DNA from: Psammoneis japonica
Taxonomy: Eukaryota
Length of the DNA stretch: 49,246 nucleotides
Reading direction: 5' to 3'
Assembly (NCBI GenBank): GCA_008632985.1
Contig: QPGO01000108.1
Span: 1-49,246 of the forward strand
Below are positions 1 to 49,246 of the stretch, piece by piece. A program made the position numbers and the translations under genes. Every line of letters starts with the position of its first letter. The stretch's first letter is position 1. The notes below the pieces were generated by a model. It searched no databases. It saw only the letters and a program-made list of their open reading frames with translations, and was not told the DNA's origin.

Positions 1-1240
1 GCTTCTTGTCCCATCACCGCCAGTTCCATGCTTTCCGTCAGTGTGCGAAGGGGGGAGCTTCTTTCTCTTCTTCTTTTTGGGAGCTTTCGACGCAGATGAG
101 GGATGAATTTGCACATCCTCAAGGGTGTGATCATCAAAGCCTGCCATGGTTCGTGTTGCCTGAAAAACGGAAGGAGATGTCTCGCCTTTCTCAAAGGCGT
201 GGGACATTTTCAAAATGCCTTCTGGGGTTCGTTCACAGAAGAAAAAACGTTCGTACAGGTGAATGACACCGTGTCGTCGCTTGTCTGCAACCAACTGTCC
301 GTAGAAGTGCCGCACTGGGTGGAAGACTTTCTTCTTTATGTCTGACCATGATTCGGGAAGGGGGGCTTGGGCCTGCATCTTTTCCACATCAAAGTTGGTC
401 GGAATCTCCCACTCGTCAATGATGATTCGTGCGGTGGTCAAAAATCTGTACTTCCAAACTGGTTTGGTTTCAAAAGGCAATCGGCACAACGACACGAAAG
501 TGCTCGTGATGTCGCGACGCCATTGAGCTTTTCCTTTGGGTGGAGGAGATGCGCAGTTTTCTGTGGGTCCAACCCCAAGTGCAACGTCGTCTCTCTCTTG
601 AGCAATGAGGTCGGGTTTTCCAATTGTCAGTTGATTCTGTTGAGGGAATTCGATGCCACCCGAAAGGTTCCACCCTGCATCCGAAAACACATCCAAGATT
701 GCCTCGAGGCAATTTGCAACGTCTTCTTCTCTTGATGCCGGTGGAAGGCGGGTGCGTGCGAGCACACCAACAAAGTCAATGTCCTGTTGCCCGCAGTTGC
801 AAGGTTTGCACCCTTCAGCTGTCACGAGATCGTCGAAATCATCCCATGCCACAACACCCAGCAGAGTGTGCGAGTGTGCAGCCCATTCTGTTGATCCTTT
901 TCCTTGGCCTGCAGTCGCAGCACTCCGGCATTTCAGAGGAGGCAGAGGCACATTAAGGTGCTCCCAATTCGTTTTCAAAGGCATGATTACTCCGAAGGAC
1001 AATGTTGGAGATGAAGAGCAATACAATTAACATTATAATGGCTGTCTGCGGTCGGTCTGTGCTACGTGGTGGGTCTCAATGTGGGATCGACTCCACTGTG
1101 CAGTGCGCATGATGAGAAATGTGGCAAGGGCACCGCAAAACACACACCATGCACAGCATGGTAGAGGGCATGGTGTGATGGTGAAGAACAAAAGTCAAAT
1201 GGAAAACATTGTTTCTAAAAGAGAATTGCTCTCTGTGCCT
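1..1240. other. TpA-depleted degenerate repeat-like sequence, family not identified
   Basis: Few TA dinucleotides and overlapping Cys/His-rich ORFs on both strands; no recognisable protein motif. Confidence 0.5.
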
Positions 1241-1289
1241 GCTCATTCAGTTAGACCAGGCCCTGGAGTCTAGCTAGAATGTGTTTTTT

Positions 1290-3590
1290 AAAATAGAAGA
1301 TTAAGGAAGCCCATGTAGAGCGGAAGGCAACAGCAGAGGGAGGCACGGAGGTAGCTGTAGAGACGGCAGAGTAAAAGGGTCGATGGACGCAAGACGAAGG
1401 GCGTTTTGTGGAAGGCATGGGTGAGGAGGGGGCAGGGAGAGAGGAGGTGAATCGGAGGATGTGCGTAGAAAGGTGAAGAACAACGTTGCAGCCAAGAGTT
1501 TGGGTGGCCCACTGGGATGGGGTGGCTGCACGGCAGGTGTTTCCAAAGCGATCGGCGGACAGGTGATGCCATGCGGAGTCAGCAGAGGGAAGGATTGCAG
1601 ATGGAGATGACAAAGCATAGAGGAAGGCGGAGCAGGAGGCATCGGAGTGACGAAGGTCAGAGGAAGAGGACCAGGGTGGCTTGGGCTGAGAGCAGACGGA
1701 GGGGGATGTAGAACCAAAGAGCAAGCAGTGGGCAAAGTAGCCGAGACCACCAAGGTGATCTACAGTGAAGGGGAGCAGAAAGATGCCATTGTTGTCAAGC
1801 GAAGAAACAACAAGGGATCCATCGGCAGAGGAAGCAGAGGGGCCAAGAAACTTCAATCTCGCGCTCGAGTGGTGTGCCTCAGTTAAGACAGGAGAAGAGG
1901 GGGCAGGCAGACCTGGAGGAGGGCGAGAGGAAGCTTGAGGGACGTTGACGTCCACTGCAATGTAGTGATGGCGGGAGGGAGCGGAGAGGGAGGCGGGAGG
2001 GGGGATTGAAATGCCGACATCGGCGGGACGGAGAAGCGGGCGGGTGGGGAGCAGGTTGGTGGGTTCAAGATGAGCGTCATTGGGGGATCGACAGAACTCT
2101 GCAAGAGGACCCAAAGTTTGGGCTAGGATGAAAACAGTGTCACGGAGACCATTGGAAAGCTTGGACTTGTGAGCACGGCGGCAGGAAAAGGCATGATCAC
2201 CATGGGCATCCAGAATGGCATGGCCACAGGGACAGGGAGTGTTGACAAGGGACGGAGGAAGGATGGGGAGACGAAGCTTACGAAGGGCGGCAACAGCGCA
2301 GGCGTCCGAAGAAAGGCGGGAGCTTGGAAAGCGACGAGAGAAGGAATGAAGAGGGAGGCTTGCAAGCGGAGATGGCAATGAAGGGAGTGAAGATTGCACG
2401 TCGTAAGATGAGTTAGCAAGGATGGAGGTCACTGCTTGTTGCTGATGTTCATGGTAGAGACGACGGGCCAGGCCGGGGAGAGTGGCCGATTTAACCAGGG
2501 CAGCCAAGGAAGAAGAGGAAAGGGTAGAGGCGGAAGCCAGAACGGGAGCACAACGGCGGAAGAGCGCACAGAGTCGCAGGGAAGAGCGAGGGTTGGACCA
2601 GGAAGACAGGGAGAGCCGAAAGCAGCGCGGAAGGGAAACAGAAGCGCCAGATGGTAGGCTGACACCGTGCGAAGCAAAGCGGAACGAGCGGAGAAGCGAT
2701 GCCAAGAAGGAAGGAATGGCGGCAGCTGTTGGGTCCCGGAGACCAAACCCGCCCAAGGAGGCAGGAAGGAAGGCGATGGCAATGGAGTGGTCGGGAAAAG
2801 GAGCGGCGAAGGAAGTGACGTAGTGTAGAAAGCGGTGAGCAACGGTGAGGAGGAAATCTTGAAACGGAGAGGTCCAGAGAAAGGGGTCGGGAGGATTGTC
2901 GGGGTCGAAGTTGCAGCAGAAGTCAGCTCCAAGGAGGTGAGCAGAGGATGGAACAAAACAGTGCTTGAAGAGTTGAGCCTGGGTTTGTTTGTCATGGAGA
3001 CGGGTGAGAAGCATGTCAACTTTGTCGGAGAGAGCAGAGGAAGTGTCGGAAAGGAAAGAGGTGGCGAAGTCGTGGGAGCCGAGGGGCTGTCCAAGGAAGC
3101 GAATGCCAGAGGTGAGTTCGGGGTTGTAAGAGGGGTCATTGGTNNNNNNNNNNNNNNNNNNNNNNNNNNNNNNNNNNNNNNNNNNNNNNNNNNNNNNNNN
3201 NNNNNNNNNNNNNNNNNNNNNNNNNNNNNNNNNNNNNNNNNNNNNNNNNNNNNNNNNNNNNNNNNNNNNNNNNNNNNNNNNNNNNNNNNNNNNNNNNNNN
3301 NNNNNNNNNNNNNNNNNNNNNNNNNNNNNNNNNNNNNNNNNNNNNNNNNNGGAGCCAACTGAGACAGAGGAACGGCCAGGGATACGTTCTTGAAGCTCTT
3401 GGTTGATCGGACGAAGAACCAGAGAGAGGACTAGGCTGGCGAAGACAGGGCCGAGAGGGCATCCTTGGGCAAATCCCTCTTCTTGAAGAAAGGAGCCCCA
3501 GGAGGAATCGGGTCGGCGATACCAACATGTATTGGAACTTTGACATAGAAGGTCAAAAAAAGGAAGCAGAGGATGGAAGGCAGGGGTGGA
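1290..3590 (-). mobile_element. 5'-truncated CRE-like non-LTR retrotransposon (RT, CCHC knuckle, restriction-like endonuclease)
   Basis: ORF 1251..3692 contains RT motifs GFAQGCPLGP, GIRFLGQPLGS and LPASLGGFGLRD, the zinc knuckle CPCG..DAHGDHAFSC, and an RLE core RPADV..IAVDV. The YxDD region would fall in the N gap 3144-3350. Ends are approximate. Confidence 0.85.
3144..3350. other. assembly gap (N run)
   Basis: Run of N. Confidence 1.
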
Positions 3591-3778
3591 GGTGAGAACC
3601 TGGCTGCTGTCCGTTGGTTGAATCCGACTACCAGTAGTCGGATCGCCCACCTCGCCCCTCGTGCCCCCTCCAAATAATAAACGCTTCAACATTCAACATG
3701 CGGCGACTCAGATGTAATGTTTGCGTTCGACACCTACCACCCTACCGGTTCAAACTTACTATATCTTTGGTTATCGCA

Positions 3779-5572
3779 ATGACTGTAGAAGCTACTGACA
3801 ATGATGTTTTGCTGGGTCGAGGAAAAGGCCCTCGAGAGCATAGCGGCAATCGCCATTTTGCGTGGCTCATAAAGAGGTATCGATCTGCCTACTAGAGTGC
3901 ACCGCAAAGGTGTGAGAAAAGCGAGGTGGCTCAACGAATTCTACAAGCGGTGCATGCAAGAGGTGGCCGCTTCTTGCAATTTACTGAGCATTGTGAATGG
4001 AGAGAAGTAACTGCAGAACGAGCCCTGCTGAAGATAAAGAACGCGTTGAGGACAAAACAGAATTTCGAAACTGAATTTTACGAGACCGCCGCCGTATTTC
4101 CTATCTCGGAAGACTTGTCTCTTAACGCACAACATAGGGGCACGCAAATACCAACAGCGTTATATGTCAGGCCAAGTGTGCTACATCAACTTGGCTTTTT
4201 ATCCTCAGACGACACTCTTACACAGTCATTTCCCGTCATTCCGCAAGTCCTACCAACACCAACGAGCAACTCACGGTTAGTACAGCCGCCGCCTGTTTAT
4301 CAGTCTCCTTGGTTGTATCCTACTGCTATATCGACGCCAGCTTTGATCCCGAACAACTCATTGGAACCGCAAGTTCATCGACAACAACAAACACGGGGAC
4401 AACCACCGCTTATCCATAGGGCACCATCACCTGCTACTTCACCTCTTCAGCAAACTCGAAAACATGTAGCCCCCACTAGCCCTTCGGATATCCCCCCTCG
4501 AAAGGATCTGGACCAGCACGTGCAAGATGTAGCTTCTGTTCAAAGGGAGCCGACACTACAGCAAGATACCACCGCAGAAGCGCTGTTCCCTCCACCTCAA
4601 GAATTAGTATCGAATGAAGACATTGCGGCTGCTGAATTTTTGCTTTCGGTAATGACTGATTCGGCATCGATGAGTTTGCAACATCCGGATGATATTATTC
4701 TAACGGAAGAGGAGCAGCGCGCCGTCACGGAAGATCTATTTGGGAAGCTCCGAGTCTCCAAACCACCTCCCGCAAAGCGTGCAAGGACTACAAGCTGCGT
4801 TTCTACTTTGTTGTCAGAAATGAAGCATCATCTGGAAACCATTCGGACAAGCGATAAACAAGCTTGGTTGAAGGCTCGTCAGAAAGCTAGAGAAATAGAG
4901 AAAAATGATAAACGGATGGAGCTGTTTCTTAAGCGGGAAGACATGGATCCAGAGAAAGCGGCACATCGATTTGTCAGATACTGGGAGGAACGACGTCAGT
5001 TGTTTGGACAGGACGCGTTCTGCTTACCTCTGACTCTCGACGGAGCTATGAAAGGTTCTGAAGAAGCGGTGCGGGCGGGCTTGTTTCAACTGCTTCCGTC
5101 TTTAGACGTCTCAGGAAGGCAGTTGCTTCTCTCCGTTCTTCGCATGAACAGTTACAATGGATACGAAACTCTGGACATGATTAAAGCCTATTGGCATATA
5201 CATGAATTGATTGCCGAGCATCCGAAAGCTGCCAATGGGGTTATTGTATTGGCATGGTGCAAGGATGCCTCCGGCTGGGAGATCGATTTGAAAATCGAAA
5301 AAAGCATGCACCATCTTTTGGAAAACGTGTTTCCTGTGCCGCTTCGTGGATTCCATGCTTTTTGCATACCATACTTTATAACCATGTTTCTGAAGCCTAT
5401 TCAACTGGCGCTACAGCCCAAGTCTGTGCGTTCGCGACTCGTTATACATGACGTTGCTGAGGACGAGGTCGTGGAAGCACTATCGAACTACGGCATTCGT
5501 AACGACGCGGTCCCAATGGAAATGGGCGGGACGTGCAAACATGATCACTCGGAATGGATAAAAAATCTTTGA
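3779..5572 (+). pseudogene. DUF6824 + CRAL-TRIO-like protein with one in-frame TAG (3893-3895)
   Basis: N-terminal DVLLGRGK...HSGNRHF...Y*...ILQAVHARGGRFL...WREV...KIKNALR (DUF6824-type). C-terminal FLKREDMDPEKAAHRFVRYWEERRQLFG...DVSGRQ...PMEMGG (CRAL-TRIO-like). ORFs 3698..3895 and 3926..5572 share one frame. Confidence 0.8.
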
Positions 5573-6890
5573 AAGCTGGTGAAGGGCAGAGTGGCCACGC
5601 AGCGGTAAAGCGAAAGTAAAATTAAGTTTTCCACTCTTATCCTGCTCTGTGTGGGTCTATGTCGAGCCTCCAGTGGCAACTGGCAACATGCGTTCGTAAG
5701 TGGCGCTGGGGCTTATGACGGTCTCAAACGTGTCAGATGGCAGCACGTCATATGGTGGAGACACAGGGTGCATGGAGAGTTTGGCTTTTTCTTTGTCAAC
5801 TGGGGAATGTTTGGATGGATTCTTCTCTTCATTGAGGATGAAAAATGAAAAATTCACCTGACACAACTAGACACCACAGGAGACAAAGCAACCATCTGCT
5901 GTGCTGTGCTTGAAACTGCTTGTGTAAACTTAGATCTTTGTTGTTAATTGTGGAAGCAATGGAACATTGATTGTGAGAACCCATCTCCTCTCTAGAGAGA
6001 GTGAATGAGCTTGCCTTGCAACATGCGTTGCAACATTTTCCTTTGTTCAATTCTCAGCTTTTTTCTGTCCTGGTGGCATGTGGTGGGTGGAGATGACAAA
6101 ATGCGGCTCACTTGATGAAAAATGAAAACTTTCAATTTGAAAGTCTGTGTTTTATGAAGCAGGTGGCCACAGCTTTCCTCCAAACAAAGCTCCAAATTGA
6201 CTTCAGCACACATCTCCATTCATGTGTGATGACAGCATCAACTGCAAGCAGAGATGGTGCACTGGGGGTGTGGGCTGGCTTGATGCCGGAGTTGCAGGGT
6301 GGAAGTGTGGCAGCACCTTAAATGTAGATTTTGGGTTTTGTTTTGTTTGTCCCACCCACACACAGTGACATCTGAGCCACAGGAAGATGTTCAAATTAAC
6401 TTTGATGCTGGAGCTGACAGAGTTGGGGCAAATTTCAAGCTTTGTCTCTAAATCAATGTCTGAGAAAAGAAAATTTGTGTGAGCATGCATTTGAGTCATC
6501 AGAGTGCGCAATGTGGTGATCCTCTGTTTCATTTTCACAGCGATTTTTGTCAATGTCATGGATGAATTTCTTGTGGTTTCAAACCTTGTTGGTTGTGCAC
6601 ATGGCAACAATTTTTAAACTTTGAAAAAAAAAATGGCTGTGGAGTCCCCTCCTTGACCATGGCAAAACACTTGGTGCCATGAAACACCCTCCTCTGATTC
6701 ATGTCAATCCATGTGCCCTGCACAACCACAGAACCCGACAATCACTTGCATTCCATTTTTGCTGTTGCAACTTCATTTTCACAATGAGTTTTGCACCGCA
6801 TGTCCCATTTGACATTGAACTTTGCTTTTTTTGTTTGACATTGATCAACGATGAACAAACACTGGGTTGTTGCTGCATTGCATCCTTTTT

Positions 6891-7870
6891 TCAATTGCAA
6901 CTTTCCCCACACCGCAGTTGCTTCATCTGTGTCTTCATCGTTGTTTTCTGTGTCTTCATCTTCTTCATGATCCTCTCGGTTGCTTGGTCTGTCTGCCGTT
7001 TCTTCTTTGTCCTTGTGTCACCAGACAGCTCTGTCATTTCTTGTGTTCTCATTTCCTTCTTTGCTGGTTTTTGGTGGATCTGTTTTCCCCCCTTTTCTTT
7101 GCTCTCCCTTTTCTTTCCATCGTTGCACCAAGAGTTGAGCTGCACACCCGGCTCACTTGCCCTGTCTTCCTTTGCCTCCCCAAGCAGTGTGTTGAATTGC
7201 TTTGTTCCTTCATCCTTCCAAGAGTCGCGTTGTCGCGACGGGTCTGTGCACTTGGGTGCTGGTTTCTCCTCCTCTTCTTCCCCTTTGTCTTTTTCTTCCT
7301 GGATGGATTTATGCTCCCAAACCTTCCAGCAGTTTTCCATCACTGACAGCGCCAGTGCCTTGTCACTTGCGGCAGCCAGCTGACGCGTTCCAGCCCTAGG
7401 TGGGACTCCGTGTGACATTGGGCCCGTAGAATTCTACGTGCGAGCTCCGTAGTACGAGAATTTAATTAATGGACACATTTATCTTCAACATCAAATAACG
7501 GCCAAGTTTGTGGTACAATATGCTCTTACCACTCGACGTTTTGCAAATGCACCTGCCCTACGCGATTCTTAAGACATTATAGAATCGCGCTGTAACAAAA
7601 AATGTCAAAAGTTGTTGGACGGATCGCTCAACAAGTGTACCGTAAAATGACACAAAATATCAAAAAAATCACGTAGAAATCTACGTGCGCGACATACGAC
7701 GTGATTCAAAAAACTATCGATGTCACAGTTCAGTAGCACGAGGTCCCACCTACCGGTAGACCTGGAACGCGTCAGCTCTGCAACCTTTGTGTTGCCCGAC
7801 TCCACCATCCTTCTCCACATCGCAGTGCTCCATCACCAAAATCATGCATGTGCACAGCATGCTGTGCACA
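6891..7870 (-). pseudogene. fragment of a transposon accessory ORF (paralog of 33537-34813), split by a MITE
   Basis: ASDKALALSVMENCWKVWEHK..PKCTDPSRQRDSWKDEGTKQFN matches ASDEALALLTLENCWKSWEHK..PKCTDPSRQRDSWKDAGIKRFN at ~34310-34510. Similarity resumes after 7776 (WRRMVESGNTKVA vs WRRKAESGETKAA). Confidence 0.85.
7381..7774. mobile_element. MITE copy A (394 bp), TIR TGACGCGTTCCAG, 2-bp TSD GC
   Basis: Perfect 13-bp TIRs with GC on both flanks. Removing the element plus one GC restores colinearity with the paralog at ~34290. An inverted near-identical copy lies at 26418-26792. Confidence 0.92.
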
Positions 7871-8096
7871 ACTCAATTTTTTGGCGCCTTTTGGTCATCC
7901 CATTGATCAACTGCTTTGAAGTGTCTGAAAGACCTCATTGTGTCAAACATGTCAGATGCCTTTGGTGTTCTTGTTGACCCACTTGAAGCGGTTGATGTGG
8001 CACACGTGTGATGAGATTCAGCGATTCAAGCAGAAATGATGTAGAAAAATGCTTGTGTGACTCCTCGCACAAAAGCTGCACATTGGCCTTGGCAAC

Positions 8097-9413
8097 GATG
8101 TGTTTTCATCCCAGGTGAGAAACTTTTGGACACATCACGAGGTTTTCTACGTGTTTCTACATGAGACGCACATTCAGTGCCAAAAATCTTAGTAAAAACG
8201 AGCTCCATGACAGCAAAAACACATTTTTCCATGTCTCGAACCACAAACCACAATTCGCGCAAACCGAAAATGGCACCATGCCGTCGCCATGAACTCGTCC
8301 ATTCTTGCACCAACGGATGTTGTGACTGAGAAGGTGAGAATGCCGAGACAGGTCAATGAGACAACGCTCAATGCGATGATGTGGTTGAAAATTTGATCTT
8401 TGTTTTTTGTTGTGCCTTGTGGACAGCCTTTTGACTCATGACATTTTTGATGCCTCTTTCTCTCTTCCTCAGCTTGCGAAGTGGGGATTCTCATCAACGC
8501 GCTGCTCCATCTGCTTGACACCGGATGCTGACAACGAAGAATGTTTCTGTGACACGTTGCTGTGATTCTTACAATGTGTCGTCCGCACTTTGAGTTGTTG
8601 TGGATGACGCTTTTGGGTCGCGCGACAACATCAGATTTCGCTGCCGACAAGAGAATCGTTGTGTGTTCGGTTTTGAGGGTGTGTGAGGACAAAGAATCTC
8701 AGATGCAAGTGTGACAGTTTCATTGTTGTAAAGCAGAACAACACCATTAGCGACATCCCAGTGTTGCAGCCATTTCATTTTATTCTAAGATAGAACCAGT
8801 CATTTTGAGCGGTGAAATTTTGTCAACATTTCATCTTTGACTCTGCCCAGGCATGTCAAATCACATGGTGGCTGGACACACATTGAACTTTGATGCTGCC
8901 ATTTCAATCCCATTGTTTTATTCACTCAAGTGTCCCACACAGGTCGACAAATCAGTTGATCTTTGAAATGGCCGATCGCGCAAAAAAATCACGTGCGAAG
9001 TCAGTTCCCCCGATTTTTCTCATGCAAATGACAGAGTTAGAACGCCGTTCTTTTTTGGCATGAGCTCTTTGTACAATGAACAATGCGCACATTCTTTCAA
9101 AGTAGTCAGATTCGGTGAAAGAAACAGTAGAACAGTCTCTCAAATGCACCAGAATGACAACAATGAGCAGATGGCTGTCAGTTTCACTCCAAAAAATGCC
9201 GCTTTCGAGACAGCGCTTTTCTTGCACGCACCCTTCAACCAATGAGAATGACGGCTGGCTTTTCAAAATGAACATGTCTGTGGAAAGAAGAAACAAAAAA
9301 TCGGGGGAAAGTCCAGTCAGATTTGCTCGCACAAAAAGCACGGCAATGGAAAAGGGACAGACGAAACGTCTCACCTCCGCATGCGCGTTTCTCACCTGGG
9401 ATGAAAACACATC
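8097..9413. mobile_element. non-autonomous DNA transposon, 27-bp perfect TIR, 4-bp TSD CAAC
   Basis: GATGTGTTTTCATCCCAGGTGAGAAAC (8097-8123) and its exact reverse complement (9387-9413), with CAAC directly outside both. Confidence 0.8.
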
Positions 9414-12400
9414 CAACAAGTGACTCCACTTCCAAGGTTGTTGGAACAAGAAAGCTGCCACATTTTAAAGGCTGTCCATTTGAACATGCTGACAAGCATT
9501 CTTGACTCATCGTCAACAAATGTTGTCTGTGTCCTGCTGAAACAAGGTGCTTGGAACTTGAGCAACTCAAACCTTGTGCATGGCATGCTGTGCACAACAT
9601 GGAATTCTGCGTAAAAAATCCCGCCAAAATTGACCAACTTCTGTGGCATTAAACAGCCATGTGAGCCCCATGGCGGAAGCTGTCCTTTTCAGCCTGTTTC
9701 GACCATCAAGTGCACTGAAAGGTTCGGCATGTCTCAAGAAATGCAATGTCTTGGGGAAGTTTCATGACACCTCTGAAACGTTGTGCACAGCACACTGTGC
9801 ACAGTGTGCATGGAGTGGGGACAGGGCCCTCCTGTTTGTTGTGGATGAGGGGGCACATGCGCCAGTGGCAGCCAGCTGTGGGGCCCAAGTCATGCTTCCA
9901 CGTGCAACCACAAAACCCCCATTTTTTGCCAAAATGCAACTCCAGCCAACCAATGTCATGCCAACAAGAAATTCCCGACAACTTTTGGGGACGCAAGCAC
10001 AAGGTTGGGTCAGCAAGAACAGAGCTGTTGCTGAAAATCGTCCCTCACACTTTCACGTGCAACAAAGGTGCACAATGAACAATGCACACCTGTGCAGCAT
10101 GCTCTCAAGACATTGGTTTGAAGAGCAGAAGACCAACAATGCTCATGACTTGGGTGTGATGTGGCTCTGGCCAGGGTCAAAGTCTGGCGAGTTCTTCCAA
10201 AAAATTCGAGCGGATCAAGCAGGCCTCACGGGGATCAAGCCATGTGACTCCAGGGTGCGTCGAAGGAAAATTGAAACTTTCTCAACACCAAGACAGCCAA
10301 CAACATTGACACAGAGACATTTTGTGGCAACACTCTTCTTTGCAATCAACCACTGACATTGTCATGACCACATGTGACCTGTTTCATGACAAGTCGACGA
10401 AGCAATCCATGAAAACACATTTGCAAGCCACACTTTTCCATTTTCAGAATTGGCAATTTGTGTCTCTGACATCAATCCAGTGAGTGCACAAACAAGGGGG
10501 CACTTCCATTGCCCAAATTTGTTCCTCTGCAGGGGAGTGTCATCAACACACAACTTTGTCAACGTTGTTTGACTGCTCATTTTGAATTTTAAATGGTGCG
10601 CCAACTTCACTCTGCACCTTCACTCCAAAATCCGCCCCATGCCCCACCCTCTCCCACTCAAAAACACTTGGCTGATTGCACTGGAGCTGCTTCAACACAA
10701 AGTCTTGAAAAATGTTCCTCTTGTCATTGTTGGCATTCACCATTTTGTGTGTCATTGCAGCTGCATCTTTTTCAGACCCTGACTGATTGATGCTCACAAA
10801 GAAACACGCAGATTCTCATTTTCTGCCAAGAAGTTTTGAATCATGCCATTGTGCTCTGAAGCAATGCCTGCCATGTTCTGCATGCAGACTCAGCATCCAA
10901 CCACCATGAGCCAGATTTCTGGCACCCACTGAGTCAACCCCACTCTCCCTGAATTGCTTGCATTGTGCATGATGCACGCTGATTCAGACCTCTCATGCTT
11001 TTGCCTTGCAGAGCTTGAATCAGAGTGACAGCAGGCATCTCATGGCAGATGCAAAGGGTGTTTCCTCCCTGAAAGCAAAAAAGTGCCAAGTTCAGCTGAT
11101 CTCATTGAAACTGACATGCAAACATTGGGTGTTCATGGCAAGAAAACTTGCACAGCTTCTGCACATGTGCACTGTGGGAGGTGCACTCAGTGCATTTCTG
11201 CATCTTCTTTTTTGCATGCAGAGTTGCTGTTGCAACCTGGATTTCACTTGCCTCACCTGGAAATGTTTTTAGAAAATGCAACGGGGTTGGAAGTTTTCAT
11301 GCCTTGTTGTCACACACTTTCTGAGTGGTGGTCACTGAAACATTTGTTGGAGGATGAGCTGAGCCAATCGAATCTCAGAAACACAACACGGCACCCATCA
11401 AGCAAAGAAGAAGACAAGGATGTGTTGAGATTTGTCAACTGAGACTCTTGAAGAGACAGGTTTCAGCAGTGAAGTTGTGCCAAAAAACATTGCAGTTGAT
11501 GCAAATCAGTGATTTTGGGTGATTTTTTTCTGAATTTTGCATGTTTGTCTTGTGCAATGCACGCTGGGATCATGGTTGAAGTGGGTGGAAATGAAATGGC
11601 TGGCAAATGCAAAGTCAAAATGGTGGTGGCATCATCTGGTGACAGTGCAGGAAGCAGACCTGGAAGCAATTGAGAATGAGATGGCTTGCAAACAGCTGCA
11701 AGCTGTCATCAAGCAGAAAGCAAAGGACAGAGTTCCACAATTTTCCTGCAAGGAACAACAGCTTTGATCAAAAGAATCTTTTGAGACTTTAAAATGAAGC
11801 AACTGAAATGGTTTTGAAAGGGTGCACTTGATTTGGAGAGAGCCGGATTGGAGTGAAAAAAATTGGCAAATTTTGTCCACAGATTCTTGGCACAAAGTCC
11901 AAGGGAAAAGTGGTCAAACAACATCAACAGCATTGAATTGGTGCTGCCATCCTGCAGAACAATGAGTTTTGGTAAAAATGCAGCTCCCCCCTTGCTTGCA
12001 TGTTCTCTGGATTGACCGCAAAGATGCAAAATGTTGAACCTCACAGTGGAGCCATGTGGTCTTTAAACAAATTTTCACAGAGTGACGGGCCTGTCAGCAA
12101 CATGACAGAGGCCAAATGTGGACAAGAAAACAGAGAACATTTGCACAAAACAGGTTTTTTGTGTTGATGTCATCATCCATTTTGGCATTGAGAAAGGGTC
12201 AATTTCCTTTCGTCGCGCCCCAAGTCACGAGATTTGAGCATCATGCATGACCCACTCCACTCAAAATTGTTGGAAGAATTGACCAGACTTTGACCCCCTG
12301 CTGGAGCTTGAAATGCCCAAGAGATGAGATTGTCACTCAACTGCCCTTTGCACCAATGTCTTGCACAAGCGTGCAACAGGCAGGCACAGCTCATGGCACC

Positions 12401-13497
12401 CAAATTTTTTAAAAATGGAGCTGACTTTTCAAGAGGCACCTTCACTGCATGGCAAGTGTGAGAAAACCAAATTTCAGTGCCTGGCTTGCAACTGACATTG
12501 ACCTCCACCCCCCCAGCCTCCAAAGGCATCAACAATCTTGTGTCTGAGTTCTTTTTGTCCGTCAATGTCACACGGGCACTTGGCTTTAAAAATGTGGGGG
12601 GGGGGTCAATTTTTGTGCACAGCAGCATGGGGCTGTTGAACCAGCAGCAAGTCAATGCTGCCAAAAAGAAATCTTGCAAAGCTTCCTGTTTCTTCATCAC
12701 ACTTGCCTTGGCTGCTTGTGCTGTGCTGTGGTTTCCCCCCAGAAGTTGACCAAACAAACTTCAAACTGACAATGCAGTGTTGGGCGCTGGGTGCCTGGTG
12801 ATGCCACTCACAAAATCACACATGCCAAATGATTTGCTCCAAAGAGTGAGATGAGCTGAGAGTTGAGAGAGAGAGATTGGCGACGATGAGTCAGAAACAA
12901 AAGCAGCCAACCATCTTCCACGTCAGTGTCCACAATTTCTTTTTTCTCACATGTCCACAATTTCTTCTTTCTCTCACATGTCCCGGTTTTCCTAAATTTC
13001 CCATCATTCCTGCAGTTCCAACACACTCCTGCCACTCTCATCAATGTTTGAGCTAAAAACAATCGGCATGTTGGAGTTTCTCCGCAAGGCAGGGACACGA
13101 ACGATGCACTCCTGGCCCAATGTCTACTCTACTAAAGCGCCACTGTTGTCGTCAATCACAGCACGCCGCCACTCCTCGGCACATTGTAACATTCATCTTC
13201 AACTTTGAATAAATTTAACATTCTCAACGCAGTCATGGTCATCGGAAGGGGGGCACAATATTTTTCAAAAGCACAGACACATCATACACCTGTGTAAAGA
13301 GGACACCTCCCAAAAAACTCTAGAGCTGGTAGACGTGCCTAAAATCTACACTTTTAACTTCATTCTCTCATGTTCAAGAGCAACATTTCTTTTTTAAAAT
13401 ATATTCAAGTCATTCCGTCAACCAACATGCAAAAAACACAAAGATCCCGTTAATTATTGTGGGACAAATTTCACACACAACATCTTTCCCCAGGCAT

Positions 13498-14685
13498 TTA
13501 AAAGCAGTGCAACTCGCGTTTGCAGCAGAGGCAAGTCGTCACCCTGCAGGATAATCCCGCTTGCTTCAAGTTCAAACCGTCATCACCACAAAAGGTGGAT
13601 GGAAAAAAGCTTCTCGTAAAGTTGTTGTTTTGTGAAAAGAAAATGGCTAAAACGAGATAAACAACAAGAAGAAAAAAGTCAGTACTGCGCAAACCACAAC
13701 TATTAAACAACACAGAAATAACAATCGATATTCACGTACACAAATTCCCTTCTCCCAAAATACTGGGAATGCTTCCGGTAAATTGGTTATTGTCCACATA
13801 GAGAATCGTCAAACGCGGAAGCTCACTGAGCGCAAGTCCCGGAAGCGGACCCGTAATAGCATTGCGCCGCACATCCAGGGCTTCCATGTCTTGAAAGAGT
13901 GCCAGTTCATTGGGCAATTGTCCCCCCAAATTGTTGCTGCGGAGCGAAATTTCCTTCATGTGTCCCGTAAAGACGTCACAAAACAAACCGTTCCAATCAC
14001 AAATGGAATCACCCTCGAGCCACAAACCTCCATTCGTCCAAGTCGTCGGACCACCCGTCGAGTAGTAGAGTGTGGCAGCCGCGTACCGCGTCACGAGTTC
14101 GGGATTGCCCGGACCGGGTTGCATGGGATCTTGATACAAGAGCCACGACATGGCTCGGGCATTGGGAGGAAAGTCGGTATTGTCGGAAATGCCTTCATAG
14201 TCCGATGCTAAATCCGGAAGTGTGTCGAGACTCGAGGCAATCGAGGGTTGTTGGGCAATGGCCTCTCGGACCGTGGCAAGCACCACGTCGGTGGGAGCCT
14301 TGGTGGGAGCAATGGTGGGAGGCGATGTGACGGGAGGTGGTTGAGGAGGATTGGTAATCAACTTGCCCTCGCCATCGTCCTTGCCTGTTACGAGGACAAC
14401 CACCACGACAATTACGCCAATAACGATTGCAATAATGAGTCCGAGCACAATGTAGATTTCCTTTTTCGACACGGATCCCCACTTGCCCGTCTCATGGACA
14501 TCCTTGAAGTTGGGATTAATCTCACGCTTGGACGGCGAAAGCTGGTCATCCAGCTGTGGTCGAAAGCTACTTTTGCCATTGGCTTGCTCTTCGTCTTGAA
14601 AATCTTCTTCCTGTTGCGATTCTTCTTCTTCGTACGACGACGAATCGTCGTCTGAATCGGGTTCAACCGGTTTTGCCTCTCTCAT
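13498..14685 (-). CDS. single-pass membrane LRR protein; exons 14685-13740 and 13646-13498
   Basis: Acidic N-terminus, hydrophobic TM segment (IYIVLGLIIAIVIGVIVVVVVLV), Pro/Thr stalk, LRR N-cap (RYAAATLYYSTGG..W..WL..ICDWNGLFC), LxLxxNxLxGxLP repeats. The GTACGT..TACTGAC..TTTTAG intron joins in frame to a Cys-rich tail (CRVTTCLCC..C). Confidence 0.85.
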
Positions 14686-15214
14686 CGTTTTTTGAAGATA
14701 TAAAATTCAAACTATTTACTGCCAAAAGAGTGCGTCACAGAATATATGATGTATGATGCAGCTCAATCGTTCAAAGTAGGTAAGTGAAGAAGCTTTGAGC
14801 TTATTTCCAAACTCACATCTCACACGACAGTGGTCACGTCTTCCTTTTTTCTTTTTTTGGTTTTGTGTAAAATCGTGCCAAAAGTCCCGTAAGGTAGAAT
14901 CGCGTATTATTCCTACGTGGGCTCGAGTATTTATGCCTATAATGACTTATCAACGGATGTTGCTGGTATTGAATATACAGAAGAAGAATTTATACCAGGA
15001 ATTGTGTTGGGCAGAATGACCACAGTCTTTTACGTTTTGGGGTCATGTGCTATCTGAAAAGAAGCATGCGTCCGTCCGCCGTCCCCATTTTCTGATGAGA
15101 GCTATTTCAGAGTGATAAAAAACAACCCGTATCCTTGCAGAAGTCTTTTTCTCGATTCTCGAGACACAGCAAAACATACCGCGCCGCAATAACAATTTTC
15201 AACAACAATAACAA

Positions 15215-16153
15215 ATGCCTGTAGCCATGGAAAAGGACGAAAAGATTGCATCCGCTCGTCGTCAACGAAACAATCTCTTGATTGCCGTGTTGCTATCGGC
15301 ACTCGTGACGGCAGGAATTATCTACAGCAGCGGCAACAAATCGTATTATCATGCCGAGTTGCAGCATCAAGAACAGCCCATTGAAGTTTTAAAACTGCCA
15401 CCGGTAGCAGCAGAACCAACCTTGCAAGAATTGGAACAAAAGGTGTCCGCGTTGGATCAAAAAGTTCGTGATCGTAAAGCCACACCGGGAGTTTTGATGG
15501 AAGTGGACGAACAGGGACTGAAACTGACTCGTGCGCTTCAAGACGCAACACGAGAATTGCTCGAAAAAAAGTACGGCAAGTTTGAAAACAAAAATTACCG
15601 TGTCAAGGTGGATTTGGAATTCCAACCCACCATTTCGGATTATACGACACGCGGTGCACACGATTCGATTGTGTTGGAAATGGCACCCATTGCGCTTCAA
15701 CCGCATTCGGTCTATACCTTTTTACAAGTAGCCGAACACTGGACGGCCGGTGCCTTTCATCGTCGTGCCGGACATGTGTTACAAGTCATGGTGAAACATC
15801 CGACGGTCAAACATTTGGCCTTTCAAGAGTATTCGGCACAATACCCACACGTCAAGGGAACCGTCGGCTATGCCGGACGGCCTTCGGGACCGGCGTGGTA
15901 TGTTTCCATTTTGGATAATACGCACAATCACGGACCGGGATCACAACAAGATAAGAATCCCTACGAAGCGGACTCGTGTTTTGGCCAAGTCGTGGAGGGA
16001 TTTGAATCCGTTGTGTTGGAACGAATCACCAAAATGGGTGGTGCCGAGGGAATGGGATTTATCAACGATCCCAAGCAACACGTGCTAATCAAGGGAATGC
16101 AAATTCTTGTTCCGAGTAGTGATGGAGACGATTATGTTGAGTGGAAACCATGA
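15215..16153 (+). CDS. membrane-anchored cyclophilin-like domain protein
   Basis: 312-aa ORF with an N-terminal TM segment and coiled coil, then PHSVYTFL..FHRRAGHVLQ..LAFQEYS..H.KGTVGYAGRPSGPAWYVS..DN..HGPG..CFGQVVEG. Confidence 0.8.
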   Translation: MPVAMEKDEKIASARRQRNNLLIAVLLSALVTAGIIYSSGNKSYYHAELQHQEQPIEVLKLPPVAAEPTLQELEQKVSALDQKVRDRKATPGVLMEVDEQGLKLTRALQDATRELLEKKYGKFENKNYRVKVDLEFQPTISDYTTRGAHDSIVLEMAPIALQPHSVYTFLQVAEHWTAGAFHRRAGHVLQVMVKHPTVKHLAFQEYSAQYPHVKGTVGYAGRPSGPAWYVSILDNTHNHGPGSQQDKNPYEADSCFGQVVEGFESVVLERITKMGGAEGMGFINDPKQHVLIKGMQILVPSSDGDDYVEWKP

Positions 16154-16521
16154 GAAGATTCATGTGAACGGTTGGTGGTGCAGATGAGATGTACACAAAA
16201 GTGAAGGTGTCAAGGATTGAATTTTGCGATAGAAACAAAGGACTACGAGTAATGCAATCTAGAGAGCTTCAATCGTGTTGTCAGCCTTTTTGATCTAGGA
16301 GCGACAGTATGATACCATTTTTTTAGCGCGGGCCGAAGAAAAACGTAAGTTTATCACAAGTTAGAGCAGACAATAAGCTTGAGAACCATGTGGTAGGATC
16401 GCAAAGAGAGGGGTGCACCGGAAACGGATTTTAGATGAGAAGGATTAGTTCCCTTCTTACAACTCATGTTTAAATATCGTTACTTTCATGCCCCATTCTT
16501 CTCTCTACAAAAATCATTTTT

Positions 16522-18342
16522 CTATTCCAAAAGCAATCCGGGCACTCCCTTGAGACCCATTTTCCCCACGGTTTTCTTCTGCAAGCGAGGTTGCTGCGTA
16601 AGACCAACGTCCTTGGCCCATTGATTGGCTTGCACCACCAGCTGTTCCTTGTTCCAATTGCATTTCTTCAAGTTGGAATTGTAGTATCCCAGCCACGCAC
16701 GGTAGGCTTGTTGGGCCGAAAGCGTCAGAGCCTTGTCGTTGGAAACCATGCCGAGCGCCTTTTGAACGACGGCTCTTGTCGACTCCTATGTGGGAGGAAC
16801 CTCGGTCGGTTCCAATGGCATATCCTTGAGTTCCTTATGAACCATGTGACGCTCTTCGTACGGAGCCAAAAGCAAAATGCCTCGTCCTTGCTTGCCGGCA
16901 CGGGCGGTTCTGCCGAGTCGATGAATGTACGGAGCACGTTCCGTCAAGCCCAGTTGGACAACCAAAGACACATCTGGATAGTCCATGCCACGGGCGGAAA
17001 CGTCACTGGTAAACAACACCGCATTCCGTTGGCTACGAAAGGCATCCGACGCCTTTTTACGGACTGCTTGCGACTTGCGGGAATGAATCTCCAACACCTT
17101 GACGCCTGTTTCCTTACTGACGGAATTAAAGAGTTCCGCCATGAAACCCGTAAGACGGGCAGTGGTGAAGAATACAATAATCTTGTATGGCTTCTTGTTG
17201 GACGTTTCGGTTGCTAACAGGTTGGCAAGAATTTCAACATGATGAGCATGAGGCGCAACCATGACTTGTTGCTTCACGTGCAAGTGTGTCTGTTCCTCGT
17301 TTTCGCCAACCGTATCGACATAATTGTACTTTGGGCGTAATGCAATCTTGGCAATTTCCGAGACTGACTTTGGTACGGTTGCGGAAAACAAAAGTGTTTG
17401 ACGTGTCGACTCGGACGGTTTGAGCGTTTTCAGAATGCGTTCAATGTCGGGGCGAAACCCCATGTCCAATAGCTGGTCGGCTTCATCCAAAATGAGCACC
17501 TGCAACTTTTCCATGCGCTGCGCCAAACCGGAGTTTTCCAAGTGATCCAATAGCCGTCCGGGAGTAGCAACAACAATCTGTACGCTCTTTTCTAGAGCAC
17601 GAGTATCCTTGTTGATATTGGTCCCACCCACGCAAGAAACAACGTTAAAGTTTTTGTGATACGTTAACAAGTTGGTTGCCTCTGTGGCAATCTGAAAGGC
17701 GAGTTCCCGAGTGGGAGAAATCACAAGAGAACAAACATCCATTGACTTGACTTGACCAGCCGCCAATTTCGTTTTAATCACCTCAACGGTAGGAATCAAA
17801 AAGCCAAGAGTTTTACCAGTACCGGTTTTCGCTTTCGCCAAACAGTCTCCCCCCTTGAGAATCACCGGTAACGTTTCCGCCTGAACAGCAGTCATAAACT
17901 CATACTTGAAAACTTGAGCCAACGCACGGCGACTCTCGGTACTGATACTGAGATCCTCAAATCGCTTATCAGTTATGTGGGCCTGTTGTGACTTTTCCGT
18001 AACAGCCACTTGTTCTGGTTCCTCTTCGGTAGCAGAATCTCCGCTCATCATGGGTGAGCTGCTCGTCGTATCGTCTTGATCCTTCTTCAACTCGTGCGAA
18101 AATCGACACTTGTCTCCACGAGAACACGTGCCCTTTTCGGCAAATTGAAAACAAATGTTGCTATTCTTGCTCGGTTTCGGCCTCTTTTGGTCGTGACTCT
18201 TGTCGTCGCCGAATGACTTTTTCCCTCGCTTGCGATAATAACGTCCTTTGCGTCTGTTATTGGACGACGATGGATCGTTCCTGTTGCTTACAGTGTTTCT
18301 TTGTGGCTTGTCAACGTCCATTTTGACAACACCGTCGGTCAT
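16522..18342 (-). CDS. CCCH zinc finger + DEAD-box RNA helicase (Mss116/plant RH25-31-like), one in-frame TAG at 16786-16788
   Basis: Motifs AKTGTGKT, PTRELA, TPGRL, DEAD, SAT, ARGMD and HRLGRTAR; CCCH finger CFQFAEKGTCSRGDKCRFSH. The family-type C-terminus YRAWLGYYNS..GKMGLKGVPG lies in frame beyond the TAG. Confidence 0.9.
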
Positions 18343-18893
18343 TTTCGTTTCGCAAAAGGCAACCTTGTGTTTTTCAAGAGACGCCCTCCCAACAAAATTA
18401 TGCGAAAGAATAATTGTGCGTTGACTTTTTTTTGAACCGGTGGCTTTTGTATTGTGTGGCTCGTCGTGCGTAGCGCGACGGAAACCAGACGCGCGAAAAC
18501 GTGTCACGAATCATCAGTCCTGAGTCATTGGACTTCCTGTCGAAAAGCTGAAGCGCTGGCTACTCTAGAGAGCTGAGGCCTAGACTCTACCGGCACGGTG
18601 GAGGGCCCGGCCACCAGCTAGAAGCACCTGACACACTGTACAGCATGTGTGCTCTCTTCAAGAGTTCTCTAACTGCTGCTTGCTCTGGAGAGGGCGACTG
18701 CAAAGCTGTGAATTGACGAGCTTGCCCAGGCACCACAGAGCTGCTCGGGTGTTCCAGCACCAGGTGACATGCAAAATGACAATTTCATTGATTCATGTGT
18801 TGACTGCACTCAAATGGGCTGCAACAGAAGCAAGTGGCACTTGCACCACAAAGAGTGAAGGACTTGATTGCATGGCAAGGAAAGGAAGTGGGG

Positions 18894-21550
18894 CGACGTG
18901 TTCCAGCTCTGGGTGGGACCTCGCACTGCTGGACTCCCACTGCTCGAGTGTGGGTGGGCCCAAGTAATTCTAAAAACCGTCAACGGCCGTCACCATGTAA
19001 TTTGGCAGCATTTTGGTGCTCTGCACATGAGGCATTTATGCAGAAATTACGTGCGCACAATCAACAGGGGAAGCGAGCGTGGAGAAGAGACGACGCGAGC
19101 GAAGCACGAGCAAAGAGACCAACAATGATGCAAGAGCCGCAGAGAGACGCAAAGACAGCAATCCAACGATGTTGCAAGAGGGCACAAAAGAGAGAAAAGA
19201 TCCATTTGAGTTGGCACCATGTCTTCAATAAAAAGAACAAAGCAAGACAACATTGGCATGCACAAAAACTTGCACAGAGAAGCACGGCACCAGCGCCTGA
19301 AAAATGACCACATCTGCGGTGACATGGAACAACACAAGGAGGTGAGAACATGCTTTTCTACAAATGCAAAGCAACAACGAGCAAACAACCAATGTAAACT
19401 CACCAGCAGGGTCAAAACTTGGGGTGCCTGGATCGTCAATGGCGGGCAGGGAGGACAGATGGAAGAGAGGCAGTCTGGTGGTTCCACGGAGCAGGACGAC
19501 AAAAGCAGGCGGCAAATCGGCATGAGCAATGGCAGAAAGTTGGCACTTGGGATCAAGTGACTGGTCCGGTCAATGCAAATCGTGGCAGCAGCTTGGAGAA
19601 CGGAGGCAGCGCCATGGTGGTGCGGCACAGACCGGGGAGAGAAGAAGTGCCGCGGCGGAACGGCACAGAACGGTGACAGAGCCAAAAATGGTGACGGCGA
19701 CGGTGCAGACCCGTGGACTTAGACATCCCCATGTTCAAGTCCCATGCATCAAGATGCGGGACAAGGAGGTTCAAGGTGAGCGCCATTGCGAACGAGAACG
19801 GGGAAAAAGACGCATGATTCCACGAGAATCAGAACTCACCACATTTTGAGTCATTCTGACCCATTCCAGAGCCAGGACTCCCTCACATGGCACGAACCAA
19901 TGGAGCACAACACTGTCAAGCAGGGTGGGGGTCGGGAGGCGGTGTCGCACTGGTCAAATCGGCCAAAAGCGCCATTGTCGGAGGGAGCGGTGGTTGTCGA
20001 TCGGCCGCTCGGAAAAATTATGAGCCATCAACTCGACCGCGCACCGTTCGGAGTCGCACAGAATTTCTCGGCACAAAATGTACACAAGTGTGCGTCAGCA
20101 CAAAAATTGTGTAGAAGGGTTGTAAGTAGAACCGTCACTGTCTCTCTGTAGACTGCGAGGATTCTGCCGTTAAACTGCACCAGCATGTGCAATTCTACGT
20201 GGTGGATTTGAATCAATCCCACCAACGTTTTTGAATTTCGATCGTAATAACGGTTTTGGGTGCTGTGATGAACACACATGCATGTTTGAATTAAATGTCA
20301 TGTAAAACATTTATAATTTTGAATGATTGCGCGACTGCCAGTCGGCACGAAAAACCGTCGCCAATGAGGAAACCTGCAGTGCAAAAGCACTCTTTTGCAA
20401 CACTTTGGTGCTTCAGTCTTGCACATGAAAGCGCTCCCCAAGTGGTCAACGGTCAAATTGCATGTGCAAAATCCTCACAGCGGGAGACCCCATGTGCGCT
20501 CCCGTGTGCACTCAACGCGCCTCGGTTACGACCTTCTCGTTGGGTTGCACAATGGCGAGAACGACCCACAGCTTGTCGTGTGGCCTTCTCGTCGGGCTAA
20601 AGCCCTCCTCGTCGTCCACCCTCCTCGCTGGGGTCGTTCTCGCCATTGTGCAACCCGCCTCGTCGGTCTCCACCTCGTTGCTTGGACCCTTCTCGTCGGG
20701 TTCGGCGGGGCCGAACCCTCCTCGTCGGGCTCCATAAGTGCACAGGGCGCGTGCCTGCAGAACTGTGACACAATTGTTTTTTGTCATCCGTCATGTGTTT
20801 CGCACGTGCATTTCTGCGTGTTCTGTTGTAAAAAATTGTTCCACACTCAGCGTTGTAAAATCGCTAACTCGACTGCAATCTTGTTCGCAACTCGATTGTG
20901 GATCGCGATCGAAACGATTGCAATCTGCTGATTGTTTGTCTGGCGCTGGTCACAAAGATCGCAATCGTGTTCGCGATCGATCGCGATCGATTCGTGTCTA
21001 AAATTTAGTCGTGAATCGGGATTTTCATCGCACACGGGACTAAAAATTGACCGAAACGTGGCATGCATTCACGAAAAATGCGTTCTTGCACAGAGGGCGC
21101 CCCTGAGTGGGGCGCGCGAATTCCGCACGGTGGCCAATCGCGATTGCAATCGATTGTCACACGTGGCAAGCGCGCGCGCATTGCGATCTTTCGATTGCTG
21201 TGAAGCCACATGCAATCGATGGTTGCAATCCGTGATTGTTGGGAGAAAGTTGACGATTTTATAATGCTGTCCACACTGCCTGTTTTGCGAAGCCAAAGGC
21301 TTTCTGTTGTCTGCACTTGTGTCAACAAAAATGCGCTGGGCACATTCTTTAATGTCTAAAGAATGCACCCGGGCATGCTGCAAAGAATGCACTTCAAGTG
21401 TGGAGGAGGAGATGCGTTCGCAAAATTGCCTCTTTTTCTGTTGGCGATCATTCATGTGTCCATTGCTTGACAATTTTACTGCGGAGCTCGCACGTAGAAT
21501 TCTGCGGGCCCAATGTCACAAAAAGTCCCACCTGGGGCTGGAACCTGTCT
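18894..21550. mobile_element. 2.66-kb non-autonomous member (D) of the TGACGYGTTCCAG-TIR family, 2-bp TSD GG
   Basis: Left end cGACGTGTTCCAGctctgggtgggacctcgcactgct and right end gcggagctcgcacgtagaattctgcgggcccaatgtcaca..gtcccacctggggCTGGAACctGTCt match the two ends of MITE B; GG on both flanks. Confidence 0.8.
20542..20656. repeat. perfect 26-bp inverted repeat with 63-bp spacer
   Basis: GGGTTGCACAATGGCGAGAACGACCC (20542-20567) and its exact reverse complement (20631-20656). Confidence 0.9.
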
Positions 21551-22291
21551 GGCATTGAAGACCGATTGGCAAGGACAAAAGTGGGCTGGAGAAGTGACGT
21601 GCAGATCGTCAGCAGCATCTGTGGATCCGCGTGGAATTTGCACTGGAACCTTTTGCAGAAAATTTTCTGAGACAATGGAAAATTGTGAGAAATGACAACC
21701 AGTGTGTGAACCAACCACCGCAACACTCGTCATTTTCATCAGAGGCCGCAATGTGGTGTTGTTCACTTTCCTTTGGAAAATTTGGATCATTTGTTTTGAC
21801 AATTGTGCACAAAAATTAGCGACAGTTCATTTGTTTTTTGACGGTCAATTTGCGCTTGTCATTGCCATTTTATGTTGGCAATTGTTGCCGTTTTATTTTG
21901 CTTTTAAGTTGCCAAAGAATTTCAATGAGCCCTTTGTTGTTGAACAATGCTTTTTGTTTTGATCAATTTTTCACACATTTGTGGAATCGTTGACTTTGAC
22001 AGTGCTTTTCACTGGCTTCACCGCAGCCTTGCGTCACCACAGACAATGGCATTTCTCCCTCACCCCAGTCGGCCACGCAATTGCCTGGAGGAACACTGTC
22101 TCATTGTTTCCACCTGCACGCTCCAGTTGTCCAGTCAACAGGCCCCTGCCTGCATTTTGGTGCCTTTTCTGCATGCGCAGTTCTCTGCCCATTTCACAGC
22201 AGCACACCCTCTCCCCAAAATGCTTTTGATGAGAGGGTGTGCTGTTGTGAATCCTGTGCATTCTGCGTGAATCGGCAACTGACTGTTGGCC

Positions 22292-24016
22292 ATGGCGTCC
22301 AATGACTTTACCCCGTCTGATGACGAGGTCGACCCTGACCCTTCTTTCCAAATTGCCGAGGACTTAAATTTTGATGAAGTGGAACATTTCACCAACGGCT
22401 TCGGATTCGAATTGTTCCAACCCAAGCTCAAAAGCACAACTGCAATGCGTGCCTTGAAAAAGAAGTTTTTGGAGTCGACGAATTGGACCCCCTCTCCAGA
22501 ATTCCTCGCTCTTCCCTTCCTTTGTCACAAGCCGAAGTTGTGCCGTGTTCCTTGTGTTGCCGAAGTTGTCCGCACCAATGATGTTGCAAGGAAAACCCTT
22601 GGCTATCCCGACATTTGGTCCCACATCATGACTCGTGGTTGGTCCATTGAGAAATCCCGCCGTGCAAAAGGCGAATGTGTCCTGCGACACAAAAATCTTG
22701 AGGAGGCTCTGCACTTCTCCAAAATGTCCGGAGAGACAGAAAAAGAACAGCACAACCGCACGCTTCTTCACCGCAACATCCAGGCGATGGTGGAATTTGT
22801 TCACACGATCATTGCCGGAGATGACCCAAATGATCCTTTGTCTGGCAAGCCTTGTTTCCGATTTTTACGGTGCAAAAGTCTCCAAAGTTTGATCAACGAT
22901 CGAGCCCAAGACCTCCACAGTGCCTGTTTTGTCACTGACATTGTCATGTGTTACGTTCAGTGCAAGCCCAAGGACATGGACTGTTGGTTCTTGAAGATTT
23001 TCCGTCACGTCAAAACCCAAAAGGAATGGCGCCTCTTTGTCAATGGCTTTCTGGCCATGTGCGATGCTGACGATCCTGGTGCCCAGGCGGGCAAGATCAA
23101 GGGGTTCCTTGACGACTCAACCGGCAACACAAAGAACACGGTGACAATGCAAGGCGATTCCCTTGCATGCCGTGAGGCTCATGAAGAAAAAATCAATTCC
23201 ATGTTGAATCACGAATTTGGGAAGCGTTGTCCCAAGGAGCAAATTGGCNNNNNNNNNNNNNNNNNNNNNNNNNNNNNNNNNNNNNNNNNNNNNNNNNNNN
23301 NNNNNNNNNNNNNNNNNNNNNNNNNNNNNNNNNNNNNNNNNNNNNNNNNNNNNNNNNNNNNNNNNNNNNNNNNNNNNNNNNNNNNNNNNNNNNNNNNNNN
23401 NNNNNNNNNNNNNNNNNNNNNNNNNNNNNNNNNNNNNNNNNNNNNNNGCCTGCATCTGTCCTCTCAATGTCTCTTCTCACACCCCATGACTGTTCACGAC
23501 CCACCAGAGCCTTCCTTGACCATTCCCAACAAGAAGGCCAAGCCTGCATCTCGCAACAAACAAGCCCCTCCATCACTTTCTGGCAATGTTCCGTCATCCA
23601 GGGAGGCACGCCAGACTCTCACCGCCGACCTTCCGTCACTCTCAGAAATTGTGGAAAACCTAAAACCTGCTTCTGCCTCCAAAGGTCCTTCGTCCAAACC
23701 TCATTCCTCTCCTCCTTCTGTTTCAGCCAATCCTCCCGCGGTTGCGTCTCCTCCTGGTGACCCTGGCGACATGTCGTGGCTGGACCTGTCCACACTCCGC
23801 GATCGCTTTGACCCGTCCAAGTGTCGACCCGTCACCACCGAGGAAGTTTCTTCTCATTTGTCACACCTGCACATCATTGACAAAGCCACCGACACTGATC
23901 GGGTGCTTCATCATTCTGCCACCGACTTTCACCTGGCGGACAACTTGCGGGAAAACTGGCACACATTCTCAAACAATGCGCCATCATGTGATTCCGCCAC
24001 CGCATCTCGTGTTTGA
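22292..24016 (+). pseudogene. hypermutated ORF of unknown function (probable transposon passenger)
   Basis: Long protein-like ORF with acidic start and Pro/Ser-rich linker, Tyr-poor, spanning the N gap 23249-23447; no family recognised. Confidence 0.5.
23249..23447. other. assembly gap (N run)
   Basis: Run of N. Confidence 1.
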
Positions 24017-24142
24017 ACCGAGTGCCCTCCTGACCTCGATCACTTCTCCGAGGAACTCTCCGTCGCCCGTCAGGCTAACTCTCTGCACAAGGGGCACTTC
24101 GGGTGCCTTCGTGCATGCATTCCCACCCTTCTTCTGTTTATT

Positions 24143-26417
24143 TTGTTGAAGGGAGAGTCCAATTTGACACGTGACGGACCGGTTGCAGTTCAAAACGGCG
24201 AAGCACGCAGGACAAAGTTCGGTTGTGCTGGGAGAGCGTGTCACCCCAAGACGCCTGGTTCTGCCAAACTGGCTGAACCAAAGGCCACTTACGGACTTGA
24301 TGTCTTTGAGTCCGATGATGACTTTGACGCCAACGAGACCTCCAAAATCAAGGCAATGGCAGCCGACATCCTTGACTCGATTCAGCTTTGCGAAAATGAG
24401 GTAGAGCTGAAAAAACTGAGCAATCCACCACCATTTAACTGGTCACTTCGGTGCAAGGAATGCTCGCAAAAGTTGGGCAACGAAATGGGCTGTCTCTTCT
24501 TCAAACGTGAGGACGTTGCCATGCAGGGATTGTGCATTTCCCGGGGTCAAGTCTGTGATGGTCACTGTGACAATGAAAACTGCACCTGGCGTCGACACAG
24601 GAAGACAGCTGCCGGTTGCTTCTTTGTTGTGGATGCCTTTGGCGACATCTGGTCCTTCAAGGTTGTCACCAACAGCAGAAGGACCATTGGTGAACACTGC
24701 GACGACCAGTGACGTGTTCCAGCTGCACGTGAACCAAATCGTGCACAAAAACGACATTTGCGCGATTTTTGCGCGGTCCCTAACTTACGATCGAACTTTC
24801 ACCACCAAAAGCACAGATTTGTACAAACACACATGTTTTGCAACACTAACAAGACTCGTGTGAGTGTTGCAATGTCATTGTTATTGTGCATCTATGTTTT
24901 TCATTGCGTTAAAAGATTCGTAACACAACGGATGATTTTCGGCGAAAATATTGCCGTCATTTAGATGTTACCTAAATGTGTCTTTTTACGATGCTACTTG
25001 GTAGGTTTTCTACATACAAAAAAATCTCAGTACAAATCCACTGACGTACAATCAGCATTGAGTCTACTGAGGAAGTTTATGATACATATCCCATGAGGAT
25101 TTGAATGCCCCTCAAAAAACTATTTAAATGTTCATACTCTAGAAGCCTGTAAAAGTCAATCCGTCTAAGTATTTTTATTAAAATGCTGTGTACACTAAAA
25201 TATACATAAATTATATTCAAAATCCGATTGTCGTTTTGTGCGTCACCTGGGACTGGAACACGTCCAGTGCGACATGGAGCCCATGCTTGCTCGCATGCAC
25301 CACAATCGAGCTCAGCTTGATTTTGCACTCAAAGACTTGGACTTGCAGCACGATGGTCCCACCCACCCCAATGTGTCGCTTTCCAGCATTGCATTCAAGC
25401 ATCTTTCCCTTGACGACAACAGGCCGTGGGACAATGTTCTCATTGGTGGAGGTGGCGACTCTTCACATGTCGAGGTGCACATGGATCGACTCAAGTTCCC
25501 GACTTTTCCAGTCAGGGACTTTTCCACTTGTCTGCCCCAGTCACAGTGATCTGCCGTTTCAAGAACATTTTGTGCCGATCGGGTCCCGACCCAAAACGAG
25601 TCATTCGTTTGGCGATCCATGCTGGTTGTCCCACGGATGTCGCCGATTTTACCACGTGGGGGACAAGCATCTTCCTGACCTTTGTTGCGAAGGTGCTGAC
25701 CCGTTTGTCAACTTTGCCGATCACTTGCAGAACACATTTGGGGTGCCACACGGTGACCCACAGGTGGGTGGGATCAGCCCCACCAATTTGACGTACGAGA
25801 AATTTTGCGATGCATTTCTGGACCCTTGTTGCGTCGGAACCGCGAATGACCCAATTGACGCAATGGTGGAAGAAATCTGTGCTGCACTTCTCTGGACAAA
25901 CAACAACGTCGACACCAACGAGTTCTGTCCCAACTTGATGGAACAATGGTGCAAGGCAGCGTGTGATGCTTGGGCAGACCGGGGAGCAGATTTCAGTGAG
26001 ATTTGTCTCATGTTGGTGCTGCAATGTCTGGTGCTGGCAGGTGTCGCAGTGAAAGACCATCCAAGACTCAACGACATTGTCTGTCCTGTCTTCAATTCGG
26101 GAGCTGCCGCACAACTGGGGCACATTCAACCGGAAGAAAGGCCGCTCATGCACCAAAGGATGTCATCCGAAACAGGAGCCGAAGAGTGCTGTTGGAACGG
26201 AACTGAGCACAAACTTTGTGAGAATTCAGACAATCGCTGCACCTGTGTTTTTGATCATGTTTTCCGAGGACCCTGTTCAGGACAAGACCTGTTTGCCTTC
26301 TCTCCCTCTGGGCAGCATCTCCGCAAGCCATGTGGGTCAACTGAGTGTGAAATTTTGGAGTGTGTTGACGATGACCCCAACCTTCACCAATCACAAGACA
26401 ATGCTGAATCGCGCACA
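24143..26417 (+). pseudogene. hypermutated ORF of unknown function interrupted by MITE C and ending at MITE B
   Basis: Removing 24710-25267 gives in-frame ...EHCDDQ|CDMEPMLARM..., which continues with a frame change into ORF 25188..26420. Confidence 0.55.
24710..25265. mobile_element. MITE C (556 bp), TIR TGACGTGTTCCAG, 2-bp TSD AG
   Basis: TGACGTGTTCCAG ... CTGGAACACGTCc with AG on both flanks. The interior is AT-rich and TA-rich, unlike the flanks. Confidence 0.85.
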
Positions 26418-26792
26418 TGACGCGTTCCAGGTCTAGGTGGGACCTCGTACTGCTGAACTGTGACATCGATGGTTTTTTGAGTCTCGTCGCATGTCGCGCA
26501 CGTAGATTTCTACGTGATTTTTTCGACATTTTGTGTCATTTTACGGTGCACTTGTTGAGCGATCCGTCCAACAACTTTTGACATTTTTTGTTACAGCGCG
26601 ATTCTACAATGTCTTAAGAATCGCGTAGGGCAGGCGAAGTTGCAAAAACGTCGAGTGGCAAGAGGCATAATTGCACCACAAACTTGGCCGTTTGTCACAT
26701 CCATTAATTAAATTCTCGTACTACGGAGCTCGCACGTAGAATTCTGCGGGCCCAATGTCACAAGGAGTCCCACCTAGGGCTGGAACGCGTCA
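26418..26792. mobile_element. MITE copy B (375 bp), inverted relative to copy A, 2-bp TSD CA
   Basis: Perfect 13-bp TIRs; CA at 26416-17 and 26793-94; aligns end to end with the reverse complement of 7381-7774. Confidence 0.92.
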
Positions 26793-26867
26793 CATTATTT
26801 GTGTGTGAATCAGCCGTGCAATCAGACGGTGCCAGTGTTTTCTCTGCTGTTGATGGACCACCCGCGG

Positions 26868-27046
26868 ACAATGAACTTAGCTCATTGTCATCGGAGGAGT
26901 CTAGACTCACCGCAAACAATGAACTTGGCTCATTGTCTTCAGAGGATTGTCGATTTGATGCGGAGAAAGAACCAAGTTCATTGGATTCGGAGGAGTCTCG
27001 ACTCACCGCAGACAATGAACTCAGCTCATTGTCTTTGGAGGAGTCT
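26868..27046 (+). repeat. 48-bp (16-codon) tandem repeat, about 3.7 units
   Basis: Units start at 26868, 26916, 26964 and 27012; peptide DNELSSLSSEESRLTA-like. Confidence 0.85.
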
Positions 27047-28314
27047 GTGTTGTCGGAGGACTGCTCATGTCCTGATTCTGACTGCCGCGTTCCAATTGTC
27101 ACGGCAGATTCTGTTGTCCTTCAGCCGCAGGATCAAGAATCCGATGAAGATGACACAAGTGACGCAACCGCGTACGATCGACCCGAGCCACCGGTCCTTT
27201 TACAAGTGCAAGATTTTGACATGGACAAACATGTGAGTGCTGTTTTTGAGTGAGTCTATCAACAGCCGAAGAACTCCTGCAATTGTTTGGTGTCATGTTT
27301 TTCACAAATCTCAGCCCGCAACATGACTCCTCCTGTGCTTTTGTTTCACATTGTCATGTCATCCCCAGACAAGACGGAGGTGCAAATGTCCTGTGGCTTT
27401 GCATGACGAGGCCCATCATGGCCGGAAACCTGACATCAGATGAGATGTGTTCGGACCGTGGCGTGGAGGCTGTCCAATCCACTCAGCAAAGAAGAGATGA
27501 GGCAAGGTGTCAAGTCGTTCAGGATCTCCACACGAACTCAAAGGTTCGTGCATGCACTGTGTCCCTGCAGGATGGCAGCCCCGCTTGTCACTTGAATTGC
27601 AACACACCCGCCAAGAATTTTGCCCAAAGGGTCAAGACGCGGTTTGGAACAGTGATTGATTTTAAGAAAAGTGGCTTCGTTCAGATCTGCATGGACTGCC
27701 GCTGGATGCAAAAAGGGGAGTGGCTGCAGTCGACACTTGGAAATCGCTTCTTTGGCAAAAACCTGAGGGATGTGATGGAAACGTTGTTTCATCCAAAGCT
27801 CCAGAGGTGCCGCGTCATAATCCCGTGCACCATTTGGTCACTGGCCCAAACCATGCGCAATTTGGATGACATTTTGGAGTGCACACTGGTGCGGGCCATG
27901 ACACAGGACATGGCATGTGAAACAGTGACACTCTGCCAGGCTTCCCAGGAGATTGTGGAGGAGTGCCGTGTGGATTGGCTGGGAAAACCATCTGACCAGG
28001 AAGCATCACATTTGGGAGTCACGGAACAGGAAATTCGGGAAACGCTGCCACATGAAGAAGCCAATTCAGTCCCAGAGTTCCTGCGAGAGTGTGGAAATTA
28101 CAACCCGAAGGAACCGTTCCCGTTCCTGTCCTTCGAGAGGAGAATTCCCAATTTTGGGGATGAGTTAAGGAAATGGCCTGGGAGTCATTTGCTGCGCTGG
28201 TTCCCAGTCGGATTTGTGAGCAGATTGTCAAAGCAGGTGAGTGAACGTTGTCTCTGTTGTCCTTGTCGTCCCAACCAAGTTTTCTGCTGCTGTTGTCGGA
28301 TGCTCACATGCTTT

Positions 28315-31300
28315 TCACCTGCTTTTGTGAAACAGCTCTCCCCATGTGTTTCTACGGTCTTGAACTGCCCAAACATGCTTTGTCCTGTCGTGTGTCTCAG
28401 CAATGCCGGGTTGCTCCTTGTGCACCAACAATTTGTCACCAACAGCATCGATGGGCACCAAGAAAAGCTTGGGTGAGTGCACTGTTTGTTCAGCAGAGGA
28501 CAAGTTGTTGTTCTTCACTTGGCCCAATTGCCAGCGACTGACCAGGTCGGTGTGTTGCATTCATTCAACCATGGTGCGCTTGTTGGGCTGGTGCGTGCAA
28601 GGGTGAACGACCGCGTGCAAGTCACTGTCGCTTTCCCTTTGGAAGAAACAGTGAAGTCTTGACGGGAAGCACAGTTCCCCCCCAGTTGTGCCAAAGTTAA
28701 CATTCGCCCAGTCGTGAACCGGTCCTTCGCTGTTGTGGTCTGGGTGTGCGCGGCAAGTGTCTTTCCCATTCTTGTGGCGGAATTCGGTTTTGCAAACAAG
28801 GTTGACGGTGAGGCCACCTCCTGCTCCAATGCATTCCCTCCACTTCTTTTGAAAGAAATGGAGCAGGACCAGGTGAACCTGACATTGTTTTTGCTTTCCG
28901 TGCCAGAGAAAGCTCACTGCATTGTTTGTTGCACTGTGGGTGATGGCAAAGGTGCTGCCACCCAGTGTGTGACTGTCGTTGCCACATGTGACGTCCTTTC
29001 ATCCAACTCTCGATGTGATCCATGGGTTGGCCGACAACGCACGGTGCACCGTCATTTGGTCTTGCACGTGCGACGCAACCTGACCCAGGAAGATGTCAAA
29101 GCTGCGTTGTTGTGCCATGGCAGAGGGCAATTTGAAAAAATCCTCAAGCAAAGATTCTCCAAGACCAGCGTCAAAGTTCATGGCATGACGGAAATGACAC
29201 AGAAAGATTGGAAGGTGAAGAAGCTCGTGAAGTTTTTGCAGCTTCCACCCAGCCCCTTCGTGTCTGGGGGAGCAATGTACGATGCGAGACACCAGCAACC
29301 GAATTTTCTTTGTGATTTTGGTCAGGTCAGTTGTGTCGGTCGGTGGGTCGCCGAGTCGACACCAAGCATGGAAGGCAAGCAGGTCTTCCAGCAACTGGAC
29401 GCATTGCCTGACACTGCAACTAAGGGGCTTTCTCTTTTTTTTCCTTTTCTGTTGATTGTGGCTGTTGCCTTCATCCTCGGACTTGTCCAGTTGTTGTTCC
29501 ACATGATCGTCTTCATCCGTTTTGTACGGATCATCTGTTCTGTCATTGGAGCGATGATCGTTGCCATTGTCGTGCTCTTCCGGCATGTGACAGCGATTGA
29601 TTCGGAACCTGGGTGTCCCACGCCCTGACGGCAATGGAGGATTGTCTTGGTCTTCCTGGAGAAAACAAGATTCGCAGACATCTCTGCCTTCCTTTGTCAG
29701 CAGCAACAAACAAAAAACAAAGGCCATCCCCGCCCAATGATGTGAGTTGAGGCAGGTGAGTGATGTTGCCCCGCCCTTGAAATTGGTTCGTAAGAAAGAA
29801 TTGCACGTGGATCGGTGATTGCCAAACATTTTTTCCACCAATCTGTCGACCTCGCTTCTCACTGAGTTTGTCATGCTGTCAACGAAAACACCAACCTCCC
29901 TTTTCAAAGTTCCATTTTCAAAAAGGTGCATCATGTCGCTTGCCATGGAAAGGGTTGCTCCGAACGGCTGTTCTCCGAAATCTGCACTGAGCAAGCTGTT
30001 GGTGGGCACATTGTGCTGCTTCATGCAATGAAGCTGCTGCAGCCAGTGGCTCCTTTCTTGCTCATCAAGACTGAGATCATTTGCGTGGTTCTGGACTGAC
30101 AAAATGTCGCCAGCCCTGACCAGTTCGCACTCCTTCCAAGGGTCGTCAAGCTCATTGCATCCGGTCATGCAAAACCTGGAACAACATTGGCGACAGTTCT
30201 TGGCACCACACCTGCCCACAAGGCAGTCACCACTCTTCGCATCTCTGTTGATTAGGATCATTGTTGGAATGACATGAAGGAAACGCATCTCATCACCACG
30301 TCGAACGCAGCAGCGAAAGCCGCCATTTTCCATTGTGTCTGGCAGAGGCTGGAGTGTTGTTGCCAACACCTTGTGACAATCCCGGATGCTTTGGCCCTTC
30401 TCCGACTTTCGAGCATTAGATTGCTGTTTGGCGGCGGAGGAGGACATTTTTTCTAGGTCGGGAATGCAACCAAGGACACGCCACTTCGCTCTGTCATGCC
30501 ATTGGTTGCAGGCAACATGAGCCGACGTAACTGTGACGGGTTCTCCGCAGGAAGACGACATGGAGGCTGTCTTCCCAGTCTTGTCAACGTAAATTGTCAA
30601 ACATTCGAGGAACTCTTTAAGAGGATCCGAGACCCTGGCTGCGCATGCACTTCTGTGCCACTCTCCTGCCAAAACACACTTGTCGTGCTTTCCCTTTGAG
30701 GCATGCATTCCGCATGGATCGGCAGTGTCGGCGAGATTGCTGGGGTTGGCCCATGTGTGAGCATCCAGCATGAACGATTCCCACACATCTTTGAAATTCC
30801 ATCGCGGAACTCTTGCTGTTGTCTCACCGCGTTCCCCATTGATGCTTTCTAGGTTGACTGGAATCATCTCACATTCCGGACCTGCAAAAGATTCATGTGG
30901 GTTCTCCATCAGTTTGGTCCGGCAAGGGATTTGCGTTCCAAGATGGAAGGCACTGCCACAGTGTCTTTCGATGAACTCAGCGATCTTGTCACACAGGTGA
31001 AGCGGTGCTCTGCAGTCGTCTAAGAGCTTGCACAGCTCTGCACAAGCACCGTTGAGGTTGCCAAGAGATGGCATGTGCACAAAGGCATCTTCGGCTGGGC
31101 TGCGGCACACCTCACCCAATCGGCTGTCTTCACTCCGCGAATCATCTTCGTCTGAGCTGTTTGATTTGTCAGGATTTGCAACTTCGGAGCCCTCCATTGT
31201 GACATCTGGCAGTGTGTCAAACGAGTCATCTGGTGACAAGCTGGCTTTGGAAGACAAGTCCAGGGACATGTCATGAATTTCCTCGTGATGGGATCGCGGC

Positions 31301-31713
31301 CCAAGAGCAGAAATGTCATCATCAAACGGTGGTGACCATGGTTCATCACTTCTGTCATTTTCGTTGTCAGTGGACCCAAGCCCAATGTTCGCTGCGGACG
31401 CACCTCGTCTGGACCGCCTCAGCCGTGGCTGTGACGCGTCATCTGATGAGGAGGAAATGTCAAGATCAACCGACCCACATCTGCGAGAGAATTTGTTGCT
31501 GACGTTGGAAGATTTAGCCGCAACCCTTGCTGACAACTCTGGCATTGGGCAGTTTGTGACTGCATCGCGACGTGACAAGTTGGACATCTCTTGAGCAAAC
31601 GAAAAACACAGTGGGTCATGATGGAAATGGGTGAGCATCCGTTTGAAGGATCGTTTGCAACGGGGACATGCCGCCACACCACCCCCACCCTGCCAACCAC
31701 CATTTCCTTCCAT
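28315..31713 (-). pseudogene. Plavaka-like (EnSpm/CACTA-related) DNA transposase, hypermutated and broken near the 3' end
   Basis: N-terminal CPRC..H finger; LTIYVDKT, WRVLGCIPDL, RDCHKVL, DAKSGDCLVGRCG, DMMHLFENG and KLQKLHELLH..NFDAGLGE..K motifs; C-terminal CRAHPDHNSEGPVHDWANVNF in ORF 28561..28917, continuing into 28315..28560. Confidence 0.8.
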
Positions 31714-32146
31714 TTGTTGTTGCAGCAGGTTTGTGGGCTGCCCAAACACATGTGTGTTCGAATGGCAGCACCGGTTCAGTTCGTGAAAAGTGAAATGGTT
31801 TGGGCGGCAAGGAAGGAAAACACGACACGAATTGGCACGAAAACATGGGTGCATTGTGTTCTTCCCATCAATGAAAACATTGACAGGTGAGAATGAATCG
31901 AATGTGTTGCAATGATTGACAACTTTGAGCATGAATGACTGGTTGCAAATGTTGTTTTTCTACGGAAAGGAAAAAATAAGTTGTGACGTGACAAGCCGTG
32001 ATGCGTTGCAGCGAGAAGTCCAGGAGGGGTGCACCCACACCTGCTGCAGCACCAGACACAAACGTTGCAATCAACAATGAATGCTGTTGTACAAAATGAC
32101 AGCTTGACGGCACATTGGCCAAACAACTGCTGGAGGATTTGAAAGT

Positions 32147-33487
32147 TTGACAATCATGACGGCAGATGGAAGGCGACAAATCATGGAATCGGAGTGCAAG
32201 GCGGCTTTTGATGAATTGGATCGTTTGACACAAAGTTCGCCACAAGGTGGGATGGTGCATTCTGATGACACGGGTGTGGCTTTGATCGAGTTTGAGAGCG
32301 GTGCACATGCAGTTAACCCGCACCTGCGCCATGATGCGATGGACCTGCAACGCATGATGAATGAGGACGACATCGAAGGGAGGTGGCGGGAACTGTGGAA
32401 GCAGAGGTGCAACCACATGGTTTGGCTGCACGAACATGTGAGTGATTGGAGCACAGAAGCAATTGAGTGCACGCACGCCAGCACAGGCATGATCTCAATT
32501 CACGACAACCTGAGCTGGTTGAATGGCGTCGTCAACCGTGGGGTCAATGCCCGCCATTGCCCGGAGCATTGGGGCTGTGTCGCGACTCACCAAGACAGGC
32601 AAGGAAGGATGTGCTGTGTCTGCAGTGCTCTGCACAATGAAGGAGAGAAAGAGCTGAGGGATGAATTTGCAGCGGGTGCGTGTGATGATGCAAAACTGGT
32701 CATTGACAGGGGAGACATTTCGAGATTGAGACGGAATTTGAGCATCAGCATGCCGACCTGTGGCATGGACAAGACAGGCACTTGCGGACTGTTGGGAGAA
32801 ACATTGGCAAGGGGAGGCACATGCGGACTTGCAATGGACAAGAAGGGAATTGTTTGCGATGCATTAAAACTGGCGAAGTGGCTCCAGCGTGACATCGTGC
32901 AAGACAACCATGAAAGACTTTGGTTCTGTGAGCAAATGGAGTTCTTCAGGTCATCTCCATGGACAGTCAATGAATGGACACTGGACATTGTCTGGAAGGA
33001 GGATGGTGAGTGGGAGAAATTTCAAAGCAGGAGAAAGGAAAAGCGTTGGGTGGAGAGACGTCGTCACATTGAAGTTAACAAATTCGTGAGAATGGTCGGA
33101 GCGGAGACGAGGGCTTTCACCCACATGACTGACTGTTCCGACATCGGGCGATGCATCAAGTTGAGAGTTACGAAGTTAGAGGGTGATGATGAATTGGACT
33201 GGAGAAAACGATTTGGCGCCAAAAAGGATGGATGTGCTTGGGCCCCAACAGCAAACCGGAATGACGTCAAAGCAGGTGAGGGGTTTGTTCATTGCAGCAA
33301 AAACAGTGAAAACAACTTTTGTGGGTGCACGTTTCACAATGATGTTTTGAACAAAACACTTTTGCAAGCAATTTGCACTGTGGAAGTGGATTTCGAAATT
33401 GCAGCAAAAGAGAGGTTTGAACTGGAATTCGCTAAAAGATTTGGCCAATTCTCAGTTATGTTGCATTTGAGAAAAAGGAATCATTGA
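32147..33487 (+). pseudogene. hypermutated ORF of unknown function, divergent from the transposase
   Basis: 446-aa protein-like ORF with no Tyr found; no family recognised. Confidence 0.5.
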
Positions 33488-33536
33488 TGGCAACTGCGAG
33501 ATTTTCAGCATTAAAGAGAGGTTTGAAAATTTTCCA

Positions 33537-34813
33537 ATGGCAAAAATAACTGGGACACAAGGCATGGAGCCACCCACAATTGGCGACAATGGCAAGGAAG
33601 AAGAAGAAAGGAACTGTGGGGGTGGCTGGAGATCAACCAACAAGCCCAAGGCTGGCCGCAGCGTTGGTGCGGGTGGGAGCCACTGGGGATCACCAGTCTG
33701 TGAAGAGAGAGGCAGAAGAGGTGGCGCGGAAGGAACTTTTCCCAAAGGCAAAATTCCTTGTCAAGGCGGACATGGCAAGCAGTGGCAAAGTGTCGCGGCT
33801 CATCAGGAAAAAGACAGCCGGAGGAAATTGCAGCAAGCGAGACTGGGCAGGAGCGTGGGAAGACTGGGCAAAGAAGTGCGTCATGTGTGCAATCAACGCG
33901 AAAAGGAGCACGGTCACTCAGGCGATCAAGAACAATGCAACGGCTGGCAAGTGTTTTGTGGTGCACGGCATGTTGAGTGTGGCTGCACTTGACACAACTG
34001 CACCTTCATTTGTTGAAGTCATGTTGACAGAGAGTGAAGCAGAGGAGACACACAGTCAGAAGCTGGCAGCAAAGGGTGGAGGTGGGAAGAAGAGCAAGAA
34101 GAGGAAGAAGAATGATCGCACGGAAGAGGAAGAGCCGTTCCTGGTGACTTGGGGGGAGGAGACTGTGACAACGATTGTGGAGGACAAGCGCAAGAACAAG
34201 GAAGCATGTGCTTGGTTCCACAAAAACATCCTGAAATTCACAAAGAGCACCGCCACATGGAGAAGGAAGGCAGAGTCGGGTGAGACAAAGGCAGCCGGTC
34301 TGGCTGCAGCGAGCGACGAGGCTCTGGCGCTGTTGACACTGGAAAACTGCTGGAAGAGTTGGGAGCACAAGGCACGTCATGACAAGACTGTTGCAGCAGG
34401 GGGGGGGGTTGGACGAAGAAGATGAGGAAGAGTCGGAACCAACACCCAAGTGCACGGACCCGTCAAGGCAACGAGACTCGTGGAAAGATGCAGGGATCAA
34501 GCGATTCAACGAACTGCTTGCGGCAGCGAAGAAAGACAGGTTGAGTGAGGAGGGCATGCAGTTCGACACATGGTGCAGCGAAGGCAAGAAAAGGAAGAGT
34601 GACGAAAGAGGCAAGGGACCAAAAAGAAAGAAAAAGCAGGTGGAGGAGGCAAGAACACAGGCAACGATGGAGCTTTCAAGTGACGACAAGGAGAAGGAGG
34701 AAGAGGCAACGGACGAGAACAGAGGAGACAAGGACAGCGATGAAGGGGAGGAGGACAGTGATGCGGAAAGCGATGCGAATGTAGATGCAGATGGTGAGCG
34801 AGCTGCGGCATGA
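33537..34813 (+). pseudogene. transposon accessory ORF (SDEAxALLxLENxW...WxxxGxxRFNxL type) with frameshifts
   Basis: ELFPKAKF..W..INAKRSTVTQAIK, then SDEALALLTLENCW and SWKDAGIKRFNELL, with an acidic tail. Paralog at 6891-7870. Confidence 0.65.
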
Positions 34814-36489
34814 AAAGGCAGCGGAGGCTTTTGTTAGTGTGACAATGGAAAGAGGACAAGCAATGCAGCAGGTTTCAATGTCAACAGTTGCGAGGCTTGA
34901 CAAAGCGTCAAAGGGATCATTGTTTTGTGATCTAACCTTTCATTTGACAACCAGTGCATGCAGTGGAACCAGTGCATGCAATGGAAGGTTCTCTTAACCA
35001 ACGCAACGCAATGATCAGCATTGAATTGTCATTGACCAAAACGTTGCGAACATTGCTTTCAAAAGGTAAAAAGTGACGGAATTCTGACAGTTGAGGGAGG
35101 GGTCCCACAGGCAAAGGAGGGGTCCCATGGTGAAAAATGCAATGCTGTGATGTGCAATGAAAAATCATGTTCTACACAACTCACTCAATGTGAAACTGTT
35201 GCATTCATGCCCACAATGGCATTGAAAATTGCCCACAAGAAGGGTGGTCACGATCACTGCATTTCACGATCTGATGTTCCACTGATGAACTTTGCTCATC
35301 ATGCTGCAATGAGGATGCACCCTTGGCAAACGTGGACAGAATGGGCTTGTTGGAGCCAAATCAACACCATCTGAGAAGGGCAACATCAGCACAAGAAGGT
35401 GCATGGAAACCTGTGTAGAAGCTGAGGGCATGCAGCTGACATTGAAAAAGCAACATGGCTGCACATGGAAGCAGCTGCTTTCCACCTCATGACAAAAAAA
35501 ACACCGCTGTTGAAACCATCATGTTTTGCTCAGTCTGCAGGTGCCATTTTTCTTTTGTTTGCTGCTGGCTGTGGCAGCTGCGGGCTCACGGAGATTTTGG
35601 CAACTTTCAAATGCAAAGTCATTGCACCCTCTTCTTGGGCCATTTTGACCTCCTTCTGTGAAAAGCACTCAACACAAAATGACACCATTGAATCCTCTGC
35701 ACATCCAAACTGGCCCACGTTGACCACACTTCTGTTTCATGCAGGTCCATTTTGGTGACCTCATGCACATTGACTTTGGGCTGATCATCCATCAAGACCT
35801 GCAAATTTTTTTTTATGTGCAACAGAGGTGTTTTTGCATGAAATGTGGCACAACTCACCATTTTTTCCTTTGCAGCGCATCTCTCATGTCTGCTTCACAT
35901 TGTCGACCAGTCTGCACCACTTTCACAACAGCAAAGAAGAAGTCAAAAAAAAAACACCATGGCAATTGGCACAAAAAAACACATCTCAACAGCGTGCATT
36001 GATTGTTCCTCTTTCTGGTGGTTCTGTGAGAGTCACTTCACCAAAGGACAAAATCACACCCAGCAACAAGGTGTCAAATTTTTGAGTCATTTCCAACATG
36101 TGGTTTGCCATGGAGGGAATTTTTTGGACATTGTGTTCAAGTCAACACTGTTCAAGACAATGAGTGCATTTCAAGGCCTTGGCAATTTGATCCTTGGCAA
36201 TCAAGGCATGTTGTGCATGCTTGGAGTTGGTCAGATGGGGGCTTGCAGAGGGCTTCTTTGATGGTGACTGGCTGCCCCCAGCTGTGTTCTTGGTCTGAAA
36301 GGTCCATTGCGGCAATTGTCAACATGCAGACAGTTTTTGTTTGCAGTTTGTTGTTGCACTGTAGACTGACAATGGTGTTTTGTGTTTGTGCAGTGTCGCT
36401 GTGTGCACATCAGTGCAATGAGCACAATGCAATGATTGTCACTTTGAAGATCAAGGAATGACACAAGCAGTTGTGAGTCTGGATGCTCC

Positions 36490-36633
36490 ATGGCAACAAA
36501 CTGAGAAAGAAGAGCCACACCCATCACAGTTGGAGGGGGTGTTGGGTGGAGGCAGGCCACAGTGGACACAGAGGGAGACCCTGAAGGCATGCTTCTCATG
36601 ATGACAAATCTCCCAGAATGACAACTCAACCAC
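36490..36633 (-). mobile_element. short relic of a CRE-like non-LTR element (zinc-knuckle region)
   Basis: FRVSLCVHCGLPPPNTPSNCDGCGSSFSV resembles the FRDxLxxRYGxxPxxLPxxCDGCGxxFSxxH pattern. Confidence 0.6.
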
Positions 36634-38118
36634 ATCATGTCAATTCAATTGTCTTGGGTGTCACTCCTGATTTGATTGTCTCAGTGATGATGCTCGCAGT
36701 TTAGACAGCCAACGTGCTCCCAAATGCCCATGGGGGTTGAGACAAACAAAACCATGCTCCGGCTGATGGGGCACCAACAAATGCAGTGAAACAATTGGGC
36801 AAGTGTGCACAACAGCCAGCCAGCTGGCCAGCTGGCTGCTGCAGTGATCCACTGAGGTCCAGTCACAATCACAGTGCAAAAAATGGAAGATGTCCTTGTC
36901 ATTGACACCAAACTCAAACTCCCAATTCTTGTTCTTCTCACAATGCTTGATCATCTCAAACACTTCCATTGCCCACCAAAGCCATGCCTTGACAGGAGTT
37001 GTCACCATGGGAACCTTTGCAAGGACCTTTGACACAGCAAGTGGCTCCTCGCCAGATGCCGGTGAGCCAGTGACAACATTCTGCAGGGCACGAAATGCCG
37101 GGACCATGTTCTTCTTGTTGAACAATTTTGTCTTGTTGCCCTCCATCATGGCCTTTGCCATTTTGAACTTGTCTGGCAAGGAATGGGTGCCCACTTTTTC
37201 GTGGCAGCCCACCTTCACCAAGGCAGTTTGGCTGCACTTGCAGGACAGGCTGTGTGAATGACAGTCCCGGCTGACCGTGTCATGTTTGTTGCTGACATTC
37301 ACCTTGACATCAGTGTAAAGAGAACAGCCAAAGTCTCCAACCCAAAGTTCCTTGAGAATGTTGGAAGGCAACTCACACTTTGTGACAAGACCTTGAAGTC
37401 AACAAAAGTTGGCATCTGTCTTCAATTTGGGAGCATCACTGCATGTGAGGAGCGTCTTGGCTTTGCTGTCATTGCAGAGCTTTTGTGGAAGTTTGCCCAG
37501 CTAAAGATGGCAGAGAACACAAAAGAAGATGCGGCCATCTCAGTTGGGGATGACAAGCAGGGGTTGTTCTCCACTTGTTGTTTTCTGGTGTTTGGTCCAT
37601 CAATCGGCCAGAAGAGTGTGAAAAAAGCTGTGCTCTTCCTTGTCGCCATCATGCAAGGTCAAGAGAATGCTTTCATGTGTGGTGTGCGAACAGCCATTCA
37701 CCATCAAGTGGACAAGAGGATCTGGCTCATTGGCGTGCATGCCAGCAGATTTGGTGCAATTGTTTGTTGGCATGCCCTGTGCATGTTTGCTTGTTTTCAT
37801 TTTATTTTTTCAGTGGAACAGAACCACAAGCAAAGGAAAGTTGAGTGCGCTGGCAATGGCGGCATGGAGAGAGGAGAGAGAGTTTCCATGATGTCGTCAA
37901 TCCACGATCCACTGTCGATGAAGGGGGGGGGGCATGTCACAATCCCGCATGATCACAGCATGAACTGGCGGTGCACTGTGCTGCCCTCCAAGTCCAATTT
38001 TCAACACAAATGATTCATCACTGAACAACAGCCACACTGTCAGAAGGGTTTCACACAGCCTCAAAGTTGCCATTGCCTGTCATTGCGTTCCTCATTTGTG
38101 CACGTTGTTTCACGTTGA

Positions 38119-39968
38119 TTGTTGGAGGGAGAAAATGTGGTGGCTGTGTTTTTTTGCAGTGTGCAGCCTGGCGCAAACTCTCTGCTCCACCCAGCTGCCA
38201 GAGCAGAGAGCAACAAATGCAAAAATGAAAATTTCCTCTTCAAAGCGATCGAACATGCTTTGTGCATGAAAAGTGACAGGTTTTCAGCAATGTTGACGAC
38301 AACCTTGAGGCAAAAAGCCATCACCCTCAATGTGTCAAAAGTTTTGTTGTTGCAAACAGATTTCATGTTTGCACTTGCACTCCACAACAATTCAACATGG
38401 CAGAGTTTGCCAATGAGGTTTCCATGCAACTGCAATCAGACTTCCTTCACAGAAGAGAGGGTGACAGCGACGACAACGGCAACCAAATTCTTCCCCCAAA
38501 CGGAGCTGTGTTGGAGCTGGGGGGTGGCTTCACAGTGTGTTGCAACCCAAGAAAAATGTGGCCGGCCTCATTGTTGAGGAGTTGATGCCGGAGAGAATCA
38601 TCGTCCAAGAGAGGAGATGGAAATGGCCTTTGAAGAACTTCTCCACAATGGGTCCAATGCTCTCACCATGTTTTCTGGAAGCCCTGGTCCCTGGCATTGG
38701 AAAATCCACACTCTTGTTCCTTGTTGCGCTCTGCAGGGTTGTCACCAAGAACGACAAAGTTGTCCACCTCCATTGGGCGGATGACACAGACAAACTTGTC
38801 AGCATTTTTGCAATGGAGCACAAAGAGAACCATGTTTTTATCTGCTTTTCTAGAGAGGTGTCCCAGACACTCGATGCAGCAGTGAAATGTGAAAGCCTTC
38901 GTCATTGTTTTGATCATGGAGTCTCTTGGACGGATCCCTCTGTCATGGGTGTTGCGGATGGTCCAAAAAGCCCCGAGTTTTCAAGATTTTCCAAACTCAC
39001 TCATGGATGTGCATCCGGCAGTGATGCAAGGATTGAGCATCACATGGTTTGGAAAACATTCAATGCAGCCATGGGTGGCTGGAAGAAGGTGGATCTGGAA
39101 ACCGCCATTGTGGCCCAATTGAAGCTTGACCCGACAGAGATGAATCCAGAGTCAACCCAATTTTTTGACCAAGAAAAGTTTGATGCTGTGCATTTTGTGC
39201 ATGGAGGGCGCATTTGTGGTTTCCCACAATCCTGCCAATCACAAGACGGCGTCGATGTGACATTCGCCGACCATGTTGTTGCTCCCATTTCCAAGCAGCA
39301 GGCTTCACTTTTGCTCTCTCACTCCAATTGCCGATCAACGACGAGCATGTGGACTCTCTGCAAACTGTCTTTTGGATGGCAAATGGATCTGCGGACAATG
39401 TTGTGTTGCACGTGACTTGGGCTGCATGTTGCAAAAGCTGAGGATGAACATCAGTGAGGAAGAGCTTTTCTCCAGCTGCCAAAAGGCAGAGGCAGAGGGC
39501 AACAAGGGGGCTCAGTCAAACCATTTTAAAGAAATGCTGCACTGGTGTTTTTGCCTGGAGGGCACATCCCCATCAATTGCTCAATCAGTTCACACTGAAG
39601 GAAGTGGTGCTGAAGGTGTCGGCAAGCTTGTGCAGAAGAATCAGCACTGGATTCCATCAGCTCCCAATTTTGCAAACATTGACTCTGCTGTGGCTGGCAG
39701 TGATGAGAAGGTTTGGTGCTGCCAACTCACTGTTTCTAGAAAACATTCCCACAAGAAGTGGCATTTACAAAACACCTTTCTCAACCACACTTCATTCTTG
39801 GATGACATGAACGAGGTTGTCATTGTGTTTGTTGTCCCACAGGGGACAGAAATTGCTCTGCCAGACACTGGCGGCAAGGCTGAAACTGACATTTTCCAAG
39901 TCAACTGCTCTGCACTCGATGCAGTTCTTTCTTCCGTTGGACTCCTGGCAGCTGGAGTGGCAGTGTGA
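38119..39968 (+). pseudogene. Crinkler/RHS-like P-loop NTPase + restriction-endonuclease-fold gene relic
   Basis: Walker A (G)SPGIGKSTLLFL is broken by a 7-bp duplication at ~38682-38695; Walker-B-like VADG follows; C-terminal WIPSAPNFANIDSAV..CQLTVSRKH..VIVFVVP. Confidence 0.7.
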
Positions 39969-42336
39969 TCTGGTCTTTGACAGTTGACAGCACAGTCCAT
40001 TGCTCAAAATCACAACACTGGAGTTCATCCAGCACTGCAGCATGAGACCATGCACCCCAACAAACAAGTCTGCTTGTTTGCTTTGTTAAATTGTCAGCTC
40101 TGTTGCCTTGTTTTAACCATGAATGCCAGATGTGTTTTGCCACCTGACCCTGGCTGCAGAGCAAGTTTGCAACTGCAAGCAAGCATTTGATTTCATGATT
40201 GACGATTGACTGCAAGTTCAGGTTCATTTGCTTGACTTTCTCACAGTCAAGAGAAACAGTCTTCAAACAGAGGATGTTGAAAGGGCACTCTGTGAGAAGT
40301 GCCGCAGTGCCATGGGGTGGGGTGCAAGAAGTGGCACTGTGGGATGTCACACAATGATGCACATGAAGCCAACCCTGACACATGTGCAACCAAGCCCTTC
40401 AACATCCTCATCACAACAACAAGTCTGCTGGGCTCACAGCAAATGCAATGGCATGTGCAGTGCTGGAGCAGCATCCTTTCTGTTTTCAATGCCCGCGGAA
40501 GCATCAGAACAAAAAATGAACCTTCACGTCAATGATGCGTGCACAACAAATGCAGCGCTTGCAGCAGGCAAGAAGTCAATGCAATGACTGGCCAGCCTCA
40601 ATCCATCTGACTCAGATGTGCTGCCAGACTGTTTTACAAGCAAAGCATGCTGAATCAGCTGCCGACCATTCCACTGCATTCTTGAGGTGAGATGAAAGTC
40701 TGTTCTGTGTGGGGCATCAGTTGGGCCATGAAGTCACTTCTTTTGTTGCAACTTTTGCAACATGTTGGTGCTGGGCAGGTCAAAAATCAAAAACCTCATT
40801 GACACTGCCAGTGTTGAGCACAATCATGTTGCCTCCTCCGGATTGGCCCAAGTCCATTGTCTTTGTCCATCAGCACATCCGCAGCCCTTTGCTGCGCCAC
40901 TTTGCTTTTGCTTCAGGGGCATCAGGTTTCTCTCCCTCCATTGTCATTTGTCACACAATGGGTGGCTGTCATCCATTTCGGCTGGAGGCAAGAGGCAAAG
41001 ATGCAACAATGCAAAAGAGCAAGCCACACACAAGACACGGAACAATTGAGAGGCCACAGCACAAGTTCTTGAGTGTGGCTGGAACAACAACAGAGCAAAA
41101 ACACAAGCAACCACCCCGTGTGTGCCAAGAATTTGAATGGATCTCCACAGCAGCCACCAAAGTTGTCTTGTTTCTTGAGCCCAGCACTTTTGAGCATCAT
41201 CTGCAGCTCGCCCTTCTTCCACAGCGTGCAAGCATCCGTGGCGCCACCGACAAAAAGAGCAAAGAGAGAGCAGCAAGTTTTCAGCCTTCCTCCTGGCAGG
41301 AGCTTTGATGTCGGGATTCCTGTCAGGCAAAGCACTGTTGCTGACAGACCAGCGCTGTGCAGCATGTGTGCGCTCTCTTCAGGAGCTCTCACTTGACAGA
41401 AGGGCGCCAAAGTTGAAAATTGACCGGAGAGAGCTTGTGCTGCTGGCTGGGGGTTCAGGGTGCTGTTTTTGTCCTGCAAACTCTCTTTTTGCCATTTTGT
41501 CCCCAGATCTCATGCACAAAGGGCTGATTTTCTTTTGTCTGTGAAAGCTTGCTCTGGAGCTGCGCCGCCATCTTGCTTCACAAGCAGCAAAAGCTGGGCG
41601 GGCCTCGCTTCTTGAGCACACCAACTTGCCAAAGCAAGCAACAAGTTCTTGCTTGTCACATTGTTTCATCTGTGTCATCCCATGGCTTCATCGGAGAGAT
41701 TCGGTTGGATTCATGCGTCATTCTACTGCCGGTAGAACGCAATGTGATGGCTGTGCGGCCTAAAAATTCACTGCACTGTACGGTGTTTGATGATGATTCG
41801 GGGGACCAAAAGAAGATTCATTGGATTAGTCGGAGTTGCCATATGAAAGATTCGTTGTAGAAATCTACGGGAAAAACGTACGACGAATCTGCGGAGGTGA
41901 GTGAGCCAGTCACGACGAAATTTCAGATCGGCGGCGACCACTTTTTTCTTTTTTTCTCTGCGTTTGTAAAAGGGCACTGTGTGTAAGTCGCGAGACACTT
42001 TGGCCGTTGTTTGTCGTTCGATGATTTTTGCGTGAAAAAGCGTGTATATGAGCCTTGTATATGTCTTGCTTGTGTGAAATGCATTTGTTGGAGAGCTGGA
42101 GCCTGGAGCGTACTTTTGTTCATCATCGCGTCTCAACGCTCCTCTTCCAGCATTTGAGAGAGGTGAGCGAAGATTCACGAGATTCAGCCGCACGGGCTTG
42201 CGAGTACGAGATTCGCCGTAAGATTCTACGCGTCCGATACGTGTCTCCCGGCGACACTCCCACTTTTTCTGACACCTCATAATGCTATTGCTTTCGACGT
42301 AACACAGAGCGGCTCTTCGGGACAAAGACAGGTATC

Positions 42337-44122
42337 ATGTTACGACTTAAGAAGCTCAAAAAGAAGATTGCGACTGAGGAGGGCCCCAGCTGTCCACATA
42401 GCACAATCTCGGAAGCATCTGGTGACAATTTTACCCAAATGGTGATTGAGAACGTACCTCGCACCATTTCAGTGGCGAGCAGCGTCACTCACCCTGGTTC
42501 GACTGGATCCATCTCCTCTGACGGACTTCATGTTATGGGGCCCAAATATAGCGACGACGAGACTAGTGCCTCTGGGGGAGTTTACATTCTCAACAGTTTG
42601 CGTAAGGGAGATTCGCCGAGCGAAACTACCATGTCGGTTGGTTCCAATCAAAGTCTAGATTCACCTCACGAATGTTCTGTATCGGGCGAAGCAAGCACCG
42701 CAATGGCTGACTCGAATGCGAAGAATGAAACGGCGGAGACACGTAAGCGCAAGTCCGATGTTCTGAACAAGGTCCCAGATGAGGACAAATCCGCCGAGGA
42801 CTCTCTTCCGCAGAAGAAGCCTTGCGTGAGCATTGCTCCGGATGTGCGTTTTCTCGCGAGCTCTGACGATACCAATCACCTTAATCCTCTCCACACCTTC
42901 ATCCGCAAGCAGATCGAGGTCTTTACGGCTTCTCCTGAAGACATGGCACAGCCTGCACCCGGACGAAAGACTCCCGTGAAACTGAACCAAGTCGGGCTCC
43001 GCTGCACTCACTGCAAGCATCTATCGCCTCGGGATCGTGTCAAGCGCGCTGTCTGTTACCCTACTAGCCTGGGTCGCGTGTATCACTCTGTAAGTGATAT
43101 GAAGTTTGATCACTTTAGCAACTGCCGTGGACTCTCGCCGGAGTTGCGCGCCGAGTTTGAATCTCTCAAGCTTCAGTCCAAGACGGCCGGAGGAAAAAAC
43201 TCCGGTTCGTCGACTTCCAAGTACTATCAAGCCGCAGCAATGAGGATGGGAATGGTGGATGGTCATGGTGGTATTTACATGGGCCACGTGGGTGAGACTC
43301 AGCAACCAGTGAGACCGAGTGTCCCTTCCATTGCTCCTCCTCGCAAAGTGCCTGCTACGAAGAAGACCAGAGAGCTTGCGAGGAGAGTGTCAAGTGACGA
43401 CGTTCGACCTTCGCCTCCACGTCAAGTTGTGGCTGCGGCTACCTCATACCGACAGCTTCCTCCCGTGTTTTCAATCCCACCTTTGATCTACCCCATGACG
43501 ACCTCCAACCACTCTAGTTCACCACGCTCTGGAAGAGTGCTTCTTTCATCCCCGTTGGACGAGCAATTCCTCAACCCACTTCATTGCTTTGTTCGACGCA
43601 ATGTCGAAGTCTTTGCTGCAACCCCGGAAGACATTGCAGCTCCCTCTCCTGGCCGGAAAACAAGGGTTGCCGTTGGACAAATCGGTCTCCGTTGCATTCA
43701 CTGCGCAAAACTACCTGCAAAAGAACGTGTCAAGCGCACCGTGTGCTACCCGCCGTCAGTCGGAGGTATCTACCACTCTGTATCTAATATGAAGTTTGAT
43801 CATTTCGGCAAATGCAGGGGCTTGCCAGAAGCAGCTCGGGCCGAATTTGAGTCACTCAGGGAATCTTGCAGTAGTCGCCGCGGCGGCGGCTCAAACAACT
43901 CGTTTAATGACCAACTCGACTGCCCAGTACTACCACGACTCTGCGATTAGACTTGGCTTGATTGACAAGGGGGCAGGGATTCGTTTCAGGGATCAGCGAA
44001 TTTTGTCAGAAGCTCCCAAGTCTTTGGCGCGACCTCCAGCAGACGGGATCCATGCTCTCATGTTGGCGGCTACAAATCCGCGCGTTCGTGCCGACTTTGA
44101 CAGACAACATGTCAAGGTTTAA
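42337..44122 (+). CDS. protein with two tandem Cys/His domains (diatom putative transcription-factor type); apparent frameshift near 43880-43905
   Basis: Two copies of LNPLHxFxRxxxEVFxA..PGRKT.V...QxGLRCxHC..RVKRxVCYP..YHSVSxMKFDHFxxCRGL. The end of repeat 2 (NSTAQYYHDSAIRLGLID, cf. SSTSKYYQAAAMRMGMVD) lies in the +1 frame. Confidence 0.8.
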
Positions 44123-44479
44123 ATTTTGTTGTCTATCTGCCCGGATTGTGGATAGACGTCGTTTTTGATTTTTAACATGTTATAGACCAACTCCATGCAA
44201 TGCACCTACTAGACTAGGGCAAATACTGTAACGTGATTCGAATGGGCAAGTAGAGTGAACTACTTAAACTCAATTTATCTAGTGAAGAAGATGAGTCCAT
44301 GGATCAGCAAGGATCGTGCGTAACTAGAAGTAGGAACGTAACGTTCTTGGTTTCTGAAAGCGCGGTGAGGCAAGTCGGACTGAACCGATTCCATGACGAG
44401 GGCGCAAATAGACCTAAATGGGAGTTGATGTTCTGTCGACTTAACGGCACTTTGACCCTCTTTTTGATGTGCATCAGGC

Positions 44480-44760
44480 CCCCAGTGACGTGATTAATTG
44501 AATAGAGAAATAGCAAGACGTCGCCAGTTGCATGACGTTGGGTCAAATAAGGAAAACCAACACGCGTGGTGCTCCGCAGAAAAGAAAACTAGGTTCTCAG
44601 CTCCTTCCATAAATGCTGATCAACGCGGTGGCGGAAAAGCGCGGTCCGCATACGTGTGAGCACAATCTACGTGGTCACAAGTACTGATGATCACGTACGT
44701 ATGCAATCTTTCCCATTTCGATTTCTACGTAGGATCCAGTACAACTTCTACGTGATCATT
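44480..44760. promoter_or_regulatory. cluster of ACGT-core (TGACGT/CTACGT) motifs upstream of the plastid-protein gene
   Basis: TGACGTGA, TGACGTT, TACGTG, TCTACGTGG, CACGTACGT, TCTACGTAG and TCTACGTGA within ~280 bp; bZIP-type cores. Function is inferred only. Confidence 0.35.
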
Positions 44761-44829
44761 GACACCGAAGATCAAAATTCGATTTGACATCTTCTGCTCT
44801 CACATTTTTCGTTCGTCGTCAAATCAAAC

Positions 44830-45339
44830 ATGGTGAGTGAATTTGGAAACGAAGAGCATCCTTCTTTTTGAATGAGAGGCATTTCCTCGCAGGCGCGTAG
44901 CAACGGGTGTTCACAGAGTGTTACTTACTCTCCTTTTCTTCATTTTCTTTTTCAGTACAAGATCACCGCCCTTCTCGCCCTTGTTGCCTCGGCTTCGGCC
45001 TTTGCCCCCACCTCTTTCGGAGTTCGCCCTTCCACCAAGGTTTTCTTCGAATACGGAAAGTACGACGACCAGGTGTGGGACATGGCAGCCAAGGATGATG
45101 TCTACGCCAGCTGGGACCCCAACCAGCCCCGTACCACCCAGAACTTCAACCCCTACGAGACATTCGGCGGAAACTCCCCCGACGCCAGTGGAATCTACCC
45201 CGGTGAGGCTTTCTACAAGGATCCCATCCGTGGTGATGCCAGTTGGGACATCATGGTCAAGGAACGTGAAGCTGCCGAGGCCCGTGCTGCCAACCCCAAG
45301 CCCGGTGATGTTCCTGGAGCCCCTGGATGCAAGAACTAA
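44830..45339 (+). CDS. small plastid-targeted protein of unknown function; exons 44830-44832 and 44956-45339
   Basis: ATG|GTGAGT intron ..TTTTCAG|TAC gives MYKITALLALVASASAFAP (signal peptide with the ASAFAP cleavage motif); strong C-ending codon bias. Confidence 0.88.
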
Positions 45340-45611
45340 GTTCTTTCATTCTCATTCGAACATGCGCACGAAAATTGACATAGATCCATTCTAACTCATA
45401 AATCACACGCATTGCATCAGACAATTCGCACGTCTTTCATGAATTTAGTAGGTAATTGCGTTTATTTCATAGAGCATGCCGATAGCCGATTTCTATTGAC
45501 TTTCGAGAAACAATTCAGCGCACCAATCGCAAATTCGATAGCGCACTTCGATACCGCAGAATTTTTTTCATCTCAAGCGCACTTACTATAAACTGTGGCC
45601 GAACGAGTTTA

Positions 45612-46685
45612 TCAGTGGGTCAATCTCGGCCATCCATTTGCATCACGCTTTTCCAAAGTGATTGTCAAGTCCCCGTCTTTTGATTCCGTGCCTCTGTCCA
45701 ACGTCCACGTTGAACCGTCAGTATCAATGTGGTCGAAAAGTTTCATACCTACCATCTCCGTTTTTCGAACCTCGACAGAAATTGATTTAGAAAGAAACTT
45801 GACTTTGACATCCTTGGTAGTAACATCGCCAGGGACAGGAATGACCACCTCGATTTCGTCTTCCGTTTGTGTCCACGAATACCCGTCCTCCACCTTTGCC
45901 ACCCCGTCGTCTCCCGCAAGAGCTGGCTGGACTTCGTTCCGACCAGTGATTTGATTCATGGAAGTTTGATACTCCAAATTCTGCATGGTTGCCTTCTGAA
46001 GCCACTCTGCGTCTGCGGCAGTATCTTTTCCAAGTTCAAACGAAACATTTCTCAAAACAGGTTTGGTCTACAGGAAATTCGAACAGTTCGTTAGTTCAAT
46101 CCACTTTTCGAAGTAAGAACATTTTTGGATCCAAGTAGGCTTTCATTCTCCAGCGTATGAACATTCACGACGTACCTTTATCCTTCCAATGTAAACATCG
46201 CCGTAAAATTGCGGCGGAGGGTTGAATCCGGCACGGGCAGCGTAGTCACTAGCGCGAGAATTGAGCGGAAGGCGTTTGAGCATCCCCACCTCATCCAAAT
46301 AAATATTGATTGCCGTAAAGTCGTTTGAGGGTGTCGCATGAACCAGTGAAAAGGATTCCACACTGCCCTCGGATGCAACCTGAGCCAACGCCGCTTCCGA
46401 GACGGATGCTTCCACATTCCCCAGTTGCTGAGTAGCGTGTTCTTTGAACAATTTCAAATCGACAGTTTTCGAACCACCACCAAACGCTGGTTTCAAGTAA
46501 GTCAACAACAAATCCCCGTCGGCGCTTGATTTTTCCAAGGGAATCGCAAACGACTTTTCTTCGAGCGGTCTCGAAGAATCATGTGGGATCTCCACAAACG
46601 TAATTCTCTCCTGAGGCAAATTTTCGGCTTCTCGAAGCGCTTCTGCCACCTGGGCTCTACGTCTTTCTTCTGGAGTTTCAATCAT
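45612..46685 (-). CDS. NudC-like CS (p23) domain protein; exons 46685-46176 and 46067-45612
   Basis: GTACGT..ACTAAC..TGTAG intron joins the exons in frame; C-terminal YSWTQTEDEIEV..DVKVKF..LFDHIDTDGSTWTLD..LTITLEK..W CS domain. Confidence 0.85.
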
Positions 46686-47043
46686 GACTCCCTAGAGAAG
46701 AAGAAGAAGAAAAATGCCACGCATATTGTACATCACCCAGTGTCTGTCAGCTACCGGTACACAGATTGAAGATGGTCTCGGTTTCGCGCTTCAATCCAAA
46801 CACAACTTACCCGTTCTCGCAGCCATGCGAGCCGCTGCTCCGGTGTCATTCCATCGTCGTCCTTTTCCTCCGACATGATCAATGATGCGGTTCTTGTAAA
46901 TGGCGTGTGTCAACGTTTCACGGTGTAAGAATGAAATGCCATGGGTCGTTGAACAAGTAGCAAGGTGAATGTGATCGAAGGTGGGCGAAACCGAAAGAGG
47001 TCGTAGACTTACAAAGAGCATGTAGATTTCTACGTCGGTTTTG

Positions 47044-47520
47044 GCGGCTATCGCCGCTTTTCTCGTTTATCCTCGGCGGCGATCTTCAAGCTAGTGTAAA
47101 TCTAAAGGCCAGTGATCCAAGGTAGGAGTGGAGTGGGCTTTACTAGCACACGAACTTTCCTTCTCCAAACAAAAAACCCAGGCTGGACGGCAAGGGCCAG
47201 AGGGCGGGAGAGGTGGGAGCGTTTTAATCTATCTACGGGCCGGCTTGCTGTTGTTGTTTCCAAAGGAATGAGAGGAAACAAAGCAGCCGGTGAGAGAGGC
47301 GGCCAGGAAGTTCGGGAACTTTCAAATGGAATGGGGAATCTCGCCTTGCGGATTGCTCGAGGACAGCGGCTATCGCCGCTTTTCTCGTTTATCCTCGGCT
47401 GCGATCTTCAAGCTAGTGTAAATCTAAAGGCCAGTGATCCAAGGTAGGAGTGGAGTGGGCTTTGCTAGCACACGAACTTTCCTTCTCCAAACAAAAAACC
47501 CAGGCTGGACGGCAAGGGCC
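47044..47520. repeat. split direct repeats: 155-bp copies at 47044-47198 and 47366-47520 flanking a 167-bp segment
   Basis: The copies differ at 2 positions; matches the B1-A2-B2 3' end of Ngaro elements. Confidence 0.92.
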
Positions 47521-47620
47521 TCCAGCCACCTCCAAATGCACTGCATGAGCTGCGCAGGGCGCAGTGGAGGCTGTGACAAATTGGGTGGGAGAGGTGGGAT
47601 CGTCTGGCGGGCTGTGGCGG

Positions 47621-48796
47621 TCAAGGCATGGCAGGAGCAATGGGAACGTCGGCATTCGGATGGAGGACGAAGTGGCCACCGGCGAGCACACGTTGGGCGA
47701 AATTGCGCATGACAGGCTCCGCTTGTAGATGGAGGCATCGGAGCATTTCGTCGGACCGCCATCGGCCCAAGAGACGAATTGTGTCCATGTCGACTTGGGC
47801 ACACAGCAATCCCATGGCACCCGCGGCTCGAAGGCAGCGCGCGGAGACATCAGAGAGAAGGAATCCGAGATTCTGTGGACCAAGTGCAGTGATGGCAGCA
47901 CGGAGGATGGACGTGATGTCAGTGGGACTGACTCGGTGCCAGCGTCCGTTGCAGAAGTGGACTGACAAAGGTGTGTCAGGCAAAGCGCCAAAGGTGCGCA
48001 AGTGAAGTGTTCGGCGTACGGCAGCTTTGACGGGGCAGAGTTGTGGGTGGCCGGAGAGGCCAAGGCCGACAACTTCGCCACGAACTCCATTCTTTTGCGC
48101 AGTGAAGGTGAGCGTGGTGAAGGTTGCAGCGGCGAGCTGCGCGTCTGGGGCATGGAAGACATCCAAATGGATGCCACCAGCGGAGAGGCGTGCGTCGGCG
48201 AGCCGAAAAGGAGTGGTCTCCGAAGGGGTGGCTGTGCATTCACCAGGACGCAAGAGAAAGAAAAAGGCAAGGGCGATCATGTCAGCGACAGCATGGGTGC
48301 CGGGGTGCTGACTGGCAGCAGCAGCAGCCAAGATCCAATGGAGCACGGCCACGGGTCAGGTTTTGCACGGTCGGTGGGCGGATCCTGCTTCTTGCAGTGA
48401 CGGATCTGGCGGGCAAGATGGAAATCCAAGCCGCCTTGGAGGGTGAGCCGTGGGTCCGGGGCCCCCATTGCAGCGAACGTTTGGCCAACCGACCGCAGGG
48501 CATCTTCAGCGGTGCGTGCACGGACGGGATTGCCACGTGGGGCGAGGACTCCGACTCGACATCGGTGGAGGAAGACTTGGAGGAATGAAGATGGGGTCTT
48601 CGACTTCGACAAGGAGTGGATCGACGGCCAGTGTGTGGCAGAAATTGGCCCAGAGGTTCCAATGGGTGTCGGCGGCGGAGGCTCGTGAAGGGGCAACTGT
48701 GAGGGCAACGGCTCTCTGCGCAGCACCGAGGTCACGAAGGAAATCAGCTTTCGTGGCGGGGTCCACAAGCGCCAAGGTTTGGTCTGCGGGTGACAA
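47621..48796 (-). pseudogene. tyrosine recombinase, frameshifted, catalytic Tyr replaced by Cys
   Basis: FFFLLRPGEC, FTAQKNG, LCPVKA, SARCLRAAGA and IRLLGRWRSDEMLRCLH; N-terminal parts in ORFs 48277..49167 (VRARTAEDALRSVGQ..G.PDPR) and 48506..48796. Confidence 0.88.
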
Positions 48797-49246
48797 GCAT
48801 TAAAATGGTGCAAAAGTTCCGTGTTGGTCAGGGATTGTAAACGGGAAGCATCGTCAGCGGCGGTGTTGAGGGTGCCTTGTAGGAAGTCGTGAATGGTGAC
48901 GTGACGATGGAATCGTTGATGGCAAGCTTGGCAGCGATGGAACTCGGCACGAAGCTCAGAGGTGGTGGAGGAACCTTTGCGTTGCCAGAACAAAGCACCC
49001 AAACTGTCAGTGCGCTGAAGGTTGGTGCGCTCCCGCAGGTCGAAACATTCGGATGCAGCGCATGTGTGGACGATGCTGCCCACGAGTTCAAGGTCGGTGT
49101 TGGTGATCGGGCCGTGAGGATTCTCGCAGGTGGCAAGGTCCTGGGTGACCTGGTTTGGGAAAGGCACACGCCAAACAACGGGACCGGGGTTGGTTTGAAT
49201 GCGGCGGCATCCGTGTGGACTAAATTTTAGTTTGGTGGCGCGTGGG
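48600..49246 (-). pseudogene. RT/RNase H C-terminal region of the Ngaro-type element
   Basis: ITNTDLELVG..RTDSLGALFWQRKGSST..FLQGTLNTAADDASRL RNase H pattern. Confidence 0.8.

What the first reader, a model, noticed from the sequence alone, without database searches (positions are those of the whole stretch)
18620..41720. Repeat-targeted TpA->TpG/CpA hypermutation: candidate undescribed genome-defence system ('reverse RIP')
Seen: the transposon blocks (~1-1240, 5870-13200, 18620-41720, 47521-49246) have lost nearly all TA dinucleotides while gene islands retain them. Paralogous copies differ mainly by TA vs TG/CA, and conserved Tyr codons read Cys (TGY) or His (CAY). TG and CA are the same A:T->G:C event on either strand of the palindromic TpA. 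Established: fungal RIP (CpA->TpA) and 5mC decay (CpG->TpG) run toward AT, and typical eukaryotic 6mA is at ApT, so none of them explains this. Inference: an enzyme-driven process aimed at repeats or heterochromatin, such as DNA adenine deamination, a modified-A intermediate or thymine oxidation. I know of no description of it but cannot search the literature. The effector gene was not recognised in this window.
Basis: partly seen in the sequence, partly recalled or inferred. Interest (0 to 1): 0.95.

Follow-up and report, generated by a model that had tools for sequence, protein, structure and literature searches.

The report
TpA-to-TpG/CpA hypermutation of diatom transposons
In this diatom, mobile-element DNA has had almost every TA step converted to TG or CA while neighbouring host genes are untouched, which is the same odd mutation signature first reported in 2026 in an unrelated alga and points to a still unidentified DNA-editing defence.

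Summary
Across 18620-41720 there are 170 TA where 785 are expected at the window's own gene-island level. The edges are very sharp: no TA for 1,088 nt, then 16 in the next 388 nt. The lost TA (-615) plus lost CG (-632) reappear as TG+CA (+1347), and the other 12 dinucleotides are unchanged (-98 of 17,458).

The direction is TA->TG/CA:
- Three unrelated element-encoded ORFs have 0-0.2% Tyr; 23 of their 24 aligned homologs have 1.1-5.8%. Cys or His sits where homologs have Tyr.
- 18 of 18 related transposase loci from metagenomes have normal TA.
- At one conserved Tyr codon, this copy reads TGC and other copies in the genome read CAC.

Both strands are hit equally, and a cut-and-paste (Plavaka-type) DNA transposon is affected, so the change happens in DNA, not RNA.

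- It is not "repeat-targeted". The TA-poorest block is single-copy, and very high-copy MITEs nested in the blocks keep their TA.
- It is not undescribed. A 2026 bioRxiv preprint shows the same TpA-only hypermutation live in Bigelowiella natans.

My searches found no report in diatoms. About half of the TG/CA excess comes from ordinary CpG decay. The enzyme is unknown.

The parts
18620..41720 (.). Composite block of nested mobile elements that has lost nearly all TpA. It is heterogeneous inside: TA o/e ranges from 0.03 to 0.33 apart from the young MITE inserts.
   Evidence: 170 TA against 785 expected at island level. The right edge is sharp at 41724.
25265..35419 (-). Plavaka/KDZ-type cut-and-paste DNA transposon, multi-copy in this genome, interrupted by a MITE. 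TA o/e is about 0.08 and CG about 0.66.
   Evidence: homologs carry PF18759; architecture shared with metagenome loci; summed depth 1000-4300 against 64 for single copy; the repeated part ends at 35419.
28330..31932 (-). Relic of the transposase gene. The open frame is 28999-31932. Homology continues to 28330 through two in-frame TGA stops.
   Evidence: Tyr is 2 of 977 residues against 1.8-3.8% in 8 homologs. Of 176 homolog-Tyr cells the window has Cys at 45, His at 24 and Tyr at 7.
30643..30645 (-). Codon 430 of the transposase. It is TGC (Cys) in the window, CAC (His) in 2 other contigs of the same genome, and Tyr in 7 of 8 distant homologs.
   Evidence: (rows 30644, 30645). This shows independent TA->TG and TA->CA hits on one ancestral TAC.
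33580..34425 (+). Accessory ORF of the Plavaka-type element, conserved next to the transposase in related loci.
   Evidence: tblastx matches at 33646-34645 to L001, L003, L004 and L006-L009.
26418..26792 (+). MITE with 26-nt terminal inverted repeats, inserted into the TA-free transposon. It keeps 16 TA (o/e 0.63).
   Evidence: An empty-site contig joins 26416 to 26797.
24711..25264 (.). Related MITE-like element with similar terminal repeats. TA is retained (39 TA, o/e 0.72).
   Evidence: (I12). Summed depth is 22,441.
35420..41720 (+). Single-copy relic element, the TA-poorest (14 TA, o/e ~0.04) and CG-poorest (o/e ~0.26) part.
   Evidence: (depth 64-68 in 7 of 8 bins from 36007, 108 in one (38008-38674), as in the host genes; one contig spans 35419-44000), 27, 66.
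38522..39965 (+). Relic gene for a ~515-aa protein with a Walker-A-like motif. It is split over three frames and has 0 Tyr in its 316-aa longest frame.
   Evidence: Its homolog P0136 has Tyr where the window has His or Cys at 6 positions.
5870..13200 (.). Second TA-depleted block (36 TA against 250 expected, CG o/e 0.39). It holds a fragment related to the Plavaka element end (6984-7379).
7381..7774 (-). Second copy of the MITE. TA is retained (27 TA, o/e 0.90).
47521..49246 (-). TA-depleted, GC-rich repeat running off the window. Its ORF at 48280-49245 has diatom homologs and 0 Tyr.
   Evidence: 7 TA against 37 expected.
1..1240 (-). TA-depleted repeat at the left end of the window. It is unclassified.
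   Evidence: 0-3 TA per 200 nt over 1-1000.

Best explanation
The host is a diatom. Its mobile elements have undergone a near-saturating A:T->G:C transition confined to the dinucleotide TpA. The change acts in DNA and on both strands, giving TpG or CpA depending on the strand.

Affected elements:
- a Plavaka-type cut-and-paste transposon;
- an unclassified element encoding a P-loop-like protein;
- at least one further repeat family.

The process stops at element ends. It hits copies independently after they have dispersed. It does not need the target to be repeated now. It destroys Tyr codons and all TAA/TAG stops. In part of the elements, ordinary CpG->TpG/CpA decay of methylated DNA is superimposed.

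The most likely cause is an enzyme recruited to silenced or foreign DNA that deaminates adenine in 5'-TA-3' on either strand. The inosine is then read as G. This would be the same kind of process seen live in Bigelowiella natans mutation-accumulation lines.

Shown here: the signature, its direction, its restriction to mobile DNA, that it acts in DNA, and that paralogs were hit independently.

Inferred: that an enzyme does it, that the enzyme is an adenine deaminase, how it is aimed, and that it serves as a defence.
For: Dinucleotide budget. TA -615, CG -632, TG+CA +1347, all other dinucleotides -98 of 17,458. The same closure holds in four sub-blocks.

Direction.
- Tyr is 2 of 977, 0 of 322 and 0 of 316 residues in three element ORFs. 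In 23 of the 24 aligned homologs it is 1.1-5.8%; the exception is the 99-aa P0140, with 0%.
- Where homologs have Tyr, the window has Cys/His at 69 of 176, 20 of 59 and 21 of 39 cells, and Tyr at 7, 0 and 0. Phe is kept at 45-51% and Trp at 56-79%.
- 18 of 18 metagenome loci of the same transposase family have TA o/e 0.50-0.68.
- At codon 430 the window has TGC, other copies have CAC, and 7 of 8 homologs have Tyr.

Restriction to mobile DNA.
- The edges are sharp.
- Island intergenic TA o/e is 0.50-0.71.

Acts in DNA, on both strands.
- A DNA transposon is affected.
- TG and CA counts do not differ in 14 of 17 element segments. The 3 exceptions go in opposite directions.
- TG and CA outcomes are interleaved, with runs-test z from +0.25 to +1.6.

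Recent activity. In the MITE pair, 10 of 20 substitutions are TA<->TG/CA, and in 9 of those 10 the 26k copy is the one that lacks the TA.

Precedent. De novo TpA-only A->G/T->C hypermutation of single-copy integrated viral DNA in B. natans (bioRxiv 10.64898/2026.01.13.699255; Results read).
Against: - No effector gene is in the window and no genome is held, so the enzyme is pure inference.
- A->G on one strand of the palindromic TpA cannot be told from T->C on the other. Adenine deamination and thymine-side chemistry fit equally.
- The MITEs nested in the blocks keep most of their TA. Either the process is not acting continuously on the whole region, or short elements escape.
- TG-vs-CA doublets between paralogs can also come from an ancestral CG. 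Only codon 430 could be polarised by homologs.
- Only 40 of 1057 paralog differences could be seen.
- All sequencing runs come from one sample, which may be the assembly's source.
Confidence: 0.72

Rival explanations
1. Mutagenic by-product of a base modification. Silenced mobile DNA carries a TpA-directed modification, such as an oxidised or glycosylated thymine (5hmU or J-like) or a modified adenine. That base mispairs or deaminates at a raised rate, much as 5mC causes CpG decay. The mutation would be a side effect of an epigenetic mark, not the action of a dedicated mutator.
For: - TpA is palindromic and both strands are hit equally, as expected for a symmetric mark.
- TA loss travels with CpG decay, itself the footprint of a mark, in the oldest-looking blocks.
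- The edges follow element ends as chromatin marks do.
- Surviving TA sit in a non-random context (chi-square 87, 9 df, P 6.5e-15). TTAA and CTAA/TTAG are enriched about 4-fold. ATAT and ATAC/GTAT are 0 of 116.
Against: - No such mark at TpA turned up in my searches or reading (which were not aimed at base modifications), and no modification data can be reached here.
- Blocks at 21-24k and 47.5-49.2k have lost TA with little CpG loss (CG o/e 0.79-0.87), so the two processes are separable.
- In B. natans the process is episodic between lines. That fits a switched enzyme better than a constitutive mark.
Confidence: 0.15
2. A true repeat-induced process, a 'reverse RIP'. Homology between copies is sensed and triggers the TpA mutation.
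For: - Most affected DNA belongs to repeated families. Summed contig depth over 24-35.3k is 1000-80,000 against 64 for single copy.
- Paralogs were hit independently.
Against: - The TA-poorest 6.3 kb (35420-41720) has no second copy at >=80% identity.
- The highest-copy sequences in the window, the MITEs, keep TA o/e 0.63-0.90.
- The hypermutated viral region of B. natans is single-copy.
- The single-copy block could be the last survivor of an old family, and MITEs of 375-554 bp could lie under a length threshold. This rival is weakened, not excluded.
Confidence: 0.07
3. RNA editing (ADAR- or ADAT-like, with a 5'-U preference) of element transcripts, fixed in the genome by reverse transcription.
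For: The A->G change with a T/U before it matches the neighbour preference of A-to-I RNA editors, as stated in the B. natans preprint's Discussion.
Against: - The best-characterised victim is a cut-and-paste DNA transposon with no RNA intermediate.
- Non-coding parts are equally affected.
- TG and CA are symmetric and interleaved. Editing of one transcript strand would give one product.
Confidence: 0.03
4. No host process at all. Either the elements arrived with, or evolved, a TA-free composition (avoiding a TA-reading nuclease or TA-targeting insertions), or the TA loss is a sequencing or assembly artefact, for example miscalls at modified bases.
For: - Word avoidance is known in phages.
- All runs found belong to one sample that may be the assembly's source.
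Against: - Three unrelated element families share the loss.
- Conserved Tyr is replaced by Cys/His, and the genes carry in-frame stops and frameshifts. That is decay, not adaptation.
- Relatives elsewhere have normal TA.
- Paralogs differ TG against CA at one Tyr codon.
- A separately built k-mer contig reproduces 8.6 kb with 5 letter differences, at the same depth as the host genes.
- Strand-specific miscalls would create CG and break the contigs. CG is not raised.
- MITEs with normal TA lie directly against TA-free DNA.
Confidence: 0.03

Closest known systems
TpA-specific hypermutation of integrated NCLDV and virophage DNA in Bigelowiella natans (Mettrop et al., bioRxiv 10.64898/2026.01.13.699255; abstract, Results and Discussion read)
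   Same: - Only TpA is hit, giving TpG or CpA according to strand.
- It is confined to foreign or mobile DNA beside normal host DNA.
- A single-copy target is affected.
- Transposon-type genes (DDE, reverse transcriptase) are among the TpA-depleted genes.
- The mechanism is unknown; an ADAT2-like adenine deaminase is proposed.
   Different: - The host here is a diatom (stramenopile), not a chlorarachniophyte (rhizarian).
- The targets here are transposons, and I found no viral relatives.
- The loss is near saturation: TA o/e 0.03-0.12, against 0.45 reported for their NCLDV region.
- It is overlaid with CpG decay.
- Here it is only a historical footprint. They measured it live (~6e-7 per site per generation).
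Fungal repeat-induced point mutation (RIP)
   Same: Dinucleotide-specific transition hypermutation that inactivates mobile elements in place and leaves host genes alone.
   Different: - The direction is opposite. RIP makes TpA from CpA; here TpA is destroyed.
- RIP needs duplicated sequence. Here a single-copy block is the most affected and high-copy MITEs are largely spared.
CpG decay of methylated transposons (5mC deamination). CpG methylation of transposons by DNMT5a is shown in the diatom Phaeodactylum tricornutum (PMC9998398, abstract passages)
   Same: - It yields the same products, TpG and CpA.
- It is present in these blocks and accounts for about half of the TG/CA surplus.
   Different: - It cannot remove TpA or turn Tyr codons into Cys/His codons.
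- Some blocks have lost TA with little CG loss.
Deaminase editing of retroelements and viruses in animals (APOBEC3 C->U on cDNA; ADAR A->I on dsRNA with a 5'-U preference)
   Same: Context-specific deamination used against mobile or viral nucleic acid. ADAR's neighbour preference matches TpA.
   Different: - APOBEC changes C, not A.
- ADAR acts on RNA and, on the preprint's account, is described in metazoan lineages.
- Here a DNA transposon is hit symmetrically on both strands.

Membership tests
Bigelowiella-type TpA hypermutation of foreign DNA | Substitutions are A->G / T->C at TpA only, producing TpG/CpA | tested here: met
   Dinucleotide budget. Tyr->Cys/His. MITE pair, 10 of 20 substitutions. 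Codon 430. CpG decay is an additional, separate signal.
Bigelowiella-type TpA hypermutation of foreign DNA | Confined to integrated foreign or mobile DNA; adjacent host DNA is normal | tested here: met
   sharp edges, and island intergenic TA o/e 0.50-0.71.
Bigelowiella-type TpA hypermutation of foreign DNA | The target need not be repeated | tested here: met
   35420-41720 is single-copy at >=80% identity in the contigs of run X1.
Bigelowiella-type TpA hypermutation of foreign DNA | Measured de novo rate about 1000-fold above background, episodic between lines | not testable with these tools
   This needs mutation-accumulation lines or resequencing. Only a historical footprint is visible here.
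Bigelowiella-type TpA hypermutation of foreign DNA | Same effector as in B. natans (itself unidentified; an ADAT2-like candidate is proposed) | not testable with these tools
   No genome is held for this window and there is no deaminase in the window.
Fungal RIP | C->T transitions (CpA->TpA) that raise TpA | tested here: not met
   TpA is lost, not gained. The direction is shown by homologs.
Fungal RIP | Dependence on sequence duplication | tested here: not met
   The single-copy block is the most depleted. High-copy MITEs keep TA o/e 0.63-0.90. An old lost family or a length threshold could mask dependence.
CpG decay by cytosine methylation | CpG deficit matched by TpG/CpA gain | tested here: met
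   CG 879 against 1511 expected. It explains about half of the TG/CA gain but none of the TA loss.
RNA editing fixed by retrotransposition (ADAR-like) | The target passes through an RNA intermediate, and the products are asymmetric between strands | tested here: not met
   A Plavaka-type DNA transposon is affected. TG is about equal to CA in 14 of 17 element segments.
Plavaka / KDZ transposase (PF18759), for the ORF at 28999-31932 | Match to the Plavaka transposase profile | tested here: inconclusive
   The window ORF itself gives no Pfam hit. It aligns over 98% of the searched region (residues 250-977) to P0122 (E 9e-162), and P0122 passes PF18759 (28.4 bits, cut-off 26.3). 6 of the 15 hits carry PF18759 in precomputed annotation. 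Membership is by transitive homology.

The most novel reading that the evidence does not exclude
Diatoms and chlorarachniophytes share an old defence, possibly common to the whole stramenopile-alveolate-rhizarian group, that reads the TpA step in silenced foreign DNA and rewrites it to TpG/CpA. It does not depend on repetition. In diatoms it runs to saturation on every class of autonomous element, alongside cytosine methylation. The agent is either a DNA adenine deaminase or a so far unknown TpA-directed base modification whose decay causes the mutation. This would be a second 'methylation-like' mutagenic mark in eukaryotes.
Probability: 0.3. Interest if true: 0.95.

Novelty: new member of a known kind. 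Interest (0 to 1): 0.78.

Why it matters
A mutational process that runs from AT to GC, reads one dinucleotide, and is aimed only at mobile DNA is very unusual. Its one live demonstration (B. natans, 2026 preprint) has no mechanism.

What a diatom case adds:
- Lineage. A saturated version in a diatom shows the process is not a quirk of one alga.
- Targets. It extends them from integrated viruses to ordinary transposons.
- Dependence on repeats. It shows the process does not depend on repetition.
- A route to the enzyme. Many diatom genomes exist, so presence or absence of the footprint can be profiled against deaminase, TET/JBP and methyltransferase genes. Diatoms can also be transformed.

It has practical consequences too:
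- Such elements lose Tyr codons and TAA/TAG stops. They then give long false ORFs.
- They escape profile searches. No Pfam hit was found in any element ORF here.
- Transposon annotation and gene prediction in these genomes are therefore biased.

Tried and rejected
- Whole genome: none is held. No genome-wide scan, family consensus or effector search was possible.
- Pfam on 17 and then 101 ORFs: no family in any element ORF, and 4 of 101 ORFs with hits, all host genes.
- Pfam on homologs of the P-loop-like gene: only a sub-threshold AAA_10 match.
- Viral origin, as in B. natans: no relative of either the transposase or the P-loop-like protein in viral contigs.
- Expression: no RNA holder listed.
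- Paralog spectrum from laid contigs: only 40 of 1057 letter differences were shown. The totals by kind were 808 transitions and 246 transversions, given without context. A context-resolved, polarised spectrum could not be made. My first classification of those rows was corrected once five adjacent pairs proved to be TG-vs-CA doublets.
- Strand bias of TG vs CA: none consistent.
- Strand-coordinated tracts: none (runs test).
- Earlier findings of this scan: nothing on this genome or this phenomenon.
- Literature on diatoms: searches found no report.
  - A 2025 diatom transposon preprint (10.1101/2025.10.24.684338) has 0 occurrences of dinucleotide, hypermut, deamin or TpA.
  - The P. tricornutum mutation-accumulation paper (PMC6604790, passages) reports a GC->AT bias, and the passages shown for my search terms mention no TpA hot spot.
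  - Supplements of these papers were not seen.
- Selection against UpA in RNA and GC-biased gene conversion: considered and rejected. Neither is specific to TpA at this strength (o/e 0.03), neither is delimited by element ends, and neither would replace conserved Tyr.

Full report
**1. What the window is.**

The DEAD-box helicase gene at 16786-18507 (-) finds its best relatives, at 50-75% identity, in proteins whose named sources are all diatoms: Pseudo-nitzschia, Cyclostephanos, Stephanodiscus, Grammatophora, Thalassiosira and Cylindrotheca. The window is therefore diatom nuclear DNA with no close sequenced relative in that collection. No whole genome is held for it.

Host genes sit in three islands: about 3.7-5.6k, 13.3-18.5k and 41.8-47.3k. 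Their Pfam hits are ordinary: DUF6824 with CRAL/TRIO, LRR, DEAD/Helicase_C with CCCH, and CS. The rest is mobile-element DNA.

**2.

- Whole window. TA observed/expected (o/e) is 0.25, with CA 1.45 and TG 1.41.
- 1-kb windows. The islands have 0.41-0.79.
- The finding itself (18620-41720). There are 170 TA against 1449 expected from base composition. Against the islands' own o/e of 0.54, 785 are expected (Poisson P 3e-156).
- Edges. They are very sharp. There is no TA between 40636 and 41723, then 16 TA in 41724-42111. Comparable steps occur at 18670/18965 and 47466/47726.
- Control. Five non-coding stretches of the islands have TA o/e 0.50-0.71, so single-copy non-coding DNA is not affected.

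**3. Where the TA went.**

Measured against island o/e values, 18620-41720 shows the following:

| Dinucleotide class | Difference from expectation |
|---|---|
| TA | -615 |
| CG | -632 |
| TG+CA | +1347 |
| the other twelve together | -98 of 17,458 |

The same closure holds in each sub-block:

| Sub-block | TA | CG | TG+CA |
|---|---|---|---|
| Plavaka-type element | -275 | -259 | +556 |
| 35420-41700 | -214 | -289 | +532 |
| 5.9-12.5k | -214 | -219 | +472 |
| 47521-49246 | -30 | -23 | +65 |

Two processes therefore feed TG/CA. The other is loss of TpA. They can be separated: 21-24k and the window ends have lost TA (o/e 0.10-0.11) with CG at 0.79-0.87.

**4. Direction.**

- *Transposase relic.* The ORF at 28999-31932 (-) is related to transposases, some of which carry the Plavaka profile PF18759.
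  - 15 proteins were found at E<=0.001; the top hit has E 2.6e-163. Six of the 15 carry PF18759 in precomputed annotation.
  - P0122 passes the curated cut-off.
  - The window ORF has 2 Tyr in 977 residues (0.2%). Eight homologs have 1.8-3.8%. Cys is 5.0% and His 4.8%, against 2.1-2.9% and 2.5-3.8% in the homologs.
  - Of 176 aligned cells where a homolog has Tyr, the window has Cys at 45, His at 24, Phe at 17, Arg at 17, Val at 9 and Tyr at 7 (the top six as listed; the remaining 57 cells were not listed). Phe is kept in 152 of 301 cells and Trp in 39 of 70.
- *Two further ORFs behave the same way*.
  - 38465-39412 (+) has homologs found by an exhaustive search (17 at E<=0.001; the best is 47% identical, E 1.8e-64). 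It has 0 Tyr in 316 residues. Of 39 homolog-Tyr cells it has His at 15, Phe at 9 and Cys at 6.
  - 48280-49245 (-) has 46 homologs, including one from the diatom Fragilaria crotonensis. It has 0 Tyr in 322 residues. Of 59 homolog-Tyr cells it has His at 16, Phe at 16 and Cys at 4.
  - TAY->TGY gives Cys and TAY->CAY gives His.
- *Relatives elsewhere.* All 18 of 18 metagenome loci encoding relatives of the transposase have TA o/e 0.50-0.68 over the locus and 0.33-0.61 over the matched part. TA poverty is not a family trait.
- *One site polarised directly.* At transposase codon 430 the window reads TGC. Two other contigs of the same genome read CAC. Seven of 8 distant homologs have Tyr. So one ancestral TAC was hit once on each strand, in different copies.
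- *MITE copies.* The two copies in the window differ by 20 substitutions: 10 TA<->TG/CA, 2 CG<->TG/CA, 3 other transitions and 5 transversions. In 9 of the 10, the copy at 26418-26792 has lost the TA.

**5. What is and is not hit.**

- *Hit, multi-copy.* The Plavaka-type element spans about 25265-35419. It has a transposase on the minus strand and an accessory gene on the plus strand, and this layout is conserved in the metagenome loci. Summed contig depth there is 1000-4300 against 64 for single copy.
- *Hit, single-copy.* The TA-poorest stretch, 35420-41720 (14 TA), has depth 64-68 in 7 of the 8 bins from 36007 on, and 108 in one bin (38008-38674). It lies on one 11.7-kb contig that runs on into the host genes. 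It has no second copy at >=80% identity. It holds a decayed gene for a ~515-aa protein with a Walker-A-like motif, now split over three frames.
- *Largely spared.* Three short elements with related terminal inverted repeats keep TA o/e 0.90, 0.72 and 0.63. They lie at 7381-7774, 24711-25264 and 26418-26792.
  - The DNA directly next to one of them (25265-26417) has 2 TA in 1153 nt.
  - These are the most repeated sequences in the window, with summed depths of 22,441 and 80,637. One contig shows the empty site, joining 26416 to 26797.

The process is therefore not 'repeat-induced' in the sense of RIP. Three explanations for the spared MITEs remain open: they arrived after the main episode, they are too short, or they lack whatever attracts the process. 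The 9 private TA losses in one MITE copy show that it is not fully exempt.

**6. DNA or RNA, one strand or two.**

- A cut-and-paste transposon has no RNA intermediate.
- TG and CA counts do not differ in 14 of 17 element segments. The three exceptions (P 0.005-0.016) go in opposite directions.
- TG and CA are interleaved with no long single-product tracts. Runs-test z is +0.25 to +1.6 in the blocks and -0.75 to -1.8 in the islands.
- Within the one MITE copy, the 9 losses are 4 TG and 5 CA in mixed order.

This points to a DNA-level process that reaches both strands.

**7. Context of the survivors (tentative).**

The 116 TA left in the blocks differ in flanks from the 457 island TA (chi-square 87, 9 df, P 6.5e-15). 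TTAA and CTAA/TTAG are about 4-fold enriched. ATAT and ATAC/GTAT are 0 of 116, against 5% and 14% in the islands.

Read simply, TA next to ATA/TAT goes first and TA next to TTA/TAA goes last. Some survivors may be new mutations, so this needs the polarised spectrum.

**8. Artefact check.**

A public run (X1) holds 98% of the sampled words of 38000-46000. Its independently built contigs reproduce 35419-44000 with 5 letter differences, none of them restoring a TA.

All three runs come from one sample, which may be the assembly's source, so this is not independent material. Even so, strand-specific miscalls at a modified TpA would create CG and would shatter k-mer contigs. Neither is seen.

**9. 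What is known.**

Full-text searches found one description of this signature: Mettrop et al., bioRxiv 10.64898/2026.01.13.699255. I read the abstract, all of Results and all of Discussion.

In B. natans mutation-accumulation lines:
- 231 of 302 nuclear single-nucleotide mutations fall in two integrated viral regions. One of these, the NCLDV insertion, was confirmed to be single-copy.
- All but one are A->G or T->C, and all of those fall on TpA.
- Only some of the lines show it.
- TpA-depleted genes are enriched for DDE and reverse-transcriptase domains.
- An ADAT2-like protein is proposed as the agent.

The preprint does not mention diatoms or stramenopiles. A 2025 diatom transposon preprint has no occurrence of dinucleotide, hypermut, deamin or TpA. 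The P. tricornutum mutation-accumulation paper reports the usual GC->AT bias (passages). CpG methylation of diatom transposons is established (PMC9998398, abstract passages), which fits the CpG decay seen here. I did not see the supplements of any of these papers.

**10. Verdict.**

It is a directional hypermutation of TpA restricted to mobile elements, and it is best explained by an enzyme aimed at silenced or foreign DNA. It is not repeat-dependent on this evidence, it is mixed with CpG decay, and it is no longer undescribed.

It works like the B. natans process. Whether it is the same system cannot be tested without the effector. I rate it a new member of a just-described kind. Interest is high because:
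- the mechanism is open;
- the diatom footprint is far stronger (TA o/e 0.03-0.12 against 0.45);
- the targets are ordinary transposons;
- comparative genomics across diatoms could find the enzyme.

Noticed in passing
window 26418-26792, 7381-7774 (-), 24711-25264: A MITE family with ~26-nt terminal inverted repeats. Its summed contig depth is 22,441-80,637 against 64 for single-copy DNA, so it has hundreds to about a thousand copy-equivalents. One contig shows the empty insertion site (26416 joined to 26797).
   Followed up: partly
L017 (metagenome contig JFJP01053926.1), whole locus: A distant relative of the same transposase family sits in DNA with CG o/e 0.02 but normal TA (0.55). This is the reverse picture, extreme CpG loss only, in another organism.
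   Followed up: no
P0140 (99 aa) and P0158 (182 aa), relatives found: These public relatives are themselves Tyr-poor and Cys- or His-rich (P0140: Tyr 0%, Cys 5.1%; P0158: Tyr 1.1%, His 7.1%). They may be other hypermutated copies in public data. Their origin was not looked up.
   Followed up: no
window 42337-43950 (+): A host ORF of 537 aa with two copies of a ~95-residue Cys/His-containing domain and no Pfam match.
   Followed up: no
window 19900-21000: An intermediate stretch inside the block, with TA o/e 0.33 but CG o/e 1.21. It holds a perfect 26-nt inverted repeat at 20542-20567 / 20631-20656. Its nature is unknown.
   Followed up: no
window 47044-47198 and 47366-47520: A 155-bp direct duplication at 98.7% identity, right at the edge of the last TA-depleted block.
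   Followed up: no
window 1251-3692 (-): A long GC-rich ORF (813 codons including a run of N) with TA o/e about 0.26-0.43. It is only partly depleted, gave no Pfam hit and is unclassified.
   Followed up: no
window 28999-29001 and about 28558-28560 (-): Two in-frame TGA stops interrupt the transposase homology, which continues to 28330. With TAA and TAG erased, TGA is the only stop left in the blocks. All six frames therefore carry long spurious ORFs.
   Followed up: partly

Follow-up and report, generated by a model that had tools for sequence, protein, structure and literature searches.

Surviving TA sites in TA-depleted blocks of a Psammoneis japonica scaffold follow a graded flank rule consistent with TpA hypermutation

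The fungal mutation process RIP requires duplication of its target, and the tRNA adenosine deaminases TadA and ADAT2–ADAT3, like their DNA-acting derivatives, act on A after U or T (U33–A34 of the anticodon loop), UAGA and UAAG loops being among the natural ADAT substrates; ADAR takes double-stranded RNA as its substrate, with a preference for G on the 3′ side. In ascomycete fungi, RIP is described as a change of CpA to TpA, by which TA becomes enriched (PMC2621366), and U is the preferred base 5′ of the A edited by ADAR, according to the Discussion of a 2026 preprint (10.64898/2026.01.13.699255). That preprint, by Mettrop et al. (bioRxiv), describes the system closest to the one analysed here, a hypermutation specific to TpA that affects the integrated DNA of viruses and transposons in the chlorarachniophyte Bigelowiella natans, which is the only organism for which the process is known to be in print. 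In mutation-accumulation lines, 230 of the 231 mutations that arose in two viral insertions were A>G or T>C, all at TpA, and an ADAT2-like protein is the authors’ candidate for the mutator. Flank, context and neighbouring bases beyond the dinucleotide have 0 occurrences in the main text; the supplements may contain flank data.

Here we analyse a stretch of 49,246 nucleotides from Psammoneis japonica (GCA_008632985.1 QPGO01000108.1:1-49246), hereafter the window, which an HMM divides into TA-depleted and TA-normal segments. The observed/expected ratio of TA is 0.01–0.17 in the depleted blocks, as against 0.4–0.74 in the rest of the window, and the state changes within approximately 100 bp at 13122/13125 and 41720/41724. 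The largest unbroken depleted segment, 26908–41720, has 55 TA among its 3,096 TA/TG/CA sites; further depleted segments lie at 8797–13122, the second strongly depleted one, at 20320–24771, which is repeat, and at 6002–7392. Depleted blocks contain a relic of a Plavaka-type transposase gene, a relic of a P-loop protein gene and high-copy repeats, whereas the normal blocks contain helicase, CRAL_TRIO and CS-domain ORFs. One TA-normal gene island, 13125–18671, includes the DEAD-box helicase ORF (16786–18510, minus strand), whose closest relatives are diatom proteins; another, 41724–47467, in which TA makes up 0.20 of TA/TG/CA and which serves as one baseline, includes the CS-domain ORF found with Pfam (45615–46067, minus strand). 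The window is best explained as a nuclear scaffold of a diatom-like alga, with about two-thirds of it made up of transposon-derived or foreign DNA.

Among A/T-containing dinucleotides, the loss in the depleted blocks is limited to TA. CA and TG reach observed/expected values of up to 1.6–2.0, AA, AT and TT stay flat, and the gain of 67 TG+CA per kb approximately equals the loss of 31 TA plus that of 30 CG. The TG/CA ratio is 0.9–1.3 in all depleted segments of at least 4 kb and 0.73–1.30 in shorter ones. CG stands at 17–31 per kb in depleted blocks as against 53–65. Methylation-driven decay of CpG was rejected as the cause of the TA loss, because it cannot remove TA and because 47469–49244 is TA-depleted at a near-normal CG content (76 per kb).

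The most TA- and CpG-depleted stretch of the window is 35100–41720, with 16 TA over 6,621 bases and a TA observed/expected ratio, computed per kb, of 0.03–0.05. It adjoins the island at 41724. From about 35419 onward the DNA is single copy, one 11.7 kb contig spanning 35419–41799 at depth 64 with 4 differing letters and 2 gaps, and the left part of 26908–41720, to approximately 35.4 kb, is a multi-copy repeat; depth is 1,000–100,000 in bins 21800–35806 versus ~65 further on, these data coming from one sequencing run that is possibly the source of the assembly itself and so not independent against a sequencing artefact. The single-copy block is mutated as heavily as the repeats.

The original prediction, that every TA between 35.1 and 41.7 kb sits in TA[AG]A or T[CT]TA, is borne out by a full listing (16/16), which includes its examples at 35173, 35416, 36362, 37316, 37502, 38851, 39737 and 39766; at four sites (36702, 38851, 39527 and 39737) the motif is present on both sides. 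The same had been said of nearly all TA in 8–13.2 kb, and we count 26 of 32 (8000–13200), the six exceptions including cttagt, attagc and agtagt. By segment, the motif holds 15 of 17 TA in 8797–13122, 21 of 30 in 20320–24771 and 6 of 7 in 6002–7392. Its share is 222/639 (34.7%) in TA-normal segments and 442/2,472 (17.9%) in 14 unmutated Plavaka loci, which puts the chance of 16/16 at 4e-8 or 1e-12, respectively. The block also stands out from the remaining depleted segments (82/129 in motif, P = 7e-4), and all depleted segments together (98/145) differ from the normal ones with P = 7.5e-13. Since the motif was picked post hoc, the replication outside both of the regions originally cited weighs most: 63/106 against 222/639, with an odds ratio of 2.75 (Fisher P = 2.6e-6).

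To express survival, TA was normalised by the TG and CA products of identical flank, with two proxies for the ancestral state, namely the window’s TA-normal segments (host genes) and the 14 Plavaka loci, which are from other organisms and were taken from metagenomes. Dependence on the flanks stayed after this normalisation: a likelihood-ratio test of block by context gave 2dLL of 150 (P = 2e-24) against one baseline and 269 (P = 1e-48) against the other, with contributions from +1 and +2 of P = 2e-15 and 4e-7 in the one case and 1e-22 and 6e-20 in the other, a weak effect at +3 and +4 and none by +5. Survival follows the order A>G>C>T at +1 and A>G>T/C at +2, and at +3 A and T are equal and both better than G and C. 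The index runs from 0.32 for TAAA and 0.17 for TAGA down to 0.015 for TATC with the TA-normal baseline, and from 0.57 and 0.32 down to 0.017 with the transposon baseline, the flank rankings of the two correlating at a Spearman coefficient of 0.985. TACG/CGTA is kept about as well as TAGA (TACG index ~0.2), which an A-rich rule leaves unexplained. Of the ‘protected context’ originally proposed, the strong effect of flanks on survival stands, but it is graded, and motif sites are mutated as well.

A weight matrix applied per strand is a better form of the rule, the strands forming roughly independent half-sites. With 0, 1 and 2 favourable half-sites the index is 0.052, 0.207 and 0.553 (0.047, 0.356 and 1.38 with the transposon baseline), so that a single favourable half-site raises survival 4–7 fold and with two the loss is nearly gone, figures that an additive model also matches within error (two-sided sites, n = 16). 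All-A half-sites have a main effect in the model that is zero or positive, which means no depletion. Counted on the strand of the flank, the TG share of lost TA rises in parallel to mutability, from 0.15 for TAA through 0.36 for TAG and 0.56 for TAC to 0.75 for TAT, and is 0.28, 0.37, 0.71 and 0.52 with the other baseline; this strand assignment is sensitive to the baseline and to the even split of CpG loss, and the baselines disagree for TACA (0.99 versus 0.53), TAAC being high with both.

Homologues give the direction of change. The Plavaka-type relic is a 986-codon open frame at 29002–31959 on the minus strand; among the matches listed it has 29 homologues, with E values from 1e-158 to 2.5e-12, 19 of which carry PF18759, and as the frame itself has no Pfam match at gathering score, its membership in PF18759 comes through these homologues. 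Its Tyr content is 0.2%, against 1.8–3.2% in seven aligned homologues, and at 17 columns in which at least 40% of the aligned homologues have Tyr, the relic has Cys at 6, His at 4, Tyr at 1 and other residues at 6. The ‘att TAC’ Tyr codon singled out in the original prediction exists, but at 30591, within this frame and outside 35.1–41.7 kb. The second Tyr codon, ccgTACaaa, is outside the motif at a column with Asp in 7/7 homologues and looks newly made, so that, judging from the alignment, the relic’s 13 TA are not all survivors and at least one is a new creation; five of the 13 stand in codons whose Leu, Val or Tyr is still the consensus of the homologues. In the single-copy block, the relic of a gene for a P-loop protein (Walker A, GIGKST) lies at 38465–39412 on the plus strand, with a match to its best homologue (P0153, E = 1.8e-64, 47% identity), relative to which 5 aligned Tyr are now His or Cys; the match to the homologue resumes in a different frame at 39261–39965. 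The Atlas clusters nearest to this relic are Crinkler/RHS-like, which we note as a lead.

Repeat copies offer a second comparison. A MITE with terminal inverted repeats of ~30 nt lies between depleted segments (7381–7774, plus strand) and is not TA-depleted. A second copy, inside a depleted block (26417–26796, minus strand), interrupts a repeat that elsewhere occurs without it (joint of 26416 to 26797 at depth 445). Among the 27 substitutions separating the pair, 10 are TA to TG or CA, 9 of them losses in the 26417–26796 copy and at most 1 in the other; the partly mutated second copy shows that the process was active after the MITE had inserted there. Eight of the nine TA lost by transition in the second copy were outside the motif. 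In the pair, the motif held 1 of the 10 TA that were lost (ccgTAgaa, now ccgCAgaa) and 7 of the 14 that were kept (P = 0.05 one-sided, 0.08 two-sided), a small comparison and the sole direct one between a slow forward rate and context-biased back-mutation. The MITE region has ~1,500 times the single-copy word depth, the highest of the stretch examined, and is barely mutated. Among the 40 of 311 differences listed between repeat copies there are at least 5 TG/CA doublets, and the repeats at 6002–7392 and 34300–34708, at 69.5% identity, have 7 CA/TG doublets among their differences. The same site can be TG or CA in different copies and TA still in some. Motif sites have been lost here too, TCTGGA and TTTCAAA in the window being TCTAGA and TTTTAAA in other copies, and of the sites that are TG or CA in the window and TA in other copies, 4 of 6 among the differences listed are in the motif.

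TA is thus depleted in the direction of TG and CA, on DNA in place and in dependence on its flanks, and the surviving pattern probably has its origin in a context-biased forward rate of TA to TG/CA hypermutation. The flank dependence, we infer, reflects which sequences a putative mutating enzyme prefers, and the likeliest such enzyme is a DNA adenine deaminase that acts at 5′-TA-3′, as proposed for B. natans; the flank rule would then be a sequence fingerprint of that enzyme. Such a mutator would change TpA to TpG or CpA in transposon or foreign DNA resident in the chromosome until TA was almost gone, with decay of CG to TG/CA in parallel. The strands would be attacked separately, the A-to-G rate being set by the bases 3′ of that A or, equivalently, the T-to-C rate by the bases 5′ of T on the opposite strand. 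The rate would fall in the order T > C > G > A at +1, be slowest with A at +2, vary less with +3 and +4 and be indifferent to bases from +5 onward. TAAA and then TAGA would be slow half-sites, the double half-sites TTTAAA and TCTAGA would hardly be depleted, and where blocks are oldest and saturated, as at 35.1–41.7 kb, slow sites alone would remain, which would account for the all-motif TAs there. The short footprint (+1 to +4) fits enzyme recognition better than drift, a reading originally argued from the dependence on bases two positions away; recognition itself is read from static counts, which are a ratio of forward to back rates and would look alike if C>T were fast at TYCA.

This ratio is what an equilibrium account would exploit, in which the present TAs were mostly remade from CA or TG by C>T (for example TYCA to TYTA) and the motif marks creation sites. 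We regard it as unlikely. The Plavaka relic does have one new TA, the half-site indices fit the additive model that creation implies within error, and static counts show only how the back rate compares with the forward rate. However, because TA is normalised by CA and TG of the same flank, creation alone needs a 20–30 fold range of C>T rate across contexts. The clearly new TA falls outside the motif, the consensus codons retained at 5 of 13 relic TA are as for survivors, the MITE changes go from TA to TG/CA and spare the motif, and the 4 of 6 motif sites still TA in other repeat copies fit slow loss of ancestral sites. Local structure, with TA between a T-tract and an A-tract being a poor substrate for base opening or flipping, or better repaired, is a distinctly doubtful alternative. 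T runs before and A runs after TA do survive best, A and T at +3 are equally good, and all-A half-sites escape depletion; but TAGA ranks second once the transposon baseline is used, the effect is assignable to a strand, with the TG share climbing from TAA to TAT, and since T is worst and A best at +1, AT-richness alone is insufficient.

The 5′ U preference of ADAR would suit a route through RNA, in which double-stranded transcripts were edited and then reverse transcribed. We consider this highly improbable, and rejected ADAR-type editing, because DNA transposons (the Plavaka-type relic and the MITE) and the single-copy block are affected, which makes an RNA copy step unnecessary, all elements within a block are hit, even the later-inserted MITE, the strands are equally hit, as their TG/CA ratios indicate, and mutability at +1 runs T>C>G>A, unlike the 3′ G preference. 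It is also very hard to credit that a TA base modification in silenced DNA was misread or that the motif arose post hoc from a set of 16 sites. The motif was indeed defined after the fact, and the one run covering the stretch may be the assembly’s own data; against this, the pattern repeats outside the defining regions, the changes from Tyr to His or Cys are coherent in open frames, and repeat copies differ, with TG, CA or TA at one site. In addition, N gaps of set size and contigs at word depth ~64 would fit short reads, which are blind to modified bases.

Compared with known systems, the process resembles fungal RIP in being a genome-defence-like transition hypermutation of a dinucleotide that acts on DNA in place, leaves missense changes in transposons and produces a diagnostic dinucleotide skew. 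RIP itself was rejected: instead of CpA to TpA, TA is depleted, CA and TG are enriched and homologues show TA to CA/TG, and instead of being confined to duplicated sequence, the mutations saturate the single-copy 35419–41799, the most depleted block, whereas the repeat of highest word depth is barely mutated. Methylation-driven CpG decay of transposons shares the same blocks and the same TG/CA pool. With regard to ADAT, no feature of the pattern points to this family, the UAGA and UAAG substrates correspond to contexts that are poorly mutated here, and Pfam scans of 126 open frames found no TadA/ADAT family protein within the window.

The closest likeness is to B. natans, as described in the main text of the preprint. 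In B. natans the mutations were measured as they arose, whereas in our window they are deduced, and the host is a chlorarachniophyte there and diatom-like, a stramenopile, here. Depletion is saturating in our window (TA observed/expected 0.03–0.1), whereas the active NCLDV region of B. natans is still at a Rho of 0.45, and CpG decay runs alongside it here. As in B. natans, TpA alone is hit, becoming TpG or CpA by strand, and A>G/T>C change at TpA is seen here in the TA-only loss, the replacement of Tyr by Cys or His, 10 of the 27 MITE substitutions and the doublets between repeat copies. A single-copy block can be hit in both, and the TpA-depleted coding sequences of B. natans include DDE-transposase and reverse-transcriptase genes, just as a transposase is hit here. 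Finally, in both organisms the mutations are restricted to foreign or transposon blocks, here delimited by sharp HMM switches and by the contents of the blocks, in which TpA is low and CpA+TpG high, and the adjoining host genes are spared.

Two kinds of DNA alternate along the window, whose 49,246 bases include two runs of N. Blocks depleted in TA and raised in CA/TG lie at 1–950, 1474–2398, 6002–7392, 7763–13122, 18674–19996, 20320–24771, 25218–26429, 26908–41720 and 47469–49244. Within these blocks the observed/expected ratio of TA, calculated per kb, is 0.01–0.17 and CA + TG reach up to twice expectation; in the rest of the window the TA ratio is an ordinary 0.4–0.74. A two-state model of all TA, TG and CA sites assigns approximately 32 kb with 145 TA to depleted segments and approximately 17 kb with 639 TA to normal segments. 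AA, AT and TT are present at normal observed/expected ratios in the depleted blocks, and the loss thus concerns the TpA step alone; GC-biased gene conversion and a general drift from AT to GC are ruled out on this ground. Transcription-coupled, strand-specific action is also ruled out, as TG/CA is approximately 1 in the depleted segments. In 26908–41720, the gain of 67 TG + CA per kb is close to the summed losses of 31 TA and 30 CG per kb, indicating that the TG/CA pool was fed by both TA decay and CpG decay. CpG loss is uncoupled from TA loss across blocks: some have lost both, with CG observed/expected ratios of 0.09–0.4 (35000–41720 and 10000–13000 were compared), whereas 47469–49244 is TA-depleted yet keeps 76 CG per kb.

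The original prediction was that surviving TA sites define a protected context, TA[AG]A or T[CT]TA, in two of these regions. We found that every TA in 35100–41720 lies in this motif (16/16), as do 26 of the 32 in 8000–13200, with exceptions that include those already named. The motif accounts for 222 of 639 TA (35%) in the normal segments and for 442 of 2,472 (18%) in transposons that are related to the one in the window but unmutated. Since the motif had been defined on these two regions, the fair test is provided by the depleted segments outside both, where 63 of 106 TA carry it (odds ratio 2.75, p = 2.6e-6). These counts confirm the observation.

The effect of the flanks was quantified with a survival index, TA/(TA + TG + CA) for each 3′ flank on both strands, with the value in depleted DNA divided by that in a baseline; this corrects for flank frequency and for CA/TG sites able to revert to TA. 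The analysis drew on window sequence (32 kb depleted, 17 kb normal) and on 64.8 kb of related loci, the latter being 14 of 16 Plavaka-related metagenome loci after L010 and L016 were dropped for low GC (0.39 and 0.31). None of the 16 loci shows TA depletion (whole-locus observed/expected 0.39–0.76), and they serve as a baseline only. With the window and transposon baselines, respectively, the index is 0.32 and 0.57 for TAAA, 0.17 and 0.32 for TAGA, 0.165 and 0.143 for TAAC, 0.19 and 0.21 for TACG, 0.028 and 0.025 for TACC, and 0.015 and 0.017 for TATC, and the two rankings of contexts are concordant (Spearman 0.985). Position by position, with the window baseline, the index at +1 is 0.20 for A, 0.10 for G, 0.08 for C and 0.037 for T, and at +2 it is 0.18, 0.10, 0.06 and 0.06 for the same bases; at +3, A and T stand somewhat above G and C, and the index no longer varies with the base at +5 or +6. 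The lack of effect at +5 and +6 rules out less-mutated, AT-richer segments as the source of the pattern. Flank dependence thus persists after normalisation, the interaction of block and context in a logistic model being significant under either baseline (2ΔLL = 150, 15 degrees of freedom, p = 2e-24 for the window; 2ΔLL = 269, p = 1e-48 for the transposon loci). In this model most of the effect comes from +1 and +2 and little from +3 and +4, with no significant contribution from +5, and no depletion is predicted for half-sites made up entirely of A.

In the depleted segments, TACG/CGTA is kept about as well as TAGA (index 0.19–0.21), and many of the survivors outside the motif adjoin a CpG, for example at 30529, at 29792 and in 26908–35100. 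Either a methylated CpG shields the adjoining TA, or these TA mark younger segments that still have CpG.

Sites with zero, one or two TARA-type flanks survive at 0.052, 0.207 and 0.553 with the window baseline and at 0.047, 0.356 and 1.38 with the transposon baseline. This roughly multiplicative series is expected if each strand is attacked separately, with one flank governing each. Among lost TA, the share converted to TG on the flank-carrying strand, with the CpG contribution removed and assumed to split evenly between TG and CA, is 0.15 for TAA, 0.36 for TAG, 0.56 for TAC and 0.75 for TAT with the transposon baseline, and 0.28, 0.37, 0.71 and 0.52 with the window baseline. These shares, which depend on the baseline and are noisy for single contexts, suggest that the A of T-A-A-A (equivalently, the T of T-T-T-A towards T>C) is refractory and that T-A-A-A sites are lost mainly via the other strand.

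Repeat copies provide a view of individual events. We aligned to the window the contigs of the one public run that contains the stretch; no RNA run was listed as containing it. The region 35419–41799 is single copy, represented by one 11.7-kb contig at depth 64 with four other letters and two gaps, and 21800–35800 is repeated, at depths from 1,000 to approximately 100,000. Transitions predominate between the window and the other copies, with 68 A>G, 84 G>A, 65 C>T and 60 T>C changes against 33 transversions. Among the 40 differences listed as a sample of 311, five are adjacent doublets, with TG in the window against CA in other copies or the reverse, and the repeat pair 6950–7400 and 34280–34750 within the window shows seven such doublets; this is the trace expected if a single ancestral TA decayed independently in separate copies. 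The listed differences also include six places with TG/CA in the window and TA in other copies, and four of these six TA are in TCTA, TAAA, TCTAGA or TTTAAA, as expected of slowly decaying sites.

A further comparison is that of two window copies of a MITE of approximately 380 bp with terminal inverted repeats of ~30 nucleotides, at 7381–7774 and 26417–26796; its end had no match in the metagenome scan. Fragments of it lie at 21454–21544 and 18895–18935. The MITE is not TA-depleted, and its bin has ~1,500 times the single-copy word depth. The insertion at 26417–26796 is absent from other copies of its host repeat, which join 26416 directly to 26797 (depth 445). Ten of the 27 aligned differences between the two MITE copies are TA against TG/CA, with nine losses in the 26.4-kb copy and one in the 7.4-kb copy; the mutator was therefore at work on the chromosome once this insertion had taken place. 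The change is therefore made on DNA, in place and after copying, and affects DNA transposons. Repetition is not required: the repeat region of highest depth (~1,500×) is barely touched and the single-copy block is saturated. The motif is carried by 7 of 14 TA kept in both MITE copies and by 1 of 10 lost through transition (one-sided p = 0.05). Motif sites are not immune, as one TAGA was lost in the MITE and the four motif TA seen in other repeat copies were lost in the window. The proposal that the flanks reflect enzyme recognition is supported in a graded form, and absolute protection is not.

Another young repeat is probably present at 24781–25215, an AT-rich (GC 0.34), TA-rich island within depleted DNA with a bin word depth of ~16,000, which would also have been spared TA decay. 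Two 155-bp direct copies, 47044–47198 and 47366–47520, are 98.7% identical, 322 bp apart and located at the edge of a depleted block. Strong plus-strand purine skew marks 1001–3000 and 32001–35000 (GC skew 0.2–0.4, AT skew 0.15–0.4), stretches that carry low-complexity open frames rich in Ser, Glu and Asp, such as 34006–34833.

The genes of the window place the host. An intronless DEAD-box helicase frame at 16786–18510(−) has best relatives at 55–75% identity that come from diatoms wherever they are named, including Pseudo-nitzschia, Cyclostephanos, Stephanodiscus, Thalassiosira, Grammatophora and Cylindrotheca, with one plant protein at rank 91. No database protein was identical to one encoded by the window; the host is therefore diatom-like, and not Bigelowiella. 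Another open frame encodes DUF6824 and CRAL_TRIO domains. A 555-codon frame in TA-normal DNA, 42283–43947(+), has no Pfam match and contains an internal repeat (42988–43168 and 43678–43858, 68% identical). Among the 126 open frames of at least 110 codons in the window, Pfam identified no family in any depleted block. Two frames in these blocks nevertheless have clear relatives. The first, 29002–31959(−), spans 986 codons and has 29 homologues (E = 1e-158 to 2.5e-12), 19 of which contain the Plavaka transposase domain PF18759; its designation as a transposase is based solely on these homologues. The second, 38465–39412(+), has a Walker A motif and matches a 515-residue protein (E = 1.8e-64), with the match carrying on in another frame; relatives of this family are few, with 1.84 billion representatives yielding 17 at E ≤ 0.001. 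As a lead only, the nearest Atlas clusters put its homologue near Crinkler/RHS-like P-loop proteins. This decayed P-loop protein gene, 38465–39965, sits inside the single-copy depleted block, for which no bounding terminal repeats were found; the frame 36664–37398(−) had no relatives among longer proteins.

These relics record the direction of change. The Plavaka-type relic contains 0.2% Tyr, 4.8% His and 5.1% Cys, with Tyr at 1.8–3.2% in the seven aligned homologues and 1.5–4.9% in all 29. At the 17 columns where at least 40% of aligned homologues have Tyr, the relic has Cys six times, His four times, Arg twice, and Tyr, Phe, Gln, Trp and Val once each. TAY to TGY and TAY to CAY are precisely the two products of TA decay. 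The P-loop relic likewise has His or Cys at five aligned Tyr positions.

The best reading of the flank rule is a TA mutator that recognises its context. Working on either strand of silenced DNA of transposon or foreign origin, such a mutator would recognise 5′-TA-3′ and approximately four bases to one side of it, and in old blocks mutation would have run to completion, leaving the worst substrates alone. The normalised counts, the MITE events and the TA that survive in conserved codons all make the main rival, that present TA were re-created in a biased context, less likely. As for its chemistry, the context-recognising mutator could deaminate adenine to hypoxanthine, which gives A>G, or alter T; we adopt deamination of adenine, since we know of no other simple route to such a change and since it has been proposed for Bigelowiella natans.

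Known systems share parts of this behaviour. Fungal RIP requires duplication and changes bases in the reverse direction; the window differs in both respects. The pattern also does not match the preferences of ADAR. In the literature searched we found no report of a RIP-like, TpA-destroying defence in diatoms or other stramenopiles. Within that literature, mutation of this kind has been described once before, in a 2026 preprint on the chlorarachniophyte B. natans whose main text stays at the dinucleotide level and makes no mention of flanks or sequence context (10.64898/2026.01.13.699255). Of 231 new mutations that arose there in two integrated viral regions of mutation-accumulation lines, 230 were A>G/T>C, all at TpA, and 124 clusters depleted in TpA and enriched in CpA + TpG were mapped. 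It is conceivable, though we consider it somewhat improbable, that a dedicated genome-defence mutator, old and widespread in SAR lineages, is common to diatoms and chlorarachniophytes and removes TpA from invading DNA one strand at a time, with a readable footprint of ~4 nucleotides (5′-T-A, then T>C>G>A, then not A). If so, the footprint could act as a fingerprint for finding the enzyme and for dating and mapping its activity, whatever the genome. The rule also explains the long Tyr-free, His/Cys-rich open frames that gene finders meet in such regions, and it offers a means of reversing the signature in silico, by which dead transposon families could be recognised. The defining signature of B. 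natans TpA hypermutation is common to both cases; the diatom-like host, the saturation, the accompanying CpG decay and the flank rule are the window's own. What the window adds is this signature at saturation in a diatom-like genome, together with a quantitative flank rule with strand assignment that can be checked directly against the de novo mutations already published and, in vitro, against candidate deaminases.

Follow-up and report, generated by a model that had tools for sequence, protein, structure and literature searches.

Loss of TpA from foreign DNA has been described in the rhizarian alga Bigelowiella natans, where 230 of the 231 mutations that arose de novo in two regions of integrated viral DNA were A:T to G:C changes, all at TpA (Mettrop et al., bioRxiv 10.64898/2026.01.13.699255). 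The TpA rate in some of the lines exceeds the background about 1000-fold, ADAT2 is put forward as a candidate cause, and reverse transcriptase (RT) and DDE domains are enriched among the TpA-poor coding sequences (bioRxiv 10.64898/2026.01.13.699255). The process reported here resembles repeat-induced point mutation (RIP) of ascomycete fungi in being directed at mobile DNA, specific for one dinucleotide and productive of irreversible transitions on both strands. RIP acts in a CpA context and depends on RID. The two differ in direction: RIP makes TpA from CpA or TpG and creates stop codons, whereas the process in our sequence destroys TpA and with it tyrosine codons. Ngaro retrotransposons (order DIRS) are described as having split direct repeats in the order A1-ORFs-B1A2B2 and gag-like, RT/RNase H and tyrosine recombinase (YR) frames (PMC8547959, PMC6681497). 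In YRs the tyrosine bonds DNA covalently and the tetrad is essential (PMC3212892).

The locus reported here shares with the integrated NCLDV/virophage DNA of B. natans the heritable conversion of TpA to TpG or CpA on both strands of foreign or mobile DNA, against the usual AT bias. It differs in its host, which is likely a diatom (stramenopile), and in its targets, which are multi-copy retrotransposons. The TA observed/expected ratio (o/e) of 0.02-0.26 in the 38 copies scored is near-saturating, compared with 0.45 for the NCLDV region in the preprint, where rates were measured de novo; our states are read from existing copies. We also report a preference for certain flanking bases and identify a catalytic residue that falls victim to the process; the words 'diatom', 'tyrosine', 'trinucleotide' and 'CpG' are absent from the preprint text available to us.

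The window, meaning the whole stretch of DNA analysed, comprises 49,246 nucleotides (G000:C109:1-49246, G000 being its own genome of 91 Mb). The features referred to below are as follows.

41800..47043, no strand: host gene block adjoining the element, used as an unmutated control (TA o/e 0.52, CG 1.07)
47044..47198, minus strand: split repeat B2, which terminates the element on its 3' side, in a repeat region that retains TA (o/e 0.68)
47218..47369, minus strand: split repeat A2, identical to A1 at 152/152 positions; A1 lies outside the window at G000:C109:53266-53417
47366..47520, minus strand: split repeat B1, identical to B2 at 153/155 positions, with TG at 47463-47464 where B2 has TA (47141-47142)
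47621..48355, minus strand: C-terminal 244 codons of the YR, from the alignment of relatives and the Cre-like fold of P0001; remaining catalytic positions intact
47735..47737, minus strand: TGC (Cys) where the YR is predicted to have its nucleophilic Tyr (GRWRS position; P0001 Y347, matching Cre Y324 by motif order); Tyr in 118/120 homologues and 80/80 loci
47957..47959, minus strand: third Tyr column, here CAC (His), so that this copy also bears the outcome of a change on the other strand; Tyr in 94/120 homologues
48236..48238, minus strand: TGC (Cys) in place of the LRPGEY tyrosine, which is conserved but non-catalytic; Tyr in 119/120 homologues
48248-48250 (Arg), 48092-48094 (Lys), 47837-47839 (Arg), 47828-47830 (Arg) and 47759-47761 (Trp), minus strand: intact catalytic positions
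48356..48775, minus strand: N-terminal portion of the YR; two indels private to this copy (+1 near 48587, -1 near 48357) enclose a shifted frame, and the match shows two TGA codons
48277..49246, minus strand: last part (3') of the gag/RT/RNase H frame, with RNase H-like motifs; it overlaps the YR gene and continues past the window

The element spans C109:47044-53417. Like Ngaro elements, it is about 6.4 kb long, with split direct repeats (A1 ... B1 A2 B2) and gag-like, RT/RNase H and YR frames, the RT/RNase H frame overlapping the YR frame downstream of it; most of the other copies examined have the same A1-ORFs-B1A2B2 layout. It is unlike Ngaro in that the window family has Arg-X-X-Arg in place of His-X-X-Arg (P0001 residues 313-316; 115/120 homologues) and an RT motif that is mostly FVDD. 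The RT motifs were taken from other copies and from relatives, the pol region of the window copy being only partly readable. The layout is that of a Ngaro-type retrotransposon and is also found in PAT and VIPER. Four sister copies are 96-97% identical to the window copy and each lies in other flanks. One sister copy (L034, on C47) is about 2.9 kb long, with an internal deletion and both ends intact, and is likely a non-autonomous derivative. In the adjoining gene block, the gene at 44956-45336 has look-alikes in diatoms (Bacillariophyta, score 0.97), which makes a diatom host likely. A contig from sequencing run X2 skips 108 bases of the same block (46068-46175) with the CT..AC ends of a minus-strand intron, through which the frames 46143-46691 and 45612-46067 (CS domain) become a single host gene. 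Run X2 yielded no contig over the YR frame, which has no bearing on expression of the latter.

The homologue search yielded 955 proteins out of 7995 scored, and conservation by column was counted on the best 120 of these 955. An AlphaFold model of the intact relative P0001 has a mean pLDDT of 84.7, with values below 50 at residues 338-348. This model matches Cre in Foldseek (E = 1.3e-6) and in VIA (Z 16.4, rmsd 4.4, 277 aligned residues), where integrases and Xer proteins come next. The modelled fold of this relative supports identification of the window gene product as a YR with the lambda-integrase/Cre fold, in keeping with the preliminary description of this DNA, which had named a DIRS/Ngaro-type recombinase. 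Matches to PF00589 (E 0.12-0.31 in 3/9 sequences) and to phrog_1 (E 0.003-0.006 in 2/5 sequences) were weak. No Pfam match was found for the YR or pol frames among eight window ORFs, none for profile A1 against PDB sequences and none for P0003 against plasmids; hhalign and hmmsearch gave no usable alignment with Cre (profile alignment probability 0.5%).

The motifs of the YR family follow the same order as those of Cre, with LLR176, QK228 and R313-x-x-R316 corresponding to LLR173, TK201 and H289-x-x-R292, respectively. We take the catalytic residues of Cre to be R173, K201, H289, R292 and Y324, matched as letters in the Cre sequence. The Arg-to-Trp spacing is 23 residues in both the family and Cre, and the Trp-to-Tyr spacing is eight residues here and nine in Cre. 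The predicted catalytic Arg, Lys, Arg and Trp are present and near-invariant in the family, the His position being the one occupied by Arg as noted above. Given this shared motif order and conservation, 47735-47737 is the predicted nucleophile and the LRPGEY tyrosine, which sits four residues past the catalytic Arg where Cre has Ile, is structural. Thus, of the two sites flagged in the preliminary description, only the former is predicted to be the nucleophile, and the catalytic residue of LRPGE is predicted to be its Arg. With Cys (TGC) in place of the C-terminal nucleophilic tyrosine, the window copy is a defective member of the tyrosine recombinase family; judging from YR chemistry, a cysteine at this position would abolish strand cleavage.

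Both LRPGECT and GRWRSDEMLRCLH lie inside the minus-strand frame 47621-48355, which is open for 244 codons between stops (243 counted from 48352) and contains no tyrosine, as had been read from it earlier. The region 47621..48352 has two TA dinucleotides and 31 AT, where 15.5 TA would be expected at the median o/e of the relatives (0.555; Poisson p = 2.5e-5). The frame is the 3' two thirds of a YR gene of about 380 codons. Upstream of it the gene is broken by a 1 bp insertion near 48587 and a 1 bp deletion near 48357, both private to the window copy and absent from the four sister copies; contigs from run X1, being majority paths across several copies, give no confirmation of these two indels. 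If the indels are real, the YR gene of the window copy is also frameshifted, and the tyrosine loss is therefore not its sole lesion. The earlier statement that the recombinase is disabled by the tyrosine change holds as far as loss of the predicted nucleophile is concerned, but not as an account of a single lesion.

The direction of the change is given by the relatives. In the metagenome loci (the best 80 of 526) both flagged sites are TAY in 80/80, with TA o/e values of 0.31-0.77, and cysteine at these sites is thus not a property of intact relatives. Since the relatives have Tyr where the G000 copies have His or Cys, the polarity is TA loss (TAY to TGY or CAY), as first proposed, and is not the C-to-T change creating TpA that characterizes RIP. 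Retention was counted in the 38 G000 copies, among 111 matched segments, whose loci had been fetched; a near-duplicate pair is included, and three open-frame copies that are more distant (42% identity) lie outside this count. For columns at least 85% conserved among the relatives and codons with at least 50% local identity, the conserved tyrosines are kept in eight of 74 scored cells, the others being His (34) or Cys (32). In the same copies Phe is kept in 438/451 cells, Trp in 99/101, Lys in 70/72 and Arg in 556/690. No other conserved residue in the G000 YR copies is destroyed nearly as often as tyrosine.

The catalytic codon specifies His in 22, Cys in ten and Tyr in five of the 37 G000 copies scored at this position, so that the nucleophile is lost in 32/37. 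At the LRPGEY codon, also scored in 37 copies, the counts are 22 Cys, 12 His and three Tyr. The four sister copies have CAC, CAC, TGC and TGC at the catalytic codon, and three of them retain TAC at the third column (47957-47959). Three conserved Tyr columns of RT/RNase H keep 9/58 (25 copies). The RT catalytic motif itself is FVDD in 25/31 relatives, so the RT catalytic core holds no tyrosine target. The broader expectation that Tyr-dependent transposon enzymes would be inactivated is therefore borne out for the residue, but does not extend to this mostly Tyr-free motif, and the loss of activity would follow from the predicted role of the residue.

Among the 38 copies, 15 lack the catalytic tyrosine while retaining the other five catalytic positions, and two have all six. 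In the remaining 21 another catalytic position is lost or unscored, mostly through Arg codons changed as CpG decay predicts, and the loss of tyrosine need not be what stopped these copies. A full-length stop-free frame is present in 16 copies, of which 13 lack the tyrosine, six lack it alone among the six positions and one is complete. We infer that functional loss through the tyrosine holds at the level of the family; in the window copy it is one of two lesions.

In the subfamily L008, L010, L011, L012, L020, L022, L026, L027 and L184 the catalytic codon is CAC in 8/9. Spread in trans from a His-bearing founder was considered when the first eight members were all CAC (p ~0.003, post hoc) and was set aside as a general account when the ninth proved to be TGC; that part of this nine-copy subfamily came from a His founder copied in trans is possible but unproven. 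A strict pattern search for an unmutated copy gave one match, a short distant remnant amid TA-normal DNA, and missed known Tyr-bearing copies. Outside G000, a JGI/IMG metagenome protein (P0002) has His or Cys at five of six Tyr columns, the catalytic one included, no decay of conserved Arg and at most 73% identity to any scored G000 segment (71% over its full length). Its sequence possibly represents a second lineage with TA erasure and little CpG decay.

The mutation process was characterized over whole elements in 20 of 26 fetched 10 kb loci, five singletons and one near-duplicate being excluded. These 20 copies belong to five subfamilies and have 635 interior TA-type sites, at which 958 cells are TG, 914 CA and 512 TA (symmetry p = 0.32); 1872/2384 TA cells (~79%) are mutated. 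Ancestral states were inferred from state sets, so that sites that are TG or CA in every copy go unseen in these counts, and related copies are not independent. Every copy bears both outcomes, with 34 TG and 22 CA in the window copy. Its subfamily of five copies has 74 variable YR columns, of which 73 are transitions and 69 fall within pyrimidine-purine steps. The A:T to G:C change is confined to the TpA context. A likelihood context fit, which corrects for unseen sites, gives rates by the base following A of 2.9x for T, 2.3x for C and 1.2x for G, each relative to A in that place; A at -2 approximately doubles the rate, whereas T at -3 and A at +2 are protective. The mutation targets prefer TAY, and the one surviving Tyr column (22/36, context TTY-TAC-A) fits the measured flanking-base protection.

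In the window and the fetched loci the TA loss is confined to mobile DNA: TA o/e is 0.10 in the element interior and 0.52 in the adjacent genes. In the block 27001-41500 it is 0.06. This block is one of several large TA-depleted blocks (with 1-1000, 6001-7000, 9001-13000 and 19001-24000; o/e often <0.15), some also strongly CG-depleted, that alternate with TA-normal gene blocks. The element ends keep 197 TA compared with 138 expected by the model, mostly in the subfamily of the window copy, in which the split repeats and ends keep 97 compared with 55 expected. The 150 bp paired repeats are the least mutated part of the element. A simple trigger by homology is not favoured by this observation, which may instead reflect how long the repeats are or their location at the edge. 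At the split repeats run X1 is several-fold deeper than in the interior, suggesting extra copies of the ends.

Two loci, L043 (C294) and L045 (C9), are the same 10 kb locus present twice at 99.3% identity. They agree at 132/132 doubly mutated sites, so the mutated states are fixed and inherited. Since the split they have acquired 41 CG-type and six TA-type differences within the element and few in the flanks, indicating that both processes continued after the duplication. Pairwise sharing of derived states (257 same, 151 different, above the 52% expected by the model) was discarded as a measure, as pairs reuse sites and new TA inflates the count. The descriptive part of this account is near certain. 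It comprises the substitutions and the direction they take, their symmetry between strands, their specificity for TpA and their heritability, together with the restriction to mobile DNA within the window and the preference for T or C after TA.

The reading that we favour, as probable if some way from secure, is that nearly all TpA was converted to TpG or CpA after insertion, the likely agent being an adenine deaminase of the host that can attack either strand, and that the resulting change of the predicted catalytic Tyr to Cys would disable the recombinase. Copies would arrive with normal TA and be struck one at a time as chromosomal DNA. Five subfamilies reached several copies each, so any defence would have to act after insertion. 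The link with CpG decay and the partly spared ends suggest that the process acts in silenced, CpG-methylated chromatin. There, a TadA/ADAT-type DNA adenine deaminase would convert A to inosine, to be fixed as G upon replication, a top-strand event giving TG and a bottom-strand event CA. As TAY is both the preferred target and the form of every tyrosine codon, enzymes with a tyrosine nucleophile would be the first to go, and this loss, in contrast to methylation, would be irreversible.

The candidates in G000 include one TadA-like gene (C38:7368), one ADAT2-like gene (C26:119851) and two genes with an A_deamin domain (C40:112674 and C79:344558), all of which may be ordinary tRNA editors; further genes with the deaminase fold are present, and none of the candidates is singled out. 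One frame (L172:313-1785, minus strand, G000:C79 near 88500) joins a deaminase-fold domain to a putative 2-oxoglutarate/Fe(II) oxygenase domain, recognized by eye. We know of no natural TadA/ADAT enzyme tied to such a TpA process. The A-to-G chemistry and TA(C) preference are like those of TadA/ADAT and the engineered ABE8e: TadA-8e favours a TAC motif, in a passage that concerns off-target edits of RNA (PMC9126838).

The main rival to deamination as a defence is that the scars are post-mortem, TpA erosion being a by-product of silent chromatin in elements already silenced or broken, with little effect on mobility. One conceivable cause is a modified A or T that is unstable at TpA, and the rival is compatible with deaminase chemistry. 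TA loss follows CpG decay, the two hazards being correlated over 20 copies of five related subfamilies (Spearman 0.83), and this agrees with such a by-product, as do the two private indels of the window copy and the spread of five subfamilies prior to mutation. Several C5-methyltransferase matches are present in G000, and DNMT5 alone silences young elements in Phaeodactylum tricornutum (PMC9998398). Against this, TA is lost 5-20 times faster than CpG (median 7), relatively fastest in the youngest subfamily, and the six open-frame copies described above lack the tyrosine alone among the catalytic positions. Activity in only some B. natans lines also suggests regulation. On this evidence we regard a purely post-mortem origin as unlikely, while giving it serious weight.

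A second alternative is error-prone gap filling by a polymerase eta- or iota-like enzyme during T:G mismatch repair in methylated repeats, with G inserted opposite T. This would account for the strand symmetry and the CpG-decay link, and WA is a hot spot of polymerase eta. Yet AA>AG (127/10330, 1.2%) is barely above GA>GG (95/12014, 0.8%), far from the proportion of TA cells mutated. Transversions within a subfamily amount to 0-0.18% (leaving out one copy with an insertion, L014), and there is no enrichment of small indels at TA sites, 4/37 lying near TA compared with a background of 15%. The strict TpA specificity, the few transversions and the absence of an indel excess argue against an error-prone polymerase, and we consider this explanation improbable.

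A-to-I editing of the retroelement RNA, or editing of one-strand cDNA, before integration has very little to recommend it. ADAR favours U before the edited A, as stated in the B. natans preprint (bioRxiv 10.64898/2026.01.13.699255), and the two A_deamin-domain genes could supply such an activity. But TG and CA are near-equal per copy, which is impossible from one template strand; the paired repeats B1 and B2 differ as TG and TA; and whole window blocks of 14 kb (27001-41500) are affected. Since both strands of a single copy are changed, the target was double-stranded DNA, in the simplest case already integrated, and RNA editing is excluded. Least credible of all is a sequencing or assembly artefact in which a modified base at TpA is read randomly as TG or CA, for although TG and CA states look random between copies and no library type is recorded for the runs, the loci on C294 and C9 agree as described above and contigs of public run X1, which may be the assembly's own sample, show TG or CA, not TA, at the same sites.

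Post-insertion deamination by a host enzyme can be extended to the proposal that diatoms and chlorarachniophytes share a dedicated, chromatin-guided, TAY-preferring DNA adenine deaminase, in effect a naturally occurring adenine base editor and a defence in the manner of a reverse RIP that would kill Tyr-nucleophile integrases first. We offer this tentatively, as a conjecture that may well prove wrong; the scars in P0002 hint at a wider spread of such a process. Apart from the B. natans preprint, we found no report of a TpA signature in a diatom or a transposon in a literature search that mostly left subscription journals aside. Within that literature the published process is limited to viral DNA integrated in a single rhizarian alga and comes with neither an enzyme nor a demonstrated consequence. 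The process itself has thus been described once before; new here are the likely diatom host, the retrotransposon targets, the saturation and the TAY bias.

The window locus is one of many examples in its genome and not the cleanest, being also frameshifted. A likely diatom host extends the TpA process to another eukaryotic lineage, in a group with working gene knock-outs. The YR provides a concrete consequence, in the loss of its catalytic tyrosine from most copies. The target motif, TAY, which is protected next to A-tracts, offers a means of testing candidate enzymes. If true, a natural A-to-G editor of chromosomal DNA would be relevant both to the biology of genome defence and to base editing.
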